The notes: generated by a model not told the origin, from the sequence alone. Counted from the stretch's first letter, positions 1 through 64,000 are shown. The stretch is DNA of 64,000 bases from Candidatus Poribacteria bacterium (GCA_965205015.1 OZ242029.1:992001-1056000), one strand, 5' to 3'. Made by a program: numbers and translations.

Positions 1-61
1 TTTCCAACTGCCCCGCGGTAACATCCGATTTTAACTTCAGTAGAACGATGTGTTCAACCAT
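1..61 (-). CDS. 5' part of a probable Dabb (stress-responsive A/B barrel) family protein, runs off the window edge
   Basis: Manual translation MVEHIVLLKLKSDVTAGQLE... matches the typical Dabb N-terminus (MxxHIVLFK); GGAGG SD at 76-80. Confidence 0.6.
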   Translation of the reverse strand, partial: MVEHIVLLKLKSDVTAGQLE

Positions 62-316
62 TCTTTTAATTATGACCTCCTGGGCTGCCCTCCACTCTGT
101 TCCGGGCAGGTTTTCGGTTAATTCGCGCCTGGGTCGGGACCTTTTAAGTCTCAAGAGAAGAACTTTAAAAACGGGACGATCCCCTTCTGGCTCCGCGCAA
201 ATTCATTTTGTTTGGTAAATTGAGAAAAATTATTATATAATCATAAGTATGACACAAATGTTGTTTTTTTTCAAGTTTCAAGAGGTTCGCAAACGCATGA
301 CAAAGGAGTATAAAAA

Positions 317-907
317 ATGAAACTGACTTATGTTTGTATTGCAGCACTCTGTATCGCAGTTGCACTAAGTGCCTTCGCTGCCGATCCAGTAGTCGTCACA
401 GAAATCAAGGATAACAAGGGCGGGATTTATAAAGCCGTCGAGTTGGAAGAGGGTGGAAAATTTTTCCACGATAGGGACTATACGATTACGAATATCCCGA
501 AAGACTTTCTTGGACTCACACAAGTCTCTACGTCAGCAGACTGCCCGGGCGGACAGGAATACCGACTCACATTTGAAATCGACCGGCCGGCTTATATCTA
601 CCAAGCCTGGGATAGCCGACATACACGTCCGGAAGACCGCGGACAGGATCCGAAAGGCTGGTTCACAAAGGGATATACGGATACCGAAGAAATCCTCATG
701 TTGGATGCGCCACACGCTCCAACCGAGTATTTTATCTACAAATCCAATGAACCGCATCCGAAAGGAATGGTGGAATTGCTCGGTATTGATGAAGTCATCG
801 GAGACCCGGTCCTCATGTGGACGATCTTCCTCGAAGAAGGTGTGCTTCCGGTTGACCCAGCTGGAAGTCTAACGACAACGTGGGGTGAAATCAAATCGGA
901 TCAGTAG
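317..907 (+). CDS. Secreted hypothetical protein with C-terminal VDPAGSLTTTWGEIK motif
   Basis: 196 aa ORF, signal peptide (ALSAFA-A), AAGGAG SD. Confidence 0.8.
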   Translation: MKLTYVCIAALCIAVALSAFAADPVVVTEIKDNKGGIYKAVELEEGGKFFHDRDYTITNIPKDFLGLTQVSTSADCPGGQEYRLTFEIDRPAYIYQAWDSRHTRPEDRGQDPKGWFTKGYTDTEEILMLDAPHAPTEYFIYKSNEPHPKGMVELLGIDEVIGDPVLMWTIFLEEGVLPVDPAGSLTTTWGEIKSDQ

Positions 908-929
908 TGCTATCAGTCAAACCACATTG

Positions 930-963
930 TAAAACAAGCGGGCTTCTCAGCCCGCTTGTTTTA
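930..963. terminator. Bidirectional intrinsic terminator
   Basis: Perfect hairpin taaaacaagcgggct-tctc-agcccgcttgtttta between convergent genes. Confidence 0.85.
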
Positions 964-1061
964 TTTATGGATTCGATATAAAATTTTTGCGGATGGCACG
1001 ATCCTCCTCCGGGATTGGGAGAAAATCATCACCAAACCCCGTGCCAGTAAACCGGAAAAAA

Positions 1062-1415
1062 TTAATAGATAATACACACACCACCGGCACAGGCACTCCC
1101 TGGCTTCTGCGTCACATCACCAGCGACACTGTCAGCCTCGCCTGCCTCAAACTCAGCAACGATCGACAGCGTTTCCGCTGCCGGCTCGGATAGACTGAGT
1201 TGGAGTGTATCACTCTGCGTGAAAGTCACCGTGCATCCTGTCATCTGAAAAAGGGCAATCAAGATGCAGAAGAGAACGAAAATGGCTTTCGGAACCCCTC
1301 GGAACCCCTCGGAACTCTTCAAGAAAGAGGTTTTCTGGTGAAGTGATATCTCTGGCCGATCACGACGCAAGCCGCGTGTGGACTTGCGGGACAATGCTAT
1401 AAAAATGTGTTTCAT
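1062..1415 (-). CDS. Small hypothetical (lipo)protein ending CAGGVCIIY; start uncertain
   Basis: Starts 3 nt after the DUF362 stop; hydrophobic stretch followed by MTGC. Confidence 0.45.
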   Translation of the reverse strand: MKHIFIALSRKSTRGLRRDRPEISLHQKTSFLKSSEGFRGVPKAIFVLFCILIALFQMTGCTVTFTQSDTLQLSLSEPAAETLSIVAEFEAGEADSVAGDVTQKPGSACAGGVCIIY

Positions 1416-1417
1416 TG

Positions 1418-2545
1418 TTAAACCTCAATGCTCCGAAGCTCGGCTTGGTCAAGTGTATTTGTGCCTAAACCGAGCCCACTTGCTGTGTTGATATGGTTTG
1501 CTAATTTAGATACGGAATCCAACTCCATCTCCTCGCGCTTCTGGTTGACAGTCTGAAGGACAAGGACATCGAGAAGCACTGGATCTGTACTGACAAAGAG
1601 ACTGTTATATTTCCACGTGCTTTCGGCGTGATATGTCGGTCCTCGATCAAAAGAGGCGACCAACCCATCAACGATATTCAGGACAAGTTTATCCTTTAAA
1701 ACTTTATGCTCCAGAATCTCAGCGATAGCCGGGTTGCAATAAATCGGCTTTGCATGGAACCGACGTGTGTTATCAACACTGCCAAACGCGAGGTTCTTTA
1801 AACACCCACTGACACCCGCCATTTCATGGTGTTTCAAAACAGGAACATTAATCAATACATCAACATGCTGCGTAACGATTCGGGAATACCGGGAGCGAGT
1901 GCTTTCGTTCTCTCGGCGGTTAACACTGTCTTTTTCACTCTCGTAAAACACCTCGTCATCATACCCAATCCCCTCTGTGTCAGAGGCAAAAGTCTGCACT
2001 TCCCCCTCGTCTTGCTTGATGGGGTACCCAGCGTTCAAGAGGTGGCTTTCAAATCGGTCCCAGATAATAATTTGTTTTTTGAGAACACCCGCGCCGTATA
2101 CCCCCTCAACGATCTTATCAACAATGATAGGATGTGTGCTGAGTTCTGGTCCACCGAGTGGGTTAATTTTTATGCCAACGATGTCGTCGGGTAGGACAAT
2201 ATCCCGCCACGCTTCTTTCGCGGAGGCACGTCCAGTGAACTTCATCATCGCCTGATCGAGTAATTCACTGACAGCATCTTCATCGAGCCGATCGCCATCC
2301 CAGACGTTTTCACTGACAGCCTCAACAACAGGCGTCAGGGGTGTTGTTGTCGTGGTATCGGGCTGTGACTGCCCACTACTCAGCTGCGCGAACGCCGGAA
2401 GTGCACTCAGCGCGCCACCGATGCCGCCAACACCCGTAGCAAGCCGGGTTAAGAATTGTCGGCGGTCAAGTGCATCTCGGTGCCGCGCAGCTTCTTCGCT
2501 GTCGGCGATAATCTCTTCTATAACGGTGTCGCAAGGTTTCATCAA
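1418..2545 (-). CDS. DUF362 family protein with Tat signal
   Basis: RRQFL twin-arginine motif; VGIKIN, INVPVLKHH, SGCLKNL, DPVLLD motifs. Confidence 0.8.
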   Translation of the reverse strand: MMKPCDTVIEEIIADSEEAARHRDALDRRQFLTRLATGVGGIGGALSALPAFAQLSSGQSQPDTTTTTPLTPVVEAVSENVWDGDRLDEDAVSELLDQAMMKFTGRASAKEAWRDIVLPDDIVGIKINPLGGPELSTHPIIVDKIVEGVYGAGVLKKQIIIWDRFESHLLNAGYPIKQDEGEVQTFASDTEGIGYDDEVFYESEKDSVNRRENESTRSRYSRIVTQHVDVLINVPVLKHHEMAGVSGCLKNLAFGSVDNTRRFHAKPIYCNPAIAEILEHKVLKDKLVLNIVDGLVASFDRGPTYHAESTWKYNSLFVSTDPVLLDVLVLQTVNQKREEMELDSVSKLANHINTASGLGLGTNTLDQAELRSIEV

Positions 2546-3723
2546 AGTTTCCCCAATTCCGTGAGAATCTGTGCTGTCGGCACACGGACAGCTACCCCGT
2601 CAATGGATTTCCAAGCGACTGTTCCGTCCTTACGAAGGACATAGGATGCAGGACGGGCTATCCTGTCGTTACCAGGATCCAAGACGTTGTAGGCATTGAT
2701 TACCGCTCTGTCCTTATCCGAGAGGACAGGGAATTCAAGTCCACTGCCTTGGACTGTCTTTTTGGTATCGCCTTCATCATCGGAACTGATAGCGATGAGT
2801 TCCGCGCCTGCCGCCCGAATTTTAGCATAGTTTTTTTGCAACTCTCCGAGTTGTCCTCTACAGAACGGTCACCAGCCGCCGCGGTAAAATACAAGCACTA
2901 CGTTCTTGTTTCCGACAGAATCAGCGAGTGCGTGCAATTTGCCATCACTATCCGGTAGTTCAAAGGCGGGTGCCTGACTTTCGAGACTCAAGCCTTGCCC
3001 CGGATCCAACTTCTCCGGTTCAGCCCGCCGAGTCAGTCGAACCCGTAGTTCCAATGTTTCCGCCGCAGGTATCGGATGCACGGGAACTTCGGTCTCTTCG
3101 TAACCCACATGTGCGATTGATAAGGTAAAGGCTTGCTCGACAGGGAGATTTTCAAAGGTGAAAACACCTGCTCCTGTTGTCAACGCCTCGTAAACTTTCC
3201 CGGCTTTCTCAGTGAGTTGGAGATGGACTTGAGAAATTGGGGCACCTGTCGCTGCGTCGGTTAGAATCCCCTGTAGATGCGAGACGGGTTGATCCAATAC
3301 CACCAGTGCGATTTTATCGAGTGAGATGCTCTGGTCGGCTGTGATGGTAACGTTCAGTTCCGTTGTTTGGTAACCCTTCGCTGAAATTTGGAGGGTGTAG
3401 TCTCCAAATTCAGTTTCCTTAAGACGATAAGTTCCAACCTCGCCTAAACTTGTGGTAGAGAGTTCGCCTTGAAACCCATCCACGGTCGCTCCTTTTGTGT
3501 ACCCTTTTGCAAATTCCATTTGCGCTATGAGTCGTCCTGCTTTTAACACCCGTACGTAGATGGTTTCGTCTCCGATTAATTCAATTTCGCCAGAGAACGC
3601 GCCTGTTGCTACGGTTTCAACCGTCAATGTATCTCCCGTCTCCTCAAGGGGGTTCTCTGTTCCACAATTTAACCCAGTGAGTAGCAAGAGTGCTAAAGCG
3701 AGACCTGCTTGTATCTGTTTCAT
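2542..3723 (-). CDS. Selenocysteine-containing peroxiredoxin-like (AhpC/TSA) lipoprotein with N-terminal carboxypeptidase-regulatory-like beta domains; 393 aa with UGA readthrough at 2869-2871
   Basis: ORFs 2869..3723 and 2542..2841 are in frame; joined sequence reads VLVFYRGGW-U-PFCRGQLGELQKNY (UxxC); hairpin caactc-gga-gagttg 15 nt after the UGA; lipobox-like GLNC. Confidence 0.85.
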
Positions 3724-3733
3724 TCTTTTGCCC

Positions 3734-4531
3734 CTATTGGCGTTTAATTCTGCCCCACGTCGTTGTCAACTTGTTCACGGGTTCAACCGCCGCGGCGGTT
3801 TCAACCCCGTTCTCCATAAGAAATTTCATATCTTCCTCTTCCAAAGCAACATTGAAGAGGGCAACATCGTCAATAATACCTTCAGTATATCGATCATAAT
3901 GTCGTGCGATGTGAAATACGCCTTCGCCGGTGCCGTATCCATCTTTTTTGTTGAAATCAATCTCGGCTTCCATCTCGCCATCCACCCATATTGAGGACTT
4001 GCCGCTGGAAGCATCCGCTCGTCCCGCGATGAAGTGCCACTTCTCGTCGGCGATAACAGTGGTGCCGTGGCAAGGGAAACTTGTTGACGCGCTATCGCGC
4101 AAATACAGACTCACGGTGTTCTTGGTTCCATTGTCCCAAAGAAGATACCACGGCAATACTTGCGATGTATCCTCATAGTTTTTACCGACGAGTGAGCCGC
4201 CAACCTTACTACCCTTGTAATAGAGGGTGATCGTGAACGAGACACCCGCCTTAAACCCGACAGTGTCTGAGTGCGGAACTTCAACCCAATTGCTGGCACC
4301 ATCAAATTCAAGTGCTTTTCCAAATTTCCCATCTACCCATTTTGCGCCGTGAATTTCACCATCGTTTCCGTGCTCTGACGAATCGGTGGCAACCCCACCT
4401 TTCCCTTCATCAAAAAGCCACATTCCCGTGATACTCTTTGGGTCAATCTCAGCAAAACTGGGGAGTGCCACGAATAAAAAGACCACCATAAAACTCGCGA
4501 GCGTTATTCGCACATTTTTAACTAAAAACAT
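3734..4531 (-). CDS. Secreted LamG-like jellyroll protein with C-terminal VEPVNKLTTTWGRIK motif
   Basis: Signal peptide; WLFDEG, GKFGKALEFDG, WHFIA, GIIDDVALFN motifs. Confidence 0.85.
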   Translation of the reverse strand: MFLVKNVRITLASFMVVFLFVALPSFAEIDPKSITGMWLFDEGKGGVATDSSEHGNDGEIHGAKWVDGKFGKALEFDGASNWVEVPHSDTVGFKAGVSFTITLYYKGSKVGGSLVGKNYEDTSQVLPWYLLWDNGTKNTVSLYLRDSASTSFPCHGTTVIADEKWHFIAGRADASSGKSSIWVDGEMEAEIDFNKKDGYGTGEGVFHIARHYDRYTEGIIDDVALFNVALEEEDMKFLMENGVETAAAVEPVNKLTTTWGRIKRQ

Positions 4532-4574
4532 TAGCGTTCCTCCTTAGAACATCCGTCAGTTCACAACATAGAGG

Positions 4575-4590
4575 TGCAATTTTTATGCCA
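4575..4590 (-). promoter_or_regulatory. Sigma-54 (-24/-12) promoter upstream of the LamG/selenoprotein/DUF362 operon
   Basis: TGGCAT-AAAAA-TTGCA matches TGGCAC-N5-TTGCW, about 45 nt upstream of the start codon. Confidence 0.55.
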
Positions 4591-4709
4591 TTCCATTTTC
4601 CATCTCAAGCGTGAGACTTCGCACGAAATGGGACAATTCTCGTCTCAGCGTGCACAAAAAGGGGCAATTGCGAACGGCTGAAATATCAGATACGCGTTCT
4701 CACTTCTAT

Positions 4710-4739
4710 AGTATACCATTGATGGTAGCATTCTGTCAA
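4710..4739 (-). promoter_or_regulatory. Sigma-70-type promoter
   Basis: TTGACA-18 nt-TATACT with extended -10 TG. Confidence 0.5.
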
Positions 4740-4751
4740 ATCGAAACGAAC

Positions 4752-6111
4752 GTCACTTACCCCCATTTTTTTTCGAGAGTAGATTGTAGTTGATGCCATC
4801 AGGTTTGTATGCGAGAAAGTCAGTTTCCAAGGGTTTCCCAAGGCGGATCGCCCCTGGAATGTATCTGCGTGAAAAAGGAGATGAGAAAATGTTGGTTCCA
4901 TAAGTCGGTGAGCACGCGTTTGATAATAGTAATAACAGAAAAAGTTTTTCTGTTATTACTATTATGTGCCTTCTGCCAGTGTGTAGAGGCGACCTTCTCA
5001 TAACTGATAAACACCAATCCATAAGCCAAGCAGGCACACAGCCAGAGAACATCCAGACGCGTTTGTGTCGGTTTTTTCAAGACGAGTTTGCCAAAGCCGA
5101 AGCACGACTTTATATCTCGGAACCCGTGTTCAATCTGCATGCGTCTTTTGTAGCAGTGATGTATCTGATGTCCACTGAGGCGATTTGAGATAAGATACAT
5201 CGGGTCTTTAAAGGCACCGTCTCTGAGGATATAAAGTTGAAGCGGTATCTGCTCCTGCGACTGATAAAGGATATACGGATACCAGCCCGCTTCAAGGTCA
5301 TCAAGTTTCTTCAGACTCCCATCATGCCTGATACCGACATGCCTCGCAACACGCATCACGAACGCAATATCCCGTGCCTTGAGAAACTTGATGACGTATC
5401 GCGCACGCCCAAAACCACGGTCAAACACCAGAACAGGTCGTTGTTGATGCCGCGACACGACCCCTAAAGCCTCTTGATAAACATGAACACAGAAGTATTG
5501 GATGATTTCATTATGACTCTTATAGATACCCTCGTGAAGCTGTTGATCGCTATAGATGAACCAAAAGACAGGGATCGCACGATGCCGAAACGGGATCGAA
5601 ACAACAAGTGCTTTCCACCCGGCAATCAGAGACGTCTCATCAACGAGCAAATACAGATGAGCGTTGGCATCCTTGGAAAACCAACCTACAACCGACACAA
5701 ACCAAGCACGTTTCAGCGCATCCACAGGCAACGGGGTGTCAAGGAAACGCAGAAACCTTTTCTGTTTCGACTTTTCCCGCTTGACGACGAGCGACAAACG
5801 CGACGCAATTTCATTGATCCGAAACGTCGGGGCAACACTGATCGCTATCAAGACCAACACCAGATTCCGAAAAACCGGTTTTTTCATACCAACAGACTTG
5901 AAGATTTCTCCAAAACGTGCTATCATTGTTTCTGGATTTACCCGTTTTGGGTATCTCTTTTTCATAAAATACCTCCTTACATGTTTTGTAAACTCGATTA
6001 CAAACGGTTGCCGTAAGGAGGTATTTTATCATAAACCCACTGACTTTCTCACACTTTTTACAACAAAAACCTTTCACCACAAACCTTCAGAAAAAAATGG
6101 GGGTAAGTGAC
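4752..6111 (-). mobile_element. Complete IS4-like insertion sequence, ~1360 bp
   Basis: Terminal inverted repeats gtcacttacccccattttttt / aaaaaaatgggggtaagtgac; 9-bp direct repeat gaaacgaac at 4743-4751 and 6112-6120. Confidence 0.9.
4820..5965 (-). CDS. IS4-family DDE transposase
   Basis: LLVDET, VFDRGF and YKRRMQIEHGFRDIK (Y-2-R-3-E-6-K signature). Confidence 0.9.
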   Translation of the reverse strand: MKKRYPKRVNPETMIARFGEIFKSVGMKKPVFRNLVLVLIAISVAPTFRINEIASRLSLVVKREKSKQKRFLRFLDTPLPVDALKRAWFVSVVGWFSKDANAHLYLLVDETSLIAGWKALVVSIPFRHRAIPVFWFIYSDQQLHEGIYKSHNEIIQYFCVHVYQEALGVVSRHQQRPVLVFDRGFGRARYVIKFLKARDIAFVMRVARHVGIRHDGSLKKLDDLEAGWYPYILYQSQEQIPLQLYILRDGAFKDPMYLISNRLSGHQIHHCYKRRMQIEHGFRDIKSCFGFGKLVLKKPTQTRLDVLWLCACLAYGLVFISYEKVASTHWQKAHNSNNRKTFSVITIIKRVLTDLWNQHFLISFFTQIHSRGDPPWETLGN

Positions 6112-6149
6112 GAAACGAACAGGTCTATTTCGGATTTCATGCGTCAGTT

Positions 6150-7046
6150 TCAACGCGATCTTGCCTTGATCTGTCCCCATGTAGTGGTTAGAGAGGTACC
6201 CCGAGGATTAACAGCAAGCGCACCGCTGGTAGTTGCGCCGTTCATCCCGATTAGCGTCTTACCGTTTCCTGATGCATCTCGAAAGCGGTCTGCCCCTGCT
6301 GGCTCATCAAAATTCCATAGCGCCAAGGTGTGTTCATCACTCTCGAAACGATGGGGCGGATCGAAGGGTGTAATGCCTTTCTTAGCAGGTAAGTCATATC
6401 GAGCGATATTTGAAAATCTTATCGCATCAATTTCGCCATGAAAGTAAGTCGTTTGGGATAACATTATGCCGTCTCTATTGACTCGGATTCCAATTTTATG
6501 AAAGCCCCCGACAAAGAAATTTTTATATTCTTCAGCCCAATTGAGCTCCGCAGCCACTCGATCCACCAAAGGAAACCGTGTTTGAAGGATGCGATTGTTG
6601 TATGCGAAGTTAAATGCGCCATCTTTGAAAATGACTGCCAGATAGTTCCATCGATCTTTCTCCACTTCAACGTCAAGTGTTATCACGCCTTTAACTTTTC
6701 CTTCAAGATGCGCCACGCCATAACAACAGAGTTGATTCTTATCAAGGTTACAATCCTGAGTATTTGAGGTCAACCCGAAGGCAACTTGCTGGCTGAGAAT
6801 GAGATTCCTCTCTGTGAGATTATCCCTTCCACGCTTGGGTCCAGACTTCGGATAGAACCATACCTCGGCGGTAAAATCAAGGGTGTTTGCCGGGATCAAA
6901 TATCCGTGTTCGACAAATGAAAGTATCGCATAGTCATCATCACCATCCAGTACCAAGACACCATCGGAAGGCTTGAAGGAAAAAACAGGCAGAACCAAGT
7001 TGAATAATAGTGCAGTGCCGAGTAGAAACCTAAAGTTAATAACCAT
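6150..7046 (-). CDS. Secreted LamG-like protein with C-terminal VNPRGTSLTTTWGQIK motif
   Basis: Signal peptide; LDGDDDY, FTAEVW, FHGEIDAIRFS, LALWNFDE motifs. Confidence 0.8.
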   Translation of the reverse strand: MVINFRFLLGTALLFNLVLPVFSFKPSDGVLVLDGDDDYAILSFVEHGYLIPANTLDFTAEVWFYPKSGPKRGRDNLTERNLILSQQVAFGLTSNTQDCNLDKNQLCCYGVAHLEGKVKGVITLDVEVEKDRWNYLAVIFKDGAFNFAYNNRILQTRFPLVDRVAAELNWAEEYKNFFVGGFHKIGIRVNRDGIMLSQTTYFHGEIDAIRFSNIARYDLPAKKGITPFDPPHRFESDEHTLALWNFDEPAGADRFRDASGNGKTLIGMNGATTSGALAVNPRGTSLTTTWGQIKARSR

Positions 7047-7233
7047 GAAAATCCGCCTCCTATCGAAAACAACCGCACCTCAGTTCAGGAACTATTAATG
7101 TTATGGTGTGTTCACGCTTTCATATGATACAGTCGTAACTTTAGTTGCTGCATACCATAATTATCTTCAAGTTCTCCTTCATACACGGACACGGTAAACT
7201 TGCTAATTAGAGGTTCATTGTAAATCCCATTGA

Positions 7234-7263
7234 TTGACAAAGAGACCCTGTTTTTGATAAAAT
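7234..7263 (+). promoter_or_regulatory. Sigma-70-type promoter for the PorV-like gene
   Basis: TTGACA-18 nt-TAAAAT with TG extension. Confidence 0.55.
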
Positions 7264-7361
7264 GGTCTTGCCTTACCATACAACTCAGACTCTAAGGAGA
7301 CAGACGGACGAAAAACACAAATCGCTTCCCCTATTTCACTATTAAACGCTCGCGATGCCTC

Positions 7362-8225
7362 TTGTTAATGCTAATTTTGTTGCTAAATGGATCGGTTAAC
7401 GCGGCATTTGAGAATATCGAACTCATGGCGGGACCCGCGGGGATGGGAAGTGCGTACTCGGCAGCAACGCAGGATACCAGCGCACTGATATGGAATCCCG
7501 CAGGTTTGGCACGATTACGGACTCCCGAAATCGGTGTCAGTTACCTCGATCTGCACGGTGTATTAGGTTACAGTTTTGTCGGCGTGGCACACCCGATTCG
7601 GAAAGGACACACCCTCGGCGCAGCACTCCTAAACTCAAGTGACACAGAAGGCATCTCTCAAGAACGGATTGTGCTGTTGTCGCTCGCAACCCGTATATGG
7701 AAGAGACTGCATATCGGTATGAATGCGAAGTATTTTAGCACTTCGGTCAATCTGGAGCAGATACCGTTAGGGCGTGGGACAGGATGGGGCACCGATCTCG
7801 GCATCCAGTATGACTTTATGAGGGAAATCGTTAGAATCGGGATAGTCCTCCCGAACCTGTTCTCGAATCTGTCGTATCGTCGACTTGAAAAAACGACTTC
7901 CAAGAACACCTACAGCGAGTCACTTCTACGTGAATGGCGTATCGGTGCTGCGGTAAGCGTCAATTTCGGCGCAGGGGCACCCTACAGACAACTGGAGACT
8001 GTGTTAGCAGCTTTTGAGATCGCTAACGGTGTCCCGCTTATCGGATGCGAGTACCGGAGTGATATAAGATACGGTGAATTTGCGCTGCGGTTGGGATGGC
8101 GTTTCGGCGATGGACTCACTGCTGGATTCGGCTACCAGCGCGGTAATATCGGGTTAGATTACGCCTTCGTGAACGAGAGATACGGTTCCCAAACCTCACT
8201 GTTCTCAGTCCGACTGTTCTATTGA
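7362..8225 (+). CDS. PorV/PorQ/FadL-like outer-membrane beta-barrel protein
   Basis: GMGSAYSA...ALIWNPAGLA N-terminal motif, GLDYAF, terminal aromatic residue; start codon uncertain. Confidence 0.7.
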   Translation: MLMLILLLNGSVNAAFENIELMAGPAGMGSAYSAATQDTSALIWNPAGLARLRTPEIGVSYLDLHGVLGYSFVGVAHPIRKGHTLGAALLNSSDTEGISQERIVLLSLATRIWKRLHIGMNAKYFSTSVNLEQIPLGRGTGWGTDLGIQYDFMREIVRIGIVLPNLFSNLSYRRLEKTTSKNTYSESLLREWRIGAAVSVNFGAGAPYRQLETVLAAFEIANGVPLIGCEYRSDIRYGEFALRLGWRFGDGLTAGFGYQRGNIGLDYAFVNERYGSQTSLFSVRLFY

Positions 8226-8316
8226 TTTTTGGATGGGGTTGAGGGTAAACTATCCACAGCAAAATCCATGAGGGTCAGAACCCATCTTGTGATTATCCCA
8301 AAAAGGAGGCGACACA

Positions 8317-8565
8317 ATGGAAAAATCAACGATTATTCAAGAAATTATCCAGCGATTAGACAAACTCACACCTATGCAACAGAAACAAATTTTGAATTCT
8401 GTTCTCTCTTTTTTAGGGGAACCGATAAGAGGCACACCGGGAAAGGAACTGCTTAAATTTGTAGGTACAATCTCGAAGGAAGACTTGGAAATCATGAAGC
8501 AGACAATTGAGGAAGGATGTGGAATGGCATCGTTATCGCAAGGACAGCATACCAAAAAGCGTTGA
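8317..8565 (+). CDS. Putative antitoxin, copy 1
   Basis: Paralog of 8652..8876 (GTISKEDLEIMKQ.IEEGC); identical SD context aaaaggaggcgacacaATG. Confidence 0.7.
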   Translation: MEKSTIIQEIIQRLDKLTPMQQKQILNSVLSFLGEPIRGTPGKELLKFVGTISKEDLEIMKQTIEEGCGMASLSQGQHTKKR

Positions 8566-8651
8566 TTTTCTTATACGACCTATGATAAAATTCTTTCAAG
8601 AGATTGGTAGGCACAGAAACCCCAGCCCCTAATCGAAAAGGAGGCGACACA

Positions 8652-8876
8652 ATGGACAATTTAAAGACAGAACTTTTGGAACAGATAGAAAAACTCACTC
8701 CCCTGCAACAGAAACAGGTTTTGGATTTTGCGTTAGAACTTTCGGGTGAACTGTCAAAACGTTACCCGGGAAAAAATCTGCTTCAATTCGCTGGTACGAT
8801 TTCAAAGGAAGATTTAGAAATAATGAAACAAGCAATTGAGGAAGGGTGTGAGCAGATTGATGAATCAGAATGGTAG
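8652..8876 (+). CDS. Putative antitoxin, copy 2 (cognate of VapC)
   Basis: 74 aa, acidic C-terminus overlapping the PIN toxin start. Confidence 0.75.
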   Translation: MDNLKTELLEQIEKLTPLQQKQVLDFALELSGELSKRYPGKNLLQFAGTISKEDLEIMKQAIEEGCEQIDESEW

Positions 8877-9255
8877 ATATCTGCTTGACACGAATATCGT
8901 TATTGCTCTGTTTTCCGAAGAAGTAAGGGTACAAGAGAAAGTGAGAGAGGTCGCAGTTGTAGCATCGGCTCCACCTATAATCGGTGAACTTCGCTATGGT
9001 GCCCAAAAATCTGACAAAGTCTCGGAGAACCTCCACAGAATTAACAGGTTCGTGCAACAAAATGCTTTCTTTCCTTGTGATTTAGAGACAGCACAGTGGT
9101 ACGGAATCATCAAAGACGAGTTGCGTCGGAAGGGCCGCCCTATCCCAAACAACGACCTCTGGATCGCATCAATTGCCTTACAATATGACTTGATTCTTGT
9201 CACACGAGACTCACATTTTGATCAAGTAGAATCTCTACAGACAGAATACTGGTAA
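8860..9255 (+). CDS. vapC: VapC PIN-domain toxin
   Basis: YLLDTNIVI, GELRYGA, GRPIPNNDLWIASIA, LVTRDSHF motifs. Confidence 0.92.
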   Translation: MNQNGRYLLDTNIVIALFSEEVRVQEKVREVAVVASAPPIIGELRYGAQKSDKVSENLHRINRFVQQNAFFPCDLETAQWYGIIKDELRRKGRPIPNNDLWIASIALQYDLILVTRDSHFDQVESLQTEYW

Positions 9256-9258
9256 CTC

Positions 9259-10632
9259 CTACACCAATAACAGATACGGGTCTTGAATATAACTGGAGAC
9301 TGTTTGTAGGAACTGCGCTGCAGGGGCACCATCTACCACACGGTGATCGAATGTCAAACTCAGCGTCAGCATGCTCCGAACAACAATTTCATCGTCGTGA
9401 ACGACCGGTTTCTTCAGAATCCGTCCCACCCCAAGAATAGCACTCTCCGGTGGATTGATAATAGGTGTGAACGCGTCAATCCCGAAGTTTCCGAGATTTG
9501 TAATCGTAAAGGTGCCCCCTTGAAGTTCACCAGGTGTCAGTTGATTACTGCGCGCCCGCTCTGCGAAACCTCTCACCTGTTCAGAAATTTCGGATAACCG
9601 CTCCTTGTCGGCATTTCTGACGACAGGGACTACCAATCCGTCTTCCAATGCGACTGCCACACCGATGTTAATTTCCGGCAATAGATGAATGCCTTCGTCT
9701 ATGAGTGTTGCGTTGAGGCGCGGATGTTCCCCCAAAGCGTTTGCGACGACTTTAACGAGCAGATCGGTATAGGTGAGACTTACCTCTCTCGTCTGTAACT
9801 TATCGTTGAGCATCCCACGGAGTTCGACGAAAGCCGTTGCGTCAACCTCTGTGTGGAGTGTGACGCTGGCGTTGGTTTGAAGACTCAGGGTCATCCGCTC
9901 TGCGATAATTTCACGGATGCCACCCATAGGAATAACCTCTGTCTCCTGTTGAAGAACAGGGGTCTCTATAACGGGGGCTTCAGCGACGGCTGCGCTCGCT
10001 TGTAAGACATCGTCACGGACGATTCTGCCCTCGGGTCCTGAACCGACAATTGAAACCAGATCGACGCCATGTTCTTTCGCCAATCGCCGGGCAAGCGGTG
10101 ATGCCTTAAGCCGGGTGGTTTCTTCGATCGGCGCCGGTCCTCTCAAGTCAATATATCGCTGGACATCGCTTTCAAGGATACGTCCGCCGGGTCCCGAGGC
10201 TTTGACTTCGGTCAAGTCAATAGCGAGTTTTTCGGCGAGTTGACGTGCCGCTGGCGAGGCTTTTGGTGCGACAGCCGTCGTCGGTGGCGTTGCCTTCGGT
10301 TGCGCGGGTTGTACTGACGCTTGCGGTTCCGGCGGGGTGTCCACTTCAACGGGTTCGGGGGGCGTGTCCACCTCAACGCGTGCCACTTCCTCTCCGGGTG
10401 CGCCGATAATCGCTAACAGGGCATTGACAGGAACATTGGCGCCTTCCTCAGCAAACAATTGCGCGATGACACCATCAGTAGGGCATTCTTGTTCATGGAC
10501 GACCTTATCGGTTTCAATCTCTAACAAAGGCTGTCCTTGTGTGACGGTATCGCCCTCCTTCACCAGCCATTTCCCGATTTTCCCTTTGGTCATTGTCTGA
10601 TCCATCTGAAGCATTCTTAATTCAACTGCCAT
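9259..10632 (-). CDS. Dihydrolipoamide acyltransferase (E2) of a 2-oxoacid/acetoin dehydrogenase complex
   Basis: Lipoyl EIETDKV, two E3-binding domains (ASP.AR.LA), catalytic DHRVVDG. Confidence 0.93.
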   Translation of the reverse strand: MAVELRMLQMDQTMTKGKIGKWLVKEGDTVTQGQPLLEIETDKVVHEQECPTDGVIAQLFAEEGANVPVNALLAIIGAPGEEVARVEVDTPPEPVEVDTPPEPQASVQPAQPKATPPTTAVAPKASPAARQLAEKLAIDLTEVKASGPGGRILESDVQRYIDLRGPAPIEETTRLKASPLARRLAKEHGVDLVSIVGSGPEGRIVRDDVLQASAAVAEAPVIETPVLQQETEVIPMGGIREIIAERMTLSLQTNASVTLHTEVDATAFVELRGMLNDKLQTREVSLTYTDLLVKVVANALGEHPRLNATLIDEGIHLLPEINIGVAVALEDGLVVPVVRNADKERLSEISEQVRGFAERARSNQLTPGELQGGTFTITNLGNFGIDAFTPIINPPESAILGVGRILKKPVVHDDEIVVRSMLTLSLTFDHRVVDGAPAAQFLQTVSSYIQDPYLLLV

Positions 10633-10708
10633 ATTTTAATTTTCCTTGCGGTTCGATAAGATTCGTTCTACGAGAATGATCTTCTCCGTATACCCACCCA
10701 GTGCGATA

Positions 10709-11014
10709 TCATGAGTGCGCCTCAATCAATTCAATCAACAATTCAACATTCGCATCTTTTTCCAGAATAAGTGCAAATTTATGGTATTCGTCGCCCTTAA
10801 AAATCGCCTGAATAAAGGGACTAAACGCTATTAAGAGTTGACTCCCCAAAAAGTTAAGTGGCTTACCGGTCTCTAAAAAAAGAATTGCGGGCGCGGTTAA
10901 ACCGCGCCGTACAATCCACGTTGCCGCCTTTTCAAGCAGGACGTGTTGCTCGGATTCAGGAATATCTTCAAGGACGCGTGGTATTTCAGGATTTGGATTG
11001 AACACAACGAGCAC
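10709..11014 (-). CDS. Conserved hypothetical protein
   Basis: 101 aa, AAGGAG SD, operon context. Confidence 0.7.
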   Translation of the reverse strand: MLVVFNPNPEIPRVLEDIPESEQHVLLEKAATWIVRRGLTAPAILFLETGKPLNFLGSQLLIAFSPFIQAIFKGDEYHKFALILEKDANVELLIELIEAHS

Positions 11015-11037
11015 CTAACTCCTTGCAATACACACCC

Positions 11038-12078
11038 TTAAATCTCTAAATCGCTCAAGTAATCGGCAATCTGCTTGGGTTGACCATCGAGGGTGGTCTC
11101 CATCGCGGCAATGACAAGCACGAAACTTTTGATATTGTCCTCAATCCGCGTATCAGAAGGTTCGCCACCATCAAGCCAATTCAGGAATTCATCAAAGAGA
11201 TGCTGATGTGCCTGATACGGAATTCCGGGTGCCTCGTAGACTTCGGTCTCTCCACCAACACGGTGGATCGTCATCTGGTTGCCGCCTGCGATTTCCACAG
11301 CACCCTCCTCAAACTCAGCGCGATAGTGTTCATGGTTCCAACAATTGACGATACCCGCCGATGAACTGTTGCCTTCATAAGAGGTATGGACCCCATTATC
11401 CATCCGCATCACATAGAAACCGCTGGAGTAATGTTGGAAACTCGACCATTCGGGATTCCATCCAAACCCGATCAAAGTCTCACAATCGCCTCCTGAGAGG
11501 AACCGAAGCATGTCAAGATGATGGACGGAACCTTCAAAAAGCAGCCCGAAATCCATATCGTGCCGCCACGCCTTGCCCCACGAAAGATAACGCCGGTAAT
11601 CACACGCGTATCTTCCTACAATGTGTTGAAGCCGTCCCAACCTGCCCTCATCGCGGATACGAATCAACTCCTGTTTATTGTCTGCATAACGATAATTTTG
11701 AATAATAGCACACGGCAATCCTGTTTTTTGGGCGGTGTGCACCATCGCTTTTGCTGCGTCTAAGGTGTCCGCGATCGGCTTTTCACAGATAACAGGCATC
11801 CCATTTTCCATAGCAGCTATTGCCGCAGGACTATGAAATTGCGGTGGAACAGCAATGCCACAGAAATCAGCCTTGACTTCTGCACAGGCCTCGTTAAAGT
11901 CCGTGAAGAGCTGTGAGGTGCCGAGCCCCAATGCCTCCCCCTGCGCTGTGAGCACATCTGTACTCACATCCGCTAAACCAACGATTTCGATCCGGTCGCC
12001 GAAATTATTCGTGAAATTGTTAATCCAGCCACCCGCCATGCCACTTCCACCAATCATTAAACACGTTCGTTTTGCCAT
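11038..12078 (-). CDS. Gfo/Idh/MocA family oxidoreductase
   Basis: ICEKPIA and GSVHHLD motifs. Confidence 0.9.
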   Translation of the reverse strand: MAKRTCLMIGGSGMAGGWINNFTNNFGDRIEIVGLADVSTDVLTAQGEALGLGTSQLFTDFNEACAEVKADFCGIAVPPQFHSPAAIAAMENGMPVICEKPIADTLDAAKAMVHTAQKTGLPCAIIQNYRYADNKQELIRIRDEGRLGRLQHIVGRYACDYRRYLSWGKAWRHDMDFGLLFEGSVHHLDMLRFLSGGDCETLIGFGWNPEWSSFQHYSSGFYVMRMDNGVHTSYEGNSSSAGIVNCWNHEHYRAEFEEGAVEIAGGNQMTIHRVGGETEVYEAPGIPYQAHQHLFDEFLNWLDGGEPSDTRIEDNIKSFVLVIAAMETTLDGQPKQIADYLSDLEI

Positions 12079-12235
12079 ATTTTTAATTTTCCTTGCGGCT
12101 CAATAAGGCTGGTTTTATCGGAACGATCTCCTCCGTATATCCAGCCCGGCGCGATGCTTGGGCTTACGCGCTCTGTTTAATTCCTAATTCTTGGATAATA
12201 ATAAAAATAAAAACACATTATGCTTGAGGGCACCC

Positions 12236-12748
12236 CTACGAAGCAGATTTCTGCATGAGTTTACCTCGTAAGACGTAATCGTCTTTGCCGCCTCGGACGC
12301 GTTCAAGTTCCGCTTCGGTAGCCTCACGGCGCACTTTTGCTGGGACTCCCATCGCAACGGCACCCGGTGGGATTTCCTGTCCTTCGCGGACAAGCGTCCC
12401 AGCCGCGACGATGGCATTTTCGCCAATCACTGAACCCGTTAAAAGAATCGCTCCCATGCCGATCAGTGCCCCGTCCCCAATAGTGCAACTATGGAGGATA
12501 GCACCGTGCCCGATCGTAACGTCATCACCGATGAGACACGGAATCTCTTTATCCATATGTATTACCGCACCGTCCTGAACGTTAGTACGACATCCAATTC
12601 GGATCGGTTCTAAATCCCCGCGGACCACACTGTTAAACCAGATGCTCGATTCTTCCCCAATTGTTACATCGCCAATAATCATCGCCCCCGGAGCGACGAA
12701 CACAGACGGATGTACGTTCGGTGTTATGCCTTCATACTCTATCAACAT
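12236..12748 (-). CDS. Gamma carbonic anhydrase family protein
   Basis: Hexapeptide repeats; RGD, NVQDG..IH, IGHGAILH motifs; start placed at MLIEY. Confidence 0.9.
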   Translation of the reverse strand: MLIEYEGITPNVHPSVFVAPGAMIIGDVTIGEESSIWFNSVVRGDLEPIRIGCRTNVQDGAVIHMDKEIPCLIGDDVTIGHGAILHSCTIGDGALIGMGAILLTGSVIGENAIVAAGTLVREGQEIPPGAVAMGVPAKVRREATEAELERVRGGKDDYVLRGKLMQKSAS

Positions 12749-12887
12749 ATTTTTAACTGTTGGCTGGTGACTGCTTACCACTAAGTCCTAAGCAGGTGGT
12801 TGATCGTCCCGTACGGGTTCTCTATAGCAGTGCAGCCGCTCCTTTCTCAACTGTTGGCTGGTGACTGTTCGGTCAGCAACACCAAGA

Positions 12888-14561
12888 TTAAAAAAACTGC
12901 TGCGCAACTAACAACTTACGGAGATTTCCTATTCCCCATCTATAAGATATTGCGAATATACCCGCAAGGAGGATTACCAATCCAACAAACGCGATGAGAC
13001 TCTCCATATACCATGCTATCACCAACGCAAGAACAAGTGTCACATCAATAATGAGCGTTACTGTGAATGTCAAAACCCGCAAGATCGGCTTCGTCTGATA
13101 TGTCAATTCCGCCATCCACGGCAAAGTTCCAATCGCTGTATTCAAGGCACACGCCGTCGGAAGTGTTAAGATAGGCGTTAGCATCACTGGCATCCAAGCA
13201 TCCCTCGGAATTTGGAGCAGACCAACAGCAAATAGAGACCAGAATTCAGCATAAACTAATGCACAGAGCAGCGCAGCCATGAATTTACTCGTGAACACCA
13301 ACCCTGGCGTAACAGGGGCGGCTCTCAGCATCCACCATGTCTTCGCCTCATCTCGAAAACCGTTACAACTGATACCGAAGGTAATAAGCATACTATAAAG
13401 AACTATCTGCACAGTAAGAACCAGTCCAGCGTTCGCATCCGCACTGCTTTCCTGCACGAGTAAGATCGCGATGTGAACTACCAAAAACAGTGTGAGCATC
13501 ACAATGGCAATTAACCGTCCACTATGCCTTACGAAAATAAGAAAGTCCTTTAGCATCATAGATCGTATCTTACCACGTCCAAGTGTCCCTCGTATGCGTT
13601 CCAAACGCGATCCCTTAGACTGGCGGAAGTCTATAGAGGTTTGCGGGACAATAGTACTCCGCACGGATTTACGCTTGGAAACCTTCAACTGCCGAATATT
13701 TTCCCAACCGCGCTGATAAATCAGTTGTGCGACGAGCGTTGCCATTCCGGCAGCGACGAGACTGCCTCCAATACCTCCCAGTACCCACCTCAACCGGACA
13801 CCTATTGTGGATTCAGTCACCCAACCCAACAGAAGCTTCCCAATCCATTCGTGTGGATACCATGAAGCAGTCGTATCCGTCGTCCTCCCGGAAACCCAAT
13901 CGAGCAAAAATTGCTTTATGTGGATCGGTTCAAACTCGAAAAACAGTGTTAACGATAACAGAAAACCTACTGTTACGCCGATTGCAGTGCCAAGGACCTT
14001 GAGTGTCGCGAGAAGCCATCCTGACGAAAAGAAACGCGCAATCAACATCACGCCGATGGTAACATAACTTGCAATCATTATTAGAAGACACAAGCATACT
14101 GGAAACAGTATAGCGTAAAAATGCCACGGTAATTCAAATATCAGACCGAACGCTACCCACGGAGGTCCTAAAAAACAGAGGATACTCAGAAAGCGGGTGA
14201 TCGTGAGATGAATGAGCTTATATCCGAAAATCGCGATCGGTTGAATCGGTGCCGCGTGTAGCAATGCGGTGTTCGGTGCTTCATACAAACTTTTCAGCGA
14301 ACTCTCCATCAATTCCTTGGCAACGACGATAATCCCGAAGATCATGAATCCATTAATTACACCCAGCAGAAGTGCCGGCTCCGCCTCAGTGAGTCGTAAA
14401 TGTGTGAAGAGAGAGTTCCCCAACACCGATAGGGCAACGATAAAAACGAGATAACCGACACCCTTTAAAGCGGCTTTTCGCCACGCTTCCCCACCGCGCC
14501 TCAGACCATTTAACCACCCTTGCAAATCCGCTCTTAACAGAATTATCACATTTTTTGACAT
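12888..14561 (-). CDS. Putative ABC-2 type exporter permease
   Basis: Multiple TM helices, KDFLIFVR motif, downstream of an ABC ATPase. Confidence 0.75.
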   Translation of the reverse strand: MSKNVIILLRADLQGWLNGLRRGGEAWRKAALKGVGYLVFIVALSVLGNSLFTHLRLTEAEPALLLGVINGFMIFGIIVVAKELMESSLKSLYEAPNTALLHAAPIQPIAIFGYKLIHLTITRFLSILCFLGPPWVAFGLIFELPWHFYAILFPVCLCLLIMIASYVTIGVMLIARFFSSGWLLATLKVLGTAIGVTVGFLLSLTLFFEFEPIHIKQFLLDWVSGRTTDTTASWYPHEWIGKLLLGWVTESTIGVRLRWVLGGIGGSLVAAGMATLVAQLIYQRGWENIRQLKVSKRKSVRSTIVPQTSIDFRQSKGSRLERIRGTLGRGKIRSMMLKDFLIFVRHSGRLIAIVMLTLFLVVHIAILLVQESSADANAGLVLTVQIVLYSMLITFGISCNGFRDEAKTWWMLRAAPVTPGLVFTSKFMAALLCALVYAEFWSLFAVGLLQIPRDAWMPVMLTPILTLPTACALNTAIGTLPWMAELTYQTKPILRVLTFTVTLIIDVTLVLALVIAWYMESLIAFVGLVILLAGIFAISYRWGIGNLRKLLVAQQFF

Positions 14562-14702
14562 TTTTTAACTATCGGCTGATGACTGCCCTCCAAATGTAAA
14601 GCAAAACAAATTATGCCATTTAAGGCATAACTTCATTTCGGGCAGGTAGTTGATCTTCTCAAAGAGATATATTAGAGGCGCACAGTTCCTACTACAAGCA
14701 AT

Positions 14703-15461
14703 TCAAACATCCGCTGTAAGATCGAGAAAAATATCCTCGAGCGTCTCTGTTCCATCCTGACTGATATCAACAGGTCGTCCGTGACAGTCTTGATTTTTCT
14801 GCTGCAATTCCGCAAGGGTTCCCACAGCAATAAGTTGCCCCCTATTGATAATACCGACTCTATCACAAATACGTTCGGCAATTTCAAGAATGTGTGTTGT
14901 CATAAATACAGTGGAGCCGCGCTCACAACGTTCGCGCAAGATTTCCCTGACAGTGCGGGCACTCCTCGGATCCAAGCCACTGGTCGGTTCATCAAGGAAA
15001 AGAATTTGCGGGTGATGCACAAGGACCGAGATGAGCAGGATTTTCTTCTGCATGCCGTAAGAATACCCCTTGATTTGATCGTCAGCAGCATCGGTAAGCT
15101 CGAGTTGCTCCAGTAGCATACCCATCTCATTTTCAGCTTGTGCTGGTGGCACTTCATACAAATCCGCTATCATCCGGACAAACTGCCTACCGCTCAATGC
15201 TTCATAAAGTTGAGGCGTATCGGGCATCAGTCCAAGAATTGCTTTTGCCTGCAAGCTCTGCTTCTGAATGTCATAACCGCCAAGCGTTGCAGTGCCAGAT
15301 GTCGGACGGAGTAAACCCGTGAGCATATTGATTGTCGTCGTCTTCCCTGCTCCATTCGGTCCAAGGAACCCGAATATCTCACCGGCATCCACCTCAAGCG
15401 TCAATGCATCTACAGCACACAATTTACCGAAATATTTCGTCAAACTTAAGGTTTTAATCAT
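14703..15461 (-). CDS. ABC transporter ATP-binding protein
   Basis: Walker A GPNGAGKTT, signature YSYGM, Walker B LFLDEPT. Confidence 0.95.
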   Translation of the reverse strand: MIKTLSLTKYFGKLCAVDALTLEVDAGEIFGFLGPNGAGKTTTINMLTGLLRPTSGTATLGGYDIQKQSLQAKAILGLMPDTPQLYEALSGRQFVRMIADLYEVPPAQAENEMGMLLEQLELTDAADDQIKGYSYGMQKKILLISVLVHHPQILFLDEPTSGLDPRSARTVREILRERCERGSTVFMTTHILEIAERICDRVGIINRGQLIAVGTLAELQQKNQDCHGRPVDISQDGTETLEDIFLDLTADV

Positions 15462-16138
15462 TTGCGACTACTGCCTAAGACATCACTTTTAAGTTCTGCA
15501 AGCACCCGGTCGAGGTTAGCATCATCCGTGCGTTTTTTCAGATCAGCGGCATCGCGGCGATTTCGGTTTTCCCAAATTTCCGCCTCTTCTTCCGCCGATT
15601 TCAATTTTTGTTCAGACTGTGCTAAAGCAGTGGAGATCGCTTTTTCCGCTGTTGCGATTAATTTATAGAGTTTCGAGCGCGTCCCCGCTTGTTTCTGACG
15701 GTGGGATAGGTTTTCAGCGTGCCGCGCTGCACTTTGGAATTGCTGATAAAATTCGTGAAGTGCTGTTTTGAGGGTCTTTACGACCGCTGTCTGAGCAGCA
15801 ATTTGACGCTTATAACCGTCTGCCAGGTTCAGATGGTGTTGTCTGCGTCGTTGCGCTTCGCTTGCGCGTGCTGTGTCCTGATTCTGCAAAGCAGTGTTAG
15901 CCTTTTCACTCCACATGTTCGCTGTATCAACAGCCTCCTGATAAGCGCGTTTGAGTCTCTCTTCCTCTGCGATCACTATTGCCACCAGATCTTTTGCCTC
16001 ATCAAGTCGCACTTTCATGTCAACAACGGCTTTATCAAGCAGCGATTCGGCACCGTCCACCGCTTCCAGAAACTGGTTTATGTTTTTTCGAATCTGTTCT
16101 GAAATCTCCCTAAATCTTTTCATCATCATCGCCTCCAT
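15458..16138 (-). CDS. pspA: PspA/IM30 family protein
   Basis: All-helical coiled-coil ~220 aa with PspA-like pattern (W...A..AL....AR.A). Confidence 0.7.
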   Translation of the reverse strand: MEAMMMKRFREISEQIRKNINQFLEAVDGAESLLDKAVVDMKVRLDEAKDLVAIVIAEEERLKRAYQEAVDTANMWSEKANTALQNQDTARASEAQRRRQHHLNLADGYKRQIAAQTAVVKTLKTALHEFYQQFQSAARHAENLSHRQKQAGTRSKLYKLIATAEKAISTALAQSEQKLKSAEEEAEIWENRNRRDAADLKKRTDDANLDRVLAELKSDVLGSSRK

Positions 16139-16392
16139 CGTTCCATTATATCCAGTGTGCCGAGAAAATCAAGCGTAAACTTTTATCTTCATGAAAATCT
16201 AACCCTCCTCTGTGCCTATCGCCACAATGTAGCCGTCCCTCTTATTAGAAACATTGGGCTGAAAAAAGATAGTCAAAGAAACAATTTCCGACTTTTGGAC
16301 GGAACGAGGAAATCAGATACCGCTATTTTATCTGAGACGGACACAATGTTCCGTAATCAGCATTGACGAATTCTATGAAATAAAGTGCCAAC

Positions 16393-16959
16393 TTATCCAT
16401 GATGCCGCGCTTCTGTAAACTGGCGAAGTATTGTGATAGCGTCTGAAGGTCTACCCTCCTGTGGGGTCAACCAGACCTGAGGAGCATTCGGTTTCACCTC
16501 TAGCCATGCAGTATCCGTGCCCTGACTTCCTCCATGTTGCGACCCTATCCCACCAGATGCCCATTGTCCTAATATCATCTCTTTGGATAGGACCCAACAG
16601 TGAACATCATAGGGACTAAGCCCCAAACAAATGACAATATCGTAAACTTGATCTCTCAATTGCTGAAACTTATAGATACCACTCTTCCATAGGGTTGAAG
16701 ATTTTATCTCAACTCGCAATCCATTAATGATACGGTCAGCCTCGGAATCTGGAGAAGATGTAACATCAAAATTCTGTTCTATACACCATTGCTCTATAAG
16801 TTGTTCACCAACTTTCCCTCTTGTTCTGGAGGGTAAATCTTTAATCCAAGCGAATGGGCTTCCCACCCAGTCTGAATTATAATTTCTGTATTCGCTACGT
16901 AAGTTTGCAGCAATAGTGACTATTTCTCTCACATCAGAGTCAAACTGAAGATTTTCCAT
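16393..16959 (-). CDS. Putative type II restriction endonuclease (PD-(D/E)xK)
   Basis: GKVGE...ADRIINGLRVEIKSS; translationally coupled to the methyltransferase (TAATG). Confidence 0.6.
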   Translation of the reverse strand: MENLQFDSDVREIVTIAANLRSEYRNYNSDWVGSPFAWIKDLPSRTRGKVGEQLIEQWCIEQNFDVTSSPDSEADRIINGLRVEIKSSTLWKSGIYKFQQLRDQVYDIVICLGLSPYDVHCWVLSKEMILGQWASGGIGSQHGGSQGTDTAWLEVKPNAPQVWLTPQEGRPSDAITILRQFTEARHHG

Positions 16960-17834
16960 TAGATTACCTCCATCAATGCATTACAGTCAACGTTGACAAG
17001 CTCTATTCCATAAAATGCCAACCTATCCATAATAATTTTGATTCCCGGTATATTATTGTCAATTAAAATTGAGGATCGATTGTGCAGTGCTGCAGACTCA
17101 CCGAGTGTGCCACTGCCAGCAAAAAAGTCTAAAAGGGTATCACCGGGTGAAGAATGCACCTTGACAATACGATTGAGAATCCCGAGTGGTTTTTGCGTTG
17201 GGTAGCCGGTTTTTTCACCACCATTAGTGGCAACAATGGTATGCCACCAAACATCGGTCGGCGTTTTACCGCGCGCTGCTTTTGCCTTGCCGACTAATCC
17301 GGGTGCCATATACGGAATTCTGTCCATTTCATCAAAATTGAAGGTGTAGTGCTCCGGCGTTTTGGCATACCATAAAATATTATCGTGTTTGGCGGGCCAC
17401 CTCGACTTGGGTCTCCCACCGTAATCGTAAGCCCAAATAATCTCATTGACGAAAGCTTCGCGTCCGAAAATCTCATCAAGCATTACCTTACAATAATGCA
17501 CTTCGCGATAATCGATATGGAGGAAGAAACTGCCGTGCGGATGAAGCACACGATACGCTTCTTCAAACCGAGGTCGCAAAAACTGCAAATAGGCATCCGA
17601 ACTCTCAAACTTATCGGTGTAATGCGTGGTTTTACCTGTGAGGGTTCGATATGTGTTACCTTGGAAGCCGACCCGATCGCCATCGGTATCCAGTTCGACC
17701 TGGATCTCCGTACGCTTTTGGAGCTTTCCCGTGTTAAACGGCGGATCAATATAAATCAGATTGATGCTTTCATCAGGCACATACTTTTGAAGAATTTCGA
17801 GGTTATCGCCGTAATAAAGTTGATGCTTAGACAT
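16959..17834 (-). CDS. Site-specific DNA methyltransferase, beta class (N6-adenine/N4-cytosine)
   Basis: IYIDPPF motif IV precedes YPTQKP and LDFFAGSGT motif I. Confidence 0.93.
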   Translation of the reverse strand: MSKHQLYYGDNLEILQKYVPDESINLIYIDPPFNTGKLQKRTEIQVELDTDGDRVGFQGNTYRTLTGKTTHYTDKFESSDAYLQFLRPRFEEAYRVLHPHGSFFLHIDYREVHYCKVMLDEIFGREAFVNEIIWAYDYGGRPKSRWPAKHDNILWYAKTPEHYTFNFDEMDRIPYMAPGLVGKAKAARGKTPTDVWWHTIVATNGGEKTGYPTQKPLGILNRIVKVHSSPGDTLLDFFAGSGTLGESAALHNRSSILIDNNIPGIKIIMDRLAFYGIELVNVDCNALMEVI

Positions 17835-17953
17835 TTGATCTCCTATTCTGTATACAATCAGGTATGAGCGATATTCTTCACTGCCAAAGGCAAAAAGGAA
17901 TTAATTCCAGTTCTCAACACCGCTTACGATCTTTTTTCATCGCCTCCAGCAAC

Positions 17954-17982
17954 ATTATACCAGCGTTAGGGCAATATATCAA
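17954..17982 (-). promoter_or_regulatory. Sigma-70 promoter of the R-M operon
   Basis: TTGATA-17 nt-TATAAT with TG extension. Confidence 0.6.
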
Positions 17983-18021
17983 GATTATGTTCACGAACGT
18001 TTTGTGCACATGAGATTTTTC

Positions 18022-18050
18022 TTGACTCCACAAAATTTTTCGTGTAAAAT
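18022..18050 (+). promoter_or_regulatory. Sigma-70 promoter of ubiB (divergent from the R-M promoter)
   Basis: TTGACT-17 nt-TAAAAT. Confidence 0.55.
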
Positions 18051-18093
18051 TTTAAGAGCGGTATTGTCAGACTTATAAAGAGACGAGAACCTC

Positions 18094-19872
18094 ATGCGCA
18101 TTCTGAATCTGAATCGTAAACTCAAAAGTGCAAAACGTTTGCCAGAGATCGTTAGCATCTTTGCGAGACACGGCTTCGGACATATCATCTCTCAAATTTT
18201 TGAGCGAGGACGGACACGTCGTTTCAGACTCAAAAGCGTGTTCACGCCGAAGGCGAGAGAAGATACCCATTCCCAGAAACCGAGGTGGTGGGGTTTCCGA
18301 AATGTGAGGAAGGATTCAGATGTAAATACTTCAGGGACACTCTTATCCGTTCCGGAGCGTTTGCGACTTGCGTTTGAAGAGTTGGGACCAACGTTCGTTA
18401 AGTTAGGGCAAGTTCTTAGCACTCGAGTGGATATTCTCTCTGAACTCGTCGGACAAGAAGAAGCCTTGACGTGGAGCACCGAATTCCAGAAATTGCAACG
18501 ACACGCACAGCCGTTCGATTTCTCAGAGGTTCGCACCACCATTGAACAGGAATTTGAATTGCCGCTTGAGAAGGTCTTCTTAACCTACGAACAACAACCA
18601 TTCGCGGCGGCTTCAATCGCGCAGGTGCACGCAGCAACGTTAGAAACAGGTGAGCCGGTAGTCGTTAAAGTCCAACGCCCACGTGTGGCAACGATCATTC
18701 AGACGGACCTCAATCTATTGATGGAGTTAGCAGAGCGGCTTGAGAATAGAGACCCAGAGATGCATCTCTTCAAACCGACTGAGCTCGTCCGAGAGTTCTC
18801 ACGCTCAATTCGGAAAGAGATCGATTTTACAATTGAAGCCGCGAATACAGATGCTTTCTATCAGAGGTTCGCAACGTCGCCAAAGGTGAAAATTCCCAGA
18901 GTCTATTGGGAATTCACGAATCGCCGTGTTTTGACTTTGGAACGGATCGATGGCGTGCCAATTAACGCAATCGCTCAATTGGATGAGATGGGGTTCGATC
19001 GGACGGAACTCGCTGAGACGCTCGTGGAAATGTTCTACACACAGGTGCTGAACGATGGCTTTTTCCACGCGGATCCGCATCCAGGAAATATTTTCGTTTT
19101 AGAGGACGGACGGATCGGACTGGTAGACTTCGGCATGGTGGGTAGAATCAGCAACGATATGCTGCGGCATATCTGTAATTGGCTGAGCGCAGTGTTAACC
19201 AAAGACGTAGATGGGGTCGTTAGAAGTTACATCCGAATGGGAATTTTGGGGGACGGAACAGACATCGCAGCGTTAAAGTTAGAAATGCACGATTTCTTAG
19301 AGCGCCATTTCAATATGCCACCAAGTAGACTCCGTCTCGGTGAGGTAATTCACGAAGTTTTTAATGCATCGCTGCGCCACCAAATTCATGTGCCGCCAGC
19401 CTTTCTAATGCTCGGTAAGACTGTTGCAACAGTTGAATCGGTTGTGATGAAACTGAATCCTGATTTCGATATTTTGAAATTCAGTCAACCGTATATTGCG
19501 CAATTTCTCGTCCAAAATTTTGGAAGCAAACGGTGGGAGCGACAGATAGCAGATTCTATGGAAGATTTCACGGAATTGGTCCGCGATACACCGCTTCAAC
19601 TGCATCGTATTCTGCAAAAACTACAACGAGGTTCTCTTAAATTTGAACTTGAGCATCTGAGCCTTGAAGCGGTGATTAAGGTATTTGACCGTGTCGTCAA
19701 TCGGATCGCTTTTAGTCTCATCATTGCCTCACTGATTGTAGGCTCATCGATCATCCTACAAGTCGCTGAAATCTGGGAATGGAAGTTTTTTCTTGGGATT
19801 ATGGGGTATTTGACAGCAACCTTCTTTGGATTCGGATTGGTAATCTCTATTTTGCGTTCGGGTCGGTTCTAA
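18094..19872 (+). CDS. ubiB: AarF/ABC1/UbiB family atypical kinase
   Basis: LGPTFVKLGQ, AAASIAQVH, VVKVQRP, FFHADPHPGN, DFG; C-terminal TM helices. Confidence 0.92.
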   Translation: MRILNLNRKLKSAKRLPEIVSIFARHGFGHIISQIFERGRTRRFRLKSVFTPKAREDTHSQKPRWWGFRNVRKDSDVNTSGTLLSVPERLRLAFEELGPTFVKLGQVLSTRVDILSELVGQEEALTWSTEFQKLQRHAQPFDFSEVRTTIEQEFELPLEKVFLTYEQQPFAAASIAQVHAATLETGEPVVVKVQRPRVATIIQTDLNLLMELAERLENRDPEMHLFKPTELVREFSRSIRKEIDFTIEAANTDAFYQRFATSPKVKIPRVYWEFTNRRVLTLERIDGVPINAIAQLDEMGFDRTELAETLVEMFYTQVLNDGFFHADPHPGNIFVLEDGRIGLVDFGMVGRISNDMLRHICNWLSAVLTKDVDGVVRSYIRMGILGDGTDIAALKLEMHDFLERHFNMPPSRLRLGEVIHEVFNASLRHQIHVPPAFLMLGKTVATVESVVMKLNPDFDILKFSQPYIAQFLVQNFGSKRWERQIADSMEDFTELVRDTPLQLHRILQKLQRGSLKFELEHLSLEAVIKVFDRVVNRIAFSLIIASLIVGSSIILQVAEIWEWKFFLGIMGYLTATFFGFGLVISILRSGRF

Positions 19873-19931
19873 TTTTTTAATTTATGGCATTCCGTGGGGC
19901 GTTTCTTTAGCCCAGGAGCAATCGTTTAAAA

Positions 19932-20378
19932 ATGGCAATTCTACTCGGATTAGATGTTGGTGATACACGTATTGGTGTTGCGCTCAGCGACGTGCTCGGT
20001 ATTGCGGCACACCCATTGTGTACACTCACCCGAAAAAACCGGAAGGTTGATTTAATTGCTATCTCGGATCTCGTTTCCATCCACAAGGTGGAATGTATCG
20101 TCATCGGTCTGCCTATCTCTCTTGACGGCTCTATCGGCACGCAGGCGGAGAAGGTCCAGAAGTTTGCGGAACGCCTGAAACATGTAATTGACATTCCGAT
20201 TGAATTTCAGGATGAACGTTTTACAACCGCTGAAGCAGAAGAGATTTTGCGTGAACTTAATAAAGACACAAAAGCACAGAAAGAACTTATTGACGAGGTG
20301 GCAGCGGTAATTATTCTCAAAGACTATTTAAATAGCAAACGGGAGGTGGATCCCACAGCCCCTACAGAGGATTCCTAA
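19932..20378 (+). CDS. ruvX: Holliday junction resolvase-like / pre-16S rRNA nuclease YqgF
   Basis: LGLDVGDTRIGVALSD, VIGLP, DERFTT, IDEVAAVIIL. Confidence 0.93.
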   Translation: MAILLGLDVGDTRIGVALSDVLGIAAHPLCTLTRKNRKVDLIAISDLVSIHKVECIVIGLPISLDGSIGTQAEKVQKFAERLKHVIDIPIEFQDERFTTAEAEEILRELNKDTKAQKELIDEVAAVIILKDYLNSKREVDPTAPTEDS

Positions 20379-20401
20379 TCTTTCGATTCGGATATGTCAA
20401 G

Positions 20402-21565
20402 ATGTTACGAGGAACTCTCCAACAACTATTACGAAAATACAGGGGGTCTGCACAAACAGAACCGAGAGCTGAAGGGTCTTCAGAAAGTCCACACGGTCTT
20501 TCACCATCTGTCCAATCACCGAAGCGTCAAGATTCCTCTCTCTCAACAACACGAAAAATTAAGATAGGCATACTAACGCTCTGCTGTCTTGGTGTTCTCT
20601 GCCTCATTATCTTGCTGATTGGGGTATCCCTAACGCGACCCCCTACATCGTCAGGAGAAGTTGTCAATTTTGACGTGCCAGTAGGGAGCAGTTCTCGGGC
20701 AATAGCAAAGCGATTAATTGAACAAAAGTTGATACGCAGCGAACACGCCTTTCGTTTAGCCGTCCGATATAGAGGGACTGGTAAACGCCTACAAGCTGGA
20801 ACCTATGTGTTACAGCGGAACATGTCCCTGTGGGCTCTTCTTGATGCCCTTGAAAAGGGGCAAGTTACGCTTGTGAGTTGGACGGTGCCAGAGGGTTTAA
20901 CGACAGCCGCTATTGCTCAACTTTGGGAAACGAGCGGCTTTGGGACAGCCGAGGCATTCCGGAAAGCCTCTGAATCCCAGCATTTATTGGAGCGGTATGG
21001 GCTTACAGACAAAACTGCGGAAGGTTATCTTTTTCCGAATACCTACAAATTCGCAAAAGGCACAACAACTGAGAAAGTTGTTGAGATGATGCTTGATGAA
21101 TTTAAACAGCAATGGACGGAAAAATTTGACGAGGCGGCAGAAAATTTAGGGCGTACCCGTCACGAAATTGTAACGCTCGCCTCTATCATTGAAAAGGAAG
21201 CACAATCTGATCTGGAACGTCCCCGCATTTCAAGTGTCTTCCATAACCGGCTCACACGCAAGTGGAAACTTCAGGCGGATCCAACGGTGCTTTATGCCTT
21301 AGGGAACCCAGAAAGCCCCTTAAGGAAAGCCGACCTACAGGTGGATTCGCCTTATAACACGTATAAATACAAGGGTTTACCCCCTGGTCCTATTACGAAT
21401 CCAGGTATTGATTCAATTGTAGCCGCACTGCGCCCCGAAAAAACAGACTATCTCTACTTCGTGGCGGTAGGCGATGGAAAGCACCACTTTTCAAAGACGC
21501 TTTCAGAACACAATCGAATGATACGAAAAATCCGGCGTGCTTCTCGTAAGCATGTTCCGCAGTGA
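20402..21565 (+). CDS. mltG: Endolytic transglycosylase MltG
   Basis: EGYLFPNTY, LASIIEKE, LQADPTV, SPYNTY, GLPPGPI. Confidence 0.95.
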   Translation: MLRGTLQQLLRKYRGSAQTEPRAEGSSESPHGLSPSVQSPKRQDSSLSTTRKIKIGILTLCCLGVLCLIILLIGVSLTRPPTSSGEVVNFDVPVGSSSRAIAKRLIEQKLIRSEHAFRLAVRYRGTGKRLQAGTYVLQRNMSLWALLDALEKGQVTLVSWTVPEGLTTAAIAQLWETSGFGTAEAFRKASESQHLLERYGLTDKTAEGYLFPNTYKFAKGTTTEKVVEMMLDEFKQQWTEKFDEAAENLGRTRHEIVTLASIIEKEAQSDLERPRISSVFHNRLTRKWKLQADPTVLYALGNPESPLRKADLQVDSPYNTYKYKGLPPGPITNPGIDSIVAALRPEKTDYLYFVAVGDGKHHFSKTLSEHNRMIRKIRRASRKHVPQ

Positions 21566-21715
21566 TAACAAAACAGCGGTCGGTTCTCTATCGGCAGTCA
21601 CTCAGATGGCACGGTGGACAGGTGAAAAGATGGGGACTCAAGTCGAAGAACCCTCCGTCTTCCATCCGAAAACGCAAGCCCCAACGGGGCGAAATGTGCA
21701 TAGGAATAAAAGCGA

Positions 21716-23002
21716 ATGGCAAAAGCTGATTCACAGCAAACAATTCAAAATGAAATAACAATGACAGGAAAAGGGTTAATGTTAGGGGAACCTGTGACAT
21801 TAACCTTGAAACCCGCCCCCGCAGATTCCGGTATCGTTTTTCGACGGGTGGATATCGCCGGTGCCCCAGAAGTGAAGGTATGTCAGGAAAACTGGGCAGA
21901 TATTCTGCCTCGATGTACCAGTTTACGCAGCGGTGATACAACCGTTAGTAGCGTCGAACACATCCTCTCAGCACTCGGGGGTCTCGGCGTTGACAACGCG
22001 ACAGTGGAACTTGACGCATCAGAACCCCCTGGGCTTGATGGGAGTGCGGTGCCATACGTCGAAAACATTCAAGCAGCCGGACTTGTTCAACAGGATACAC
22101 CACGGAAGTTTATTGAAGTCCGAGAGCCGTTTGCGCTTTCTGTAGCGGATAAGCAACTCGTGTTGCTACCTGCCGACGCGTTAGAGGTAACATTCGTTTA
22201 CGCGCATCCGCAGACGAAACCACAAACAATGACCCTTCAAATAACCCCAGAATCATACGCCTCCGACATCGCGCCAGCGCGGAGCTTCTGTTTTGAAAAT
22301 GAAATTGAAGCACTACAAGCCCTCGGTATTGGGAAAGGGGCAAACTACGATAACGTCGTTGTTATCAATGCCGAAGGTGAATCCAGCACACCCCTACGGT
22401 TTGAAGACGAGTTTGTCCGACATAAAATCCTTGATCTGATTGGGGATCTCTATTTAGCCGGACATATGCCGAAGGCACATGTTCTCGCGATGCGAACTGG
22501 ACATATGTTTCACGCGGAATTTGTGCAAGCGCTCGCCGAGGCGGACTATCTTCAACAGGCCCCTGTTCAAGAACCGATTGAGGTAATGGATATCTATGAA
22601 GTGTTGCCGCACCGGCATCCGATGTGCATGGTTGATAGAGTTATTGAATACGAAAGTAAAAAGCGCGCCGTAGGCATCAAGAACGTGACTTATAACGAAC
22701 CGATTTTTGAAGGACATTTCCCGACGCGCCCCGTGATGCCTGGCGTGCTACAAATTGAAGCACTCGCACAACTCGCCGCATGGCTCGTGCTGCGAGACAT
22801 CGGTAAGGAAGGTGAACTTGGCTATTTTCGCTCAATCAACAAGGCAACGTTCCGACGCGCTGTCATTCCGGGGGACCAACTCCGATTGGAAATAGAGGTC
22901 GCCCAACTACGGAGCAGAATTGCTCGCATTGAAGGTCGCGTTTACGTAGAAGACAAACTCGCTACAGAGGCAGAACTGTCAATCGTATTGGCCTCTGTCT
23001 GA
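21716..23002 (+). CDS. lpxC: Bifunctional LpxC deacetylase / FabZ dehydratase fusion
   Basis: VEHILSAL and HKILDLIGDL (LpxC) followed by LPHRHP...FEGHFP..PVMPGVLQIEALAQ (FabZ). Confidence 0.93.
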   Translation: MAKADSQQTIQNEITMTGKGLMLGEPVTLTLKPAPADSGIVFRRVDIAGAPEVKVCQENWADILPRCTSLRSGDTTVSSVEHILSALGGLGVDNATVELDASEPPGLDGSAVPYVENIQAAGLVQQDTPRKFIEVREPFALSVADKQLVLLPADALEVTFVYAHPQTKPQTMTLQITPESYASDIAPARSFCFENEIEALQALGIGKGANYDNVVVINAEGESSTPLRFEDEFVRHKILDLIGDLYLAGHMPKAHVLAMRTGHMFHAEFVQALAEADYLQQAPVQEPIEVMDIYEVLPHRHPMCMVDRVIEYESKKRAVGIKNVTYNEPIFEGHFPTRPVMPGVLQIEALAQLAAWLVLRDIGKEGELGYFRSINKATFRRAVIPGDQLRLEIEVAQLRSRIARIEGRVYVEDKLATEAELSIVLASV

Positions 23003-23165
23003 TTTATGGTTGTCAGTTATCAGTTGTCAGTTGTCAGTTAAGACAGGTAGCACGGACAATTGTTTGCAACTGCCATAAGCCTCTCTTTAACTGATAACTG
23101 AAAGGATTTTTTACGGCGTAAAAAATCCGACTGACTGCTGATAACTATTAAACGGAGGGACATCT

Positions 23166-23984
23166 GTGCTAGAAACCAATATTCACCCTACGGCTATTAT
23201 CTCTCCAAAAGCAACGCTGGAAGAAGGGGTTAAGATTGGCCCCTACAGTCTTGTCGGTGAAGATGTCCATATAGGGCGCGGCACCGTGATCGGTCCCCAC
23301 GTTCAGATTGAAAAATGGACAACTATCGGAGAAGAATGCAAAATCTTCTTCGGGGCTACCATCGGTAACGAATCCAAAGATCTGAAGTACGGGGGTTGGC
23401 GGAGTTACGTGAAAATCGGGAATCGCAATATACTACGCGAATACGTCTCCATCTCCAGGTCATCCTTTGAAGAGGAAGCAACTATCGTTGGGGACAATAA
23501 TTTGCTGATGAATTGGGTTAACCTCGCACATGATACCATTGTTGGCAATAGAACAATCATGGCAAACTTCGTCTCGCTTGCAGGGCATGTCGTGATTGAA
23601 GATGATGTCCGACTGGGGGCGCATGCGGCACTGCACCAATACGTGCGCGTAGGCAAAATGGCAATGGCAGGCGGTTTCTCAAAAATTGTGCAGGATATCC
23701 CACCCTTTGCCCTCTCCGCCGGACAACCAGCGCGGGTCCGGGACCTCAACCGTATCGGTATCCGAACATCGCGGATTAACCCTTTATCACAGCTCACACC
23801 GGAAGCACTCGCGGCACTAAAAAAGGCGTTCCGCATCCTGTTCCGCTCAGGGCTACCCCTCAAACACGCAGTCACAAGAGTCAGAGAAACACTTGAACCA
23901 ACCCCAGAAGTCGAATATTTACTTAAATTTATAGAAACTTCCAAACGTGGCATAGGATTTAGTCAACCGAATCGCACGCCTTAA
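23166..23984 (+). CDS. lpxA: UDP-N-acetylglucosamine O-acyltransferase
   Basis: IHPTAII, hexapeptide repeats, LAHD, LAGHV, HQYVRVG. Confidence 0.93.
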   Translation: MLETNIHPTAIISPKATLEEGVKIGPYSLVGEDVHIGRGTVIGPHVQIEKWTTIGEECKIFFGATIGNESKDLKYGGWRSYVKIGNRNILREYVSISRSSFEEEATIVGDNNLLMNWVNLAHDTIVGNRTIMANFVSLAGHVVIEDDVRLGAHAALHQYVRVGKMAMAGGFSKIVQDIPPFALSAGQPARVRDLNRIGIRTSRINPLSQLTPEALAALKKAFRILFRSGLPLKHAVTRVRETLEPTPEVEYLLKFIETSKRGIGFSQPNRTP

Positions 23985-24114
23985 CGGTTTTTTCCGAGGC
24001 ACGAGCGAGGTGATACCCCTGTTCGGTCTTCGCGAAAACCTGTGTGGAATATTGTCCTGTAAGCCTTTATAGGCTCGCACAAGGAGCACAAGGCGAAAGC
24101 CTGATAATCAAAAA

Positions 24115-24918
24115 ATGGAAAAATTGGGTATTATTGCAGGCGCAGGTGAACTACCAGTGCTATTAGCACGTGCCGCTGTTGCCCATGAACGACACCCCGT
24201 TATCATCCAAATCACCAAGTCCGACGCGCAACGCTTTGCCGGAATCGAATGCGAACTCCATACTTATGGGGTGGGCCAGATTCAAAGGATCGCCCGAACA
24301 CTTCTCAACTCAGGCGTGAAAGAGGTTGTGATCATCGGGAAAGTCGAAAAAAACATCCTCCTTCGCCCCTTCCAAATTGATACGACCACCATTAAAATTC
24401 TCGTACAGAACCGACGCGAAAAACCTGCCGTAATCGTTAACGCAGCACTTAACTATCTCGAATCCGCCGGACTTACCATTCTCACCCAAGATCAGTACCT
24501 CCAACACCTTCTCCCACAGCCCAGCGTTTTAACAACTCGACAACCGACCGCGAATCAATGGACAGATATTGAACTCGGTATCAGTATCGCTCGCCAGATA
24601 GCAAACATGGATATCGGGCAAACGGTTGTCGTTAAGAACCAGATTGTCCTTGCCATGGAAGCCATTGAAGGGACAGATGTGACCATTGAGAGGGGAGGAA
24701 AGTTGGGAAAGCAGGGAGTCGTCGTCGCGAAAGCCGCCGCTGAGAACCACGATTTTCGTATTGATGTGCCGACGGTGGGAATGCAAACGCTTGAAGTGCT
24801 ACATCAAGTTAAAGCGAGTGTGTTAGCAGTGGAAGCGCGACGAACATTTGTAATGGATACCGATGTGCTCATTCAGCAAGCAGACCGGTGGAAGATCGCA
24901 ATTGTTGCTGTAAAATAA
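24115..24918 (+). CDS. lpxI: UDP-2,3-diacylglucosamine diphosphatase LpxI
   Basis: LGIIAGAGELP, DIGQTVVV, EAIEGTD, RIDVPTVG. Confidence 0.9.
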   Translation: MEKLGIIAGAGELPVLLARAAVAHERHPVIIQITKSDAQRFAGIECELHTYGVGQIQRIARTLLNSGVKEVVIIGKVEKNILLRPFQIDTTTIKILVQNRREKPAVIVNAALNYLESAGLTILTQDQYLQHLLPQPSVLTTRQPTANQWTDIELGISIARQIANMDIGQTVVVKNQIVLAMEAIEGTDVTIERGGKLGKQGVVVAKAAAENHDFRIDVPTVGMQTLEVLHQVKASVLAVEARRTFVMDTDVLIQQADRWKIAIVAVK

Positions 24919-24986
24919 AAAAAGACGGAGGCATTGTCCCGCAAGTTCCCTCTATAGGAAACCTGCGCGCGCTAACGCCGCCGCCT
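24919..24986 (-). terminator. Long imperfect hairpin plus T-run terminating the Rdx gene (possibly bidirectional)
   Basis: Minus strand ggcggcggcgtt...cgcaggtttcct-atag-agggaacttgcg...aatgcctccgtc followed by TTTTTTT. Confidence 0.5.
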
Positions 24987-25001
24987 TTCCAAAGACGCTG
25001 G

Positions 25002-25235
25002 CTATGCCGCCGCGTCCATTGCGACTGTTATCTGCTCCGTCGTCGGAAACTGTCCGGTTTCTAACTTTGAATAGAGCAGTGTCCCGTTCAACGAGACTTC
25101 AAAAGCCCCACCACTGCCGGGGATCAGATCAACCGTTTTAACCGCCGCACCATATTTCTGTTTCAAGGCATCTGCCAAACTGGCTGCCCGTGGTTGGTAG
25201 TTTCAGGCGGTGCAGTATTCGATTCTCACTTCCAT
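25002..25235 (-). CDS. SelW/SelT/SelH (Rdx) family selenoprotein, 77 aa, absent from the ORF track
   Basis: Manual translation MEVRIEYCTA-U-NYQPRAASLADALKQKYGAAVKTVDLIPGSGGAFEVSLNGTLLYSKLETGQFP...; CxxU with TGA at 25203-25205; GAGGAGG SD. Confidence 0.9.
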
Positions 25236-25361
25236 GGAAATTGTTCCTCCTCATTAATTTTGACATTGCCTGTCATCATAAATCCAATCGTCTCTTATGA
25301 AATTTTACAACAAACATTGCAAAATTGCAAGTTTTTTCTTCCTCCACAAATTAGTGAAGAT

Positions 25362-25377
25362 TGGCATGGATTTTGCT
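25362..25377 (+). promoter_or_regulatory. Sigma-54 (-24/-12) promoter upstream of tonB
   Basis: TGGCAT-GGATT-TTGCT. Confidence 0.5.
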
Positions 25378-25490
25378 ACATTTTCGTGTAAATACTCGCT
25401 CCGTTTGCAGAAACGAAATTGTAAAGTATACACCACCACCGTGCTGAGCCTAACTCACCAATGCGAAGCCAGTAAACAGGTGTTCAAATT

Positions 25491-26291
25491 ATGAACAGGT
25501 CTATCCAATTTCTGAACAAGTTTGTATCTCTATCTATCTGTGTTCATTTGATAGGCGTTGCCATCGCAGCCTTATCCATCGTTGGGACAGTAGATAAACA
25601 CGGCGATGCGATTGTCGCTGAATTTGTCTCGTTCCCAGAGACGACACATAAACGCGAGCCGCGTCGAAACCTCAAAGTGCCAGCATTAACACAGCCAGAT
25701 TTCATCCGCTCACAGCCACAGCGGATTCGGACGATTTCAGAAGTCGTACACACACCACAAAGTCAGACACAACTCGTTGTTGATACGCTCCCGGTTTCGA
25801 CTGTTCATCAGGCAACACCGACAGAAATTGGAATAGACGGTGCGAAAACATTTCAGGGTAGTTTACCGTTTCGGGCACCGGATCGTAGCTCACAGCCGAT
25901 CCGTCTGACCTCCAAACGGATACCCCGTCCAGAGTGGACCTTGATACCAACCGTCATTGCAAGCGCTGAAGCCTCCGAACTTCCATCCGTGCCAGCACTG
26001 CAGGACGAACCAATACAAGATGCCCGGTTCTTCCGTAAAGTCGATCCGATATATCCCGAATCTGCCCGTCTTTCCCACAAGGAGGGACTCGTTGTGCTTG
26101 AAGCGACAATCGGTACAGATGGCATAGCGAGAAACATCAAAGTTATCAAGGTAATTGAGATTAGCGGATTAGGGTGTGAAGAGGCGGCAATTACGGCACT
26201 CAAAGCGTCCCGATTCGTGCCAGCGAAACGGGGCAAAGAAGTTGTCAGTCAGCGTCTCCGTATTCCGTACCGCTTCCAGTTTAAAAGTTAG
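25491..26291 (+). CDS. tonB: Energy transducer TonB family protein
   Basis: N-terminal TM with SxxxH, Pro-rich linker, C-terminal PIYPESAR..EGLVVL...RFVPA domain. Confidence 0.85.
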   Translation: MNRSIQFLNKFVSLSICVHLIGVAIAALSIVGTVDKHGDAIVAEFVSFPETTHKREPRRNLKVPALTQPDFIRSQPQRIRTISEVVHTPQSQTQLVVDTLPVSTVHQATPTEIGIDGAKTFQGSLPFRAPDRSSQPIRLTSKRIPRPEWTLIPTVIASAEASELPSVPALQDEPIQDARFFRKVDPIYPESARLSHKEGLVVLEATIGTDGIARNIKVIKVIEISGLGCEEAAITALKASRFVPAKRGKEVVSQRLRIPYRFQFKS

Positions 26292-26451
26292 TCACCCTCT
26301 TAGCAATTCCCACCCAACGTCGTCAACGCTATCTGCGGTCCTCTTGTGTCAAGACAAAAATACTTGCACTATCAACACATCCCATCTATAATCTTCACTA
26401 CCGAATTCAATGATATGGAGATTATTTCCGTCACTTCCAAGGAGACAAACT

Positions 26452-27201
26452 ATGGACATTCGACTTAACGACAAGGTGGCTGTGATTACTGGGGCATCTA
26501 CCGGTATTGGTGCCGCAACCGCGATTGAATATGCTAAAGCAGGCGCGAAAGTCGTCTTAGGCGACATCAATGAAGAAGACGCTCAAAAAACACTCAATAC
26601 AATTGTTGAGGTAGGTGGGATTGCTAAGTTTCAACGTACCGATGTCACCATCGAAACTGAAGTAGTGGCTTTGATGGAAATCGCTGATAAGGAATACGGT
26701 GGGATCGATACCTTGGTAACTTCCGCAGGTGTTCTGCGTGGACCGAGTGTCCGCATTGATGATTTTGAAGCTGCAACTTTCGATTCAGTTATCGACGTGA
26801 ATCTCAAAGGCACTTTTTACGCGCTCAAACATGCTGTCCCAATAATGAAACGAGGTGGCGGTGTTATTCTGTGTATCGCCTCTGGTGCCGGGGTTCGCGG
26901 TGGCAGTTCCTCAGTTGCTTACGCGTCCAGCAAAGGGGGGGTCAATGGTCTTGTAATGACGGTAGAAAATCAGGTGGCGTCAATGAACATCCGTATGCAT
27001 ACTATCTGCCCTGGCGGACTCGCAACCCCCCTCAAACTCGGACAGATCGCAGAATCGGCGAAGCGAGATGGACAAGATCCAGATGCGGCGGTTGCGAATG
27101 CCCGGAACTCACTTGGTGATCCAGCGGGGGTCGCGCGCGTCCTTACATTTCTCGCGTCTGATGCAGGCTCATACACCCGCGGGCAGATTTTCACCAGGTG
27201 A
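26452..27201 (+). CDS. SDR family oxidoreductase
   Basis: TGASTGIG, YASSK; start placed at MDIRL after AAGGAG. Confidence 0.92.
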   Translation: MDIRLNDKVAVITGASTGIGAATAIEYAKAGAKVVLGDINEEDAQKTLNTIVEVGGIAKFQRTDVTIETEVVALMEIADKEYGGIDTLVTSAGVLRGPSVRIDDFEAATFDSVIDVNLKGTFYALKHAVPIMKRGGGVILCIASGAGVRGGSSSVAYASSKGGVNGLVMTVENQVASMNIRMHTICPGGLATPLKLGQIAESAKRDGQDPDAAVANARNSLGDPAGVARVLTFLASDAGSYTRGQIFTR

Positions 27202-27218
27202 AACCTTACAGCGTGGTC

Positions 27219-27605
27219 CTATAAAGAAAAAGCGTAGTCAAAGTTGAGCCACAAACTTTTTGAATAACGGTAGAAGAAAACGGGAAAGATCGCGGAAAAG
27301 AGTGCCCACACACTTAAATTAATGTAGAAAGGAATAGAAATCAACGTCTCAAATAAGAAATAACTTGGAAAAGCGATGAGGACCGTCGCGCCATAATTGA
27401 GGTACATCGCACCGATAAAGTAACCCGATTCTCGTTCAAACTTCAAATCACATACTGCACAGTGGGTAAACATCCTGAAATACGTTTGAAACAGCGCGCC
27501 TTCACCACACTGTGGACATTTCAGTTGAAAACTACGTCGCAGAATCCTACTGAGGTTTTTAATTATACCTTGGGGCGTCATAGCACAGAAGGGTTCGTGA
27601 AACAC
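27219..27605 (-). CDS. DUF983 family zinc-ribbon membrane protein
   Basis: CPQCGEGALF...CAVC, RESGYFIGAMY, two TM helices. Confidence 0.75.
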   Translation of the reverse strand: MFHEPFCAMTPQGIIKNLSRILRRSFQLKCPQCGEGALFQTYFRMFTHCAVCDLKFERESGYFIGAMYLNYGATVLIAFPSYFLFETLISIPFYINLSVWALFSAIFPVFFYRYSKSLWLNFDYAFSL

Positions 27606-27632
27606 CTTACCTAATAATTAAAAAATGATTCG

Positions 27633-28313
27633 TTAATAGGTGTTGTTATCCCAAAAGACCTTGAAGGTTCGAAGGAGTATTTTAAAATCGTTCCAGAAAG
27701 ATAGATTCTCAATGTACTCCAAATCAACAGGGATGCCATCTCGGATCGCTCCTTGTCGACGTGGACTTAGCTGCCAAAGACCTGTCATCCCTGGACGGAC
27801 GAGGTGGCGTTGATTTTCCCAGGGTTCATAATGTTCGGCAAGAAAAGGCATTTCTGGACGCGGACCCACCAGACTCATCTCACCTTTTAGCACATTGAAA
27901 AGTTGGGGCAACTCATCCAAACTCGTTTTACGGAGCCATTTGCCGATCAGTGTAATGCGCTTGTCATCAATCGCACCAGGTTTCTCGGAATAGGACGGCG
28001 TATCCGCATGGAGACTCCGAAACTTGTGGATAACAAAGAGTTCGTTGTTTAAACCGACCCGCTTGTGTGAGAAAAAGACAGCACCGCGTGAAGTGAGCTT
28101 AATGAGCATGGCAATCAACGCCATTAGAGGGGCAAAGATGATGATAAGAAAAAATGCGGCAATAGCATCAAACAAATGTTTGCCACGCGTTGCGTAGAAA
28201 GAGGAGAGTCGTTCCACAAGAGTCCCTGTTTTTGATATTTTTGGCGAAGCTTGCAAGCCAGTTCCGCTTGCATCTTTTCCTATCTGGTCTATGATTCTTG
28301 ATAGGAATGGCAT
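27633..28313 (-). CDS. Initiating sugar (phosphoglycosyl) transferase, PglC/WcaJ C-terminal type
   Basis: KFRS, LRKTSLDELPQLFNVLKGEMSLVGPRP, PGMTGLWQ. Confidence 0.93.
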   Translation of the reverse strand: MPFLSRIIDQIGKDASGTGLQASPKISKTGTLVERLSSFYATRGKHLFDAIAAFFLIIIFAPLMALIAMLIKLTSRGAVFFSHKRVGLNNELFVIHKFRSLHADTPSYSEKPGAIDDKRITLIGKWLRKTSLDELPQLFNVLKGEMSLVGPRPEMPFLAEHYEPWENQRHLVRPGMTGLWQLSPRRQGAIRDGIPVDLEYIENLSFWNDFKILLRTFKVFWDNNTY

Positions 28314-28315
28314 GG

Positions 28316-29434
28316 TTAAGTCCTCTGGAGCTTTTCAAAAACATCAAGATATTGCTGTGCTATGTTTTCCCAATTAAATCGTTTTCGGATCTGTTCCGGT
28401 GCGCGCTGCCGGAAATCCTCAACCTGTTCGGGATTTTGTTCCAACATCTGAATTTTTTCTGTAAGCGACGCGAGGTTTTTATCAAAAAGCACTCCATAAC
28501 GCCCACCTTCCAGCACTTCATCGTTGAAGGGCGTATTCAGTGCGAGAATGCAGTTGGAAAACCCTAACGCCTTTAGAATAGAAGGATTAATGCCACCGAA
28601 CTGGTGTCCATGGACGTAGGCAAAGCAGTGATGGTGCAGTTCTTTAATATGCTCGGAACTGTCAATATGTCCAAGAAACCTGACGTTCTCGTTCGCAATG
28701 CTTTTTAACTTCGAGAGAAATTCGTTTTCGAGTTTGTTGCCTTTGTAATCAGCGCCCCCGGCTATCGCGAGTTGTTTTCGGCTCTTTGAAGCAACGAACG
28801 CCTCTAAAATGAGGTCGGCATTGTTATCTGGAACGAGTCGACTGGCAATAAGATAATAATTCCGGGGTTCAAGTCCATAGGTCTCGAGAATTTCTGGATG
28901 TTCCGACGGCTCAATATTCGCGCCATAAGCGATATAGGTAGTTTCTGCGCCTAATTCCTCAAGATAGAGGCGCTTCATTTCAGAGGCATCCGTAATAACA
29001 ATTGGAAACGCTGCTGTCGCCATCTTTGCCGCCCACTTGAAGTAAAGGGCACCAAGCCCTTTCCATTTTGGACGGAGCCATTCCATTCCATCAACGTTGA
29101 TAACAGCGGTTTTGCCCGCGATACGGAAGAACCATCCGAACGGACCATTGCCGGCGTTCCATGTCAAAATGACATCAGATGCGGCAACCGAAGCGTGTAG
29201 CGTTGCGAGAAAACTGTGGCTCAGGGTACTGAACATCTTATGCTCTATGCTTGGCAAATAAACGAGCTTGATGCCCCTCCATTCCGCAGGTCTCTCCTGG
29301 AAAAGTGCCTTCCGGCAGTAGACGATAACTTCATGACCGGCTTCTACCCAGCGGGGGGCAAGTTCACCCATGATAGTCTCAAGTCCACTGTAGGTAGCGG
29401 GGAGCCCGCGTATTCCCAACACCCGAATCCTCAT
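28316..29434 (-). CDS. GT4-type glycosyltransferase (DUF1972/WchF-like)
   Basis: GIRGLPATYSGLET, NVDGMEW, SRLVPDNN, HGHQFGGINPS. Confidence 0.85.
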   Translation of the reverse strand: MRIRVLGIRGLPATYSGLETIMGELAPRWVEAGHEVIVYCRKALFQERPAEWRGIKLVYLPSIEHKMFSTLSHSFLATLHASVAASDVILTWNAGNGPFGWFFRIAGKTAVINVDGMEWLRPKWKGLGALYFKWAAKMATAAFPIVITDASEMKRLYLEELGAETTYIAYGANIEPSEHPEILETYGLEPRNYYLIASRLVPDNNADLILEAFVASKSRKQLAIAGGADYKGNKLENEFLSKLKSIANENVRFLGHIDSSEHIKELHHHCFAYVHGHQFGGINPSILKALGFSNCILALNTPFNDEVLEGGRYGVLFDKNLASLTEKIQMLEQNPEQVEDFRQRAPEQIRKRFNWENIAQQYLDVFEKLQRT

Positions 29435-29564
29435 TTTTCTACTTTTCCTTATATATTATACCCATCTTAGGCGTAAAAGTCCAATTTGTTTTTACGATCG
29501 GGAACCCATCGGCAATGCTTCGTATCCTTTGATGATTGGAACGGTACAAATCTTCATTTTTTTC

Positions 29565-31358
29565 CTACGGAAACCGGTAGAGGAATTTGGCTTCAATTTC
29601 ATTCGCATTTTCGCGGACCTCCGGACGATTTCCCAAGTTCCGTCTCCACACGCGCGCCCACTCTGCATAGAGTGAATAATGTCCAATAACAACCCAATTA
29701 GCCCCGACTGAAAGACGATGCTCACTCTCTGTGACACCAGATAACGGGGTCCAAACGTCGTCTCTTGGGGCATCAGCGGGATGCTCCTTGTCAATATTAC
29801 CGGACCCGTGGCGTTCCAATTCGTAACCGAAAGTCGTTTCAAGTCTATCCGTCCACCGGCGACGTAGTTCTATCCATAGATTATCAGCATCAGAACCGAT
29901 CTGATGCCCAATGGGTGTGGTGAAGTGTTTGTAAACATTCACAGGGTTTACGTGCGTATATGCGTATTGGTTTATAAAGGCGTATTCAGCATGAAAGTCG
30001 GTATCTGCGATGCCAAAAGGGTCTGTTAGATAGATACCGCCGAGGATACCAAATTTCGTATCCCAATGCTTAAAATTCGCTGCCGGGTTCCCATCATCCA
30101 CCATCAGTTCGCCATAAATTTCAAAATCGTCCACAAGGCGAAGCCGCATATCAACACTCATAAGGACATTGTCCCCACTGCCGGGGACGCGCCCATCTGC
30201 CCGTGAAATCGGTTGCTCGTTAATCAGGTAAATATTGACTGGGTTCAGATACCCGGGTTCAAAACGATCGCCGTAGACGACGACTTCAGAGAGGCCAAAA
30301 CCGAACCTATTCCAGAAGTATCCCTCAACCCTATGTCCTGAAATATACTTATCATTGATGTCCTCCGCCATATCCTCCAATACACCCGTGAATGCAGTGA
30401 AGGTGACGGGTTCGTAAGTGGCTTGGAACTTAATCATGTCCATGGCGAGTGGATTTTTGGAGACTAAAAGGCTGTCATGATAGCCAGGTCCCCACTGAAG
30501 TGTATCCTGTCCAAGCTGCAGCTCAAACCACGGCAAGTCAAACTTCAGATAGGCGTTAATAGCAGTCCGATTCTTGAGTCCACCCTCCAATTGCCTAATT
30601 TTCGTTTCATCAGGAAAGAAATCATCAAAAAATTCACCGTAGACAAACCTATGTGCGATATCAGTCGTAAAGGCGAACGTTTCTCCCACCTGTCCATAGA
30701 GATGTGGATAGAAGGTGGTAACATGCATGTTTCCTTCAGTGGGCTGTTCCTCCGACAGATTATCAACAAGATGAGCGATAACACGTTGCGAGGCTCTCAA
30801 GTCGAAAGAGAAACGATAGTTTTTACCCGTCATTGTCATGAGGTGCAATCGTCGGTTTTCGGACGGGCTATGTTTTTTCGTATCAGGGTCAGAACCCCCT
30901 CCTACATCGTTTTCTATAACCTGTTTCGGATGAATAAACCCCTCCCATGCTTCGCGGTAAAAGGTCAATAGCGTATTTAGCCGGTCTTGATCAATGGCAC
31001 TCAATGCGATTTCGCCGTTTTTCTGTTTCCGATCCACCTCTAACAGATAAGACACAACCTGTTTACGAGTGAGCGGTAATGAACCGCGCCGTATGCCGGG
31101 CAAAACCCGCTTATTAAGTAAACGATGCACAAAGCGATAGGTTTCACGATTAAAGTCTGACAAGTCCGGATTGAGCGGAACATTGATGAGCGAGGCAGCC
31201 CATGTCGTTGAGGCAGCTAAGACTAACACTGAAATACAGAGAATTAGCAGCTTTCTAACGATGGACCTTCTCGCATCATTTCCGTTCGTTTCATGATGGT
31301 GTCTGATCACGTCGCAACTGGCTTTGGAATTTGTACGTTTTTTTTCAAGAATCTTCAT
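29565..31358 (-). CDS. Capsule assembly Wzi family outer-membrane protein
   Basis: GQDTLQWGPG...LLVS, SGHRVE, YGELMVDD, GHQIGSDAD, terminal YRF; true start may be near 31283. Confidence 0.7.
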   Translation of the reverse strand: MKILEKKRTNSKASCDVIRHHHETNGNDARRSIVRKLLILCISVLVLAASTTWAASLINVPLNPDLSDFNRETYRFVHRLLNKRVLPGIRRGSLPLTRKQVVSYLLEVDRKQKNGEIALSAIDQDRLNTLLTFYREAWEGFIHPKQVIENDVGGGSDPDTKKHSPSENRRLHLMTMTGKNYRFSFDLRASQRVIAHLVDNLSEEQPTEGNMHVTTFYPHLYGQVGETFAFTTDIAHRFVYGEFFDDFFPDETKIRQLEGGLKNRTAINAYLKFDLPWFELQLGQDTLQWGPGYHDSLLVSKNPLAMDMIKFQATYEPVTFTAFTGVLEDMAEDINDKYISGHRVEGYFWNRFGFGLSEVVVYGDRFEPGYLNPVNIYLINEQPISRADGRVPGSGDNVLMSVDMRLRLVDDFEIYGELMVDDGNPAANFKHWDTKFGILGGIYLTDPFGIADTDFHAEYAFINQYAYTHVNPVNVYKHFTTPIGHQIGSDADNLWIELRRRWTDRLETTFGYELERHGSGNIDKEHPADAPRDDVWTPLSGVTESEHRLSVGANWVVIGHYSLYAEWARVWRRNLGNRPEVRENANEIEAKFLYRFP

Positions 31359-33382
31359 TTTAAAATCACCATTTGGCGTGTGGCTTTAATGTGTCCTGCC
31401 TGAAGCGTATAAAAGTAAACGCCACTTGCCACAGGTTCACCGACAGCATTCCGACCATCCCAATACGCCGCACGCGATCGCGTCCGATAAGTGCCAGCAC
31501 TTTGAAATCCGAGCGATAACCGACGGACAGATTCACCTTCTACGTTATAGATGTGAATCTCAACATCCGAACCTTCCGCCAAATCGTACGGGATCCACGT
31601 CTCAGGATTAAATGGATTCGGATAATTTACCAGAAGCACTGTTTCCTTGGGTATTGCCGTATTTATGAGACGCTCTAAGGCAGCAATGCCCTGTTGAAAA
31701 GCAAGGGAACCGTCATTCGCGCCCCGCGCTTCAGTCAGCCACTGTTCCACTAAGTCAAAATGCTCCGTTAAGGTTTCGGGGTTCCAAACCTCTCCCACAA
31801 GCGATGGGGCAGCAGGCGTACTGGATTCACCGAAATGCCCAGCAACCAGAATCAAGTCAAGAATGTTAACTTTACCATCCTTGTTCACGTCAACTTTCGG
31901 GTGTGCCGGCGTTTCCTCACCAATACTGCTTGAAATTAGGACGAGATCCCGGATATCAACGACCCCATCGTTATTTATATCCCAAGGTAATGTACGCGGA
32001 ACAGAAACTCGCTGATTCGCCTCCGGCAAAGCCGCTTGCCATCCGGCGTGCAGTCGCTCGCTGAGATGTGAGACGAGCTCAGCGTTTTCGGGAAGATCCA
32101 CGATATTAACGGTTTCATCCGGGTCGGCATCGTAGTCGTAAAGTTCTCGTCCTCTTTTTCCATCACGTCCCCACTCAGTGTATCGATACTGCATCGTCCG
32201 CATGGACCAGCCGCTTCCACCACGCTGGCTGAAAGCAGCAGTTTTCCATGGACGTGTCGGTTGCTCGATGACAGGCATCAGACTTAAACCCTCTAACGCT
32301 GAAGGCACGAGCAGCCCACACGCTTCACATAACGTTGGATAGATATCAACCAACTCAGCAAGCGCATCGGTTCGACTCGGTTGTTGCCCTGGAACACTGA
32401 TGATCATCGGAGAACGGAGCCCAACTTCAAAAAGCGTATTCTTACGCCAAGTCCCATGCTCCCCGAGATGAAAACCGTGATCGCCACAGAAAACGACAAC
32501 CGTATCTTTAGTTAGCCCAAGTGAGTCGAGTTGATTTAGGACGCGTCCGACTTGCGCATCCATATAACTTGTGGACGCGGCGTACGCCCGAATTAATTCT
32601 AAAGTTTTCTCTTCAGAAATCGGGACATCACCGGAAGGGATATCTGAATAGAGCCTAAATAGATTTATACTGTTACGTGCCACAACCGGAGAATTTTTGG
32701 GATAGTCAGAAGTAACCGGCAAGTCAAAGGTTTGTGTATTGTATAAATCGTAATACTTGCGCGGTGCGTGGAAGGGCAAGTGTGGCTTATCAAAACCAAC
32801 AGCTAAAAAAAATCGCTGGTTTTTAATATCCGCCAAAATTCCCTCTGTCTCCTTCGCAGTCTGACCATCGGTGAATGCATCGTCTGGAACGTCAAGCGCT
32901 TTCCACGATGGGCCCGGAATGAAAGCCTCCCAAGCATGATCTACCTTACCAACAGAGTGTGTAGTGTAACCGTTCTCATTAAAATATTGGCGCAAGCCCA
33001 CGACATCAGGTAATATCTCCCGAAAATCCCCAGCGTTACCCAAAATACCCGTCGTCTGGGGCCGCAAGCCAGTCAGTAGAGACGTTCGAGAAGGGTTACA
33101 GAGTGGCACTTGGCAATAAGCACGATTGAAGAGAATCCCTCGCTCCGCGAGCCGGTCAATGTTAGGTGTATGTATTTCTGGATGACCATAACATCCAAGC
33201 AAAGGACGCAGGTCATCAACAATGATGAATAACACATTGTATTGTCCCTGTGCATTCACACGGCGTTTCGGTAAAAGTCCCGTCGTAAAGGCAGCCGCCC
33301 CCGCTTTCAAACCTGTTGAGAGGAAGTTCCGCCGCGTAAATCGTCCGGAGAACGCGTGCTTCTGCTTCACATCTTTTATCAT
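31355..33382 (-). CDS. Tat-exported sulfatase (iduronate-2-sulfatase-like) with dockerin-like and FlgD-Ig/T9SS-like C-terminal domains, copy 4
   Basis: RRNFL; DDLR; CNPSRTSLLTG; KPHLP; GDHGFHLGEH; WDINNDGVVDIRDL; NYPNPFNPETWIPY. Confidence 0.9.
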   Translation of the reverse strand: MIKDVKQKHAFSGRFTRRNFLSTGLKAGAAAFTTGLLPKRRVNAQGQYNVLFIIVDDLRPLLGCYGHPEIHTPNIDRLAERGILFNRAYCQVPLCNPSRTSLLTGLRPQTTGILGNAGDFREILPDVVGLRQYFNENGYTTHSVGKVDHAWEAFIPGPSWKALDVPDDAFTDGQTAKETEGILADIKNQRFFLAVGFDKPHLPFHAPRKYYDLYNTQTFDLPVTSDYPKNSPVVARNSINLFRLYSDIPSGDVPISEEKTLELIRAYAASTSYMDAQVGRVLNQLDSLGLTKDTVVVFCGDHGFHLGEHGTWRKNTLFEVGLRSPMIISVPGQQPSRTDALAELVDIYPTLCEACGLLVPSALEGLSLMPVIEQPTRPWKTAAFSQRGGSGWSMRTMQYRYTEWGRDGKRGRELYDYDADPDETVNIVDLPENAELVSHLSERLHAGWQAALPEANQRVSVPRTLPWDINNDGVVDIRDLVLISSSIGEETPAHPKVDVNKDGKVNILDLILVAGHFGESSTPAAPSLVGEVWNPETLTEHFDLVEQWLTEARGANDGSLAFQQGIAALERLINTAIPKETVLLVNYPNPFNPETWIPYDLAEGSDVEIHIYNVEGESVRRLSLGFQSAGTYRTRSRAAYWDGRNAVGEPVASGVYFYTLQAGHIKATRQMVILK

Positions 33383-33391
33383 CTGATCTCC

Positions 33392-35443
33392 TTATTTTAC
33401 AATTACCATACGTCGCGTAGCATTCACCCCTCCTGCGCGAAGTGTGTATAAATAGACACCACTCGCAACGGGTTCTCCAACAGCATTCCGACCATCCCAA
33501 TACGCCGCACGCGATCGAGTCCGATAGGTCCCAGCACCTTGAAATCCGAGTGATAACCGACGAATAGATTCACCTTCTACATTATAGATGTCAATCTCAA
33601 CATCCGAATCTTCCGCCAAATCGTACGGAATCCACGTCTCAGGATTAAATGGATTCGGATAGTTCGCCAGAAGCACCGTTTCCGTGGGGATTGCCGTATT
33701 TATGAGATGTTCTAAGGCAGCAATGCCCTGCTGAAAAGCAAAAGAACCATCATTCGCAAGATGTGCTTCAGTGAGCCACTGTTCCACTAAGTCAAAATGC
33801 TCCGTACTCATAGTGGGGCGCGTCGACGGAGTAGCAGGAACGCTGGATTCACCGAAATGCCCAGCAACCAGAATCAAGTCAAGAATGTTAACTTTACCAT
33901 CCTTATTCACGTCAACTTTCGGGTGTGCCGGCGTTTCCTCACCAATACTGCTTGAAATTAGGACGAGATCCCGGATATCAACGACCCCATCGTTATTTAT
34001 ATCCCAAGGTAACGCTTGTGAGATAGGTATTTGTTGGTGCCCGTCCGGCAAAGCCGCCTTCCACCCAGCGCGAAGCTGCGCGCTGAGATGTGCGACGAAT
34101 TCTGCGTTTTCTGGTAGGTTCGCGATATTGACCGTCTCACCTGGATCCGTTTGATGATCGTAAAGTTCTTTACCGAGCCATGCATTTTCTCCCCATTCGG
34201 TATATCTGTATTGCTCCGTTCGCATCGAGCGTTTTCCATTCTTCTTTCCAACTTCGCTGAAGGCAGCGGACTTCCATGAAGTCGTCGGATTTTTTATAAC
34301 CGGAACCATACTAATCCCTTCTACCTGTGAAGGCGTAGGAAGTTGACATGCATCACATAACGTCGGAAAAATATCAACAAGTTCTACTAATGCATCCGTT
34401 TTGGCACCAAGATGTTTCTGACCTGGAATACTCACAATCAGGGGTGACCTAAGTGCAACTTCATACACGGTTCTCTTCCCCCACGTTTCATGCTCTCCCA
34501 GATGGAACCCGTGGTCGCCACAGAAAGCAATAACTGTATTTTCAGTTAGCCCAAGCAAGTCGAGTTGATTTAGGACGCGTCCGACTTGAGCATCTACATA
34601 ACTTGTGGACGCGGCATACGCCCGAATTAATTCTAAAGTTTTCTCTTCAGAGAGTGGAACATTTCCGGGGGGTATATCTGAATATGCTTTTATTTCATGT
34701 TTAGCGTGCGGAATTACGTGTGGAACGTCATTGGTAATTGGGGAATCATACAATTCATAATATTTTGTTGGAGCGTTGAAAGGCATATGTGGTTTGTAAA
34801 ATCCGAGCGTCAGAAAAAATGGCTGCTCCTTAACCGCCTCTAAAACTTTGATTGCATGATTCGCAATTTCTCCATCCTCCAGCTGATCGTCGGCAACATC
34901 AAACGCTTGCCAAGATGGACGCCCCTCATAAGGCCGCCACTTCGGCCACCAAATCGGAACGCTCCAAGAAAGTCTATCATTGCGTGCCTTAAGTCCATGG
35001 TCAACTTTACCGATTGAGCGGGTATGGTAACCGTGGGCTTTGAAATGCTGTGGTAACGTCACAGCATCAGGTACAGTCTGTCGAAAATCCGCGTAATTAT
35101 CCCGGACCCCGCTTGTCGTCGGACGCAACCCCGTCAGCATAGATGCCCGAGAAGGATTACAAACCGGAAATTGGCAATAAGCACGGTTGAAAAGCGTGCT
35201 GCGCTCAGCAAGCCGGTCAATATGGGGGGTATGCATCTCAGGATGTCCATAACATCCTAAAAGGGGACGCAGGTCATCTATAATGATAAATAACACATTG
35301 TATTGTCCCTGCGCATTCACACGGCGTTTCGGTAAAAGTCCCGTCGTAAAGGCAGCCGCCCCCGCTTTTAAACCTGTTGAGAGGAAGTTTCGACGCGTAA
35401 ATCGTCCGGAGAACGCGTGCTTCTGCTTCACATCTTTTATCAT
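33392..35443 (-). CDS. Tat-exported sulfatase with dockerin-like and FlgD-Ig tail, copy 3
   Basis: RRNFL; CNPSRASMLTG; same domain order. Confidence 0.9.
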   Translation of the reverse strand: MIKDVKQKHAFSGRFTRRNFLSTGLKAGAAAFTTGLLPKRRVNAQGQYNVLFIIIDDLRPLLGCYGHPEMHTPHIDRLAERSTLFNRAYCQFPVCNPSRASMLTGLRPTTSGVRDNYADFRQTVPDAVTLPQHFKAHGYHTRSIGKVDHGLKARNDRLSWSVPIWWPKWRPYEGRPSWQAFDVADDQLEDGEIANHAIKVLEAVKEQPFFLTLGFYKPHMPFNAPTKYYELYDSPITNDVPHVIPHAKHEIKAYSDIPPGNVPLSEEKTLELIRAYAASTSYVDAQVGRVLNQLDLLGLTENTVIAFCGDHGFHLGEHETWGKRTVYEVALRSPLIVSIPGQKHLGAKTDALVELVDIFPTLCDACQLPTPSQVEGISMVPVIKNPTTSWKSAAFSEVGKKNGKRSMRTEQYRYTEWGENAWLGKELYDHQTDPGETVNIANLPENAEFVAHLSAQLRAGWKAALPDGHQQIPISQALPWDINNDGVVDIRDLVLISSSIGEETPAHPKVDVNKDGKVNILDLILVAGHFGESSVPATPSTRPTMSTEHFDLVEQWLTEAHLANDGSFAFQQGIAALEHLINTAIPTETVLLANYPNPFNPETWIPYDLAEDSDVEIDIYNVEGESIRRLSLGFQGAGTYRTRSRAAYWDGRNAVGEPVASGVYLYTLRAGGVNATRRMVIVK

Positions 35444-35452
35444 CTGATCTCC

Positions 35453-37537
35453 TTATCTTACAATCACCATACGTCGCGTAGCATTCACCCCTCCTGCGCG
35501 AAGTGTGTATAAATAGACACCACTCGCAACAGGTTCACCGACAGCATTCCGACCATCCCAATACGCCGCACGCGACCGAGTCCGATAGGTCCCAGCACTT
35601 TGAAATCCGAGCGATAACCGACGGATAGATTCACCTTCTACATTATAGATGTCAATCTCAACATCCGAATCTTCCGCCAAATCGTACGGAATCCACGTCT
35701 CAGGATTAAATGGATTCGGATAGTTCGTCAGGAGCACCGTTTCCAGCGGCACTACAGAATTGATGAGGCCTTCCAAGGCAGCAATGCCTTTCTGAAAATC
35801 AAGAGAACCGTCATTCGAGAGACGCGCTTCAGTCAGCCACTGTTCCACTAAGTTAAAATGCTCCGTACTCATAGTGGCGCGTGTTGACGGAGTAGCAGGA
35901 ACACTGGATTCGCCAAAATGCACAACAACCAACAGCAGGTCAAGAATGTCAATTTCACCATCTTTGTTCACATCAACTTTCGGGTGTGTTGGCGTTTCCG
36001 CACCAAAATTGTTTGAAACCAGAACGAGATCCCGGACATCAATGACTCCATCGTCATTTACATCCCAAGGTAATGTACGCGGAACAGAAACTCGCTGATT
36101 CGCTTCCGGTAAAGCCGCTTGCCACCCAGCGTGCAGCTGCTCGCTGAGATGTGAGACGAGTTCTGCATTTTCCGGTAAAGCCGCGATATTGACAGTCTCG
36201 CCTGGGTCAGTCTCATAATCGTAAAGTTCTACGCCACGGCGGCCGTTTTGTCCCCATTCGGTGTATCGGTACCGCCGCGTACGCATGGAGTGACCATGTA
36301 TATTACTGCCTCTCTCGAGTTGACTAAACGCTGCGGCCTTCCATGGATATGTCGGTTGTTCAATAACAGGCACCATACTAATACCTTCTAACTCTGTTGG
36401 AATAGGTAATTGACACATATCACACAAAGTCGGATAGATGTCAACAAGTTCAACAAGAGCATTGGTTTTAGTATTAGGGGAGGTTTGACCCGGTACGCTA
36501 ACTATCAGTGGTGAACGTACAGAATCTTCAAACAAAGTATTTTTTCTCCAGAGCCCGTGTTCACCCAGATGAAATCCATGGTCTCCCCAGAAAACCACGA
36601 CTGTGTTTTCCGTGAGCCCCAGCGTATCTAATTGATTGAGGACTTGGCCCACCTGGGCATCAACGTAACTTGTCGTTGCCGCATACGCCCGAATTAACTC
36701 TGAAGTTTTCTCGTCATCAAATGGCGGATACTTTGAGATATCTTGATACGCTTTTAATCCCTTAGGATTGGAAGCTATCTCCGGAGCGTCTTGGGGAAGA
36801 CTGGAATCAACAGGAGCAGTAAAGGTTTGAGGCGGATATAGATCAAAATATTTGCTTGGGGCGTAGAAGGGCAAATGCGGTTTGTTGAAACCGACGGCAA
36901 GGAAAAATTCTCGATCCTTAATCTCCTCTAAAACTTCCACTGCTGCATTTGCGATCCTGCCATCTTCTAATTCACTATCAGCAACATCAAGCGCTTGCCA
37001 CGATGGATTCATTGTTTTATCAATAGGTCTCCAAAACTCTCTCCAAATTGGATCACTCCAAGAAAGTTGGTCCAATAAGGCGTTAGGACCGTGCGTGATT
37101 TTACCGACAGACCGTGTATGATAGCCGTGAGCTTTGAAATGTTGTGGCAACGTTACAACTTCCGGTACTGTATTACGAAAATACGCGAAATTATCATATA
37201 CACCCGCTGTATCGGGTCTGAGACCGGTAAGAACAGAAGCCCGTGAGGGATTGCAAACCGGGAATTGGCAATAAGCACGGTTGAAGAGTGTACCCCTCTC
37301 GGCTAAAGCATCAATGTTGGGGGTGTGCATCTCTGGATAGCCGTAGCATCCAAGTAGCGGTCGTAAATCATCAATAGCGATGAACAAAACATTATATTTC
37401 CCTTGGGCACTCGTTTTTCGATTCGGTAGAAGTCCAGTTGCAAAAGCAGCCGCGCTTGTCTTCAAACTCGTTGAAACAAACTCCCGCCGAGTAAATCGCC
37501 GGGAGACTACTTTTTCATGCTTCATATCTTTTATCAT
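35453..37537 (-). CDS. Tat-exported sulfatase with dockerin-like and FlgD-Ig tail, copy 2
   Basis: RREFV; CNPSRASVLTG; same domain order. Confidence 0.9.
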   Translation of the reverse strand: MIKDMKHEKVVSRRFTRREFVSTSLKTSAAAFATGLLPNRKTSAQGKYNVLFIAIDDLRPLLGCYGYPEMHTPNIDALAERGTLFNRAYCQFPVCNPSRASVLTGLRPDTAGVYDNFAYFRNTVPEVVTLPQHFKAHGYHTRSVGKITHGPNALLDQLSWSDPIWREFWRPIDKTMNPSWQALDVADSELEDGRIANAAVEVLEEIKDREFFLAVGFNKPHLPFYAPSKYFDLYPPQTFTAPVDSSLPQDAPEIASNPKGLKAYQDISKYPPFDDEKTSELIRAYAATTSYVDAQVGQVLNQLDTLGLTENTVVVFWGDHGFHLGEHGLWRKNTLFEDSVRSPLIVSVPGQTSPNTKTNALVELVDIYPTLCDMCQLPIPTELEGISMVPVIEQPTYPWKAAAFSQLERGSNIHGHSMRTRRYRYTEWGQNGRRGVELYDYETDPGETVNIAALPENAELVSHLSEQLHAGWQAALPEANQRVSVPRTLPWDVNDDGVIDVRDLVLVSNNFGAETPTHPKVDVNKDGEIDILDLLLVVVHFGESSVPATPSTRATMSTEHFNLVEQWLTEARLSNDGSLDFQKGIAALEGLINSVVPLETVLLTNYPNPFNPETWIPYDLAEDSDVEIDIYNVEGESIRRLSLGFQSAGTYRTRSRAAYWDGRNAVGEPVASGVYLYTLRAGGVNATRRMVIVR

Positions 37538-37546
37538 TTGTTCCCC

Positions 37547-39667
37547 CTACTTCAAAATCACCATTTGACGTGTAGCTTTGACCTGACCCACCTGAAGCGT
37601 GTAGAAATAGACACCGCTTGCCACAGGTTCACCCTCAGTATTACGACCATCCCAATACGCAGCTCGCGATTGATCCCGATAAGTGCCAGCAACCTGGAAA
37701 CCGATCGATAACTGCCGGACAGATTCACCGCTCAGATTATAGATTTGGATATCAACATCTGAGTCTTCCGCCAAATCATAAGGTATCCATGTTTCTGGGT
37801 TAAAAGGGTTAGGATAGTTCGGCAAAAGAACTGTTTCCGTTGGCAGAGCAGCGTCAACTAATTCCTCTAAGGCCGCGATACCCTTACGAAAAATAGAAGA
37901 ACCATCATTTGCGAGACGGGCATCAATGAGCCACCGCTTCACCAAGTCAAGATGTTTTGTATCAATATCGACGTGTGTCGGCGGGGCAGCAGGATTACCC
38001 GATTCACCCAAATGGGCAGCAACCAGAAGCAAGTCAATGATATCAACACTGCCATCTTGATTTACATCAGCCTTCGGATGTTTTGGTGCTGCCGCGCCAA
38101 GACTGTTTGATATAAGGACAAGGTCAAGGATATTAACAATACCATCGTCGTTAACATCCCACGGTAGCGTCGATGGAACAGCGAATGGTTTTTGGGTATC
38201 AGGTAAAATTATCTGCCAATGATCATAGAGTTTCTTCCTGAGATATGCGACCAGGTCCTTATTTTTAGGCAGATAGGCAACGTTAACTGTCCCATCCGGG
38301 TCTACATGATAATTGTAAAGTTCGCGCCCAGCGTCTGCATCGATTTGCCACCGGGACCTCTCTTCAGTATATCGGTACTGATCGGTACGAACAGAACGCC
38401 GATCTACCGACAAAGACCTTGTCTGGCTATATACCTCTGTTTTCCAAGCACGTGTGGGCTGATTAATTACAGGAATCATGCTAACACCTTCTAATCGCGT
38501 TGGGATAGGAAGGTGACACGCTTCACACAAAGTCGGATAAAGGTCAACAAGTTCTACAAGTGCATCTGCTTTACTACCGAGTTTCCCAGGGACATTAACA
38601 ATTAATGGAACACGGAGAGACTCCTCAAAAAGGGTATCCTTACCCCACATCCCATGTTCTCCAAGATGATAACCGTGGTCACTACAAAAAATGACGACTG
38701 TCCTGTCAGTTAGTCCCAGCACATCAAGATGATTGAGAACACGCCCGACTTGGGCATCCATGTAACTTAGCGCTGCTAAGTATCCGAGCACTAACTCTAA
38801 AACCTTCTCTTCAGAGAGCGGAGTACCATCCGAGGGTATACCAGAATAGTGTGTTATCTCATGTCGAAATGGCAGAAATATGGCCGGGCGAGTTTTGAAA
38901 GTATGTGTATCGTATAAATCGAAATATTTCTTAGGAACACTATACGGCAAATGCGGCTTGTCGAACCCAACAGCGAGAAAAAACGGTAAATCTTGAACTT
39001 CATCTAAAACCTTTATTGTCTGTTCCGCGGTTTTACCATCCCTGAGTTCGTCGTCAGCAACGTCAAGTGCTTGCCAAGCAGGAATCCCTTTATAAGGGCG
39101 TCCGCTTGGTCTCCAACTCGGCACACTCCAAGAAAGTTCATCGGATAGATCTGCAGAACCGTGTTCAATTTTACCAACAGACCGGGTGTGGTAACCGTGG
39201 ACTTTGAAATATTGTGGTAACGTCACAGCATCAGGCACTGTTTGTCGAAAGCCTACATGATTATCTCGGACACCATTTGTGTCCGGACGCAATCCAGTCA
39301 GCATAGATGTCCGGGAAGGGTTACAAAGTGGGTATTGACAATAGGCACGGTTGAAAAGCGTGCTCCGCTCGGCGAACCGGTCAATATTAGGCGTATGTAT
39401 TTCCGGATGACCATAACACCCAAGCAAAGGTCGCAAGTCATCCGCAATGATAAATAACACATTGTACTGTTCATCGGAAACAGCGTAGGGTTTAGGCAAC
39501 AAACCTGTTGTGAAAGCGGCAGTCCCTACTTTCAAACTGGTTGAGAGGAAATCCCGCCGTGTTAAAAGACGTATTGTTGGAGAGTGTCTTCGCGCTTGTC
39601 TAACCGGATCTTTGTGCATTATATGAATGAATTCAATCTTTAATAATAGGCAAGACATGCGTCTCAC
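37547..39667 (-). CDS. Tat-exported sulfatase with dockerin-like and FlgD-Ig tail, copy 1
   Basis: RRDFL; CNPSRTSMLTG; start may be 39619. Confidence 0.9.
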   Translation of the reverse strand: MRRMSCLLLKIEFIHIMHKDPVRQARRHSPTIRLLTRRDFLSTSLKVGTAAFTTGLLPKPYAVSDEQYNVLFIIADDLRPLLGCYGHPEIHTPNIDRFAERSTLFNRAYCQYPLCNPSRTSMLTGLRPDTNGVRDNHVGFRQTVPDAVTLPQYFKVHGYHTRSVGKIEHGSADLSDELSWSVPSWRPSGRPYKGIPAWQALDVADDELRDGKTAEQTIKVLDEVQDLPFFLAVGFDKPHLPYSVPKKYFDLYDTHTFKTRPAIFLPFRHEITHYSGIPSDGTPLSEEKVLELVLGYLAALSYMDAQVGRVLNHLDVLGLTDRTVVIFCSDHGYHLGEHGMWGKDTLFEESLRVPLIVNVPGKLGSKADALVELVDLYPTLCEACHLPIPTRLEGVSMIPVINQPTRAWKTEVYSQTRSLSVDRRSVRTDQYRYTEERSRWQIDADAGRELYNYHVDPDGTVNVAYLPKNKDLVAYLRKKLYDHWQIILPDTQKPFAVPSTLPWDVNDDGIVNILDLVLISNSLGAAAPKHPKADVNQDGSVDIIDLLLVAAHLGESGNPAAPPTHVDIDTKHLDLVKRWLIDARLANDGSSIFRKGIAALEELVDAALPTETVLLPNYPNPFNPETWIPYDLAEDSDVDIQIYNLSGESVRQLSIGFQVAGTYRDQSRAAYWDGRNTEGEPVASGVYFYTLQVGQVKATRQMVILK

Positions 39668-39690
39668 CCATACGGAATTTAAACGTCTAT

Positions 39691-40695
39691 CTAAGGACTA
39701 TACCCGAGTTCTCTCATGGTATCAAGGAAAAGAGGAGCGATTTTTGGATGAATATCAAACGGGTCCCTCGCGGGTACCGGATGCAAGGTCTGCCGAGCAT
39801 ATTCTCGGAAAGTGTTGTCTGGTGGCAGTTCACAGAAGTTGCATAACGCGATGAGTGTTTTGTCCGGCTCTGATGTCAAATCCTCGAAACGGACGAGATG
39901 GATATCATCAGACAGGGTGTGCTTGAGACGGAGCCCTTCCTGCATGGTGAGTATCCACTCTATGGCTGCCCTGTCAAGATGTCGCTTAAAATGTTTAATT
40001 TCATTAACCATTTCAGCAAGCACTGAATCTGTTTTAACAAGTTGTTCGACGATAAGCCTCCACTTTCGGTCATCAACCCCCCACCAGTCATGTCTTTCAC
40101 CCTTGACTTGAACGCTAAGCCGCTTTGACCAAGTTGCGATTGAATGACACGTATCCCAGCCATTTCGCACCAGAAAGATAAAACGGGCATCAGGAAATAG
40201 GGTCCGCACGAAATCAACCCTGAAGATGAGCTCTGGATACTTATCAACAAGACGCTTTGAACGGGTCACTGTCAAATAGGCACCGAACATCTGGGAGGCG
40301 CGTTGACACATTTCATCTGTTGCATCTTCGGCAGTGAGCCGATATTTCGCATCGGAAACCTGACTGTAGTTCCCGATAATGTCCTCATGCGGGTGAATGA
40401 GGTGCCATATCGCTTTCGGTTCGTTGAGGTAACCGATTTCCCTGTGCATGGACAGCACGATACCGAGTATCGTAGTGCCGCTGCGTCCTGTGCCTAAAAT
40501 GAAGATCGGTTTCTCAATTGACTTGTACCTGTTTTTAGTCGTAGAGACTATATTTAAAAGAGAAAAAACGATCGGATTTATCCAGCGACCTTTGGTAGTT
40601 ACGGGGCGCCCTTCAAAGAGTGCATAACTAATAAAGCGGGTTAATACTTTCATTGGGCGCGTTTTGATGTAATTCGGATTAATTTGGGCAATCAT
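39691..40695 (-). CDS. PAPS-dependent sulfotransferase
   Basis: 5'-PSB IFILGTGRSGTT, 3'-PB RNGWDTCHS, RFEDL. Confidence 0.88.
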   Translation of the reverse strand: MIAQINPNYIKTRPMKVLTRFISYALFEGRPVTTKGRWINPIVFSLLNIVSTTKNRYKSIEKPIFILGTGRSGTTILGIVLSMHREIGYLNEPKAIWHLIHPHEDIIGNYSQVSDAKYRLTAEDATDEMCQRASQMFGAYLTVTRSKRLVDKYPELIFRVDFVRTLFPDARFIFLVRNGWDTCHSIATWSKRLSVQVKGERHDWWGVDDRKWRLIVEQLVKTDSVLAEMVNEIKHFKRHLDRAAIEWILTMQEGLRLKHTLSDDIHLVRFEDLTSEPDKTLIALCNFCELPPDNTFREYARQTLHPVPARDPFDIHPKIAPLFLDTMRELGYSP

Positions 40696-40894
40696 TTATA
40701 GTTGTCAGTTTTAACCATCAACTTGAAGAAACACCCCGATGAATGCCACACGCGCATTCAGCGTTGATTCGCAAAAACCCTCCGTTATAAGTGTTAAAGC
40801 ATGAGTTGATGGTTAAGGTTTTCAGTTTCCAGTCCGGAGGATGCTATGGATGTGGCAAGCGTTTGTAGCCACTACACGCCTTATCTGTTGGCTC

Positions 40895-41902
40895 CTAAAA
40901 CCGTCTTTTCAGGGTTTGAGGGATACTTTTCATCCGGTCAAGATTAAAGAGGAACGCTCCCCCTAATTTCACTGGAAACGTCAATAGATGAAGCATCAAA
41001 CTCGCGACATTAGGTTGTATTGAAACGGGACTGTAACTATGTTTCTTCATGAGCGCTGCAGTTATCTTTTGGTTAAGGTAGATTTCAGCCGAACTGAGTT
41101 CTTCGCCAGTTGTGTCGCTGTGCCAACTGTGTGCTCGATGCGGGTTAATACCGAGTTGTTGGGGCTGATCTTCTGCGACAGAAGAACCGACTTGCGGGAC
41201 TCGGAGCATCTCATCGGTGTAAGTAATACCTGCAAAATCACAGAGACGCTTGACAGTTTTTTCAGGGTGTGTGAGGAGCTCCTCAAAGTAGACAGAAATA
41301 ACACGTTCGTGGTGTGCAAATTGATCCGCGGCGTTGACAGCAGTGCGCCAGATGTGGCTGATGGTTATCGGATGATAGTTCATCCAATCACGAAGCGTCT
41401 CTTTCATAGGCATATCACTTCCACCGAGAAACCGGCGTTTCCACTTCCTTTTCTGGGATAGCAGCACATCGCGCGGGTCACGAATCATGTTAATGATCCT
41501 TGAATTCGGATAAAGTTCAAGGATATCCGCAATATAAAAGACATTCCGTGGCGTCTGATCACAAGGGATAGTTCTATCGTTTTCGGTAGCCTCATGACGG
41601 AGAAAAGCTTCAAAGAGCACGGCTGATGTATCGGGATAGATCGTTAAGCCGTCAAGAAACATCTGTGCCTCGCTTAGAAACCGGCGTGGGTTTCCGTGTG
41701 TGCGATACCCCTCCCGTTGAATACAGAATAGTTGTGAAGCGAGTTTTTCTATCTCTTTTTTACCAACTTCTGATGAAAAAGGCGGTGCGCATAACTGACC
41801 GAAGCAGTGGAGTTCACCAAAGGTATAAACACATGGGTGTTTTCCTAAAATCCGACCCATCATCGTTGTGCCACTGCGACTATTTCCTACAACAAATATC
41901 AT
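40895..41902 (-). CDS. PAPS-dependent sulfotransferase
   Basis: IFVVGNSRSGTT, RDPRDVLLS, YFEELL. Confidence 0.88.
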   Translation of the reverse strand: MIFVVGNSRSGTTMMGRILGKHPCVYTFGELHCFGQLCAPPFSSEVGKKEIEKLASQLFCIQREGYRTHGNPRRFLSEAQMFLDGLTIYPDTSAVLFEAFLRHEATENDRTIPCDQTPRNVFYIADILELYPNSRIINMIRDPRDVLLSQKRKWKRRFLGGSDMPMKETLRDWMNYHPITISHIWRTAVNAADQFAHHERVISVYFEELLTHPEKTVKRLCDFAGITYTDEMLRVPQVGSSVAEDQPQQLGINPHRAHSWHSDTTGEELSSAEIYLNQKITAALMKKHSYSPVSIQPNVASLMLHLLTFPVKLGGAFLFNLDRMKSIPQTLKRRF

Positions 41903-41934
41903 TTTTCTAATGGTTATCAGTCATCGAGCTTTCC

Positions 41935-42120
41935 TGTAGGGGCAATCCCTTGTGGTTGCCCAATCCATTGGGGTTGTCCAATCCATTGGGGTTGCCCAAT
42001 CCCTTGGGGTTGTCCAATCCATTGGGGTTGCCCAATCCCTTGGGATTGTCCAATCCATTGGGGTTGTCCAATCCATTGGGGTAGTTTCCCGTTTGGGCAG
42101 GTACAAGACCTGCCCCTACA
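41935..42120. repeat. REPIN-like element: inverted GTAG-type palindromes enclosing 8 copies of an 18-bp tandem repeat
   Basis: tgtaggggca...tgcccctaca ends; caatcc recurs every 18 bp from 41943 to 42069. Confidence 0.9.
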
Positions 42121-42136
42121 GGCTGACGGCTATAGA

Positions 42137-43816
42137 CTACCTCTTTATCTTGAGAATCCCAAAACTGTTTTTACGGATCACGAGTTCCGTTGACTTCCCA
42201 CGCCATTCTTGGATACTAACCTCAATTTTGCCGGATCCTTCCATTTTGGCGTTGCCTCCATTCGTTGCATCGAGCCTTTCATTAGCAACATAACGGTAGT
42301 TGACGCTGTCCCTGTAGCGTTTACCATCAATTAGGAGTTGTGGTTCGTATTGCTCACCTGTGCGATTACTAACGAGGATAGTCAGATGTTCCGCAGCACT
42401 CCCACCGATGGCTTGCGCCTGAATACCGGGCATCTGCTTGCCATGATATTCCATGGCTCCGGTAAGAAGAGGCTGGTTTTGAATAGTCAGAGCGAATTGC
42501 GTATTTGAATCAGCAAATGCTTCACCGATGAGTTGAAAAGTAGGGTAGACAGCACGTCGAATGGTGTTACCGAAATCGGATTCCAGTTCACCCCCATATT
42601 TCCAAAAGGTACTGGGCATTATAGGGGTTATACGCGAAAACACAGGGAATCCTTTTCCGAAACCCGTGAGAACGTGAAAGTTCGCCTGTGTGACATTCGG
42701 AATCGATAGCATTTTCAGAAAAAAATCACCCACGTACATTGCATGGAGTTGTGTATTCGCGACTCGATTTGCGGGATTGGCGATGTTCCACTCGGTTATC
42801 CACATCTCTTTATTTGGAAATAACTGCTCATAGTAATCAATTGCCTCCGCGACCCCAAAGTGAATCCATCCCATGAGGTAGCGGCGCATCTCTTCAATCT
42901 CTTTTTTCCGGATAGCCTTATAGGCATAGACATGAACGGTGTAAGCATCGTAAAAACTGGTATCCGCTGCGAGACCTTCATCCCATTTCCGTTGCTGGGT
43001 TTTTATCAACCAACCTTCTTTTTGGAAAGCAATCGGGGTAACACAGACAGATATCTTTATATCCGGATTAACGGCTTTCATCGCTGCGGCGTGTTTCTTA
43101 GCTGCCGTTATGTAGGTTCCAACGGTCGGGTATTTGTTAAAATAATGTGGCAGATAGTATTCGTTACCGAGTTCCCAATGGGTAATCTGATATCCCTTGT
43201 CTTTAGCATAGCGGACCCATGCTGCGCTCTCTTCTGGGCTGCCCGTCCATAAGTTTACAACAATAATGGGTGTTATATTCAGCGTGTTGCAGAGCTGCAT
43301 AAAATCGTCGAAAAGAATTTTACCGTTCCGCCGCCTTTGAAGTTTAACGTATTTTCCTTTATTTCGTTTATTAAGTTTTGTATAGAGGGTTGATGCCATT
43401 TCATTTTCAAAAAAGCCGCCAGGTTCCCAATGATAGAAGTTCGCAACCTCCCCACCGGGAAATCGCAAGGTCTTTGGTGCAAGTGCCTCAGTCAAGGTAA
43501 CAAAATCCTCATCAAGGTAACCGTAATCACCATCCATCATGTTTGAATTGAAGCCGTAGAGTGCCTGACGAAGCGGTTGTCTATTACGTGTGTCAATTTC
43601 TAAATACAGTGTATCAGAAAACAGCGGTCGGGTTTGACAACCGATTACCAGAAATAGTATCACCAGAATGGCTATCGGCAGGCGGCAGGCGGTAGTCAGT
43701 CGATCGTTGTGGGGGCTGCCACAGTTTTCACCTGTCGCACGGTTCCCTTTACTCACAACTGATCCCTGACGGCTTCTTTGCTGATGGCTGATGGCTGATG
43801 GTTGACTGTTATTCAT
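42137..43816 (-). CDS. Clan GH-A glycoside hydrolase lipoprotein (GH79/GH39/GH51-like)
   Basis: LRFPGG, WELGNE (acid/base), WITEWN (nucleophile), lipobox LVIGC. Confidence 0.75.
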   Translation of the reverse strand: MNNSQPSAISHQQRSRQGSVVSKGNRATGENCGSPHNDRLTTACRLPIAILVILFLVIGCQTRPLFSDTLYLEIDTRNRQPLRQALYGFNSNMMDGDYGYLDEDFVTLTEALAPKTLRFPGGEVANFYHWEPGGFFENEMASTLYTKLNKRNKGKYVKLQRRRNGKILFDDFMQLCNTLNITPIIVVNLWTGSPEESAAWVRYAKDKGYQITHWELGNEYYLPHYFNKYPTVGTYITAAKKHAAAMKAVNPDIKISVCVTPIAFQKEGWLIKTQQRKWDEGLAADTSFYDAYTVHVYAYKAIRKKEIEEMRRYLMGWIHFGVAEAIDYYEQLFPNKEMWITEWNIANPANRVANTQLHAMYVGDFFLKMLSIPNVTQANFHVLTGFGKGFPVFSRITPIMPSTFWKYGGELESDFGNTIRRAVYPTFQLIGEAFADSNTQFALTIQNQPLLTGAMEYHGKQMPGIQAQAIGGSAAEHLTILVSNRTGEQYEPQLLIDGKRYRDSVNYRYVANERLDATNGGNAKMEGSGKIEVSIQEWRGKSTELVIRKNSFGILKIKR

Positions 43817-45210
43817 AATGTTACCCTCAACGGTCTATAGGTTGGAAGCGATCTATCACTGGCAAACATAAGCCCCGCACAGAGCCAGAAGTAAAATCCA
43901 TAACCTCGATACTCAAGCGTTCGATTAAAGAAAAGCAAGAATACAGTAACGGCGACAAGACAGAGCATGATAATTGCGATCCGTTGTGTCAGGTTTGAGC
44001 GGACAGGCACAAGACCGGTTTCCCCTGCGGTAGATGATGGACTCATAGATCGTTTATAAAGCCTCAGCGCAGCGCGAAAGAGTTGGTAAAATATCAAAGC
44101 AAAAAAGCCCAGTCCCAATATGCCATAGAAACACAGGATAGCGACCCAATACACATCTTTGAACCCGCTCTTACTGAGGACTTTAAGGAGGAACGATCGC
44201 TTGCTCATATTGAGTTTTTCAATCGTGGTGTTCTGGTCGGCACCATAACCTAAGATTGGTTTGTTAACAAGAACCGTCGGGACATTCCCGATCAACGCCC
44301 CCAGTCTCTGTTTTTGTGCGACACGGACATAAGACCCAGAAAATACGCCTGTTACGTTGCCGACGAGCCCGACTCTCGCTTTACGTGGGTTTATGTACTC
44401 AAGGTTGAACGGGTTCACCACTGCCAGTAGAATCCCGAAGATGAGGACAATCGCCAATGCTAAGCGAAGGGTCTTTTTCCACCCGTGATGGAAGTAGAAC
44501 CACGCCCCACCCGCGAGAAGGGCGGAGAAGGTCGCAGCGCGCGAATACGAACGCGCGATAAAGAAAAATAGTATGATTGCACCGAGCAGGTTCAGGTATT
44601 CAAGTCGCCGAATACGAGAGAGATAGATAACAAGGACAAGAATCATAAATATCCCATAAATTACGGTATCCCCCAAAGTACCGTAAATGCTGCCAATCTC
44701 TCTACCGAGTTCAAGCAATCTGTATTCTTTCGTAAATCCAGCAATACCAAGTGTTGACTCACGTGGTAAGAAGAAATCAAACGCGGCAGGTCCGCCTACC
44801 CACTGAATGATACCTGCGGCAAGTTGGAAAACCCCGACCACAAGAATTATGCGCAAGAGGGTTGTAATTCGTCTCTCCGACAGAGCGGAGTTCGCGATGA
44901 GATAGAAGAGGACAATATACCGAGCAAAGGGTCGGACGTTGTAAAGACTGCCTATCAACGGAGATCCGTTTATCAGAATCGAGAGCAGGACAACAGTATA
45001 AAAGCCGATAACTGGCAAATCAATCGCTGTCTTGACGAATGGGATACCTCTATGGAGTTTATGGATGACGAGTTTTCCAAAGGCTACATAGATAAGGCTT
45101 TCACCGAAAAACCTTAAATAAGAGTAGATAGTATCACTCACCGGTAAAAACTTCAGTATAAACTCTTCAAAAGCGACGTATCCTGTTAAAAAATAAATCA
45201 TAAATTCCAA
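43813..45210 (-). CDS. Wzy polymerase / O-antigen ligase family membrane protein
   Basis: About 11 TM helices, SYSRAA, PILGYG periplasmic loop. Confidence 0.7.
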   Translation of the reverse strand: MEFMIYFLTGYVAFEEFILKFLPVSDTIYSYLRFFGESLIYVAFGKLVIHKLHRGIPFVKTAIDLPVIGFYTVVLLSILINGSPLIGSLYNVRPFARYIVLFYLIANSALSERRITTLLRIILVVGVFQLAAGIIQWVGGPAAFDFFLPRESTLGIAGFTKEYRLLELGREIGSIYGTLGDTVIYGIFMILVLVIYLSRIRRLEYLNLLGAIILFFFIARSYSRAATFSALLAGGAWFYFHHGWKKTLRLALAIVLIFGILLAVVNPFNLEYINPRKARVGLVGNVTGVFSGSYVRVAQKQRLGALIGNVPTVLVNKPILGYGADQNTTIEKLNMSKRSFLLKVLSKSGFKDVYWVAILCFYGILGLGFFALIFYQLFRAALRLYKRSMSPSSTAGETGLVPVRSNLTQRIAIIMLCLVAVTVFLLFFNRTLEYRGYGFYFWLCAGLMFASDRSLPTYRPLRVTL

Positions 45211-46124
45211 GAAGAAAGATCTCTGCCTAATAACTCAGCCAATTGCTCGTTAAATGGCTTAAAATACGCCCTCTGGCGTTCGCGTGTTTTCGGGTCCAGC
45301 GGAGGTGGCGTTGAATCTGTATCGCTCTTCGGAGACCTGTCGTTCCAATCCAGAACGGCTTTTCTCAACTTGTAAGCGGTGGCATCCGGCAGAAATTTCC
45401 GAATGACTCTTCTCAGCGGATTGTGAGATGCCAGAAATTGTGTAAAGAGAAAGTTGAATTTTTCATAACGTGGCAGCGTGGCTTGGTTATGCCGTTCACC
45501 TATCGTCGGACTGAAATCGGCAGAGACCCCCATACGATCAAAGAGTTGCTGACAGACCGCCTCAGCGTTATCCTTTAAATCATCCGTTAAGACGCACTGC
45601 ACGTGATTGGTGCCAAATTGGGTTATCAAATTCTTGACATGCGGATAATAGATGCCGTTGTATTGATAAGCACATTGTCGCCATTTAAACCAGTCTTCGT
45701 TCAGGCGGGCTTCCTCGGCAACAAGTGCCTCCTCATAAGTTTTGATGTTCTCCCAACCTCTCCGTCGAGCCCACCAATAGGCAGAATAAGCACGCGCTAC
45801 AGGTTCCCGTAGGAGAACAACAAGGTGTATCTGCGGATTGTGTTCATAAATCCGTTGCATGACTTCCGGTGAATGCATCACCATTACATTCTTAGCGATA
45901 AGAGACTTATCCTCAATTTCGCTGCGGGTATTCTCTCCAATAAAGTACTTCGCAAAAGCCCACTCATATCCGCGCGTGTATTCACGCCCCTGCAGGAAGA
46001 ACGTCATTTCCGGTTGTGCATGCGTGTGGATATCCGGATGCTGTGCCAAGTAGCGGAGAAGCGAAGAGGTTCCCGCTTTCTGTGCGCCAACAATCATCAA
46101 CTGGATTTTCCGCAAGTTTTCCAT
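45198..46124 (-). CDS. Sulfotransferase (heparan-sulfate-sulfotransferase-like motifs)
   Basis: IVGAQKAGTSSL..YLAQHP, LLREPVARAYSAY. Confidence 0.88.
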   Translation of the reverse strand: MENLRKIQLMIVGAQKAGTSSLLRYLAQHPDIHTHAQPEMTFFLQGREYTRGYEWAFAKYFIGENTRSEIEDKSLIAKNVMVMHSPEVMQRIYEHNPQIHLVVLLREPVARAYSAYWWARRRGWENIKTYEEALVAEEARLNEDWFKWRQCAYQYNGIYYPHVKNLITQFGTNHVQCVLTDDLKDNAEAVCQQLFDRMGVSADFSPTIGERHNQATLPRYEKFNFLFTQFLASHNPLRRVIRKFLPDATAYKLRKAVLDWNDRSPKSDTDSTPPPLDPKTRERQRAYFKPFNEQLAELLGRDLSSWNL

Positions 46125-47062
46125 GGTATGGGTTTCCCAATCAATTCGCCGAGTGCTCGAACATCCGACGCGTAATAATCAATTAAACGGTGCTTCGTTT
46201 CTTCTGACATCTGAGGCCTCTCATCCGCCCGTGTGTTCAACCGGAGATAGAGCGGCTCAATGGTGCGTTTGATTGCCCGCAACGGCATATGAATAACCGG
46301 CTTGTTATGCGTCCACTGGCGCAATTGAAACCGGAAGTCTCTATACTTTCGATGCAACTCAGAATTTCGCATCTGCTGGGTACGATTCGTTACTTTGAAG
46401 GCATAATCGGTAAAAAAACCGGCATCAATACCAGCGAAATCGCACAACTTTGCCAGAGTATCCGCCGGTTGTGCTGCAAGTTCCTCATAAAAGAGGATAT
46501 GGACACGCTCCGTACCGACTCGGTGAAAATAAGGCTCCAAATAGTTAGTATAACATCCTTGCTGGAGTGTTTGCAAGTGCTGCGCTTCTGTCTTTTCATG
46601 GCGATTCGTAGCAGCGAAAAGCAATTCAACATACGCGTCAAAACTCACAGTCTGTGGTAATTTGCCAATTTGCCTCGCAAACCGATACCAAGAGATTAAC
46701 CTGGAAATCGGCTCACGGAGACTGAACGCTAACTTTGCCTCCGGTAGCGATGTAGCGATTCTCTCACGGGCTTTCTCACAATACAGATAGTCGGGGGTCG
46801 ATTCCATCCGAAGCTGCGTTTCATCAGCATCAGGGAATAAAAGGTTGTACTCTTCGACATTCCCCGCCTGTTGATCTTCTCCATATCGATATTTTGAGGG
46901 AAGCGGATAGTCGCTGCTGAGAAAAAACCGAGTCTCCTTGTAGGTGGCAGCGCAAATAGCGGGATGATCCGCCAAGTAGGTGAACAAAGACGTTGTCGCC
47001 GCCTTTGTAGTGCCCCCTATGATGAGATAATGGTAATCCGCAACGTTTTTCGTTAAGGTCAT
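46097..47062 (-). CDS. Sulfotransferase (heparan-sulfate-sulfotransferase-like motifs)
   Basis: IIGGTTKAATTSL..YLADHP, KETRFF, ESTPDY, LREPISRLISWY. Confidence 0.88.
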   Translation of the reverse strand: MTLTKNVADYHYLIIGGTTKAATTSLFTYLADHPAICAATYKETRFFLSSDYPLPSKYRYGEDQQAGNVEEYNLLFPDADETQLRMESTPDYLYCEKARERIATSLPEAKLAFSLREPISRLISWYRFARQIGKLPQTVSFDAYVELLFAATNRHEKTEAQHLQTLQQGCYTNYLEPYFHRVGTERVHILFYEELAAQPADTLAKLCDFAGIDAGFFTDYAFKVTNRTQQMRNSELHRKYRDFRFQLRQWTHNKPVIHMPLRAIKRTIEPLYLRLNTRADERPQMSEETKHRLIDYYASDVRALGELIGKPIPWKTCGKSS

Positions 47063-47088
47063 TTTTCTTCTTTCCACCTAACACACGA

Positions 47089-47327
47089 CATGTAGGGGCA
47101 GGTCTTGTACCTGCCCAAACCAGAAACCACCACATCAGCATGTAGGGACAGGTCTTGTACCTGCCCAAACCAGAAACCACCACATCAGCATGTAGGGGCA
47201 GGTCTTGTACCTGCCCAAACCAGAAACCACCACATCAGCATGTAGGGACAGGTCTTGTACCTGCCCAAACCAGAAACCACCACATCAGCATGTAGGGGCA
47301 GGTCTTGTACCTGCCCAAACCAGAAAC
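47089..47327. repeat. Tandem array of ~5 copies of a 50-bp unit containing a GTAG-type REP palindrome
   Basis: tgtaggg(g/a)caggtcttgtacctgcccaaaccagaaaccaccacatcagca at 47091, 47141, 47191, 47241, 47291. Confidence 0.95.
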
Positions 47328-47333
47328 TGCTAA

Positions 47334-48707
47334 TTAGAACCAAGACACCCGCGTCCTTCGCAGGAGATACGTCAGGTTCCCAACAGATAGAAGGGCAGTA
47401 ATTGCTACAGATAACGCGACAGACAAAAGCCACCAGGTTTCGATTAACCCGTACGCCAACAGAAAATTGAGAATTGCCATTGTCACCATATTTGTGAAAA
47501 TAGCGCGGTATGCCCTTTGCGCGTAAAGTCCGGCATTCAGCACAGGTATCAGACAAGAAAATATCATTCCCGTGCTGAGCCAAAAGAGGAGTTGCCCTAT
47601 CAATTCAATTGACGTCTGATCGATTGTCCCTCTCCCATACAAGAGTGAACTGATCCTTCCGTGAAATATCAGCAAGACCAAGGTTACCGGAAATCCGATA
47701 ATTATAGCCGCACGTGCGTTTCGGTTGAGGCTACGCCCTAATTCCGCTTTATCGCCTGTCGCGTCGTGCTCGGTGGTCCCGTGATCACGATCATCGTGAT
47801 TTGACCCGAAACTCGTGCTTTGCTGCCTTGTATTGGCGTTGAGTTTCGGATTAAGTGCTACGGCTGTCGCCATCTCGGGTAAGCCAGTTGTTGCGATACT
47901 GATACCGATGAGTGTCTGCAGCGCTGAAAAGATTTGGAAGGCAGACTTATAGAGTGTGATAGCCCCACTTCCAAGTTGTGAAACAAGGTACACCTCAACC
48001 AGCAAGCGGTTTACGATTTGTCGTATCCCGAAGCCGAGCGTCGGAAGAGCAACCGTGTTTTTCAAAGAACGCAGCGTGTCCACAGAAACGCCCGTGAATT
48101 CATATCGATGTCCTATTCGATATGCTCCGATGCCCAACCACCCAAAGTAAGCAATAAAGCCGCCAGTGTATGCCATCGCCACCCAGTTTTCAAGGCGCTG
48201 TGTATTCCATAGGAGCAAAAATATAAACGCTGCAGTGCCAGCAGGTAAGGCGTTTCGGAGTGCCACCGTCTTGAAATGTCGCTGGCTATTCAGGAAAGCC
48301 CCCAGTACCGTGCTACCACATCCGAAGATAAGGAGAGGGGCGCAAAATCGCAACAGTGTGGTAACTCTCTGGACATCAACAGTTGATTTCCATAACAACC
48401 CACCTGCTATCCACGGCGCGAGCAGCTCAATCAGAATGAAAACTCCGAAGCCAATACTGAGCAACAAAATTAGGAGGCTATTCGTGAAACGTTGGTATTC
48501 GGTGCGTGTCATCTCCTTCCCGTTTGCGACAAAGACCGGAACGAGACTAAATTTGGCACCTTCCCGGACAACCGTATCTACTAACAGCACGACTGTTAAC
48601 GCCACAATGAGCGCATCGGCGGTATCGCTGAATCCGAAGCGTTTTGGAATCAATAGGACCCGGACGAGCAGACTCAACCCCATTCCAGCAAGGGTAATCA
48701 GCATCAC
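47334..48707 (-). CDS. MurJ/MviN-like (MOP superfamily) flippase
   Basis: FG.S..ADA, GAFLNS..HF, SIATTGLP, LLYGRG, ~12 TM helices. Confidence 0.75.
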   Translation of the reverse strand: MMLITLAGMGLSLLVRVLLIPKRFGFSDTADALIVALTVVLLVDTVVREGAKFSLVPVFVANGKEMTRTEYQRFTNSLLILLLSIGFGVFILIELLAPWIAGGLLWKSTVDVQRVTTLLRFCAPLLIFGCGSTVLGAFLNSQRHFKTVALRNALPAGTAAFIFLLLWNTQRLENWVAMAYTGGFIAYFGWLGIGAYRIGHRYEFTGVSVDTLRSLKNTVALPTLGFGIRQIVNRLLVEVYLVSQLGSGAITLYKSAFQIFSALQTLIGISIATTGLPEMATAVALNPKLNANTRQQSTSFGSNHDDRDHGTTEHDATGDKAELGRSLNRNARAAIIIGFPVTLVLLIFHGRISSLLYGRGTIDQTSIELIGQLLFWLSTGMIFSCLIPVLNAGLYAQRAYRAIFTNMVTMAILNFLLAYGLIETWWLLSVALSVAITALLSVGNLTYLLRRTRVSWF

Positions 48708-48904
48708 CCAAAACGTTTTTTTAATTTTTCCTTGCGGAGGAACGACGCGCGTTAGAACTTTAGCGTGCGTTTCTTAAATCCGCCCTCCATTTCATTACGG
48801 GCTACAGCTTACCCAATTCAGAAGCCTGCAACAACGGCGCAGGCGGCTGGACGCAACGGAACCTTTCATTCATCCAATTCACCTGACCGAACGGCAAGGT
48901 AAAA

Positions 48905-49903
48905 TTAAGAATTCCAGGTTTCGGGTAGATTTTTGCGAATCTCAATGTCTGTAAACAGTGTGGAAGCCCGCGGTCCAACGGACTGTGCCCATGTTGCCAT
49001 TCTCTGTAAGCCCTCTGGAAGCGAGACTTCGGATGTCGTCCCAAAGACCTTTTGAAACTTCTCGTGTGTGCAATAGGCATGTTTCACCTCTTCTCTTGCA
49101 CGCACGTTGATAACAGAGACTTCCTTTCCCATCGCTGTCATCACCAAGTCTGCCAATTCGTTGACGGATACATGCTCGTCCGATCCGACGTTGAACACCT
49201 CTCCGGCTGCTTCGGGTATGTCAACGGCATGCGCGATGTGTGGAGCAACATCCGCAATATGCGTGAAGGCGCGCGTCTGCTCACCGTCCCCAAAGATAAC
49301 TAACGGTTCCCCCTGCATAATATTATTCATGAAAATGCCGATGACGTTTCGATACTTGTCCCCGATATTCTGGAGTTCACCGTAGACGTTGTGGGGACGG
49401 AAAATGGTATACTCCAAACCGAAAAGCCGCTTTGCGACAGCGAGTTCCTGTTCAACGGCATATTTAGCGATGCCGTAAGAATCCTCGGGCATAGGCGTGA
49501 GTGCCTCATGCATCGGAAGTTGGTTCGCACCGTAGACAGCGATGGAAGAGGTGAACACAAACCGCTTGACGTCGTGGTTCACCGCTGCATTGATGAGGTT
49601 TACACTGCCAATGAGGTTGTTCTGGTAGTTAAATCGTTTAATAAAGTGACTGAGCCCTTCCGCTGCATACGCGGCGAGATGATAGATATAGTCGAATTGG
49701 TATTGCTCACAGAGTTTATTTATGAGTTGCGCGTCAAGGATGCTTCCTTCAACAAAGGTTACGGCAGGATTGAGATTCTCACGGAAGCCGCCACTGAGGT
49801 CATCAAGTGCAACAACGTCTGTGTTACCTTGTTCGAGCAGTTCATTAACGACGTGCGCGCCCATAAAGCCCGCGCCACCTGTGACTAATGCTTTATTTTT
49901 CAT
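48905..49903 (-). CDS. NAD-dependent epimerase/dehydratase (UDP-sugar 4-epimerase-like)
   Basis: TGGAGFMG, HLAA, SSIAVYG, YGIAK. Confidence 0.92.
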   Translation of the reverse strand: MKNKALVTGGAGFMGAHVVNELLEQGNTDVVALDDLSGGFRENLNPAVTFVEGSILDAQLINKLCEQYQFDYIYHLAAYAAEGLSHFIKRFNYQNNLIGSVNLINAAVNHDVKRFVFTSSIAVYGANQLPMHEALTPMPEDSYGIAKYAVEQELAVAKRLFGLEYTIFRPHNVYGELQNIGDKYRNVIGIFMNNIMQGEPLVIFGDGEQTRAFTHIADVAPHIAHAVDIPEAAGEVFNVGSDEHVSVNELADLVMTAMGKEVSVINVRAREEVKHAYCTHEKFQKVFGTTSEVSLPEGLQRMATWAQSVGPRASTLFTDIEIRKNLPETWNS

Positions 49904-50044
49904 GTTTGGTTGGCACTATTCCTTATTATTTTAGTACTACGAGCCGTCTTGCCTGTTTGTACGTCGGCGTTTCTAACTCACAAATATAAACTCCATTCGC
50001 TACGTGCTCCCCTAATTCGTTCATAATGGGTAGCCATTAAAATG

Positions 50045-51247
50045 CTACAAAAATTGTTGGTAGACCTTCATAATTTTTTCATAGTGAACCTCGGCGTTAA
50101 ACTCTGTCTCCACCTTTTGGCGACCCATGCGCCCCATCTCAACAGCTTCGCTTTTATGCTCGAACATCCACAACAACCGTTCTTGTAGCGCGTCTTTTCC
50201 ACCCGCTGGAAAGAGAAATCCATCAACGCCATCTTCAATGATTTCGGGAATCCCACCGATATCAGCACCGATCGCTGGCTTGCCGTAGGCGTAAGATTCT
50301 AAAATAGACATCGGGCAGTTTTCGTACAGCTCGGAGGGCAAGACCATACAAATGCTATTCTGAATCAATTCTCGGAGCGCATCGCCCTGTTTAAAACCGA
50401 GCAGATGAATATGCTCACATTCATTTTCTTCAAGCATACGTTGGATTTCAGGCACCGCCTCACCATCCCCGACAATATAAAGCGGTACGTGTTTGAGTGG
50501 CATCGCTGCTTCTATCAACGTAAAAATTCCTTTAGCCCGATACAACCGCCCGAAATAGAGAAGATAGTCCCCGGTTTTGAAACTCGGCGTGATGTCGGAG
50601 ACATCAACAAAGTTGTGTACAGTTGATATTTTATGTTCAGGAATACCGTACGAGATCATTTTTTTTCGGTTGAAGTGACATACCGAGATGAAATGGTCAA
50701 ATTTGTTATGTGAACCCAGTATCCGAGAGAAATAAGATTCGGTAACGCTTAACGTAGTACGAGCGAGCGAGCCCTTATTGCACCGTTTCGGGAGTGCCCG
50801 CCAAAAGTGCTTACCAGCACAGGCTTCACAAATTTCATCGTTTGAGATATGACTATGAACTGGACACGTCAACTTAAAATCGTGTAACGTCTGAATGAGT
50901 GGGATCCCTGCTTTTTTGAACTCGTTCAAGATTGAGGCGGTCAGCTTACCGTAGTAGATGTGAAAATGTGCGAGGTCAATTTTTGTGTCCTTTAGTAACC
51001 GCCGAATTGCGTTAACAGCATCGTATGAATAGAGAAAGCGCAACAAGTCGCCTACCGCCGGCTGCTCAAAATTTGCGCCGCGCGGGAAATAGCGTTCCCA
51101 TTCAGACGACTCATTTTCAGGATTTGCTGCCGTAAACGGGATGACTCGGTGTCCATGCTTTCTTAACAACTCAGCGAGGACAAAAAAATAGCGATCAGAA
51201 CCGCCGCGGACATAATGATTTTGTGAGACATTCAGAATAGTGTGCAT
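50045..51247 (-). CDS. GT4 glycosyltransferase
   Basis: GGSDRY, TLHD, FGRL..AKG, YENCPMSILE. Confidence 0.9.
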   Translation of the reverse strand: MHTILNVSQNHYVRGGSDRYFFVLAELLRKHGHRVIPFTAANPENESSEWERYFPRGANFEQPAVGDLLRFLYSYDAVNAIRRLLKDTKIDLAHFHIYYGKLTASILNEFKKAGIPLIQTLHDFKLTCPVHSHISNDEICEACAGKHFWRALPKRCNKGSLARTTLSVTESYFSRILGSHNKFDHFISVCHFNRKKMISYGIPEHKISTVHNFVDVSDITPSFKTGDYLLYFGRLYRAKGIFTLIEAAMPLKHVPLYIVGDGEAVPEIQRMLEENECEHIHLLGFKQGDALRELIQNSICMVLPSELYENCPMSILESYAYGKPAIGADIGGIPEIIEDGVDGFLFPAGGKDALQERLLWMFEHKSEAVEMGRMGRQKVETEFNAEVHYEKIMKVYQQFL

Positions 51248-51292
51248 ATTCTGCTAAGGTTGGTGTTATTGTTTTGATTTCAGTTTTTCCAT

Positions 51293-52045
51293 TTAGGTTC
51301 TGACAAACTGAGAATACACATCTCGGACCGTTTTAAAGCCAGGGAGCATATAGTCCGGACGTGCTTGCAATTCGAGCGGTGGATGGTTTTCTCCCAAAAC
51401 AGCCGAAGCCGTCGTTTCTGTATAGAATCCGCCATGGGTTAACTTTGCCAATTCTTTCACTTCAACAGCCTGGCCCGTCCCAACATCATAGGTGCCGATA
51501 ATATTTAAATTTTCAACATAGCGAACGGCACGAACCACATCCTCTACGTGGATATAGTCTCGGCGAAAGGGATAGAATACATAGCGAAGCGTCCGCTGCA
51601 TGAGTTTTTCAGGTACAGAATGGTTTTCAGGTGGACGATTGTCCTCAGCCCCATACACATTGTAGAGTCTTAAAATACAATACTTTTCATTGTTTACGCG
51701 GATGTAGTCCTCAGCGACCCGCTTGGACCATCCATAGTAGGATTTTGGAGAGATCGCTGTGCAAGAGGAAATAAAAATAAGAAAGGCGTTTTCGTGACGC
51801 GCCAGATCAGCAATTTGCTTTGTCGCTTCATAATTCCATTTAAAGATGTCAGGATCTTGATAGAGTGAATTGGCTATTGCACCGCAATGAATAATGGTTG
51901 TCGCTTGTTCTATTGAATCGCGTATTTCGGCAAATAATGTCTCCCATCGCTGAAAACATTGATTTTCATCAAGGGTTTTTGCCGAAGGGTACGCTTGGTG
52001 CAAGTGCCCACCAATATAACCTCTGTTCCCTGTTAGGAAAACCAT
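51293..52045 (-). CDS. NAD-dependent epimerase/dehydratase (short)
   Basis: TGNRGYIG, YGWSK, LRLYNVYG, RDYIHVEDV. Confidence 0.85.
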   Translation of the reverse strand: MVFLTGNRGYIGGHLHQAYPSAKTLDENQCFQRWETLFAEIRDSIEQATTIIHCGAIANSLYQDPDIFKWNYEATKQIADLARHENAFLIFISSCTAISPKSYYGWSKRVAEDYIRVNNEKYCILRLYNVYGAEDNRPPENHSVPEKLMQRTLRYVFYPFRRDYIHVEDVVRAVRYVENLNIIGTYDVGTGQAVEVKELAKLTHGGFYTETTASAVLGENHPPLELQARPDYMLPGFKTVRDVYSQFVRT

Positions 52046-52274
52046 CTAAATCACCTCCCTACACAAAATAGGTATAATCTTTGCCTAAAACAGTGATGCG
52101 GGCGTGAAAACCTTCAGAAACTGTGGAAAAAACCCGCATGCAAGATGCCAATATTGTAACACACTGAACGAAAAATGTCAAATCTCAAATTACCTTGGAA
52201 TCCCCCTCAAGCCCACCAATATTCAGCAGATCAAGCCCTCTGCATTGCACCTATTTTAATCGCGGTAGGTAATC

Positions 52275-53156
52275 TTAAGTCAATAAAGCACTGACCCAAC
52301 TATTAAGCCGTTGCGGGATTGTTGTGAGCTGCGCGCGGAAAAGCGTCAAGTCAGCATCATCGGCAATCGGAACGGTTTTCAGCCGATAGGGGGCAGTCTT
52401 CTGCGTATTCCAACCTATATCCGTCGTACGCGCCGATCGGAACCCGGCTGTTTTCACGATCTCAATTTCGCGTTCGGTATAATCACCGTTCGGATAACTG
52501 AAATGGGAGCATTCAATCTCTAAAAGCTTCTCTAAATCCAGCTTGCTGCCAAGAATTTCTTGCCTACATTCCGTCTCTGTACAGTGTGTTAAAATCGGAT
52601 GGAACTGCGTATGCGGTTGAAAGTCAACGTCCGCTACCATCTTCTTCATTTCGGTGATATTCAGTGCCTGCCTGTCTGGATACCTCTTTTCTGGTTCAAA
52701 GTCAGTCGTATGCTTGAGGGACGCTAACCGCTCACCATTCGGCAGCCTTTTCAGTTTTTCTCTCTCCGCTTTGGACTGCCCTTCTATTTTGAACCAGAAA
52801 TGCCGATGCGTATCAACAATCTGTGTGCAAACAAAGAGTGTCGGACAAATACGGTACTGTGTGAAAAGGGGCAAGAGTTCGATATTACCGACGTGTCCAT
52901 CGTCGATGGTAATTACAACACTCTTTGCGGGTATCTGTGAGAAATCCTCCTGATAAATAGCAGCGACCAAGGTATCAAGTGAGATAACCGTATAATGGTG
53001 CGAGAGATAAGCAAGATGTTTAGCGAAAACAGCCGATTTCGCATCGTGATACATGAGGATAGCGACCCGGTTGCGGCAGAAGCACTCCCGAACGAGGATA
53101 TGTACGCCTAATAAACAGATGAGGGTTGCCACCATATTTTTAAGAAAATCACGCAT
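52275..53156 (-). CDS. Polysaccharide deacetylase (CE4/NodB, IcaB-like)
   Basis: ILMYH, ITIDDG, HTQFHP, FSYPNG. Confidence 0.88.
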   Translation of the reverse strand: MRDFLKNMVATLICLLGVHILVRECFCRNRVAILMYHDAKSAVFAKHLAYLSHHYTVISLDTLVAAIYQEDFSQIPAKSVVITIDDGHVGNIELLPLFTQYRICPTLFVCTQIVDTHRHFWFKIEGQSKAEREKLKRLPNGERLASLKHTTDFEPEKRYPDRQALNITEMKKMVADVDFQPHTQFHPILTHCTETECRQEILGSKLDLEKLLEIECSHFSYPNGDYTEREIEIVKTAGFRSARTTDIGWNTQKTAPYRLKTVPIADDADLTLFRAQLTTIPQRLNSWVSALLT

Positions 53157-53180
53157 CTTTCTACTGAAAACTATTCCCTA

Positions 53181-54098
53181 TTATTTTGCCAACCCAGTGA
53201 GGAGCACCGGATATGGAAAGCCTGCATCGACGATCCGTGTATTCGCGAAGGGTTTATAATGCACTATGCCTATCTGTTTAGTCGTCAGTACTGGATCAGT
53301 GCCATCGACAATAACACGCTCTATTTTAGTCGCATCTGAGTGTCCCCACCAATTGTTGGTCACCACTAAGTCAAATTTCACATTTAAACGGAGTGCAAAA
53401 ATATTTGTGTTCAGGTTGTTATTTTGAATAATAGATTGGACATTCTCACAGAAGATCCCCGTCTCATTTTTGGTGATAGTGTTGCTCTCAATCTTTGGAC
53501 GCGTTTGGCGACCGATCGTACTGATTCCTATGTGGTTGTCAAGAATGTCGTTGTGTTGAAGGCGAGCGTCACTCCCATCTAAAGCGATAGCAGTTTTGTT
53601 TAAACGAAGGATGCATTCTGCAATAGTTGGGGATGTCGTTTTGATATCAAGAGCAATCGTGGTATGCTCTATAACCGCCCCTCTGACAAAACTCTCTAAA
53701 TCGTGTGTATGGTCAAAGAGGATTCCGTTCCAATCACTGGGGGCAGGTTCGACAGTGTCGGATGTGAGATGCACGAGTCGAGTCACCTCATCTTGATCTA
53801 AAGGTGTTCCGATCTTTAGAATACCCTTCACTGTGAGAAGCGCATTCTGTCCAAATTTAACAGTCGTGCCGGGTGGTATGTTGAGGGTTATATTCTGTGG
53901 CACCTCCAATGTCCCCTGTACAATATACGTTTTCTCGGGGTCCCACGTTTCATTCTCAGTAAGTCGATGGTCTTCAAGAACAATTTCGGAGTTCTCTTCA
54001 GGAACTACGGGATTAGATGGCTCTTGGGGCGTACAACCGAGACTGACTGCCAAACCGAAGCAGAAGATTAACAGACAGTGTATGAATCGAATTTTCAT
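53181..54098 (-). CDS. Right-handed parallel beta-helix lipoprotein
   Basis: Lipobox SLGC, TLNIPPGTTVKF, DWNGI, N..GI repeats, NNWWG. Confidence 0.75.
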   Translation of the reverse strand: MKIRFIHCLLIFCFGLAVSLGCTPQEPSNPVVPEENSEIVLEDHRLTENETWDPEKTYIVQGTLEVPQNITLNIPPGTTVKFGQNALLTVKGILKIGTPLDQDEVTRLVHLTSDTVEPAPSDWNGILFDHTHDLESFVRGAVIEHTTIALDIKTTSPTIAECILRLNKTAIALDGSDARLQHNDILDNHIGISTIGRQTRPKIESNTITKNETGIFCENVQSIIQNNNLNTNIFALRLNVKFDLVVTNNWWGHSDATKIERVIVDGTDPVLTTKQIGIVHYKPFANTRIVDAGFPYPVLLTGLAK

Positions 54099-54232
54099 TT
54101 TCGTATGGGCTTTTCCAGTTATGTCAGTACGACGCGAATCGTATAAAAGTTGCGATTTGTAGGGTTTGTTGCAGTTTACGGAAATTTTCATCAAAAAATT
54201 TGGATGTGAAGGTTAACCTTAGTGACAACGCC

Positions 54233-56800
54233 TCAGAGTCTTGGATCAACAGCCTCACTTTCGAGTGCCAAAATCCCGAAAACGCATTCGTGAACACGAG
54301 ACAAAGGTTCGCGATGAACGAAACGCTCAAGTGCCTCAACACCTAACGCAAATTCTCGCAGTGCGAGGGAACGTTTGTGAGAGAGTCCACGGGAACGGAG
54401 ACGTTCTAAGTTGCGAGGCAAGGTATATTCAGGTCCATAGATGATCCGCAAGTATTCACGTCCTCGGCACTTTACAGCGGGTTGGACTAATCCGCGCGTG
54501 CCTTGAACGATAAAATCCAAAGGCTTGATGACTGTGCCTTCACCGCCTTGTCCGGTGAGTTCTTTCCACTGCTGGATCGCCTCAGTTTGGCTTGTGTCGT
54601 CAGTTAGGTCAACCCTTCCGTAGGGCGTCGCGAAGAGCAGGTCGTTTTCAGAGCTTTGACAAAGTTTGGTAAGAATTTCCATGTGCCACAGATGGTCTCT
54701 GTCAAAATAGACTGTACCTTCCGTGGCAAGCAGGTGGAATGGGGCGAGTTTCAGATCTGTAATAGATTGGACATGCCAACAGTATTGCTGGTAAGCGTTG
54801 ACGTATTCGGTCACAGCCTCCGTGCGTTGACGATAGTCATCCAATATATGACTCACGTCAATACCTCTCTCGGCAGCAGTTTCTAAGGAGACGACCGCTT
54901 CTTTCAAAGCGATACGAGCTGATACACCTACCGGGGCATACTGCTGTCGTAATAGCTCCTGAGCCTTAACCGACCAAGGCATTAACTCACAGTCAAGACA
55001 GATCCAATCCGTGTTAAAGGTCTCCCAATAATTGACCGTGTCTATTGCCGTTTTCACCTGTCTCAATAGTTCGGTTTCAATCCTGATATCCTCAAAGAAA
55101 CGTCTGCCGGTTCGTGTGTAACAGATACCAAGGGTGTCGTCCGTAACACCAAATCGCTTTTTTGCGGTTTCTGGATCTCGACAAACGATAACGATAGCGC
55201 GTGATCCCATGTGTTTTTCCTGCCAGACGACATGGGATACACCCTGTTTCCGATAATAAGCGAAACCTTCCACTGGGTGTTCAAGTAAGCCGGGGCTGCT
55301 TGTCGTTTCGGTTGGGGACATTGTCGGTGGAAGGTATATAAGCCACTTCGGGTTTACAGCGAAACGACTCATCACCTCCAGCGCGGTTATTGCATTCTCT
55401 TCACGGATTGTTACATTGTGATGTAAACGTGTGTGGATAACGCGCCTTCCTAATACATCATTGATGTTCAGGATATCACTGGACGGCTGCGTTTTAATAG
55501 TACGGGATCGGGAATCGGAGCGCCCTCTTACAGGAATTGGTTTCGTCGGTTCATAATAGGTCTGGTGTGCGGGGACAGACACAAGTTCTTTTTCAGGGTA
55601 TCGTAACGCTGTGAGCGTGCCACCGAAAACACATCCTGTATCAATGTTGATTGTTCGGTTCATCCATTGCGGTTCGGCAACCGGTGTGTGTCCATAGACC
55701 ACCATCGCATCACCGCGATATTCATCAGCCCAATTGCTCCGAATTGGTAAGCCGAACTCATCAGTTTCTCCGGTGGTTTCTCCATAGAGTGCGAATTCTC
55801 GTACGCGCCCTGAGGCTCTGCCTTGTAATTCCGCCTTCATTCCCGCATGCGCAACGACTAACTTCCCGTTGTCAAGTACATAGTGGCTCACCAAACCATC
55901 TATGAATTCTGCGATCTGTGTCTTGAATTCGGTCGATTCCTTCTCCAACTGTGAGAGAGTTTCCGCGAGTCCGTGTGTCGGATTCACTTTTCTACCGTGA
56001 AGCGCACGTACCAGTTTTATGTCGTGATTCCCCGGCACGCAGATAGCTGCATCCGCCTTCTGCATCCGCATAACGAGACGTAACACCTCGGAGACTTTTG
56101 GACCCCGGTCAACAAAATCGCCGACAAAAATCGCTTTTCTGCCCTCCGGCGGCTTAACGATGGTTTCCCCATCCGGCTGCGTTGAAATTTCGTAACCGAG
56201 TTCTTTGAGCAGCTCAACAAGTTCATCAAAACAACCGTGAATATCTCCAATGATGTCAAACGGTCCCTGCTCGTTTGTGCGGTTCGTCCACAATGGCTGC
56301 CGTTCTATACGGGTAGCTTCAACAACTTCGGGTGTAGACATTACATAGACGAAATTCCGAAAGCCTTCACGTTTGAGATTGCGTAGTGATCGACGAAGTT
56401 GTTGGCTCTGCTGACGAATAACGTGGGGTTTTAAATTTCGGTCAGGACGCGCCTCGTTTCTTTCTTGACAGAGTTTTGGGGGCATGTTAAACACAAGGGC
56501 AACGGTCAAGTAGTGGTATTCACGCGCCAGCGTCAACAAAGGCTTTCGTGCCTCAACCTGGACGTTTGTTGCGTCAATGACTGTCAATTTCCCAGCAGCA
56601 AGCCGTTTCGCTGCGATGAAACGCAGCACCTCAAAAGCATCAGCCGTTGCCGCCTGGTCGGTTTCATCGTCTGAAACAAGTCCTCTACAAAAATCCGACG
56701 AGAGAATCTCGGTCGGCTTAAAATGCTTACGGGCAAAGGTGGACTTACCTGAACCCGAAGGTCCAATGAGGAGTACGAGTGAAGGTTCAGGGATTTTCAT
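54233..56800 (-). CDS. pnkp: Bacterial polynucleotide kinase-phosphatase-ligase Pnkp
   Basis: Kinase GPSGSGKST; phosphoesterase GDIHG, GDFVDRG, GNHD; adenylyltransferase EKHMGSR, GEG.VIKP, KCRG. Confidence 0.95.
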   Translation of the reverse strand: MKIPEPSLVLLIGPSGSGKSTFARKHFKPTEILSSDFCRGLVSDDETDQAATADAFEVLRFIAAKRLAAGKLTVIDATNVQVEARKPLLTLAREYHYLTVALVFNMPPKLCQERNEARPDRNLKPHVIRQQSQQLRRSLRNLKREGFRNFVYVMSTPEVVEATRIERQPLWTNRTNEQGPFDIIGDIHGCFDELVELLKELGYEISTQPDGETIVKPPEGRKAIFVGDFVDRGPKVSEVLRLVMRMQKADAAICVPGNHDIKLVRALHGRKVNPTHGLAETLSQLEKESTEFKTQIAEFIDGLVSHYVLDNGKLVVAHAGMKAELQGRASGRVREFALYGETTGETDEFGLPIRSNWADEYRGDAMVVYGHTPVAEPQWMNRTINIDTGCVFGGTLTALRYPEKELVSVPAHQTYYEPTKPIPVRGRSDSRSRTIKTQPSSDILNINDVLGRRVIHTRLHHNVTIREENAITALEVMSRFAVNPKWLIYLPPTMSPTETTSSPGLLEHPVEGFAYYRKQGVSHVVWQEKHMGSRAIVIVCRDPETAKKRFGVTDDTLGICYTRTGRRFFEDIRIETELLRQVKTAIDTVNYWETFNTDWICLDCELMPWSVKAQELLRQQYAPVGVSARIALKEAVVSLETAAERGIDVSHILDDYRQRTEAVTEYVNAYQQYCWHVQSITDLKLAPFHLLATEGTVYFDRDHLWHMEILTKLCQSSENDLLFATPYGRVDLTDDTSQTEAIQQWKELTGQGGEGTVIKPLDFIVQGTRGLVQPAVKCRGREYLRIIYGPEYTLPRNLERLRSRGLSHKRSLALREFALGVEALERFVHREPLSRVHECVFGILALESEAVDPRL

Positions 56801-56857
56801 TTTTTGATTTTTCCTTGCGGTTCAGTCTACGTTGTTTCTCTTGAGTCGCCTTCTACT

Positions 56858-58261
56858 CTATTCATCAATTCCTCGGGTAAAGACCGCCATTTGCGTCGGC
56901 GGACCGACCTCTTCAGCTTCTGGTCCGATCGGGTGAAATACGACGGCGTAACCGAAACGTTTAGCGACCCCTACTGCCCAAGATTGAAACTCGTTCCGTG
57001 TCCACTCAAAACGGTGGTCCCTATGTCGAAAGGATCCAGCTTGTAGGTTCTCAAACTTCACGTTGTATTCTATATTAGGTGTGGTCAATACAACAGTCCG
57101 AGGACAAGCGAACTCGAAAATTACCCGCTCAAAAACCGCAAGTCGCGGCGGATCTAAGTGTTCGATTACCTCTATAACCGCAGCTGCATCGTATCCAGCC
57201 AAACGTTCATCTCGGTAGCCCAAGGACCCTTGGAACAAGCGGAGCCGTTTTTTCTGCTTCTCCGGCAACCCGTCGTAATCAAGCCGTTCCCGCGCGATTT
57301 TTAGGATGCGATGTGAAACGTCCATCCCGACGATTTCTTCAAACTGTTTTTCAGCCAACAACTTACGGAGAAGTTTTCCTTCACCACACCCCAAATCGAG
57401 AATGCGTCTTGCGCCACACTGTTTGAGGACTTCAGTGACGCTATGTAAACGAACTTCGTTCAGACGGATACGTTCTTCGACCTGTTCTTCTTGTGCTTGA
57501 CCGGATTCGTCAGTCTCTTGAGCGTCTTCTTCACGCAATTGTGCCAGGGCTTCACGCGTGAGTTGCCGTTGGTGTTTCAAGTAACGACGGACAATAGATT
57601 CCTGTTCCGGATGCGCAGCGAGCCAATCGTTACCATGCTTTAAGAGTTTTTCGATCTCCGCATCGCCAACCCAGTAGTGCTTCTCATCGTCAAGTACAGG
57701 CATCAAAACGTAAAGGTGGGTGAGGAGGTCGCTTAAGCGACAAGTATTTTCGAGCGCCACCGAAAAATAACGACTCTGTCCCCAATCGGGAAACTGGGGA
57801 TTTAGCACATGTTGTTTCGCCTCTACCGTATAACCGAGCGGCTCGAAAAGTCGCCGCAATAATTCCTCTCCGCCACGACAGGGTAGGACGGATAATTTCG
57901 CATTCAAAGGGATCTCTGTTTCCGCGAGTTGTGAACGTTCTTTGCACTTACCAGACAACGCACTTCCAAATACCCGAGCGATTGCAACACTCAAAAACGA
58001 CGAGGCGACGTACGGACGATCACTGACGTACTGCGCCAGCGCGAAATTTTCTGCAGATTGTCCGTGAGGACGGCGGACAAGTCCAACCGAATCCACATCA
58101 AGAAGTAGTGCTGCTGTACATTTCTCAACGCACGCCTCTGGATAAAAGACGTGTGCTTGACCAAAGGTAAGCGTAAAGGATTGAATTCGCGCGGGGTGTT
58201 TATGCAGCAGATAACCGAGATCTGTTGCTGGAGAATATGGAGTCGATATTGTCAATAGCAT
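56858..58261 (-). CDS. hen1: 3'-terminal RNA ribose 2'-O-methyltransferase Hen1
   Basis: ATDLGYLLHKHP ligase-activating domain; LDLGCGEG, EVIEH, TTPN.EYN, HRFEW. Confidence 0.95.
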   Translation of the reverse strand: MLLTISTPYSPATDLGYLLHKHPARIQSFTLTFGQAHVFYPEACVEKCTAALLLDVDSVGLVRRPHGQSAENFALAQYVSDRPYVASSFLSVAIARVFGSALSGKCKERSQLAETEIPLNAKLSVLPCRGGEELLRRLFEPLGYTVEAKQHVLNPQFPDWGQSRYFSVALENTCRLSDLLTHLYVLMPVLDDEKHYWVGDAEIEKLLKHGNDWLAAHPEQESIVRRYLKHQRQLTREALAQLREEDAQETDESGQAQEEQVEERIRLNEVRLHSVTEVLKQCGARRILDLGCGEGKLLRKLLAEKQFEEIVGMDVSHRILKIARERLDYDGLPEKQKKRLRLFQGSLGYRDERLAGYDAAAVIEVIEHLDPPRLAVFERVIFEFACPRTVVLTTPNIEYNVKFENLQAGSFRHRDHRFEWTRNEFQSWAVGVAKRFGYAVVFHPIGPEAEEVGPPTQMAVFTRGIDE

Positions 58262-58365
58262 AACAATGTATCAAGACATACAGTAAATCGAAAGAAGAAT
58301 ATTGCGGTAATCTATAATAATCTGGAGTCCTCGTCAGTTAAAAATTCTAAGTCTGCATACGTCAT

Positions 58366-58394
58366 ATTATACCTTCTTTTCTGTATCTCGTCAA
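58366..58394 (-). promoter_or_regulatory. Sigma-70 promoter of hen1-pnkp
   Basis: TTGACG-17 nt-TATAAT. Confidence 0.65.
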
Positions 58395-58574
58395 GTCTTT
58401 TGCAGCACCTTCCAGAGACGTTCGGTCCTCAGTTGTCAGCTATTGGCAGTCAGTCAGTTGAGATGCATGACATTTGTTTTAAACTTAAAAATGCAGTATA
58501 ATAGAACGAACACTCTTACCTGACATCTTGTACCATCAAATAGAATCGGTGCCACGCTCGGAGGATATTGCAAA

Positions 58575-60047
58575 ATGGCGGATTTTGATTCTCACGCATA
58601 CACACCGGTATACCCGGGTCCGAACGATGATCTGCTTGAGGCGCAAGCGCGAGTTTGCACGGGACCTCACCAGACGCGCCCGTTGGGTATCAACCCTTCG
58701 GATTTTCCGCAACCGGAGCCACTTCTTGAAACGCTTCTGAAGTCCCTAAAGGGTGAACTTCCGGAATCAGCAGCAGCTTCAGAGGCACAGATGGGTGCGT
58801 TCTTTGCGGCGATGACGCTCCGCGCCTATTTCCCAAAAGCAACACAGTGGAGTCCGGCAGAGCAGACAGCGTTCCGTAAATACCGTTCAGCACTTACAGA
58901 ACAATTGCCCCCGGAAATTAAATACCTCATGAACCCTGAGCAGGGTTACGTAGCCGCGAACCCGACAGAGGCAATCGTCGTGAAGGCGTTAGAAAAGATT
59001 CTACGGGCAAAACATTTAAGTTATATCGAAACCCGTGAGATGTGTAAAGCCATCCTTGGCGACGATGTGAAACCTGCCTTCAAAGGGGCTGCACTCATCG
59101 GACAGCGGATGAACCGCGAGACCTACCAGGAGGTGCGAGGGTATCTTGACGCGTTTTTCGGACCCGAAGCGGTCCAACCGATCAATGTTGCAACGTTAAC
59201 GCATTTTGGGCAGCCTTACGACGGCGCAACGCGTTATTTTCGTCCGACCCTATTCGTCGCGGCGGTGCGTGCCGCACTCGGCGAAGCATCACTTCTCCAC
59301 AGTGTGGATGCAATGCCACCAAAGAACGGTGTGACAGAGGAAACTATTCTGATAGCACTCGGTGCGAACACGCGACTGTCACTCGCCCAGACGGCTTCAC
59401 TGATTACAGACGCATCGGTGGGTTTCGGATATATCAGTCAACGTGAGTATTGTCCCGCCGCTTATAATTTGCGCGAACTACGGGTGCACATCAAAAAACG
59501 TCCACCTTGGGCAGCGACTGAGAAGGCGCAACAGTTCTTTTCTGCACGAGAAGCGAACTACATGGTGCTCGGCTATTATCATATCGGTTACGAGAAACCA
59601 CTTCTCCAATTGGCGTGGGAGCGCGGGGTTGATGCCGCGGTTGCCGTAAAGGGGGAGGAAGGGACAAGCCATTATGCACTCCGACTGGGGAAGCCTTCCA
59701 CAAGTGATAGAATGGCAATTAACTATTCTCAAGGTTTCCGTCGGGTAAACGATACCCGTGAAGATTTTGCGTTGGATATCGATCCAGAGATTTATGGATT
59801 TGACTATACAAGAAGCCCACGTCCGGAGGTTGTTAGCGCGGAGGCATTTGCAGAAGCCGGCGTGGCGGCATTATCCGGTGAAAAAGGGCATATCTACGAC
59901 AGGATTCTCTTAAACACAGCGATGGTAGATTACCTGTTAGGAATTTGCCCAGACCCTAAAGATGCGCTTGCCCGCGCCCGATCAGTAATGGACGATGGGA
60001 GCGCGTTGAAGCATCTACAGGCATATACAACCGTCAGCAATCAGTAG
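58575..60047 (+). CDS. Anthranilate phosphoribosyltransferase-like (glycosyltransferase family 3 / YbiB-like) protein
   Basis: AQMGAFFAA, GQPYDG, PPKNG, VKGEEG, ILLN; lacks the canonical TrpD GTGGD. Confidence 0.6.
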   Translation: MADFDSHAYTPVYPGPNDDLLEAQARVCTGPHQTRPLGINPSDFPQPEPLLETLLKSLKGELPESAAASEAQMGAFFAAMTLRAYFPKATQWSPAEQTAFRKYRSALTEQLPPEIKYLMNPEQGYVAANPTEAIVVKALEKILRAKHLSYIETREMCKAILGDDVKPAFKGAALIGQRMNRETYQEVRGYLDAFFGPEAVQPINVATLTHFGQPYDGATRYFRPTLFVAAVRAALGEASLLHSVDAMPPKNGVTEETILIALGANTRLSLAQTASLITDASVGFGYISQREYCPAAYNLRELRVHIKKRPPWAATEKAQQFFSAREANYMVLGYYHIGYEKPLLQLAWERGVDAAVAVKGEEGTSHYALRLGKPSTSDRMAINYSQGFRRVNDTREDFALDIDPEIYGFDYTRSPRPEVVSAEAFAEAGVAALSGEKGHIYDRILLNTAMVDYLLGICPDPKDALARARSVMDDGSALKHLQAYTTVSNQ

Positions 60048-60238
60048 TCAGTTGTTTGAATCAGGATCTACAGGATTCAAGGATTTGCAGCAGGATGAGA
60101 GCGGGTCGGTTCTCCGTCAGCAAGAGGGAATGGAAGGTTGGAAGACCAGAAGGGTGGGTCCCCAATCTTCCTCCCTTCCAGCCAATTCCTTCCAACCCAA
60201 CACTGATGATTTTCAATATGCTGAAAGCTGACAGCCGA

Positions 60239-61381
60239 TTAAATGTAACCCGTTGAACCGTCGGGTCGGATGGGGCAGGTGCGTTGCCAATGGATGTATT
60301 CATTATCGGTAATCGCGGATTCGTTGATCTCGACTCCCAAGCCGGGACGGTCTCGCAATTCCAGATACCCATCCTTTGGTAGATAAGGTTCGTCTACCCA
60401 ATCATTCCATTCCGTCTCGGTGGGCAGGAGATACTCAAGGATTTTAAAATTCGGGGTTGCAGCGGCAAAGTGAACATTCACTGCCGTTGCGAGCGGTCCC
60501 ATCGGGTTGTGGGGTGCGATACTGACATAGTGTGCCTCGGCAATCGCAGCAATCTTTCGCATCTCCAACAGTCCCCCACAGACACAAATGTCGGGTTGAA
60601 TGATATCCGCACCTTGTGCTGCGATAAGATCCAGAAACTCAAAGCGTGTATAGAGGGATTCCCCTGTCGCGAGTGGCACTTGCATTTGGGCGCGTAGACG
60701 CGCCCACGCTGGCATGTGTTCGGGTCGGAGGGGTTCTTCATAGAAATAGGGATCGTAGGGCGCGAGGGCGTTTGCGAGTTGGAGTGCGCGAATCGGCTCG
60801 AAAATTTTAGCGTGTGGATCAAAAGCGAACTCCCACTCCGTGGGTGTATTGTCCCGAATTTGTTCAAAATAGGTCGCCGCTGCATCACAGACGCGTCCCC
60901 AGCGATCTGCATCTGGATCGAGTTGGTAAGGACTCGTCTTGAAAGCGGTGAATCCCCAATCTTCATGGAGTTTGCGCGCTTGATCGGCGGCTTCGATGCC
61001 ATCCCTACCGCCGATACCACGATAGATCCGAATGCGGTCTCTGGCGTGTCCACCGAGGAGCATGTACACCGGCAAACCCGCCGCTTTTCCACTGATGTCC
61101 CATAACGCATGATCGACAGCAGAAATGACGGCAAGTCCAGCCCCGCCCGGCGGGAACCGGAACTGCTGATGCAGTTTCATCATTATGTATTCAATTCGTC
61201 TCGGGTCGTCCCCTTGAATCATCTCAAAGATGTAATCAGCAATCGGTTCAACAGAGAGGTCGGGACCTGTGGAGTAGGCTTCACCCCATCCATAGAGCCC
61301 CTCGTCTGTTTCGACTTTGATGAGCCCGCGGGGTCGATTGCCAAATCGCGCCATAAAGGTTTTGATCGCTGTAATTTTCAC
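60239..61381 (-). CDS. Mandelate racemase/galactonate dehydratase-like enolase superfamily enzyme
   Basis: KVETDEG..GWGE, ALWDI.GK, DPH, YEEP, TGE, QPD, APHN, PGLG. Confidence 0.9.
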   Translation of the reverse strand: MKITAIKTFMARFGNRPRGLIKVETDEGLYGWGEAYSTGPDLSVEPIADYIFEMIQGDDPRRIEYIMMKLHQQFRFPPGGAGLAVISAVDHALWDISGKAAGLPVYMLLGGHARDRIRIYRGIGGRDGIEAADQARKLHEDWGFTAFKTSPYQLDPDADRWGRVCDAAATYFEQIRDNTPTEWEFAFDPHAKIFEPIRALQLANALAPYDPYFYEEPLRPEHMPAWARLRAQMQVPLATGESLYTRFEFLDLIAAQGADIIQPDICVCGGLLEMRKIAAIAEAHYVSIAPHNPMGPLATAVNVHFAAATPNFKILEYLLPTETEWNDWVDEPYLPKDGYLELRDRPGLGVEINESAITDNEYIHWQRTCPIRPDGSTGYI

Positions 61382-61418
61382 GTTTTTAGCCCTTGCCTCG
61401 GTTACGGCAGACCGGAGC

Positions 61419-61970
61419 CTACCTCCGATTTTGTAGGTTTTCTGTGAATGCTTCCAGACTTTGTACTCGGGGAGCGGAGCGGAGTAACTCTTTCAAGCGT
61501 TCCAAATCCTTAATAGCTTCAAGCCTTGGTTTTAGAGCTTGCACCGCTTCAGGTTGGAACTGATCGCTGAGGAGTGTCAGAATTGAGTCAATGGTCCCGG
61601 CTCTTTGACCGCGTTCAAGACCGCGTTCAAGACCGCGTTCAAGACCGCGTTCAAGACCGCGTGCTTCCGCTTCTTGAATATATTCTTGGAAAAAAGGAGA
61701 TTCTTGCATAATACCCTCCGGTAAACGTTCTTCTACCAGTTGTTTGTCGTAAACCAACCCCCCGAAAATACCCAAAGCCGCTAATAAGAGGTTTACGTCC
61801 TCCGAACCTATATTTGAAGCTGCTTCGGTGTGGTGCGTTCTGAGTGTAAGTTGCTCCGTCGCCAATTCTTCCAGTACTATCAGGTCTGGATACTCAAGAA
61901 TATGCTCAGTGAAGGGTTTCGGGTAGCCCAGGGTCACAAATTTGGCGGCATTGTCGTAGCGGTGTCTCAT
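61419..61970 (-). pseudogene. Rpn/DUF4351-like protein, apparently internally deleted, with (GLER)n repeat
   Basis: YD..AK N-terminus and MQESPFFQE...GLERGLER C-terminus, but no central E.Q nuclease segment. Confidence 0.5.
61607..61661. repeat. 12-bp tandem repeat (gaccgcgttcaa x ~4.5) encoding GLER
   Basis: Visible directly in the sequence. Confidence 0.9.
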
Positions 61971-62019
61971 AGAGATAGTATACCACAGCGCGCCAAAACC
62001 TGCCAATTTTTTTAACGTC

Positions 62020-63561
62020 TTACCAGGGGTGCGTGCGAAAGGGTGATGCAGGGAGCCCTTCCTTATTCACGAGATTCGGTTCCGCACTTTGATGCCAACC
62101 GAATCGAACGGCAACCGGATTCGCAACGGCAGTGCTGGAGACCACAATTGTGTCGCCCTCAACTGTCGCTTTCGCCTCAACGAATTGCTTATCCTCGCCC
62201 GCGATTTCAAACCATGTCAGAGGCTGTTCGTCTTTCGCCATCAAGCCACTCCCAACGAAGTCAAAACGCAGTCGGATCGTGTCGCCTTCTACCACCATCG
62301 ACTTGTAAATCGGACCGGAATAGGTTACATCCTCTCTGCCGTAGGTTTTCGCGAGTGCCCATAACGCAAGTCGTCTGCCAACCTCCTGCTTGTTTTGAGG
62401 ATGGATGTCCTTGAGGTTGCCGACATCCGTCGTCACAGCCATACCGGTATGCGGGACGGATAACGTCGCGGCTTGTGCTTCCCAAATTGCCGGTAGAGAA
62501 AATGGGCTGGCTCCCCAACCGTAATTAAACGGGGCAAGCTGCACGAAATAGAAGGGGAAATCGCCCTGTCCCCAAACCTCACGCCATCCGTTGATGAGTG
62601 CTTTCATCTTTTCATGGTAGAGCATTCCGTCCTGAAGGTTCGACTCGCCTTGGTACCAGATTGCCCCACGGAGCGCGTAAGGAACGATCGGATGCACCAT
62701 GCCGTTGTAGAGCCCGGTGGGTCTGGCGTGATGTCTCAGAGCGTGTCTATTTTCGGGGATCTGTGTAAGGCGAGCGTCGGTTTCTAATGCCTTCCGCGTT
62801 TCTGCAATCCACGCTTCAATCTCCTTCATCTTTTCCGGGAGCTGCTCGCGATAGTTCGCATCCGCTTCCTGAATCTCTTTGGATATGGATTCAAGCGCAG
62901 GGACGGTTGTGAAACCAACAGGCGGTGTCCACGGCTCAATGCGGGTGCCGCCCCAATTGGTGCTGATTAATCCAATCGGGACATTGAGGTTCTTGTAGAG
63001 TTTTCTACCGAAATAATAAGCAACAGCGGAGAAATTCTCGATCGTTTGTGGGGTGGTCTCATGCCAGTCGGCTTCGACATCTTGCTGAAGTAATCCTGAG
63101 GGTCTGTGCGGGATGTCAAACAGTCGGATCTTTGGATAGTCTGCCGCAGCGATTTCTGCATCGGCATCTCTTGAGGCACGTACCGACCATTCCATATTCG
63201 ATTGTCCGGAGCAGACCCAAACTTCCCCGAAGAGAACGTTTGTCAATTCAAGGGTATTATTTCCCTTAAAATGAAGTGTATAGGGACCCCCGGCTTTTCT
63301 CGCTGGGAGTTCGGTTCGCCAATCACCTTTCATATCGGCAACTACAGGGGTCGAGAAAAGTGGATCGGCATCCTCGCCTTCGGCACTGAGAGTTATCGTG
63401 ATTTCCTCGCCTGGGGATGCCCAACCCCAGATAGGACTGCGTATGTCGCGTTGTAACACCATGTTACTACCGATGACACTTGGCAACGTAACCTCGGCAT
63501 GCACGAAGGGTTGCGTGAAGAGTAATAGGAAACCGATGAAAGATAGCATTAATCGCTTCAT
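62020..63561 (-). CDS. Sialate O-acetylesterase (SASA/DUF303) family, secreted
   Basis: Signal peptide, GEVWVCSGQSNM, WGGT, WYQGESN, DIHP. Confidence 0.92.
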   Translation of the reverse strand: MKRLMLSFIGFLLLFTQPFVHAEVTLPSVIGSNMVLQRDIRSPIWGWASPGEEITITLSAEGEDADPLFSTPVVADMKGDWRTELPARKAGGPYTLHFKGNNTLELTNVLFGEVWVCSGQSNMEWSVRASRDADAEIAAADYPKIRLFDIPHRPSGLLQQDVEADWHETTPQTIENFSAVAYYFGRKLYKNLNVPIGLISTNWGGTRIEPWTPPVGFTTVPALESISKEIQEADANYREQLPEKMKEIEAWIAETRKALETDARLTQIPENRHALRHHARPTGLYNGMVHPIVPYALRGAIWYQGESNLQDGMLYHEKMKALINGWREVWGQGDFPFYFVQLAPFNYGWGASPFSLPAIWEAQAATLSVPHTGMAVTTDVGNLKDIHPQNKQEVGRRLALWALAKTYGREDVTYSGPIYKSMVVEGDTIRLRFDFVGSGLMAKDEQPLTWFEIAGEDKQFVEAKATVEGDTIVVSSTAVANPVAVRFGWHQSAEPNLVNKEGLPASPFRTHPW

Positions 63562-63645
63562 ATCGTTGCTCCTTGTAATTAAGGTGAATTTGAAAAATCT
63601 GTCTGATAATTCGCCGCGGAACTCCCATGCCAAGTTAACGTTCCT

Positions 63646-63999
63646 CTAATTTCTATCGCCATTCCCTTGAAGGCGTTCAGCGAGGTAACTGTTGCGTTGC
63701 ATAACTTGATTGTTGCGGATACAGATGCCGAGTGCTCGCTTGGTGCCGACTATGACGACACACTCTTTCGCACGGGTGATACCGGTGTAGAGCAGATTTC
63801 GTTGTAACATGAGATAGTGTTGCGTGTGCAAGGGGATAACAACGGCCGGATACTCACTCCCTTGCGCTTTATGGATAGTCGTCGCGTAAGCTAAGACGAG
63901 TTCTCCAAGGTCTGCGGTATCGTAAGCGACCTGCTTATCAGGGAATTGGATGTACACCTTTTTGTCGAGATGCTCAATTTCGAGGACTCTTCCGATATC
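63646..63999 (-). CDS. recD2: C-terminus of RecD2-like ATP-dependent helicase (partial)
   Basis: LAYATTIHKAQGSEY, RNLLYTGITRAK; frame stays open to the window edge. Confidence 0.88.
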   Translation of the reverse strand, partial: DIGRVLEIEHLDKKVYIQFPDKQVAYDTADLGELVLAYATTIHKAQGSEYPAVVIPLHTQHYLMLQRNLLYTGITRAKECVVIVGTKRALGICIRNNQVMQRNSYLAERLQGNGDRN

Positions 64000-64000
64000 G

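Follow-up and report, generated by a model that had tools for sequence, protein, structure and literature searches.

A conserved locus of one Poribacteria family predicted to build a sulfated surface polysaccharide

Background

The animal heparan sulfate pathway comprises EXT, NDST, HS2/3/6ST, SULF and the GH79 heparanase, and the group 1 capsule system of Escherichia coli comprises Wzx, Wzy, Wza, Wzc and Wzi. Poribacteria are known as sponge symbionts. Sulfated polymers are also made by bacteria. The xss cluster of Synechocystis sp. PCC 6803, whose sulfated product synechan is known, encodes a Wzx/Wzy pathway with a priming transferase, eight glycosyltransferases, two sulfotransferases of two subfamilies and its own co-polymerase, with an export protein acting in trans; in the available text of that paper the word "sulfatase" is confined to the reference list (PMC8205485). 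The wps-1 cluster of the Gram-positive Actinoplanes missouriensis, whose product is putative, combines Wzx and Wzy with a GH26 glycoside hydrolase and two sulfotransferases, which represent two families and of which one has a heparan-sulfate-type domain, and the main text does not mention a sulfatase (PMC13390465). The marine Pontiella sulfatireligans F21 makes an N-sulfated glycosaminoglycan-like exopolymer and has many sulfatases; the putative cluster for its sulfated glycosaminoglycan has one sulfotransferase among eight glycosyltransferases, and the available parts of the source describe no linked sulfatase array (PMC7356697). An initial annotation of the locus described here took bacterial glycosaminoglycan capsules to be unsulfated, a premise that is too narrow in view of such sulfated Wzx/Wzy polymers (PMC8205485) and N-sulfated exopolymers (PMC7356697).

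The poribacterial locus resembles xss by cluster description in its predicted Wzx/Wzy pathway, priming transferase, two sulfotransferase subfamilies, export in trans and predicted sulfated product, but has three transfer steps, four sulfotransferases, a Wzi, a hydrolase and an array of sulfatases. It shares with wps-1 the presence of Wzx-like, Wzy-like, hydrolase and two kinds of sulfotransferase genes in one cluster, and with P. sulfatireligans a marine setting and sulfotransferases among glycosyltransferases. Like the group 1 capsule system it holds Wzi, Wzx-like and Wzy-like proteins and a priming transferase, and Wza and Wzc are encoded in the genomes of relatives, but these are unlinked, the flippase is MurJ-like, and sulfation is predicted.

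Gene content and conservation of the locus

The window, which is the whole 64,000-nucleotide stretch of a Candidatus Poribacteria genome that was analysed, contains the gene set claimed at 27633..53156: each of the 19 genes listed there is an uninterrupted open reading frame on the minus strand with correct coordinates, and the Pfam/NCBIfam or PDB matches agree. The 4-nt overlaps at 31355-31358 (sulfatase/Wzi) and 43813-43816 (Wzy/hydrolase) are real, as is a 4-nt overlap of ST2 with Wzy if the ATG at 45201 is taken as the Wzy start codon. The run, which had been taken to end at 53156, continues upstream on the same strand with a right-handed beta-helix lipoprotein (53181..54194; Pfam Beta_helix/NosD, with look-alikes elsewhere) at the head of the locus, then Hen1/Pnkp. 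Seven intergenic gaps of 130-256 nt break the run, and REP-like repeats fill two of them; repeat analysis gave a 50-nt REP-like tandem repeat of 4.8 copies (47089..47327) and an 18-nt tandem repeat of 7.8 copies within a REP-like element (41943..42082). Two minus-strand sigma-70-like sites, one matching 11/12 with an extended -10 between the CE4 deacetylase and the first epimerase (52153..52181) and one matching 10/12 before GT4 B (29455..29483), are consensus matches only, and such matches are no more frequent in the region than by chance (25 versus 25.6 expected; 15 versus 21.1 expected in a second scan).

The marker sulfotransferase ST4 was found in 105/111 genomes of one Poribacteria family and in 0/64 other Poribacteria. 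Of 71 poribacterial loci, 68-71 have the core genes, and their arrangement is the same. The conserved core begins with an epimerase, the flippase and a pair of sulfotransferases, continues with Wzy, the hydrolase and a second sulfotransferase pair, and after a slot ends with Wzi, GT4 and the priming transferase. Related cassettes are not restricted to Poribacteria: cyanobacteria and further phyla carry them as well. The core glycosyltransferase GT4 A (50045..51247, minus strand like all genes below; assigned by family match) has relatives at 47-54% in the cassettes of other phyla and is present in 9/9 upstream regions examined, as is the beta-helix lipoprotein gene upstream of GT4. At the opposite end lie the Wzi-like outer-membrane capsule-assembly protein (29565..31358; PF14052), orthologues of which occur throughout the family and also in four Poribacteria outside it, GT4 B (28316..29434; DUF1972, Cps2T-like below cut-off), and the priming polyprenyl-phosphate sugar-1-phosphate transferase (27633..28313; PF02397), one of three per genome.

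The core epimerase slot holds an NDP-sugar 4-epimerase-like enzyme (48905..49903; closest solved structure 4zrm, E 8e-51) found in 87/111 family genomes. Some genomes replace it with an FGGY-like kinase and a nucleotidyltransferase; the kinase occurs in 19/175 genomes, none of which has the core epimerase. The short NAD-dependent epimerase (51293..52045), ADP-heptose-epimerase-like by family matches, is accessory, with a close orthologue in 18/111 genomes (within 40 kb of the marker in 14). Between GT4 A and the core epimerase, 52/71 poribacterial loci carry an open reading frame with a C-terminal sorting tail, encoding an FG-GAP/ASPIC, LRR or other protein; judged from these relatives, the window retains here a remnant of the sorting tail of a lost exported-protein gene (49904..50044).

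Sulfotransferases and sulfate supply

Family and solved-structure matches place ST1 (46097..47077) and ST2 (45198..46124) in the HS3ST/NST-like class, and ST3 (40895..41902) and ST4 (39691..40695) in the Sulfotransfer_3, TPST-like class. All four keep near-invariant PAPS motifs across 68-71 loci: the motif residues of ST1 are retained in 60-69 of 69, and the PAPS-loop Gly, Lys, Thr and Ser of ST2 in 68/68. The solved eukaryotic enzymes nearest to ST1 and ST2 are heparan-sulfate 3-O/N-sulfotransferases (HS3ST and NDST domains), and the best match of both overall is the bacterial protein 3rnl (for ST2, E 1e-30, with HS3ST1 at 3e-16). A signal peptide is absent from ST1 and ST2, and because the sulfotransferases are without signal peptides and PAPS is cytoplasmic, sulfation would take place in the cytoplasm, before flipping.

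As first reported, the 50 window proteins scanned gave no match to Wza, Wzc or a PAPS-synthesis family. The sulfate-activation genes (cysDNC) had been expected elsewhere, and Sat and CysC are indeed encoded outside the locus in 5/5 complete genomes of relatives. As in synechan, PAPS-type sulfotransferases with intact motifs thus stand in the cluster, with PAPS supplied from outside it in relatives. The four conserved sulfotransferases, their PAPS motifs, the nearness of two of them to heparan-sulfate sulfotransferases among solved eukaryotic enzymes, and the PAPS synthesis and Wza/Wzc genes elsewhere in relatives support the proposal of a multiply sulfated surface polymer. On its gene content, the most likely product of the locus is a sugar polymer of the cell surface that is heavily sulfated.

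Flippase, polymerase and export

A dedicated flippase gene, as in Wzx/Wzy loci, is present inside the locus (47334..48707; MurJ-like, PF03023), and a much stronger housekeeping MurJ is encoded elsewhere in 5/5 genomes; we infer that the MurJ-like protein plays the role of Wzx. The locus also has the priming transferase (PF02397) and glycosyltransferases (two GT4) of such systems, which may assemble a unit of roughly three sugars on a lipid carrier. GT4 B would probably add the second sugar, for which dTDP-rhamnose is an unlikely donor because RmlC is absent from 5/5 complete genomes. The four PAPS-dependent sulfotransferases would then sulfate the unit, the MurJ-like protein flip it, and Wzy polymerise it.

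The Wzy-like protein (43813..45201; listed open reading frame 43813-45210) has at least seven hydrophobic segments and is encoded in 69/71 loci. It matches Wzy_C at 26.6 bits, less than the 31.7 that Pfam requires, and the family includes both polymerases and ligases. With no chain-length regulator (Wzz/Wzc) in the locus, the locus might make no capsule, with the Wzy_C protein acting as a ligase that joins a short sulfated glycan to surface proteins or lipid A-core; this glycan could serve as an anchor for the tail-bearing exported proteins, which border the core in the majority of loci. PorV-like genes, moreover, occur both in the window and close to one Wza. We regard this as unlikely, since Wzi and the conserved hydrolase suit a polymer, and since two other Wzy_C genes (in genome G001), which match the family more strongly than the locus gene and stand alone, the neighbours checked matching neither a glycosyltransferase nor a flippase, are available as ligases. 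A single Wzc is encoded outside the locus in 110/111 family genomes, and Wza in 5/5 genomes of relatives. In two genomes Wzc adjoins Wza and a UDP-HexNAc-type dehydrogenase, with neither Wzy nor Wzx in the 20 kb read; such a pair, lacking a polymerase beside it, calls for one elsewhere, which also speaks against the ligase reading. Judged from relatives, the polymerising system would thus obtain its co-polymerase and outer-membrane exporter in trans, the Wza/Wzc pair exporting the polymer and Wzi holding it at the surface.

Comparison with the heparan sulfate pathway

The hydrolase lipoprotein (42137..43816; lipobox) has the (beta/alpha)8 barrel and catalytic-type glutamates (E219 and E342, retained in 70 and 71 of 71 loci) of clan GH-A, and profile and fold place it in the GH51/GH79 neighbourhood. 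The window protein has no Pfam match, and relatives are precomputed as PF22848. GH51 ranks above GH79 in the profile search (E 1e-30 versus 2e-7) and in both fold comparisons (in one of them Z 34.8, rmsd 2.6, 418 residues aligned, versus Z 30.4, rmsd 3.4, 394 aligned), at 17-19% identity to GH51 in the structural alignment; comparison with a bacterial heparanase fold gave Z 29.3. GH79, the heparanase family, is thus not the closest by profile or fold. In the periplasm the hydrolase may clear or trim chains.

The CE4 deacetylase (52275..53156; PF01522) is accessory at its position. It occurs in 95/111 family genomes, at most 40 kb from the marker in 23, far from it on the same contig in 30, on another contig in 36 and without a marker match in 6; in G001 and G004 it belongs to a PMT_2-GT4-CE4-methyltransferase operon (PMT_2 being GT-C). 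No processive HexNAc/HexA disaccharide synthase is present in the locus, which has the two GT4 and the priming transferase and no GT2 synthase.

The locus resembles the animal pathway in its several sulfotransferases (two of HS3ST/NST type), extracellular sulfatases and clan-A hydrolase, but the repeat is predicted to be lipid-linked where animals use a processive disaccharide synthase, the deacetylase is unfused and not conserved in position, the sulfatases match the iduronate-2-sulfatase subfamily, and the hydrolase is nearer GH51. A true glycosaminoglycan mimic, with deacetylation, N- and O-sulfation and post-export editing by matched sulfatases and a heparanase-like enzyme, would accord with the eukaryotic relationships of ST1 and ST2, the heparanase fold score, iduronate 2-sulfatase as the second-best solved sulfatase match, the deacetylase near the locus in 23 genomes, and two nucleotide-sugar dehydrogenases per genome, one adjoining Wza/Wzc. 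Three transfer steps with both glycosyltransferases of family 4 give no glycosaminoglycan disaccharide, however, just 23 of 53 same-contig genomes have the deacetylase close to the locus and two genomes have it in a separate operon, and the best match of ST1 and ST2 is bacterial; since the cassette extends to cyanobacteria and other non-poribacterial phyla, it did not originate in this family for mimicry. The heparan-like route originally suggested is thus poorly borne out, and we consider a true mimic of this kind very unlikely. The polymer probably does not reproduce animal heparan sulfate; going by the enzymes encoded, its backbone would not be that of a classical glycosaminoglycan.

The sulfatase array

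The four exported sulfatases are not four separate types but tandem paralogues of one subfamily, 59-71% identical: copy 1 (37547..39667; twin-arginine leader, dockerin-like domain and FlgD-Ig/Por-type tail), copy 2 (35453..37537), copy 3 (33392..35443; family match) and copy 4 (31355..33382; shortened loop after the GKxxH motif). The closest solved structure to copy 2 is 6hhm (E 1e-91), followed by iduronate 2-sulfatase (E 1.5e-61), and the S1_7 assignment is inferred from these two matches; the CxPxR motif, metal ligands, and catalytic His and Lys of S1_7 are present. All seven catalytic and metal residues are intact in 121/121 copies, and a twin-arginine motif is found in 117/117. In sequence, CxPxR motif and metal ligands the copies resemble Formosa agariphila P18_S1_7 (6HHM), Zobellia CgsB and human iduronate 2-sulfatase, from which their twin-arginine leader, dockerin-like and FlgD-Ig tail, and tandem arrangement inside a biosynthesis locus set them apart; 6HHM is an endo-acting polysaccharide 2-O-sulfatase, and the characterised S1_7 enzymes are catabolic (PMC9096561). 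The subfamily does not indicate the substrate, because S1_7 holds several specificities (xylose-2-sulfate, galactose-4-sulfate).

Sulfatase-like genes may also add sulfate: two in the N-glycosylation cluster of Halobacterium salinarum (Agl30/Agl31) are needed for glycan sulfation, and 6HHM is the nearest structure for one (PMC11980604). That the poribacterial copies are likewise extra writers, transferring sulfate outside the cytoplasm, is highly improbable, since the H. salinarum likeness to 6HHM is distant (rmsd 3.7) and the poribacterial match is close, with the full hydrolase motif set; moreover, four PAPS enzymes are already present and no donor is evident outside the cytoplasm.

Synteny only partly upheld the expectation that sulfatases stay inside orthologous loci: the slot holds a sulfatase in 47/58 closed loci and 128/150 among the matches listed are within 20 kb of the marker, but the slot lacks one in 11/58. 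In 4/5 genomes full-length copies are found at this locus and nowhere else, the fifth having none, and where the locus is broken after ST4 (G112, G094, G077) the sulfatases remain ahead of Wzi. Copy number varies from 0 to 4 or 5, in about ten subclades, and 23/111 family genomes have no match to this clade; with four constant writers, a fixed set of writers and erasers, as had been envisaged, is not what is found. The family copies group together to the exclusion of six S1_7 enzymes used as outgroup, and support for this clade is weak (0.67). No sulfatase was found beside the related cassettes in 9/9 non-poribacterial genomes (five on short or cut contigs), and in the four Poribacteria outside the family that have a Wzi orthologue none was found next to it. 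We suggest that the clade entered the slot in the ancestry of the family and later underwent expansion, recombination and loss.

The main competing view, which we rate as a substantial possibility somewhat short of even, accepts that the core makes a sulfated polymer and regards the sulfatases as passengers in an exported-protein slot, whose substrates are glycans of the sponge matrix or sulfated polysaccharides in solution and which are unconnected with the coat of the cell itself. The phylum has been described as degrading host glycosaminoglycans (PMC6306507). The variable erasers beside fixed writers, the catabolic nature of characterised S1_7 enzymes (PMC9096561), substrate-side loops that differ in length between copies, a nearest relative within the own locus for only 5/104 copies, the use of the same slots by LRR, WD40 and FG-GAP proteins that bear this tail too, and a sulfatase sited away from the locus in G100 and G155 all favour it. 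Against it, the clade is far more confined to the locus than its roughly 40 scattered catabolic cousins (39-50 sulfatases per genome); copy 4 overlaps Wzi by 4 nt in the window; and one subclade in 10/11 kinase-type loci, one mosaic genome included, is a weak hint of tracking a polymer variant. Linkage to the locus may reflect a recombination-prone array rather than a shared substrate. On their sequences and distribution the sulfatases look like an accessory array for remodelling or for host glycans, not fixed erasers, and the chances are about even that they desulfate the cell's own polymer (turnover or remodelling) rather than host glycans.

Conclusions

The reading that we favour, and hold as a whole to be moderately probable, is of a Wzx/Wzy capsule with a repeat of about three sugars, sulfated in the cytoplasm as in synechan, to which a single Tat-exported S1_7-like clade with intact active sites would be a dedicated but dispensable add-on. 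Within that same joint estimate, the locus would be the main Wzx/Wzy surface-polysaccharide locus of one Poribacteria family.

Conservation and gene order

The locus, a minus-strand run at about 27633..53156, is real and conserved. Its sulfotransferase ST4 (39691..40695), used as the marker gene, is present in 105 of 175 Poribacteria genomes. All 105 belong to one family, represented by 111 genomes, and 0 of the 64 others have the gene; the best 120 relatives are 77-100% identical. The set of loci compared, the best 80 of 97 from the genome collection, comprised 71 of poribacterial type and 9 from other phyla. The genes for the MurJ-like flippase, ST1, ST2, Wzy, the hydrolase lipoprotein, ST3 and ST4 each occur in 68-71 of the 71 poribacterial loci, in unchanged order. 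Poribacteria are described in PMC6306507 as typical symbionts of high-microbial-abundance sponges. Parts of the cassette are also found in cyanobacteria, Gemmatimonadota, Salinibacter, Bacteroidota and others, and one Gemmatimonadota locus combines the epimerase, both GT4s, the flippase, Wzy and three sulfotransferases.

All genes named in the initial annotation are intact and correctly placed, and the gene overlaps that it claimed are real; its picture of a co-oriented run with tight junctions holds for these overlaps, but the run is not seamless, having seven gaps of 130-256 nt. REP-like repeats occupy two of the seven (47089-47327 and 41903-42136, with 50-nt and 18-nt tandem repeats); in locus L073, an IS200-like transposase gene lies at the position matching 47089-47327. 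Promoter-like sites precede the first epimerase and the last GT4, with total match counts at or below chance level. A remnant of an exported-protein gene (49904-50044) retains its last 30 codons alone; at this position, relatives encode complete FG-GAP/ASPIC or LRR proteins, as many as several in succession. Contigs of the single sponge metatranscriptome considered (0.06 word share) reach 29 of the 30 bins across 27000-46999, but just 26 of 533 are at least 99% alike; such contigs can reveal neither strand nor transcripts, and they carry no weight here.

At the head of the locus lies a co-oriented Hen1/Pnkp RNA-repair pair (54233-58261, minus strand); this linkage is old, since Pnkp occupies the same place in 8 of the 9 upstream regions inspected, one of which was cut. 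A DUF983 membrane protein (27219-27605, minus strand) follows the priming transferase, as it does in 36 loci whose flank extends there. Elsewhere in the window are an IS4-like transposase (4820-5965, minus strand) between two LamG-domain genes, and an ORF without family match (61419-62006, minus strand) with a 12-nt repeat encoding GLER units, which may be internally deleted, as the ORF in relatives begins similarly and runs to 315 aa. An Rfam scan gave 0 matches.

Sulfotransferases and sulfate supply

The top solved match of ST1 and ST2 is the bacterial sulfotransferase 3rnl, followed by heparan-sulfate 3-O- and N-sulfotransferase domains; ST3 and ST4 are closest, weakly, to tyrosylprotein sulfotransferases. 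Among the 68-71 sequences aligned, the PAPS-loop Lys/Arg and Thr/Ser are invariant or nearly so. The four enzymes are soluble, at 308-335 aa, and because none has a hydrophobic leader, sulfate is most likely added in the cytoplasm, to the lipid-linked unit. Each genome has five to seven Sulfotransfer_3 matches, four of them from the locus.

Genes acting in trans (PAPS supply, Wza and Wzc) were sought in the genomes of relatives. PAPS-synthesis genes, which the initial annotation had not seen in the window, are indeed located elsewhere: Sat and CysC were found in 5 of 5 near-complete relative genomes. In L002 (11083-11616) and 29 other loci, but not in the window, a 177-aa ORF separates ST4 from the sulfatases; it was considered as an APS kinase and rejected, being a lipoprotein with no Pfam match. 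PMC13390465 and PMC8205485 describe sulfated polysaccharides as rare among bacteria other than cyanobacteria, and the authors of PMC7356697 state that they know of no GAG-active sulfotransferase of bacterial origin.

Polymer assembly and sugar supply

A repeat of three sugars would follow from the one priming transferase and two GT4s, and unlinked enzymes may add more. The housekeeping MurJ is located away from the locus. A single Wzc is encoded in 110 of 111 family genomes; in G001 and G004, it lies beside Wza, near a UDP-HexNAc-type dehydrogenase, and no polymerase or flippase was recognised within 20 kb. No glycosyltransferase was found among the neighbours checked of the other two Wzy_C genes of G001.

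The likeness of the second GT4 (28316..29434) to Cps2T is below cut-off, and its assignment as a rhamnosyltransferase is doubted, as a search of five genomes recovered RmlC in none of them. The first epimerase, present in 18 of 111 genomes, was rejected as a core gene. The core epimerase slot has two exclusive states: 87 of 111 genomes have the epimerase, generically a 4-epimerase by its solved matches, and 19 have in its place a kinase, FGGY-like only, with an RfaE-II-like nucleotidyltransferase (L058:1048-2438 and 12 other loci), never both. The latter pair is a putative nucleotide-sugar or nucleotide-polyol route. One locus, L020 of genome G126, is a mosaic in which the kinase, flippase, ST1 and ST2 derive from the kinase clade and the remainder from the epimerase clade; it also carries a sulfatase subclade that otherwise occurs in kinase-type loci and in the window. 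Such a pattern resembles the exchange of modules between serotypes.

The hydrolase and the deacetylase

The initial annotation had proposed a glycosaminoglycan-like product and had set the locus beside animal heparan sulfate, which is edited by GH79 heparanase. The hydrolase has a clan-A barrel, two conserved glutamates and a lipobox. Its predicted model (pLDDT 93.9) ranks GH51 first in the fold comparison (Z 34.8, rmsd 2.6, 418 aligned), ahead of GH79 glucuronidase (Z 30.4), bacterial heparanase (29.3) and human proheparanase (27.3), and a profile search and a second fold comparison also placed GH51 before GH79. The heparanase parallel is thus not upheld; on its model, the hydrolase is an unassigned member of the GH51/GH79 neighbourhood. 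Polysaccharide-export loci commonly contain hydrolases, such as PslG, PelA and BcsZ. WpsE is another, according to PMC13390465.

The CE4 deacetylase (52275..53156) is present in 95 of 111 family genomes. Measured against ST4, 23 of these have it near the locus and 30 have it far off on that contig; in 36 it is on a different contig, and 6 have no marker match. In G001 and G004, it belongs to another operon, following ispG, with a PMT_2 membrane transferase, a GT4 and a methyltransferase (L148:4756-9748 and L149:6818-10999), a layout which we take to resemble ArnT-type lipid modification; the operon is a candidate lipid-linked aminosugar modification system. Being mostly away from the locus and in a different operon in these two genomes, CE4 is not a fixed sulfotransferase partner, and the proposal that it is a conserved NDST-like core partner was rejected. 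The locus probably lies outside the GAG pathways.

The sulfatase array

The four sulfatases of the window, in the slot between ST4 and Wzi, are paralogues, 59-71% identical. They were assigned to subfamily S1_7 because 6HHM and iduronate 2-sulfatase are their top solved matches; members of S1_7 act on ulvan xylose-2-sulfate and carrageenan galactose-4-sulfate, according to PMC9096561. Among the best 80 of 97 loci, the twin-arginine motif is present in 117 of 117 locus copies and the C-terminal FlgD-Ig/Por-type sorting tail in 107 of 117. The seven residues for catalysis and metal binding are all intact in each of the 121 domains of at least 380 aa (shorter fragments being left out), so the possibility that these are dead copies was rejected. 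As the export route of the tail is described as unknown in PMC3909097, the sulfatases may be in the periplasm or on the surface. Por structural genes have been reported missing from the phylum; PorV/PorQ-like genes below family cut-off lie at 7362-8225 (plus strand) and L096:3908-5158.

Of the 111 family genomes, 88 carry the sulfatase clade; among the 64 other Poribacteria, relatives just 39-53% identical occur in 7 genomes, and the tail was absent in the six fetched. The expectation that sulfatases stay inside orthologous loci was borne out in part: among the 150 matches listed of 201, ST4 is no more than 20 kb away for 128 and far off on the contig for 2; a further 16 are on a contig other than that of ST4 and 4 in genomes lacking ST4. 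Of the closed slots, 11 hold no copy. Closed slots with 1, 2, 3 and 4 copies number 15, 16, 10 and 6, and 13 slots are cut or broken, one holding 5 copies. In six fetched cases not adjoining ST4, four sulfatases are directly before Wzi and two elsewhere.

The copies fall into about ten old subclades. Recent species-specific duplication was rejected, as just 5 of 104 copies find their nearest relative within their own locus. Repeated independent insertion is not favoured, the copies being one clade (with support of just 0.67); the tree favours a single ancestral entry followed by gain and loss. In the window, homogenisation has affected the leaders (97% across columns 1-150 in copies 3 and 4) and the tails (91-95% in copies 2-4), and the central stretches are mostly 49-78% alike. 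LRR, WD40 and FG-GAP proteins that share the sulfatases' tail occupy the same slots. The sulfatases are a birth-and-death array, locus-tied yet dispensable.

No sulfatase was found beside the related cassettes outside Poribacteria in 9 of 9 loci, five on short or cut contigs. In two other Poribacteria (L128 of G035 and L130 of G049), different Wzx/Wzy loci end at an orthologous Wzi and contain two sulfotransferases each and several methyltransferases, with no adjoining S1_7 gene. On this comparison, sulfated coats seem older in the Poribacteria group than the sulfatase array.

Comparison with synechan and significance

By analogy, the locus would work like the synechan-type sulfated Wzx/Wzy polymer system of Synechocystis sp. 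PCC 6803, although its sulfotransferases are twice as many, its predicted repeat is much shorter, and it adds a linked sulfatase array. Literature searches found no published work on the poribacterial locus (Poribacteria genome literature may still mention its genes), none on Poribacteria joining sulfotransferase and sulfatase, none about the locus among papers on Poribacteria and sulfotransferase, judged by title and abstract start, and none on a sulfatase within a capsule biosynthesis locus. A sulfatase array linked to a Wzx/Wzy sulfated-polymer locus is thus without a published match in the literature searched.

Four sulfotransferases for three transfer steps are kept across the whole symbiont family. 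As soluble proteins, they should be expressible and assayable, so that the origin of heavily sulfated polymers in bacteria becomes testable and glycan engineering gains new tools. It is plausible that the sulfatases edit the cell's own coat; if coat-acting, the linked array would be a first example of a bacterial coat being desulfated after export. It is a bolder and rather unlikely proposal that a short-repeat coat, sulfated at up to four positions to heparin-like density and tuned outside by swappable surface sulfatases, constitutes a sulfation code, complete with writers, erasers and module swaps of the serotype kind, that manages recognition by the sponge host. A sulfatase-edited coat would bear on how dense sponge microbiomes escape being eaten.
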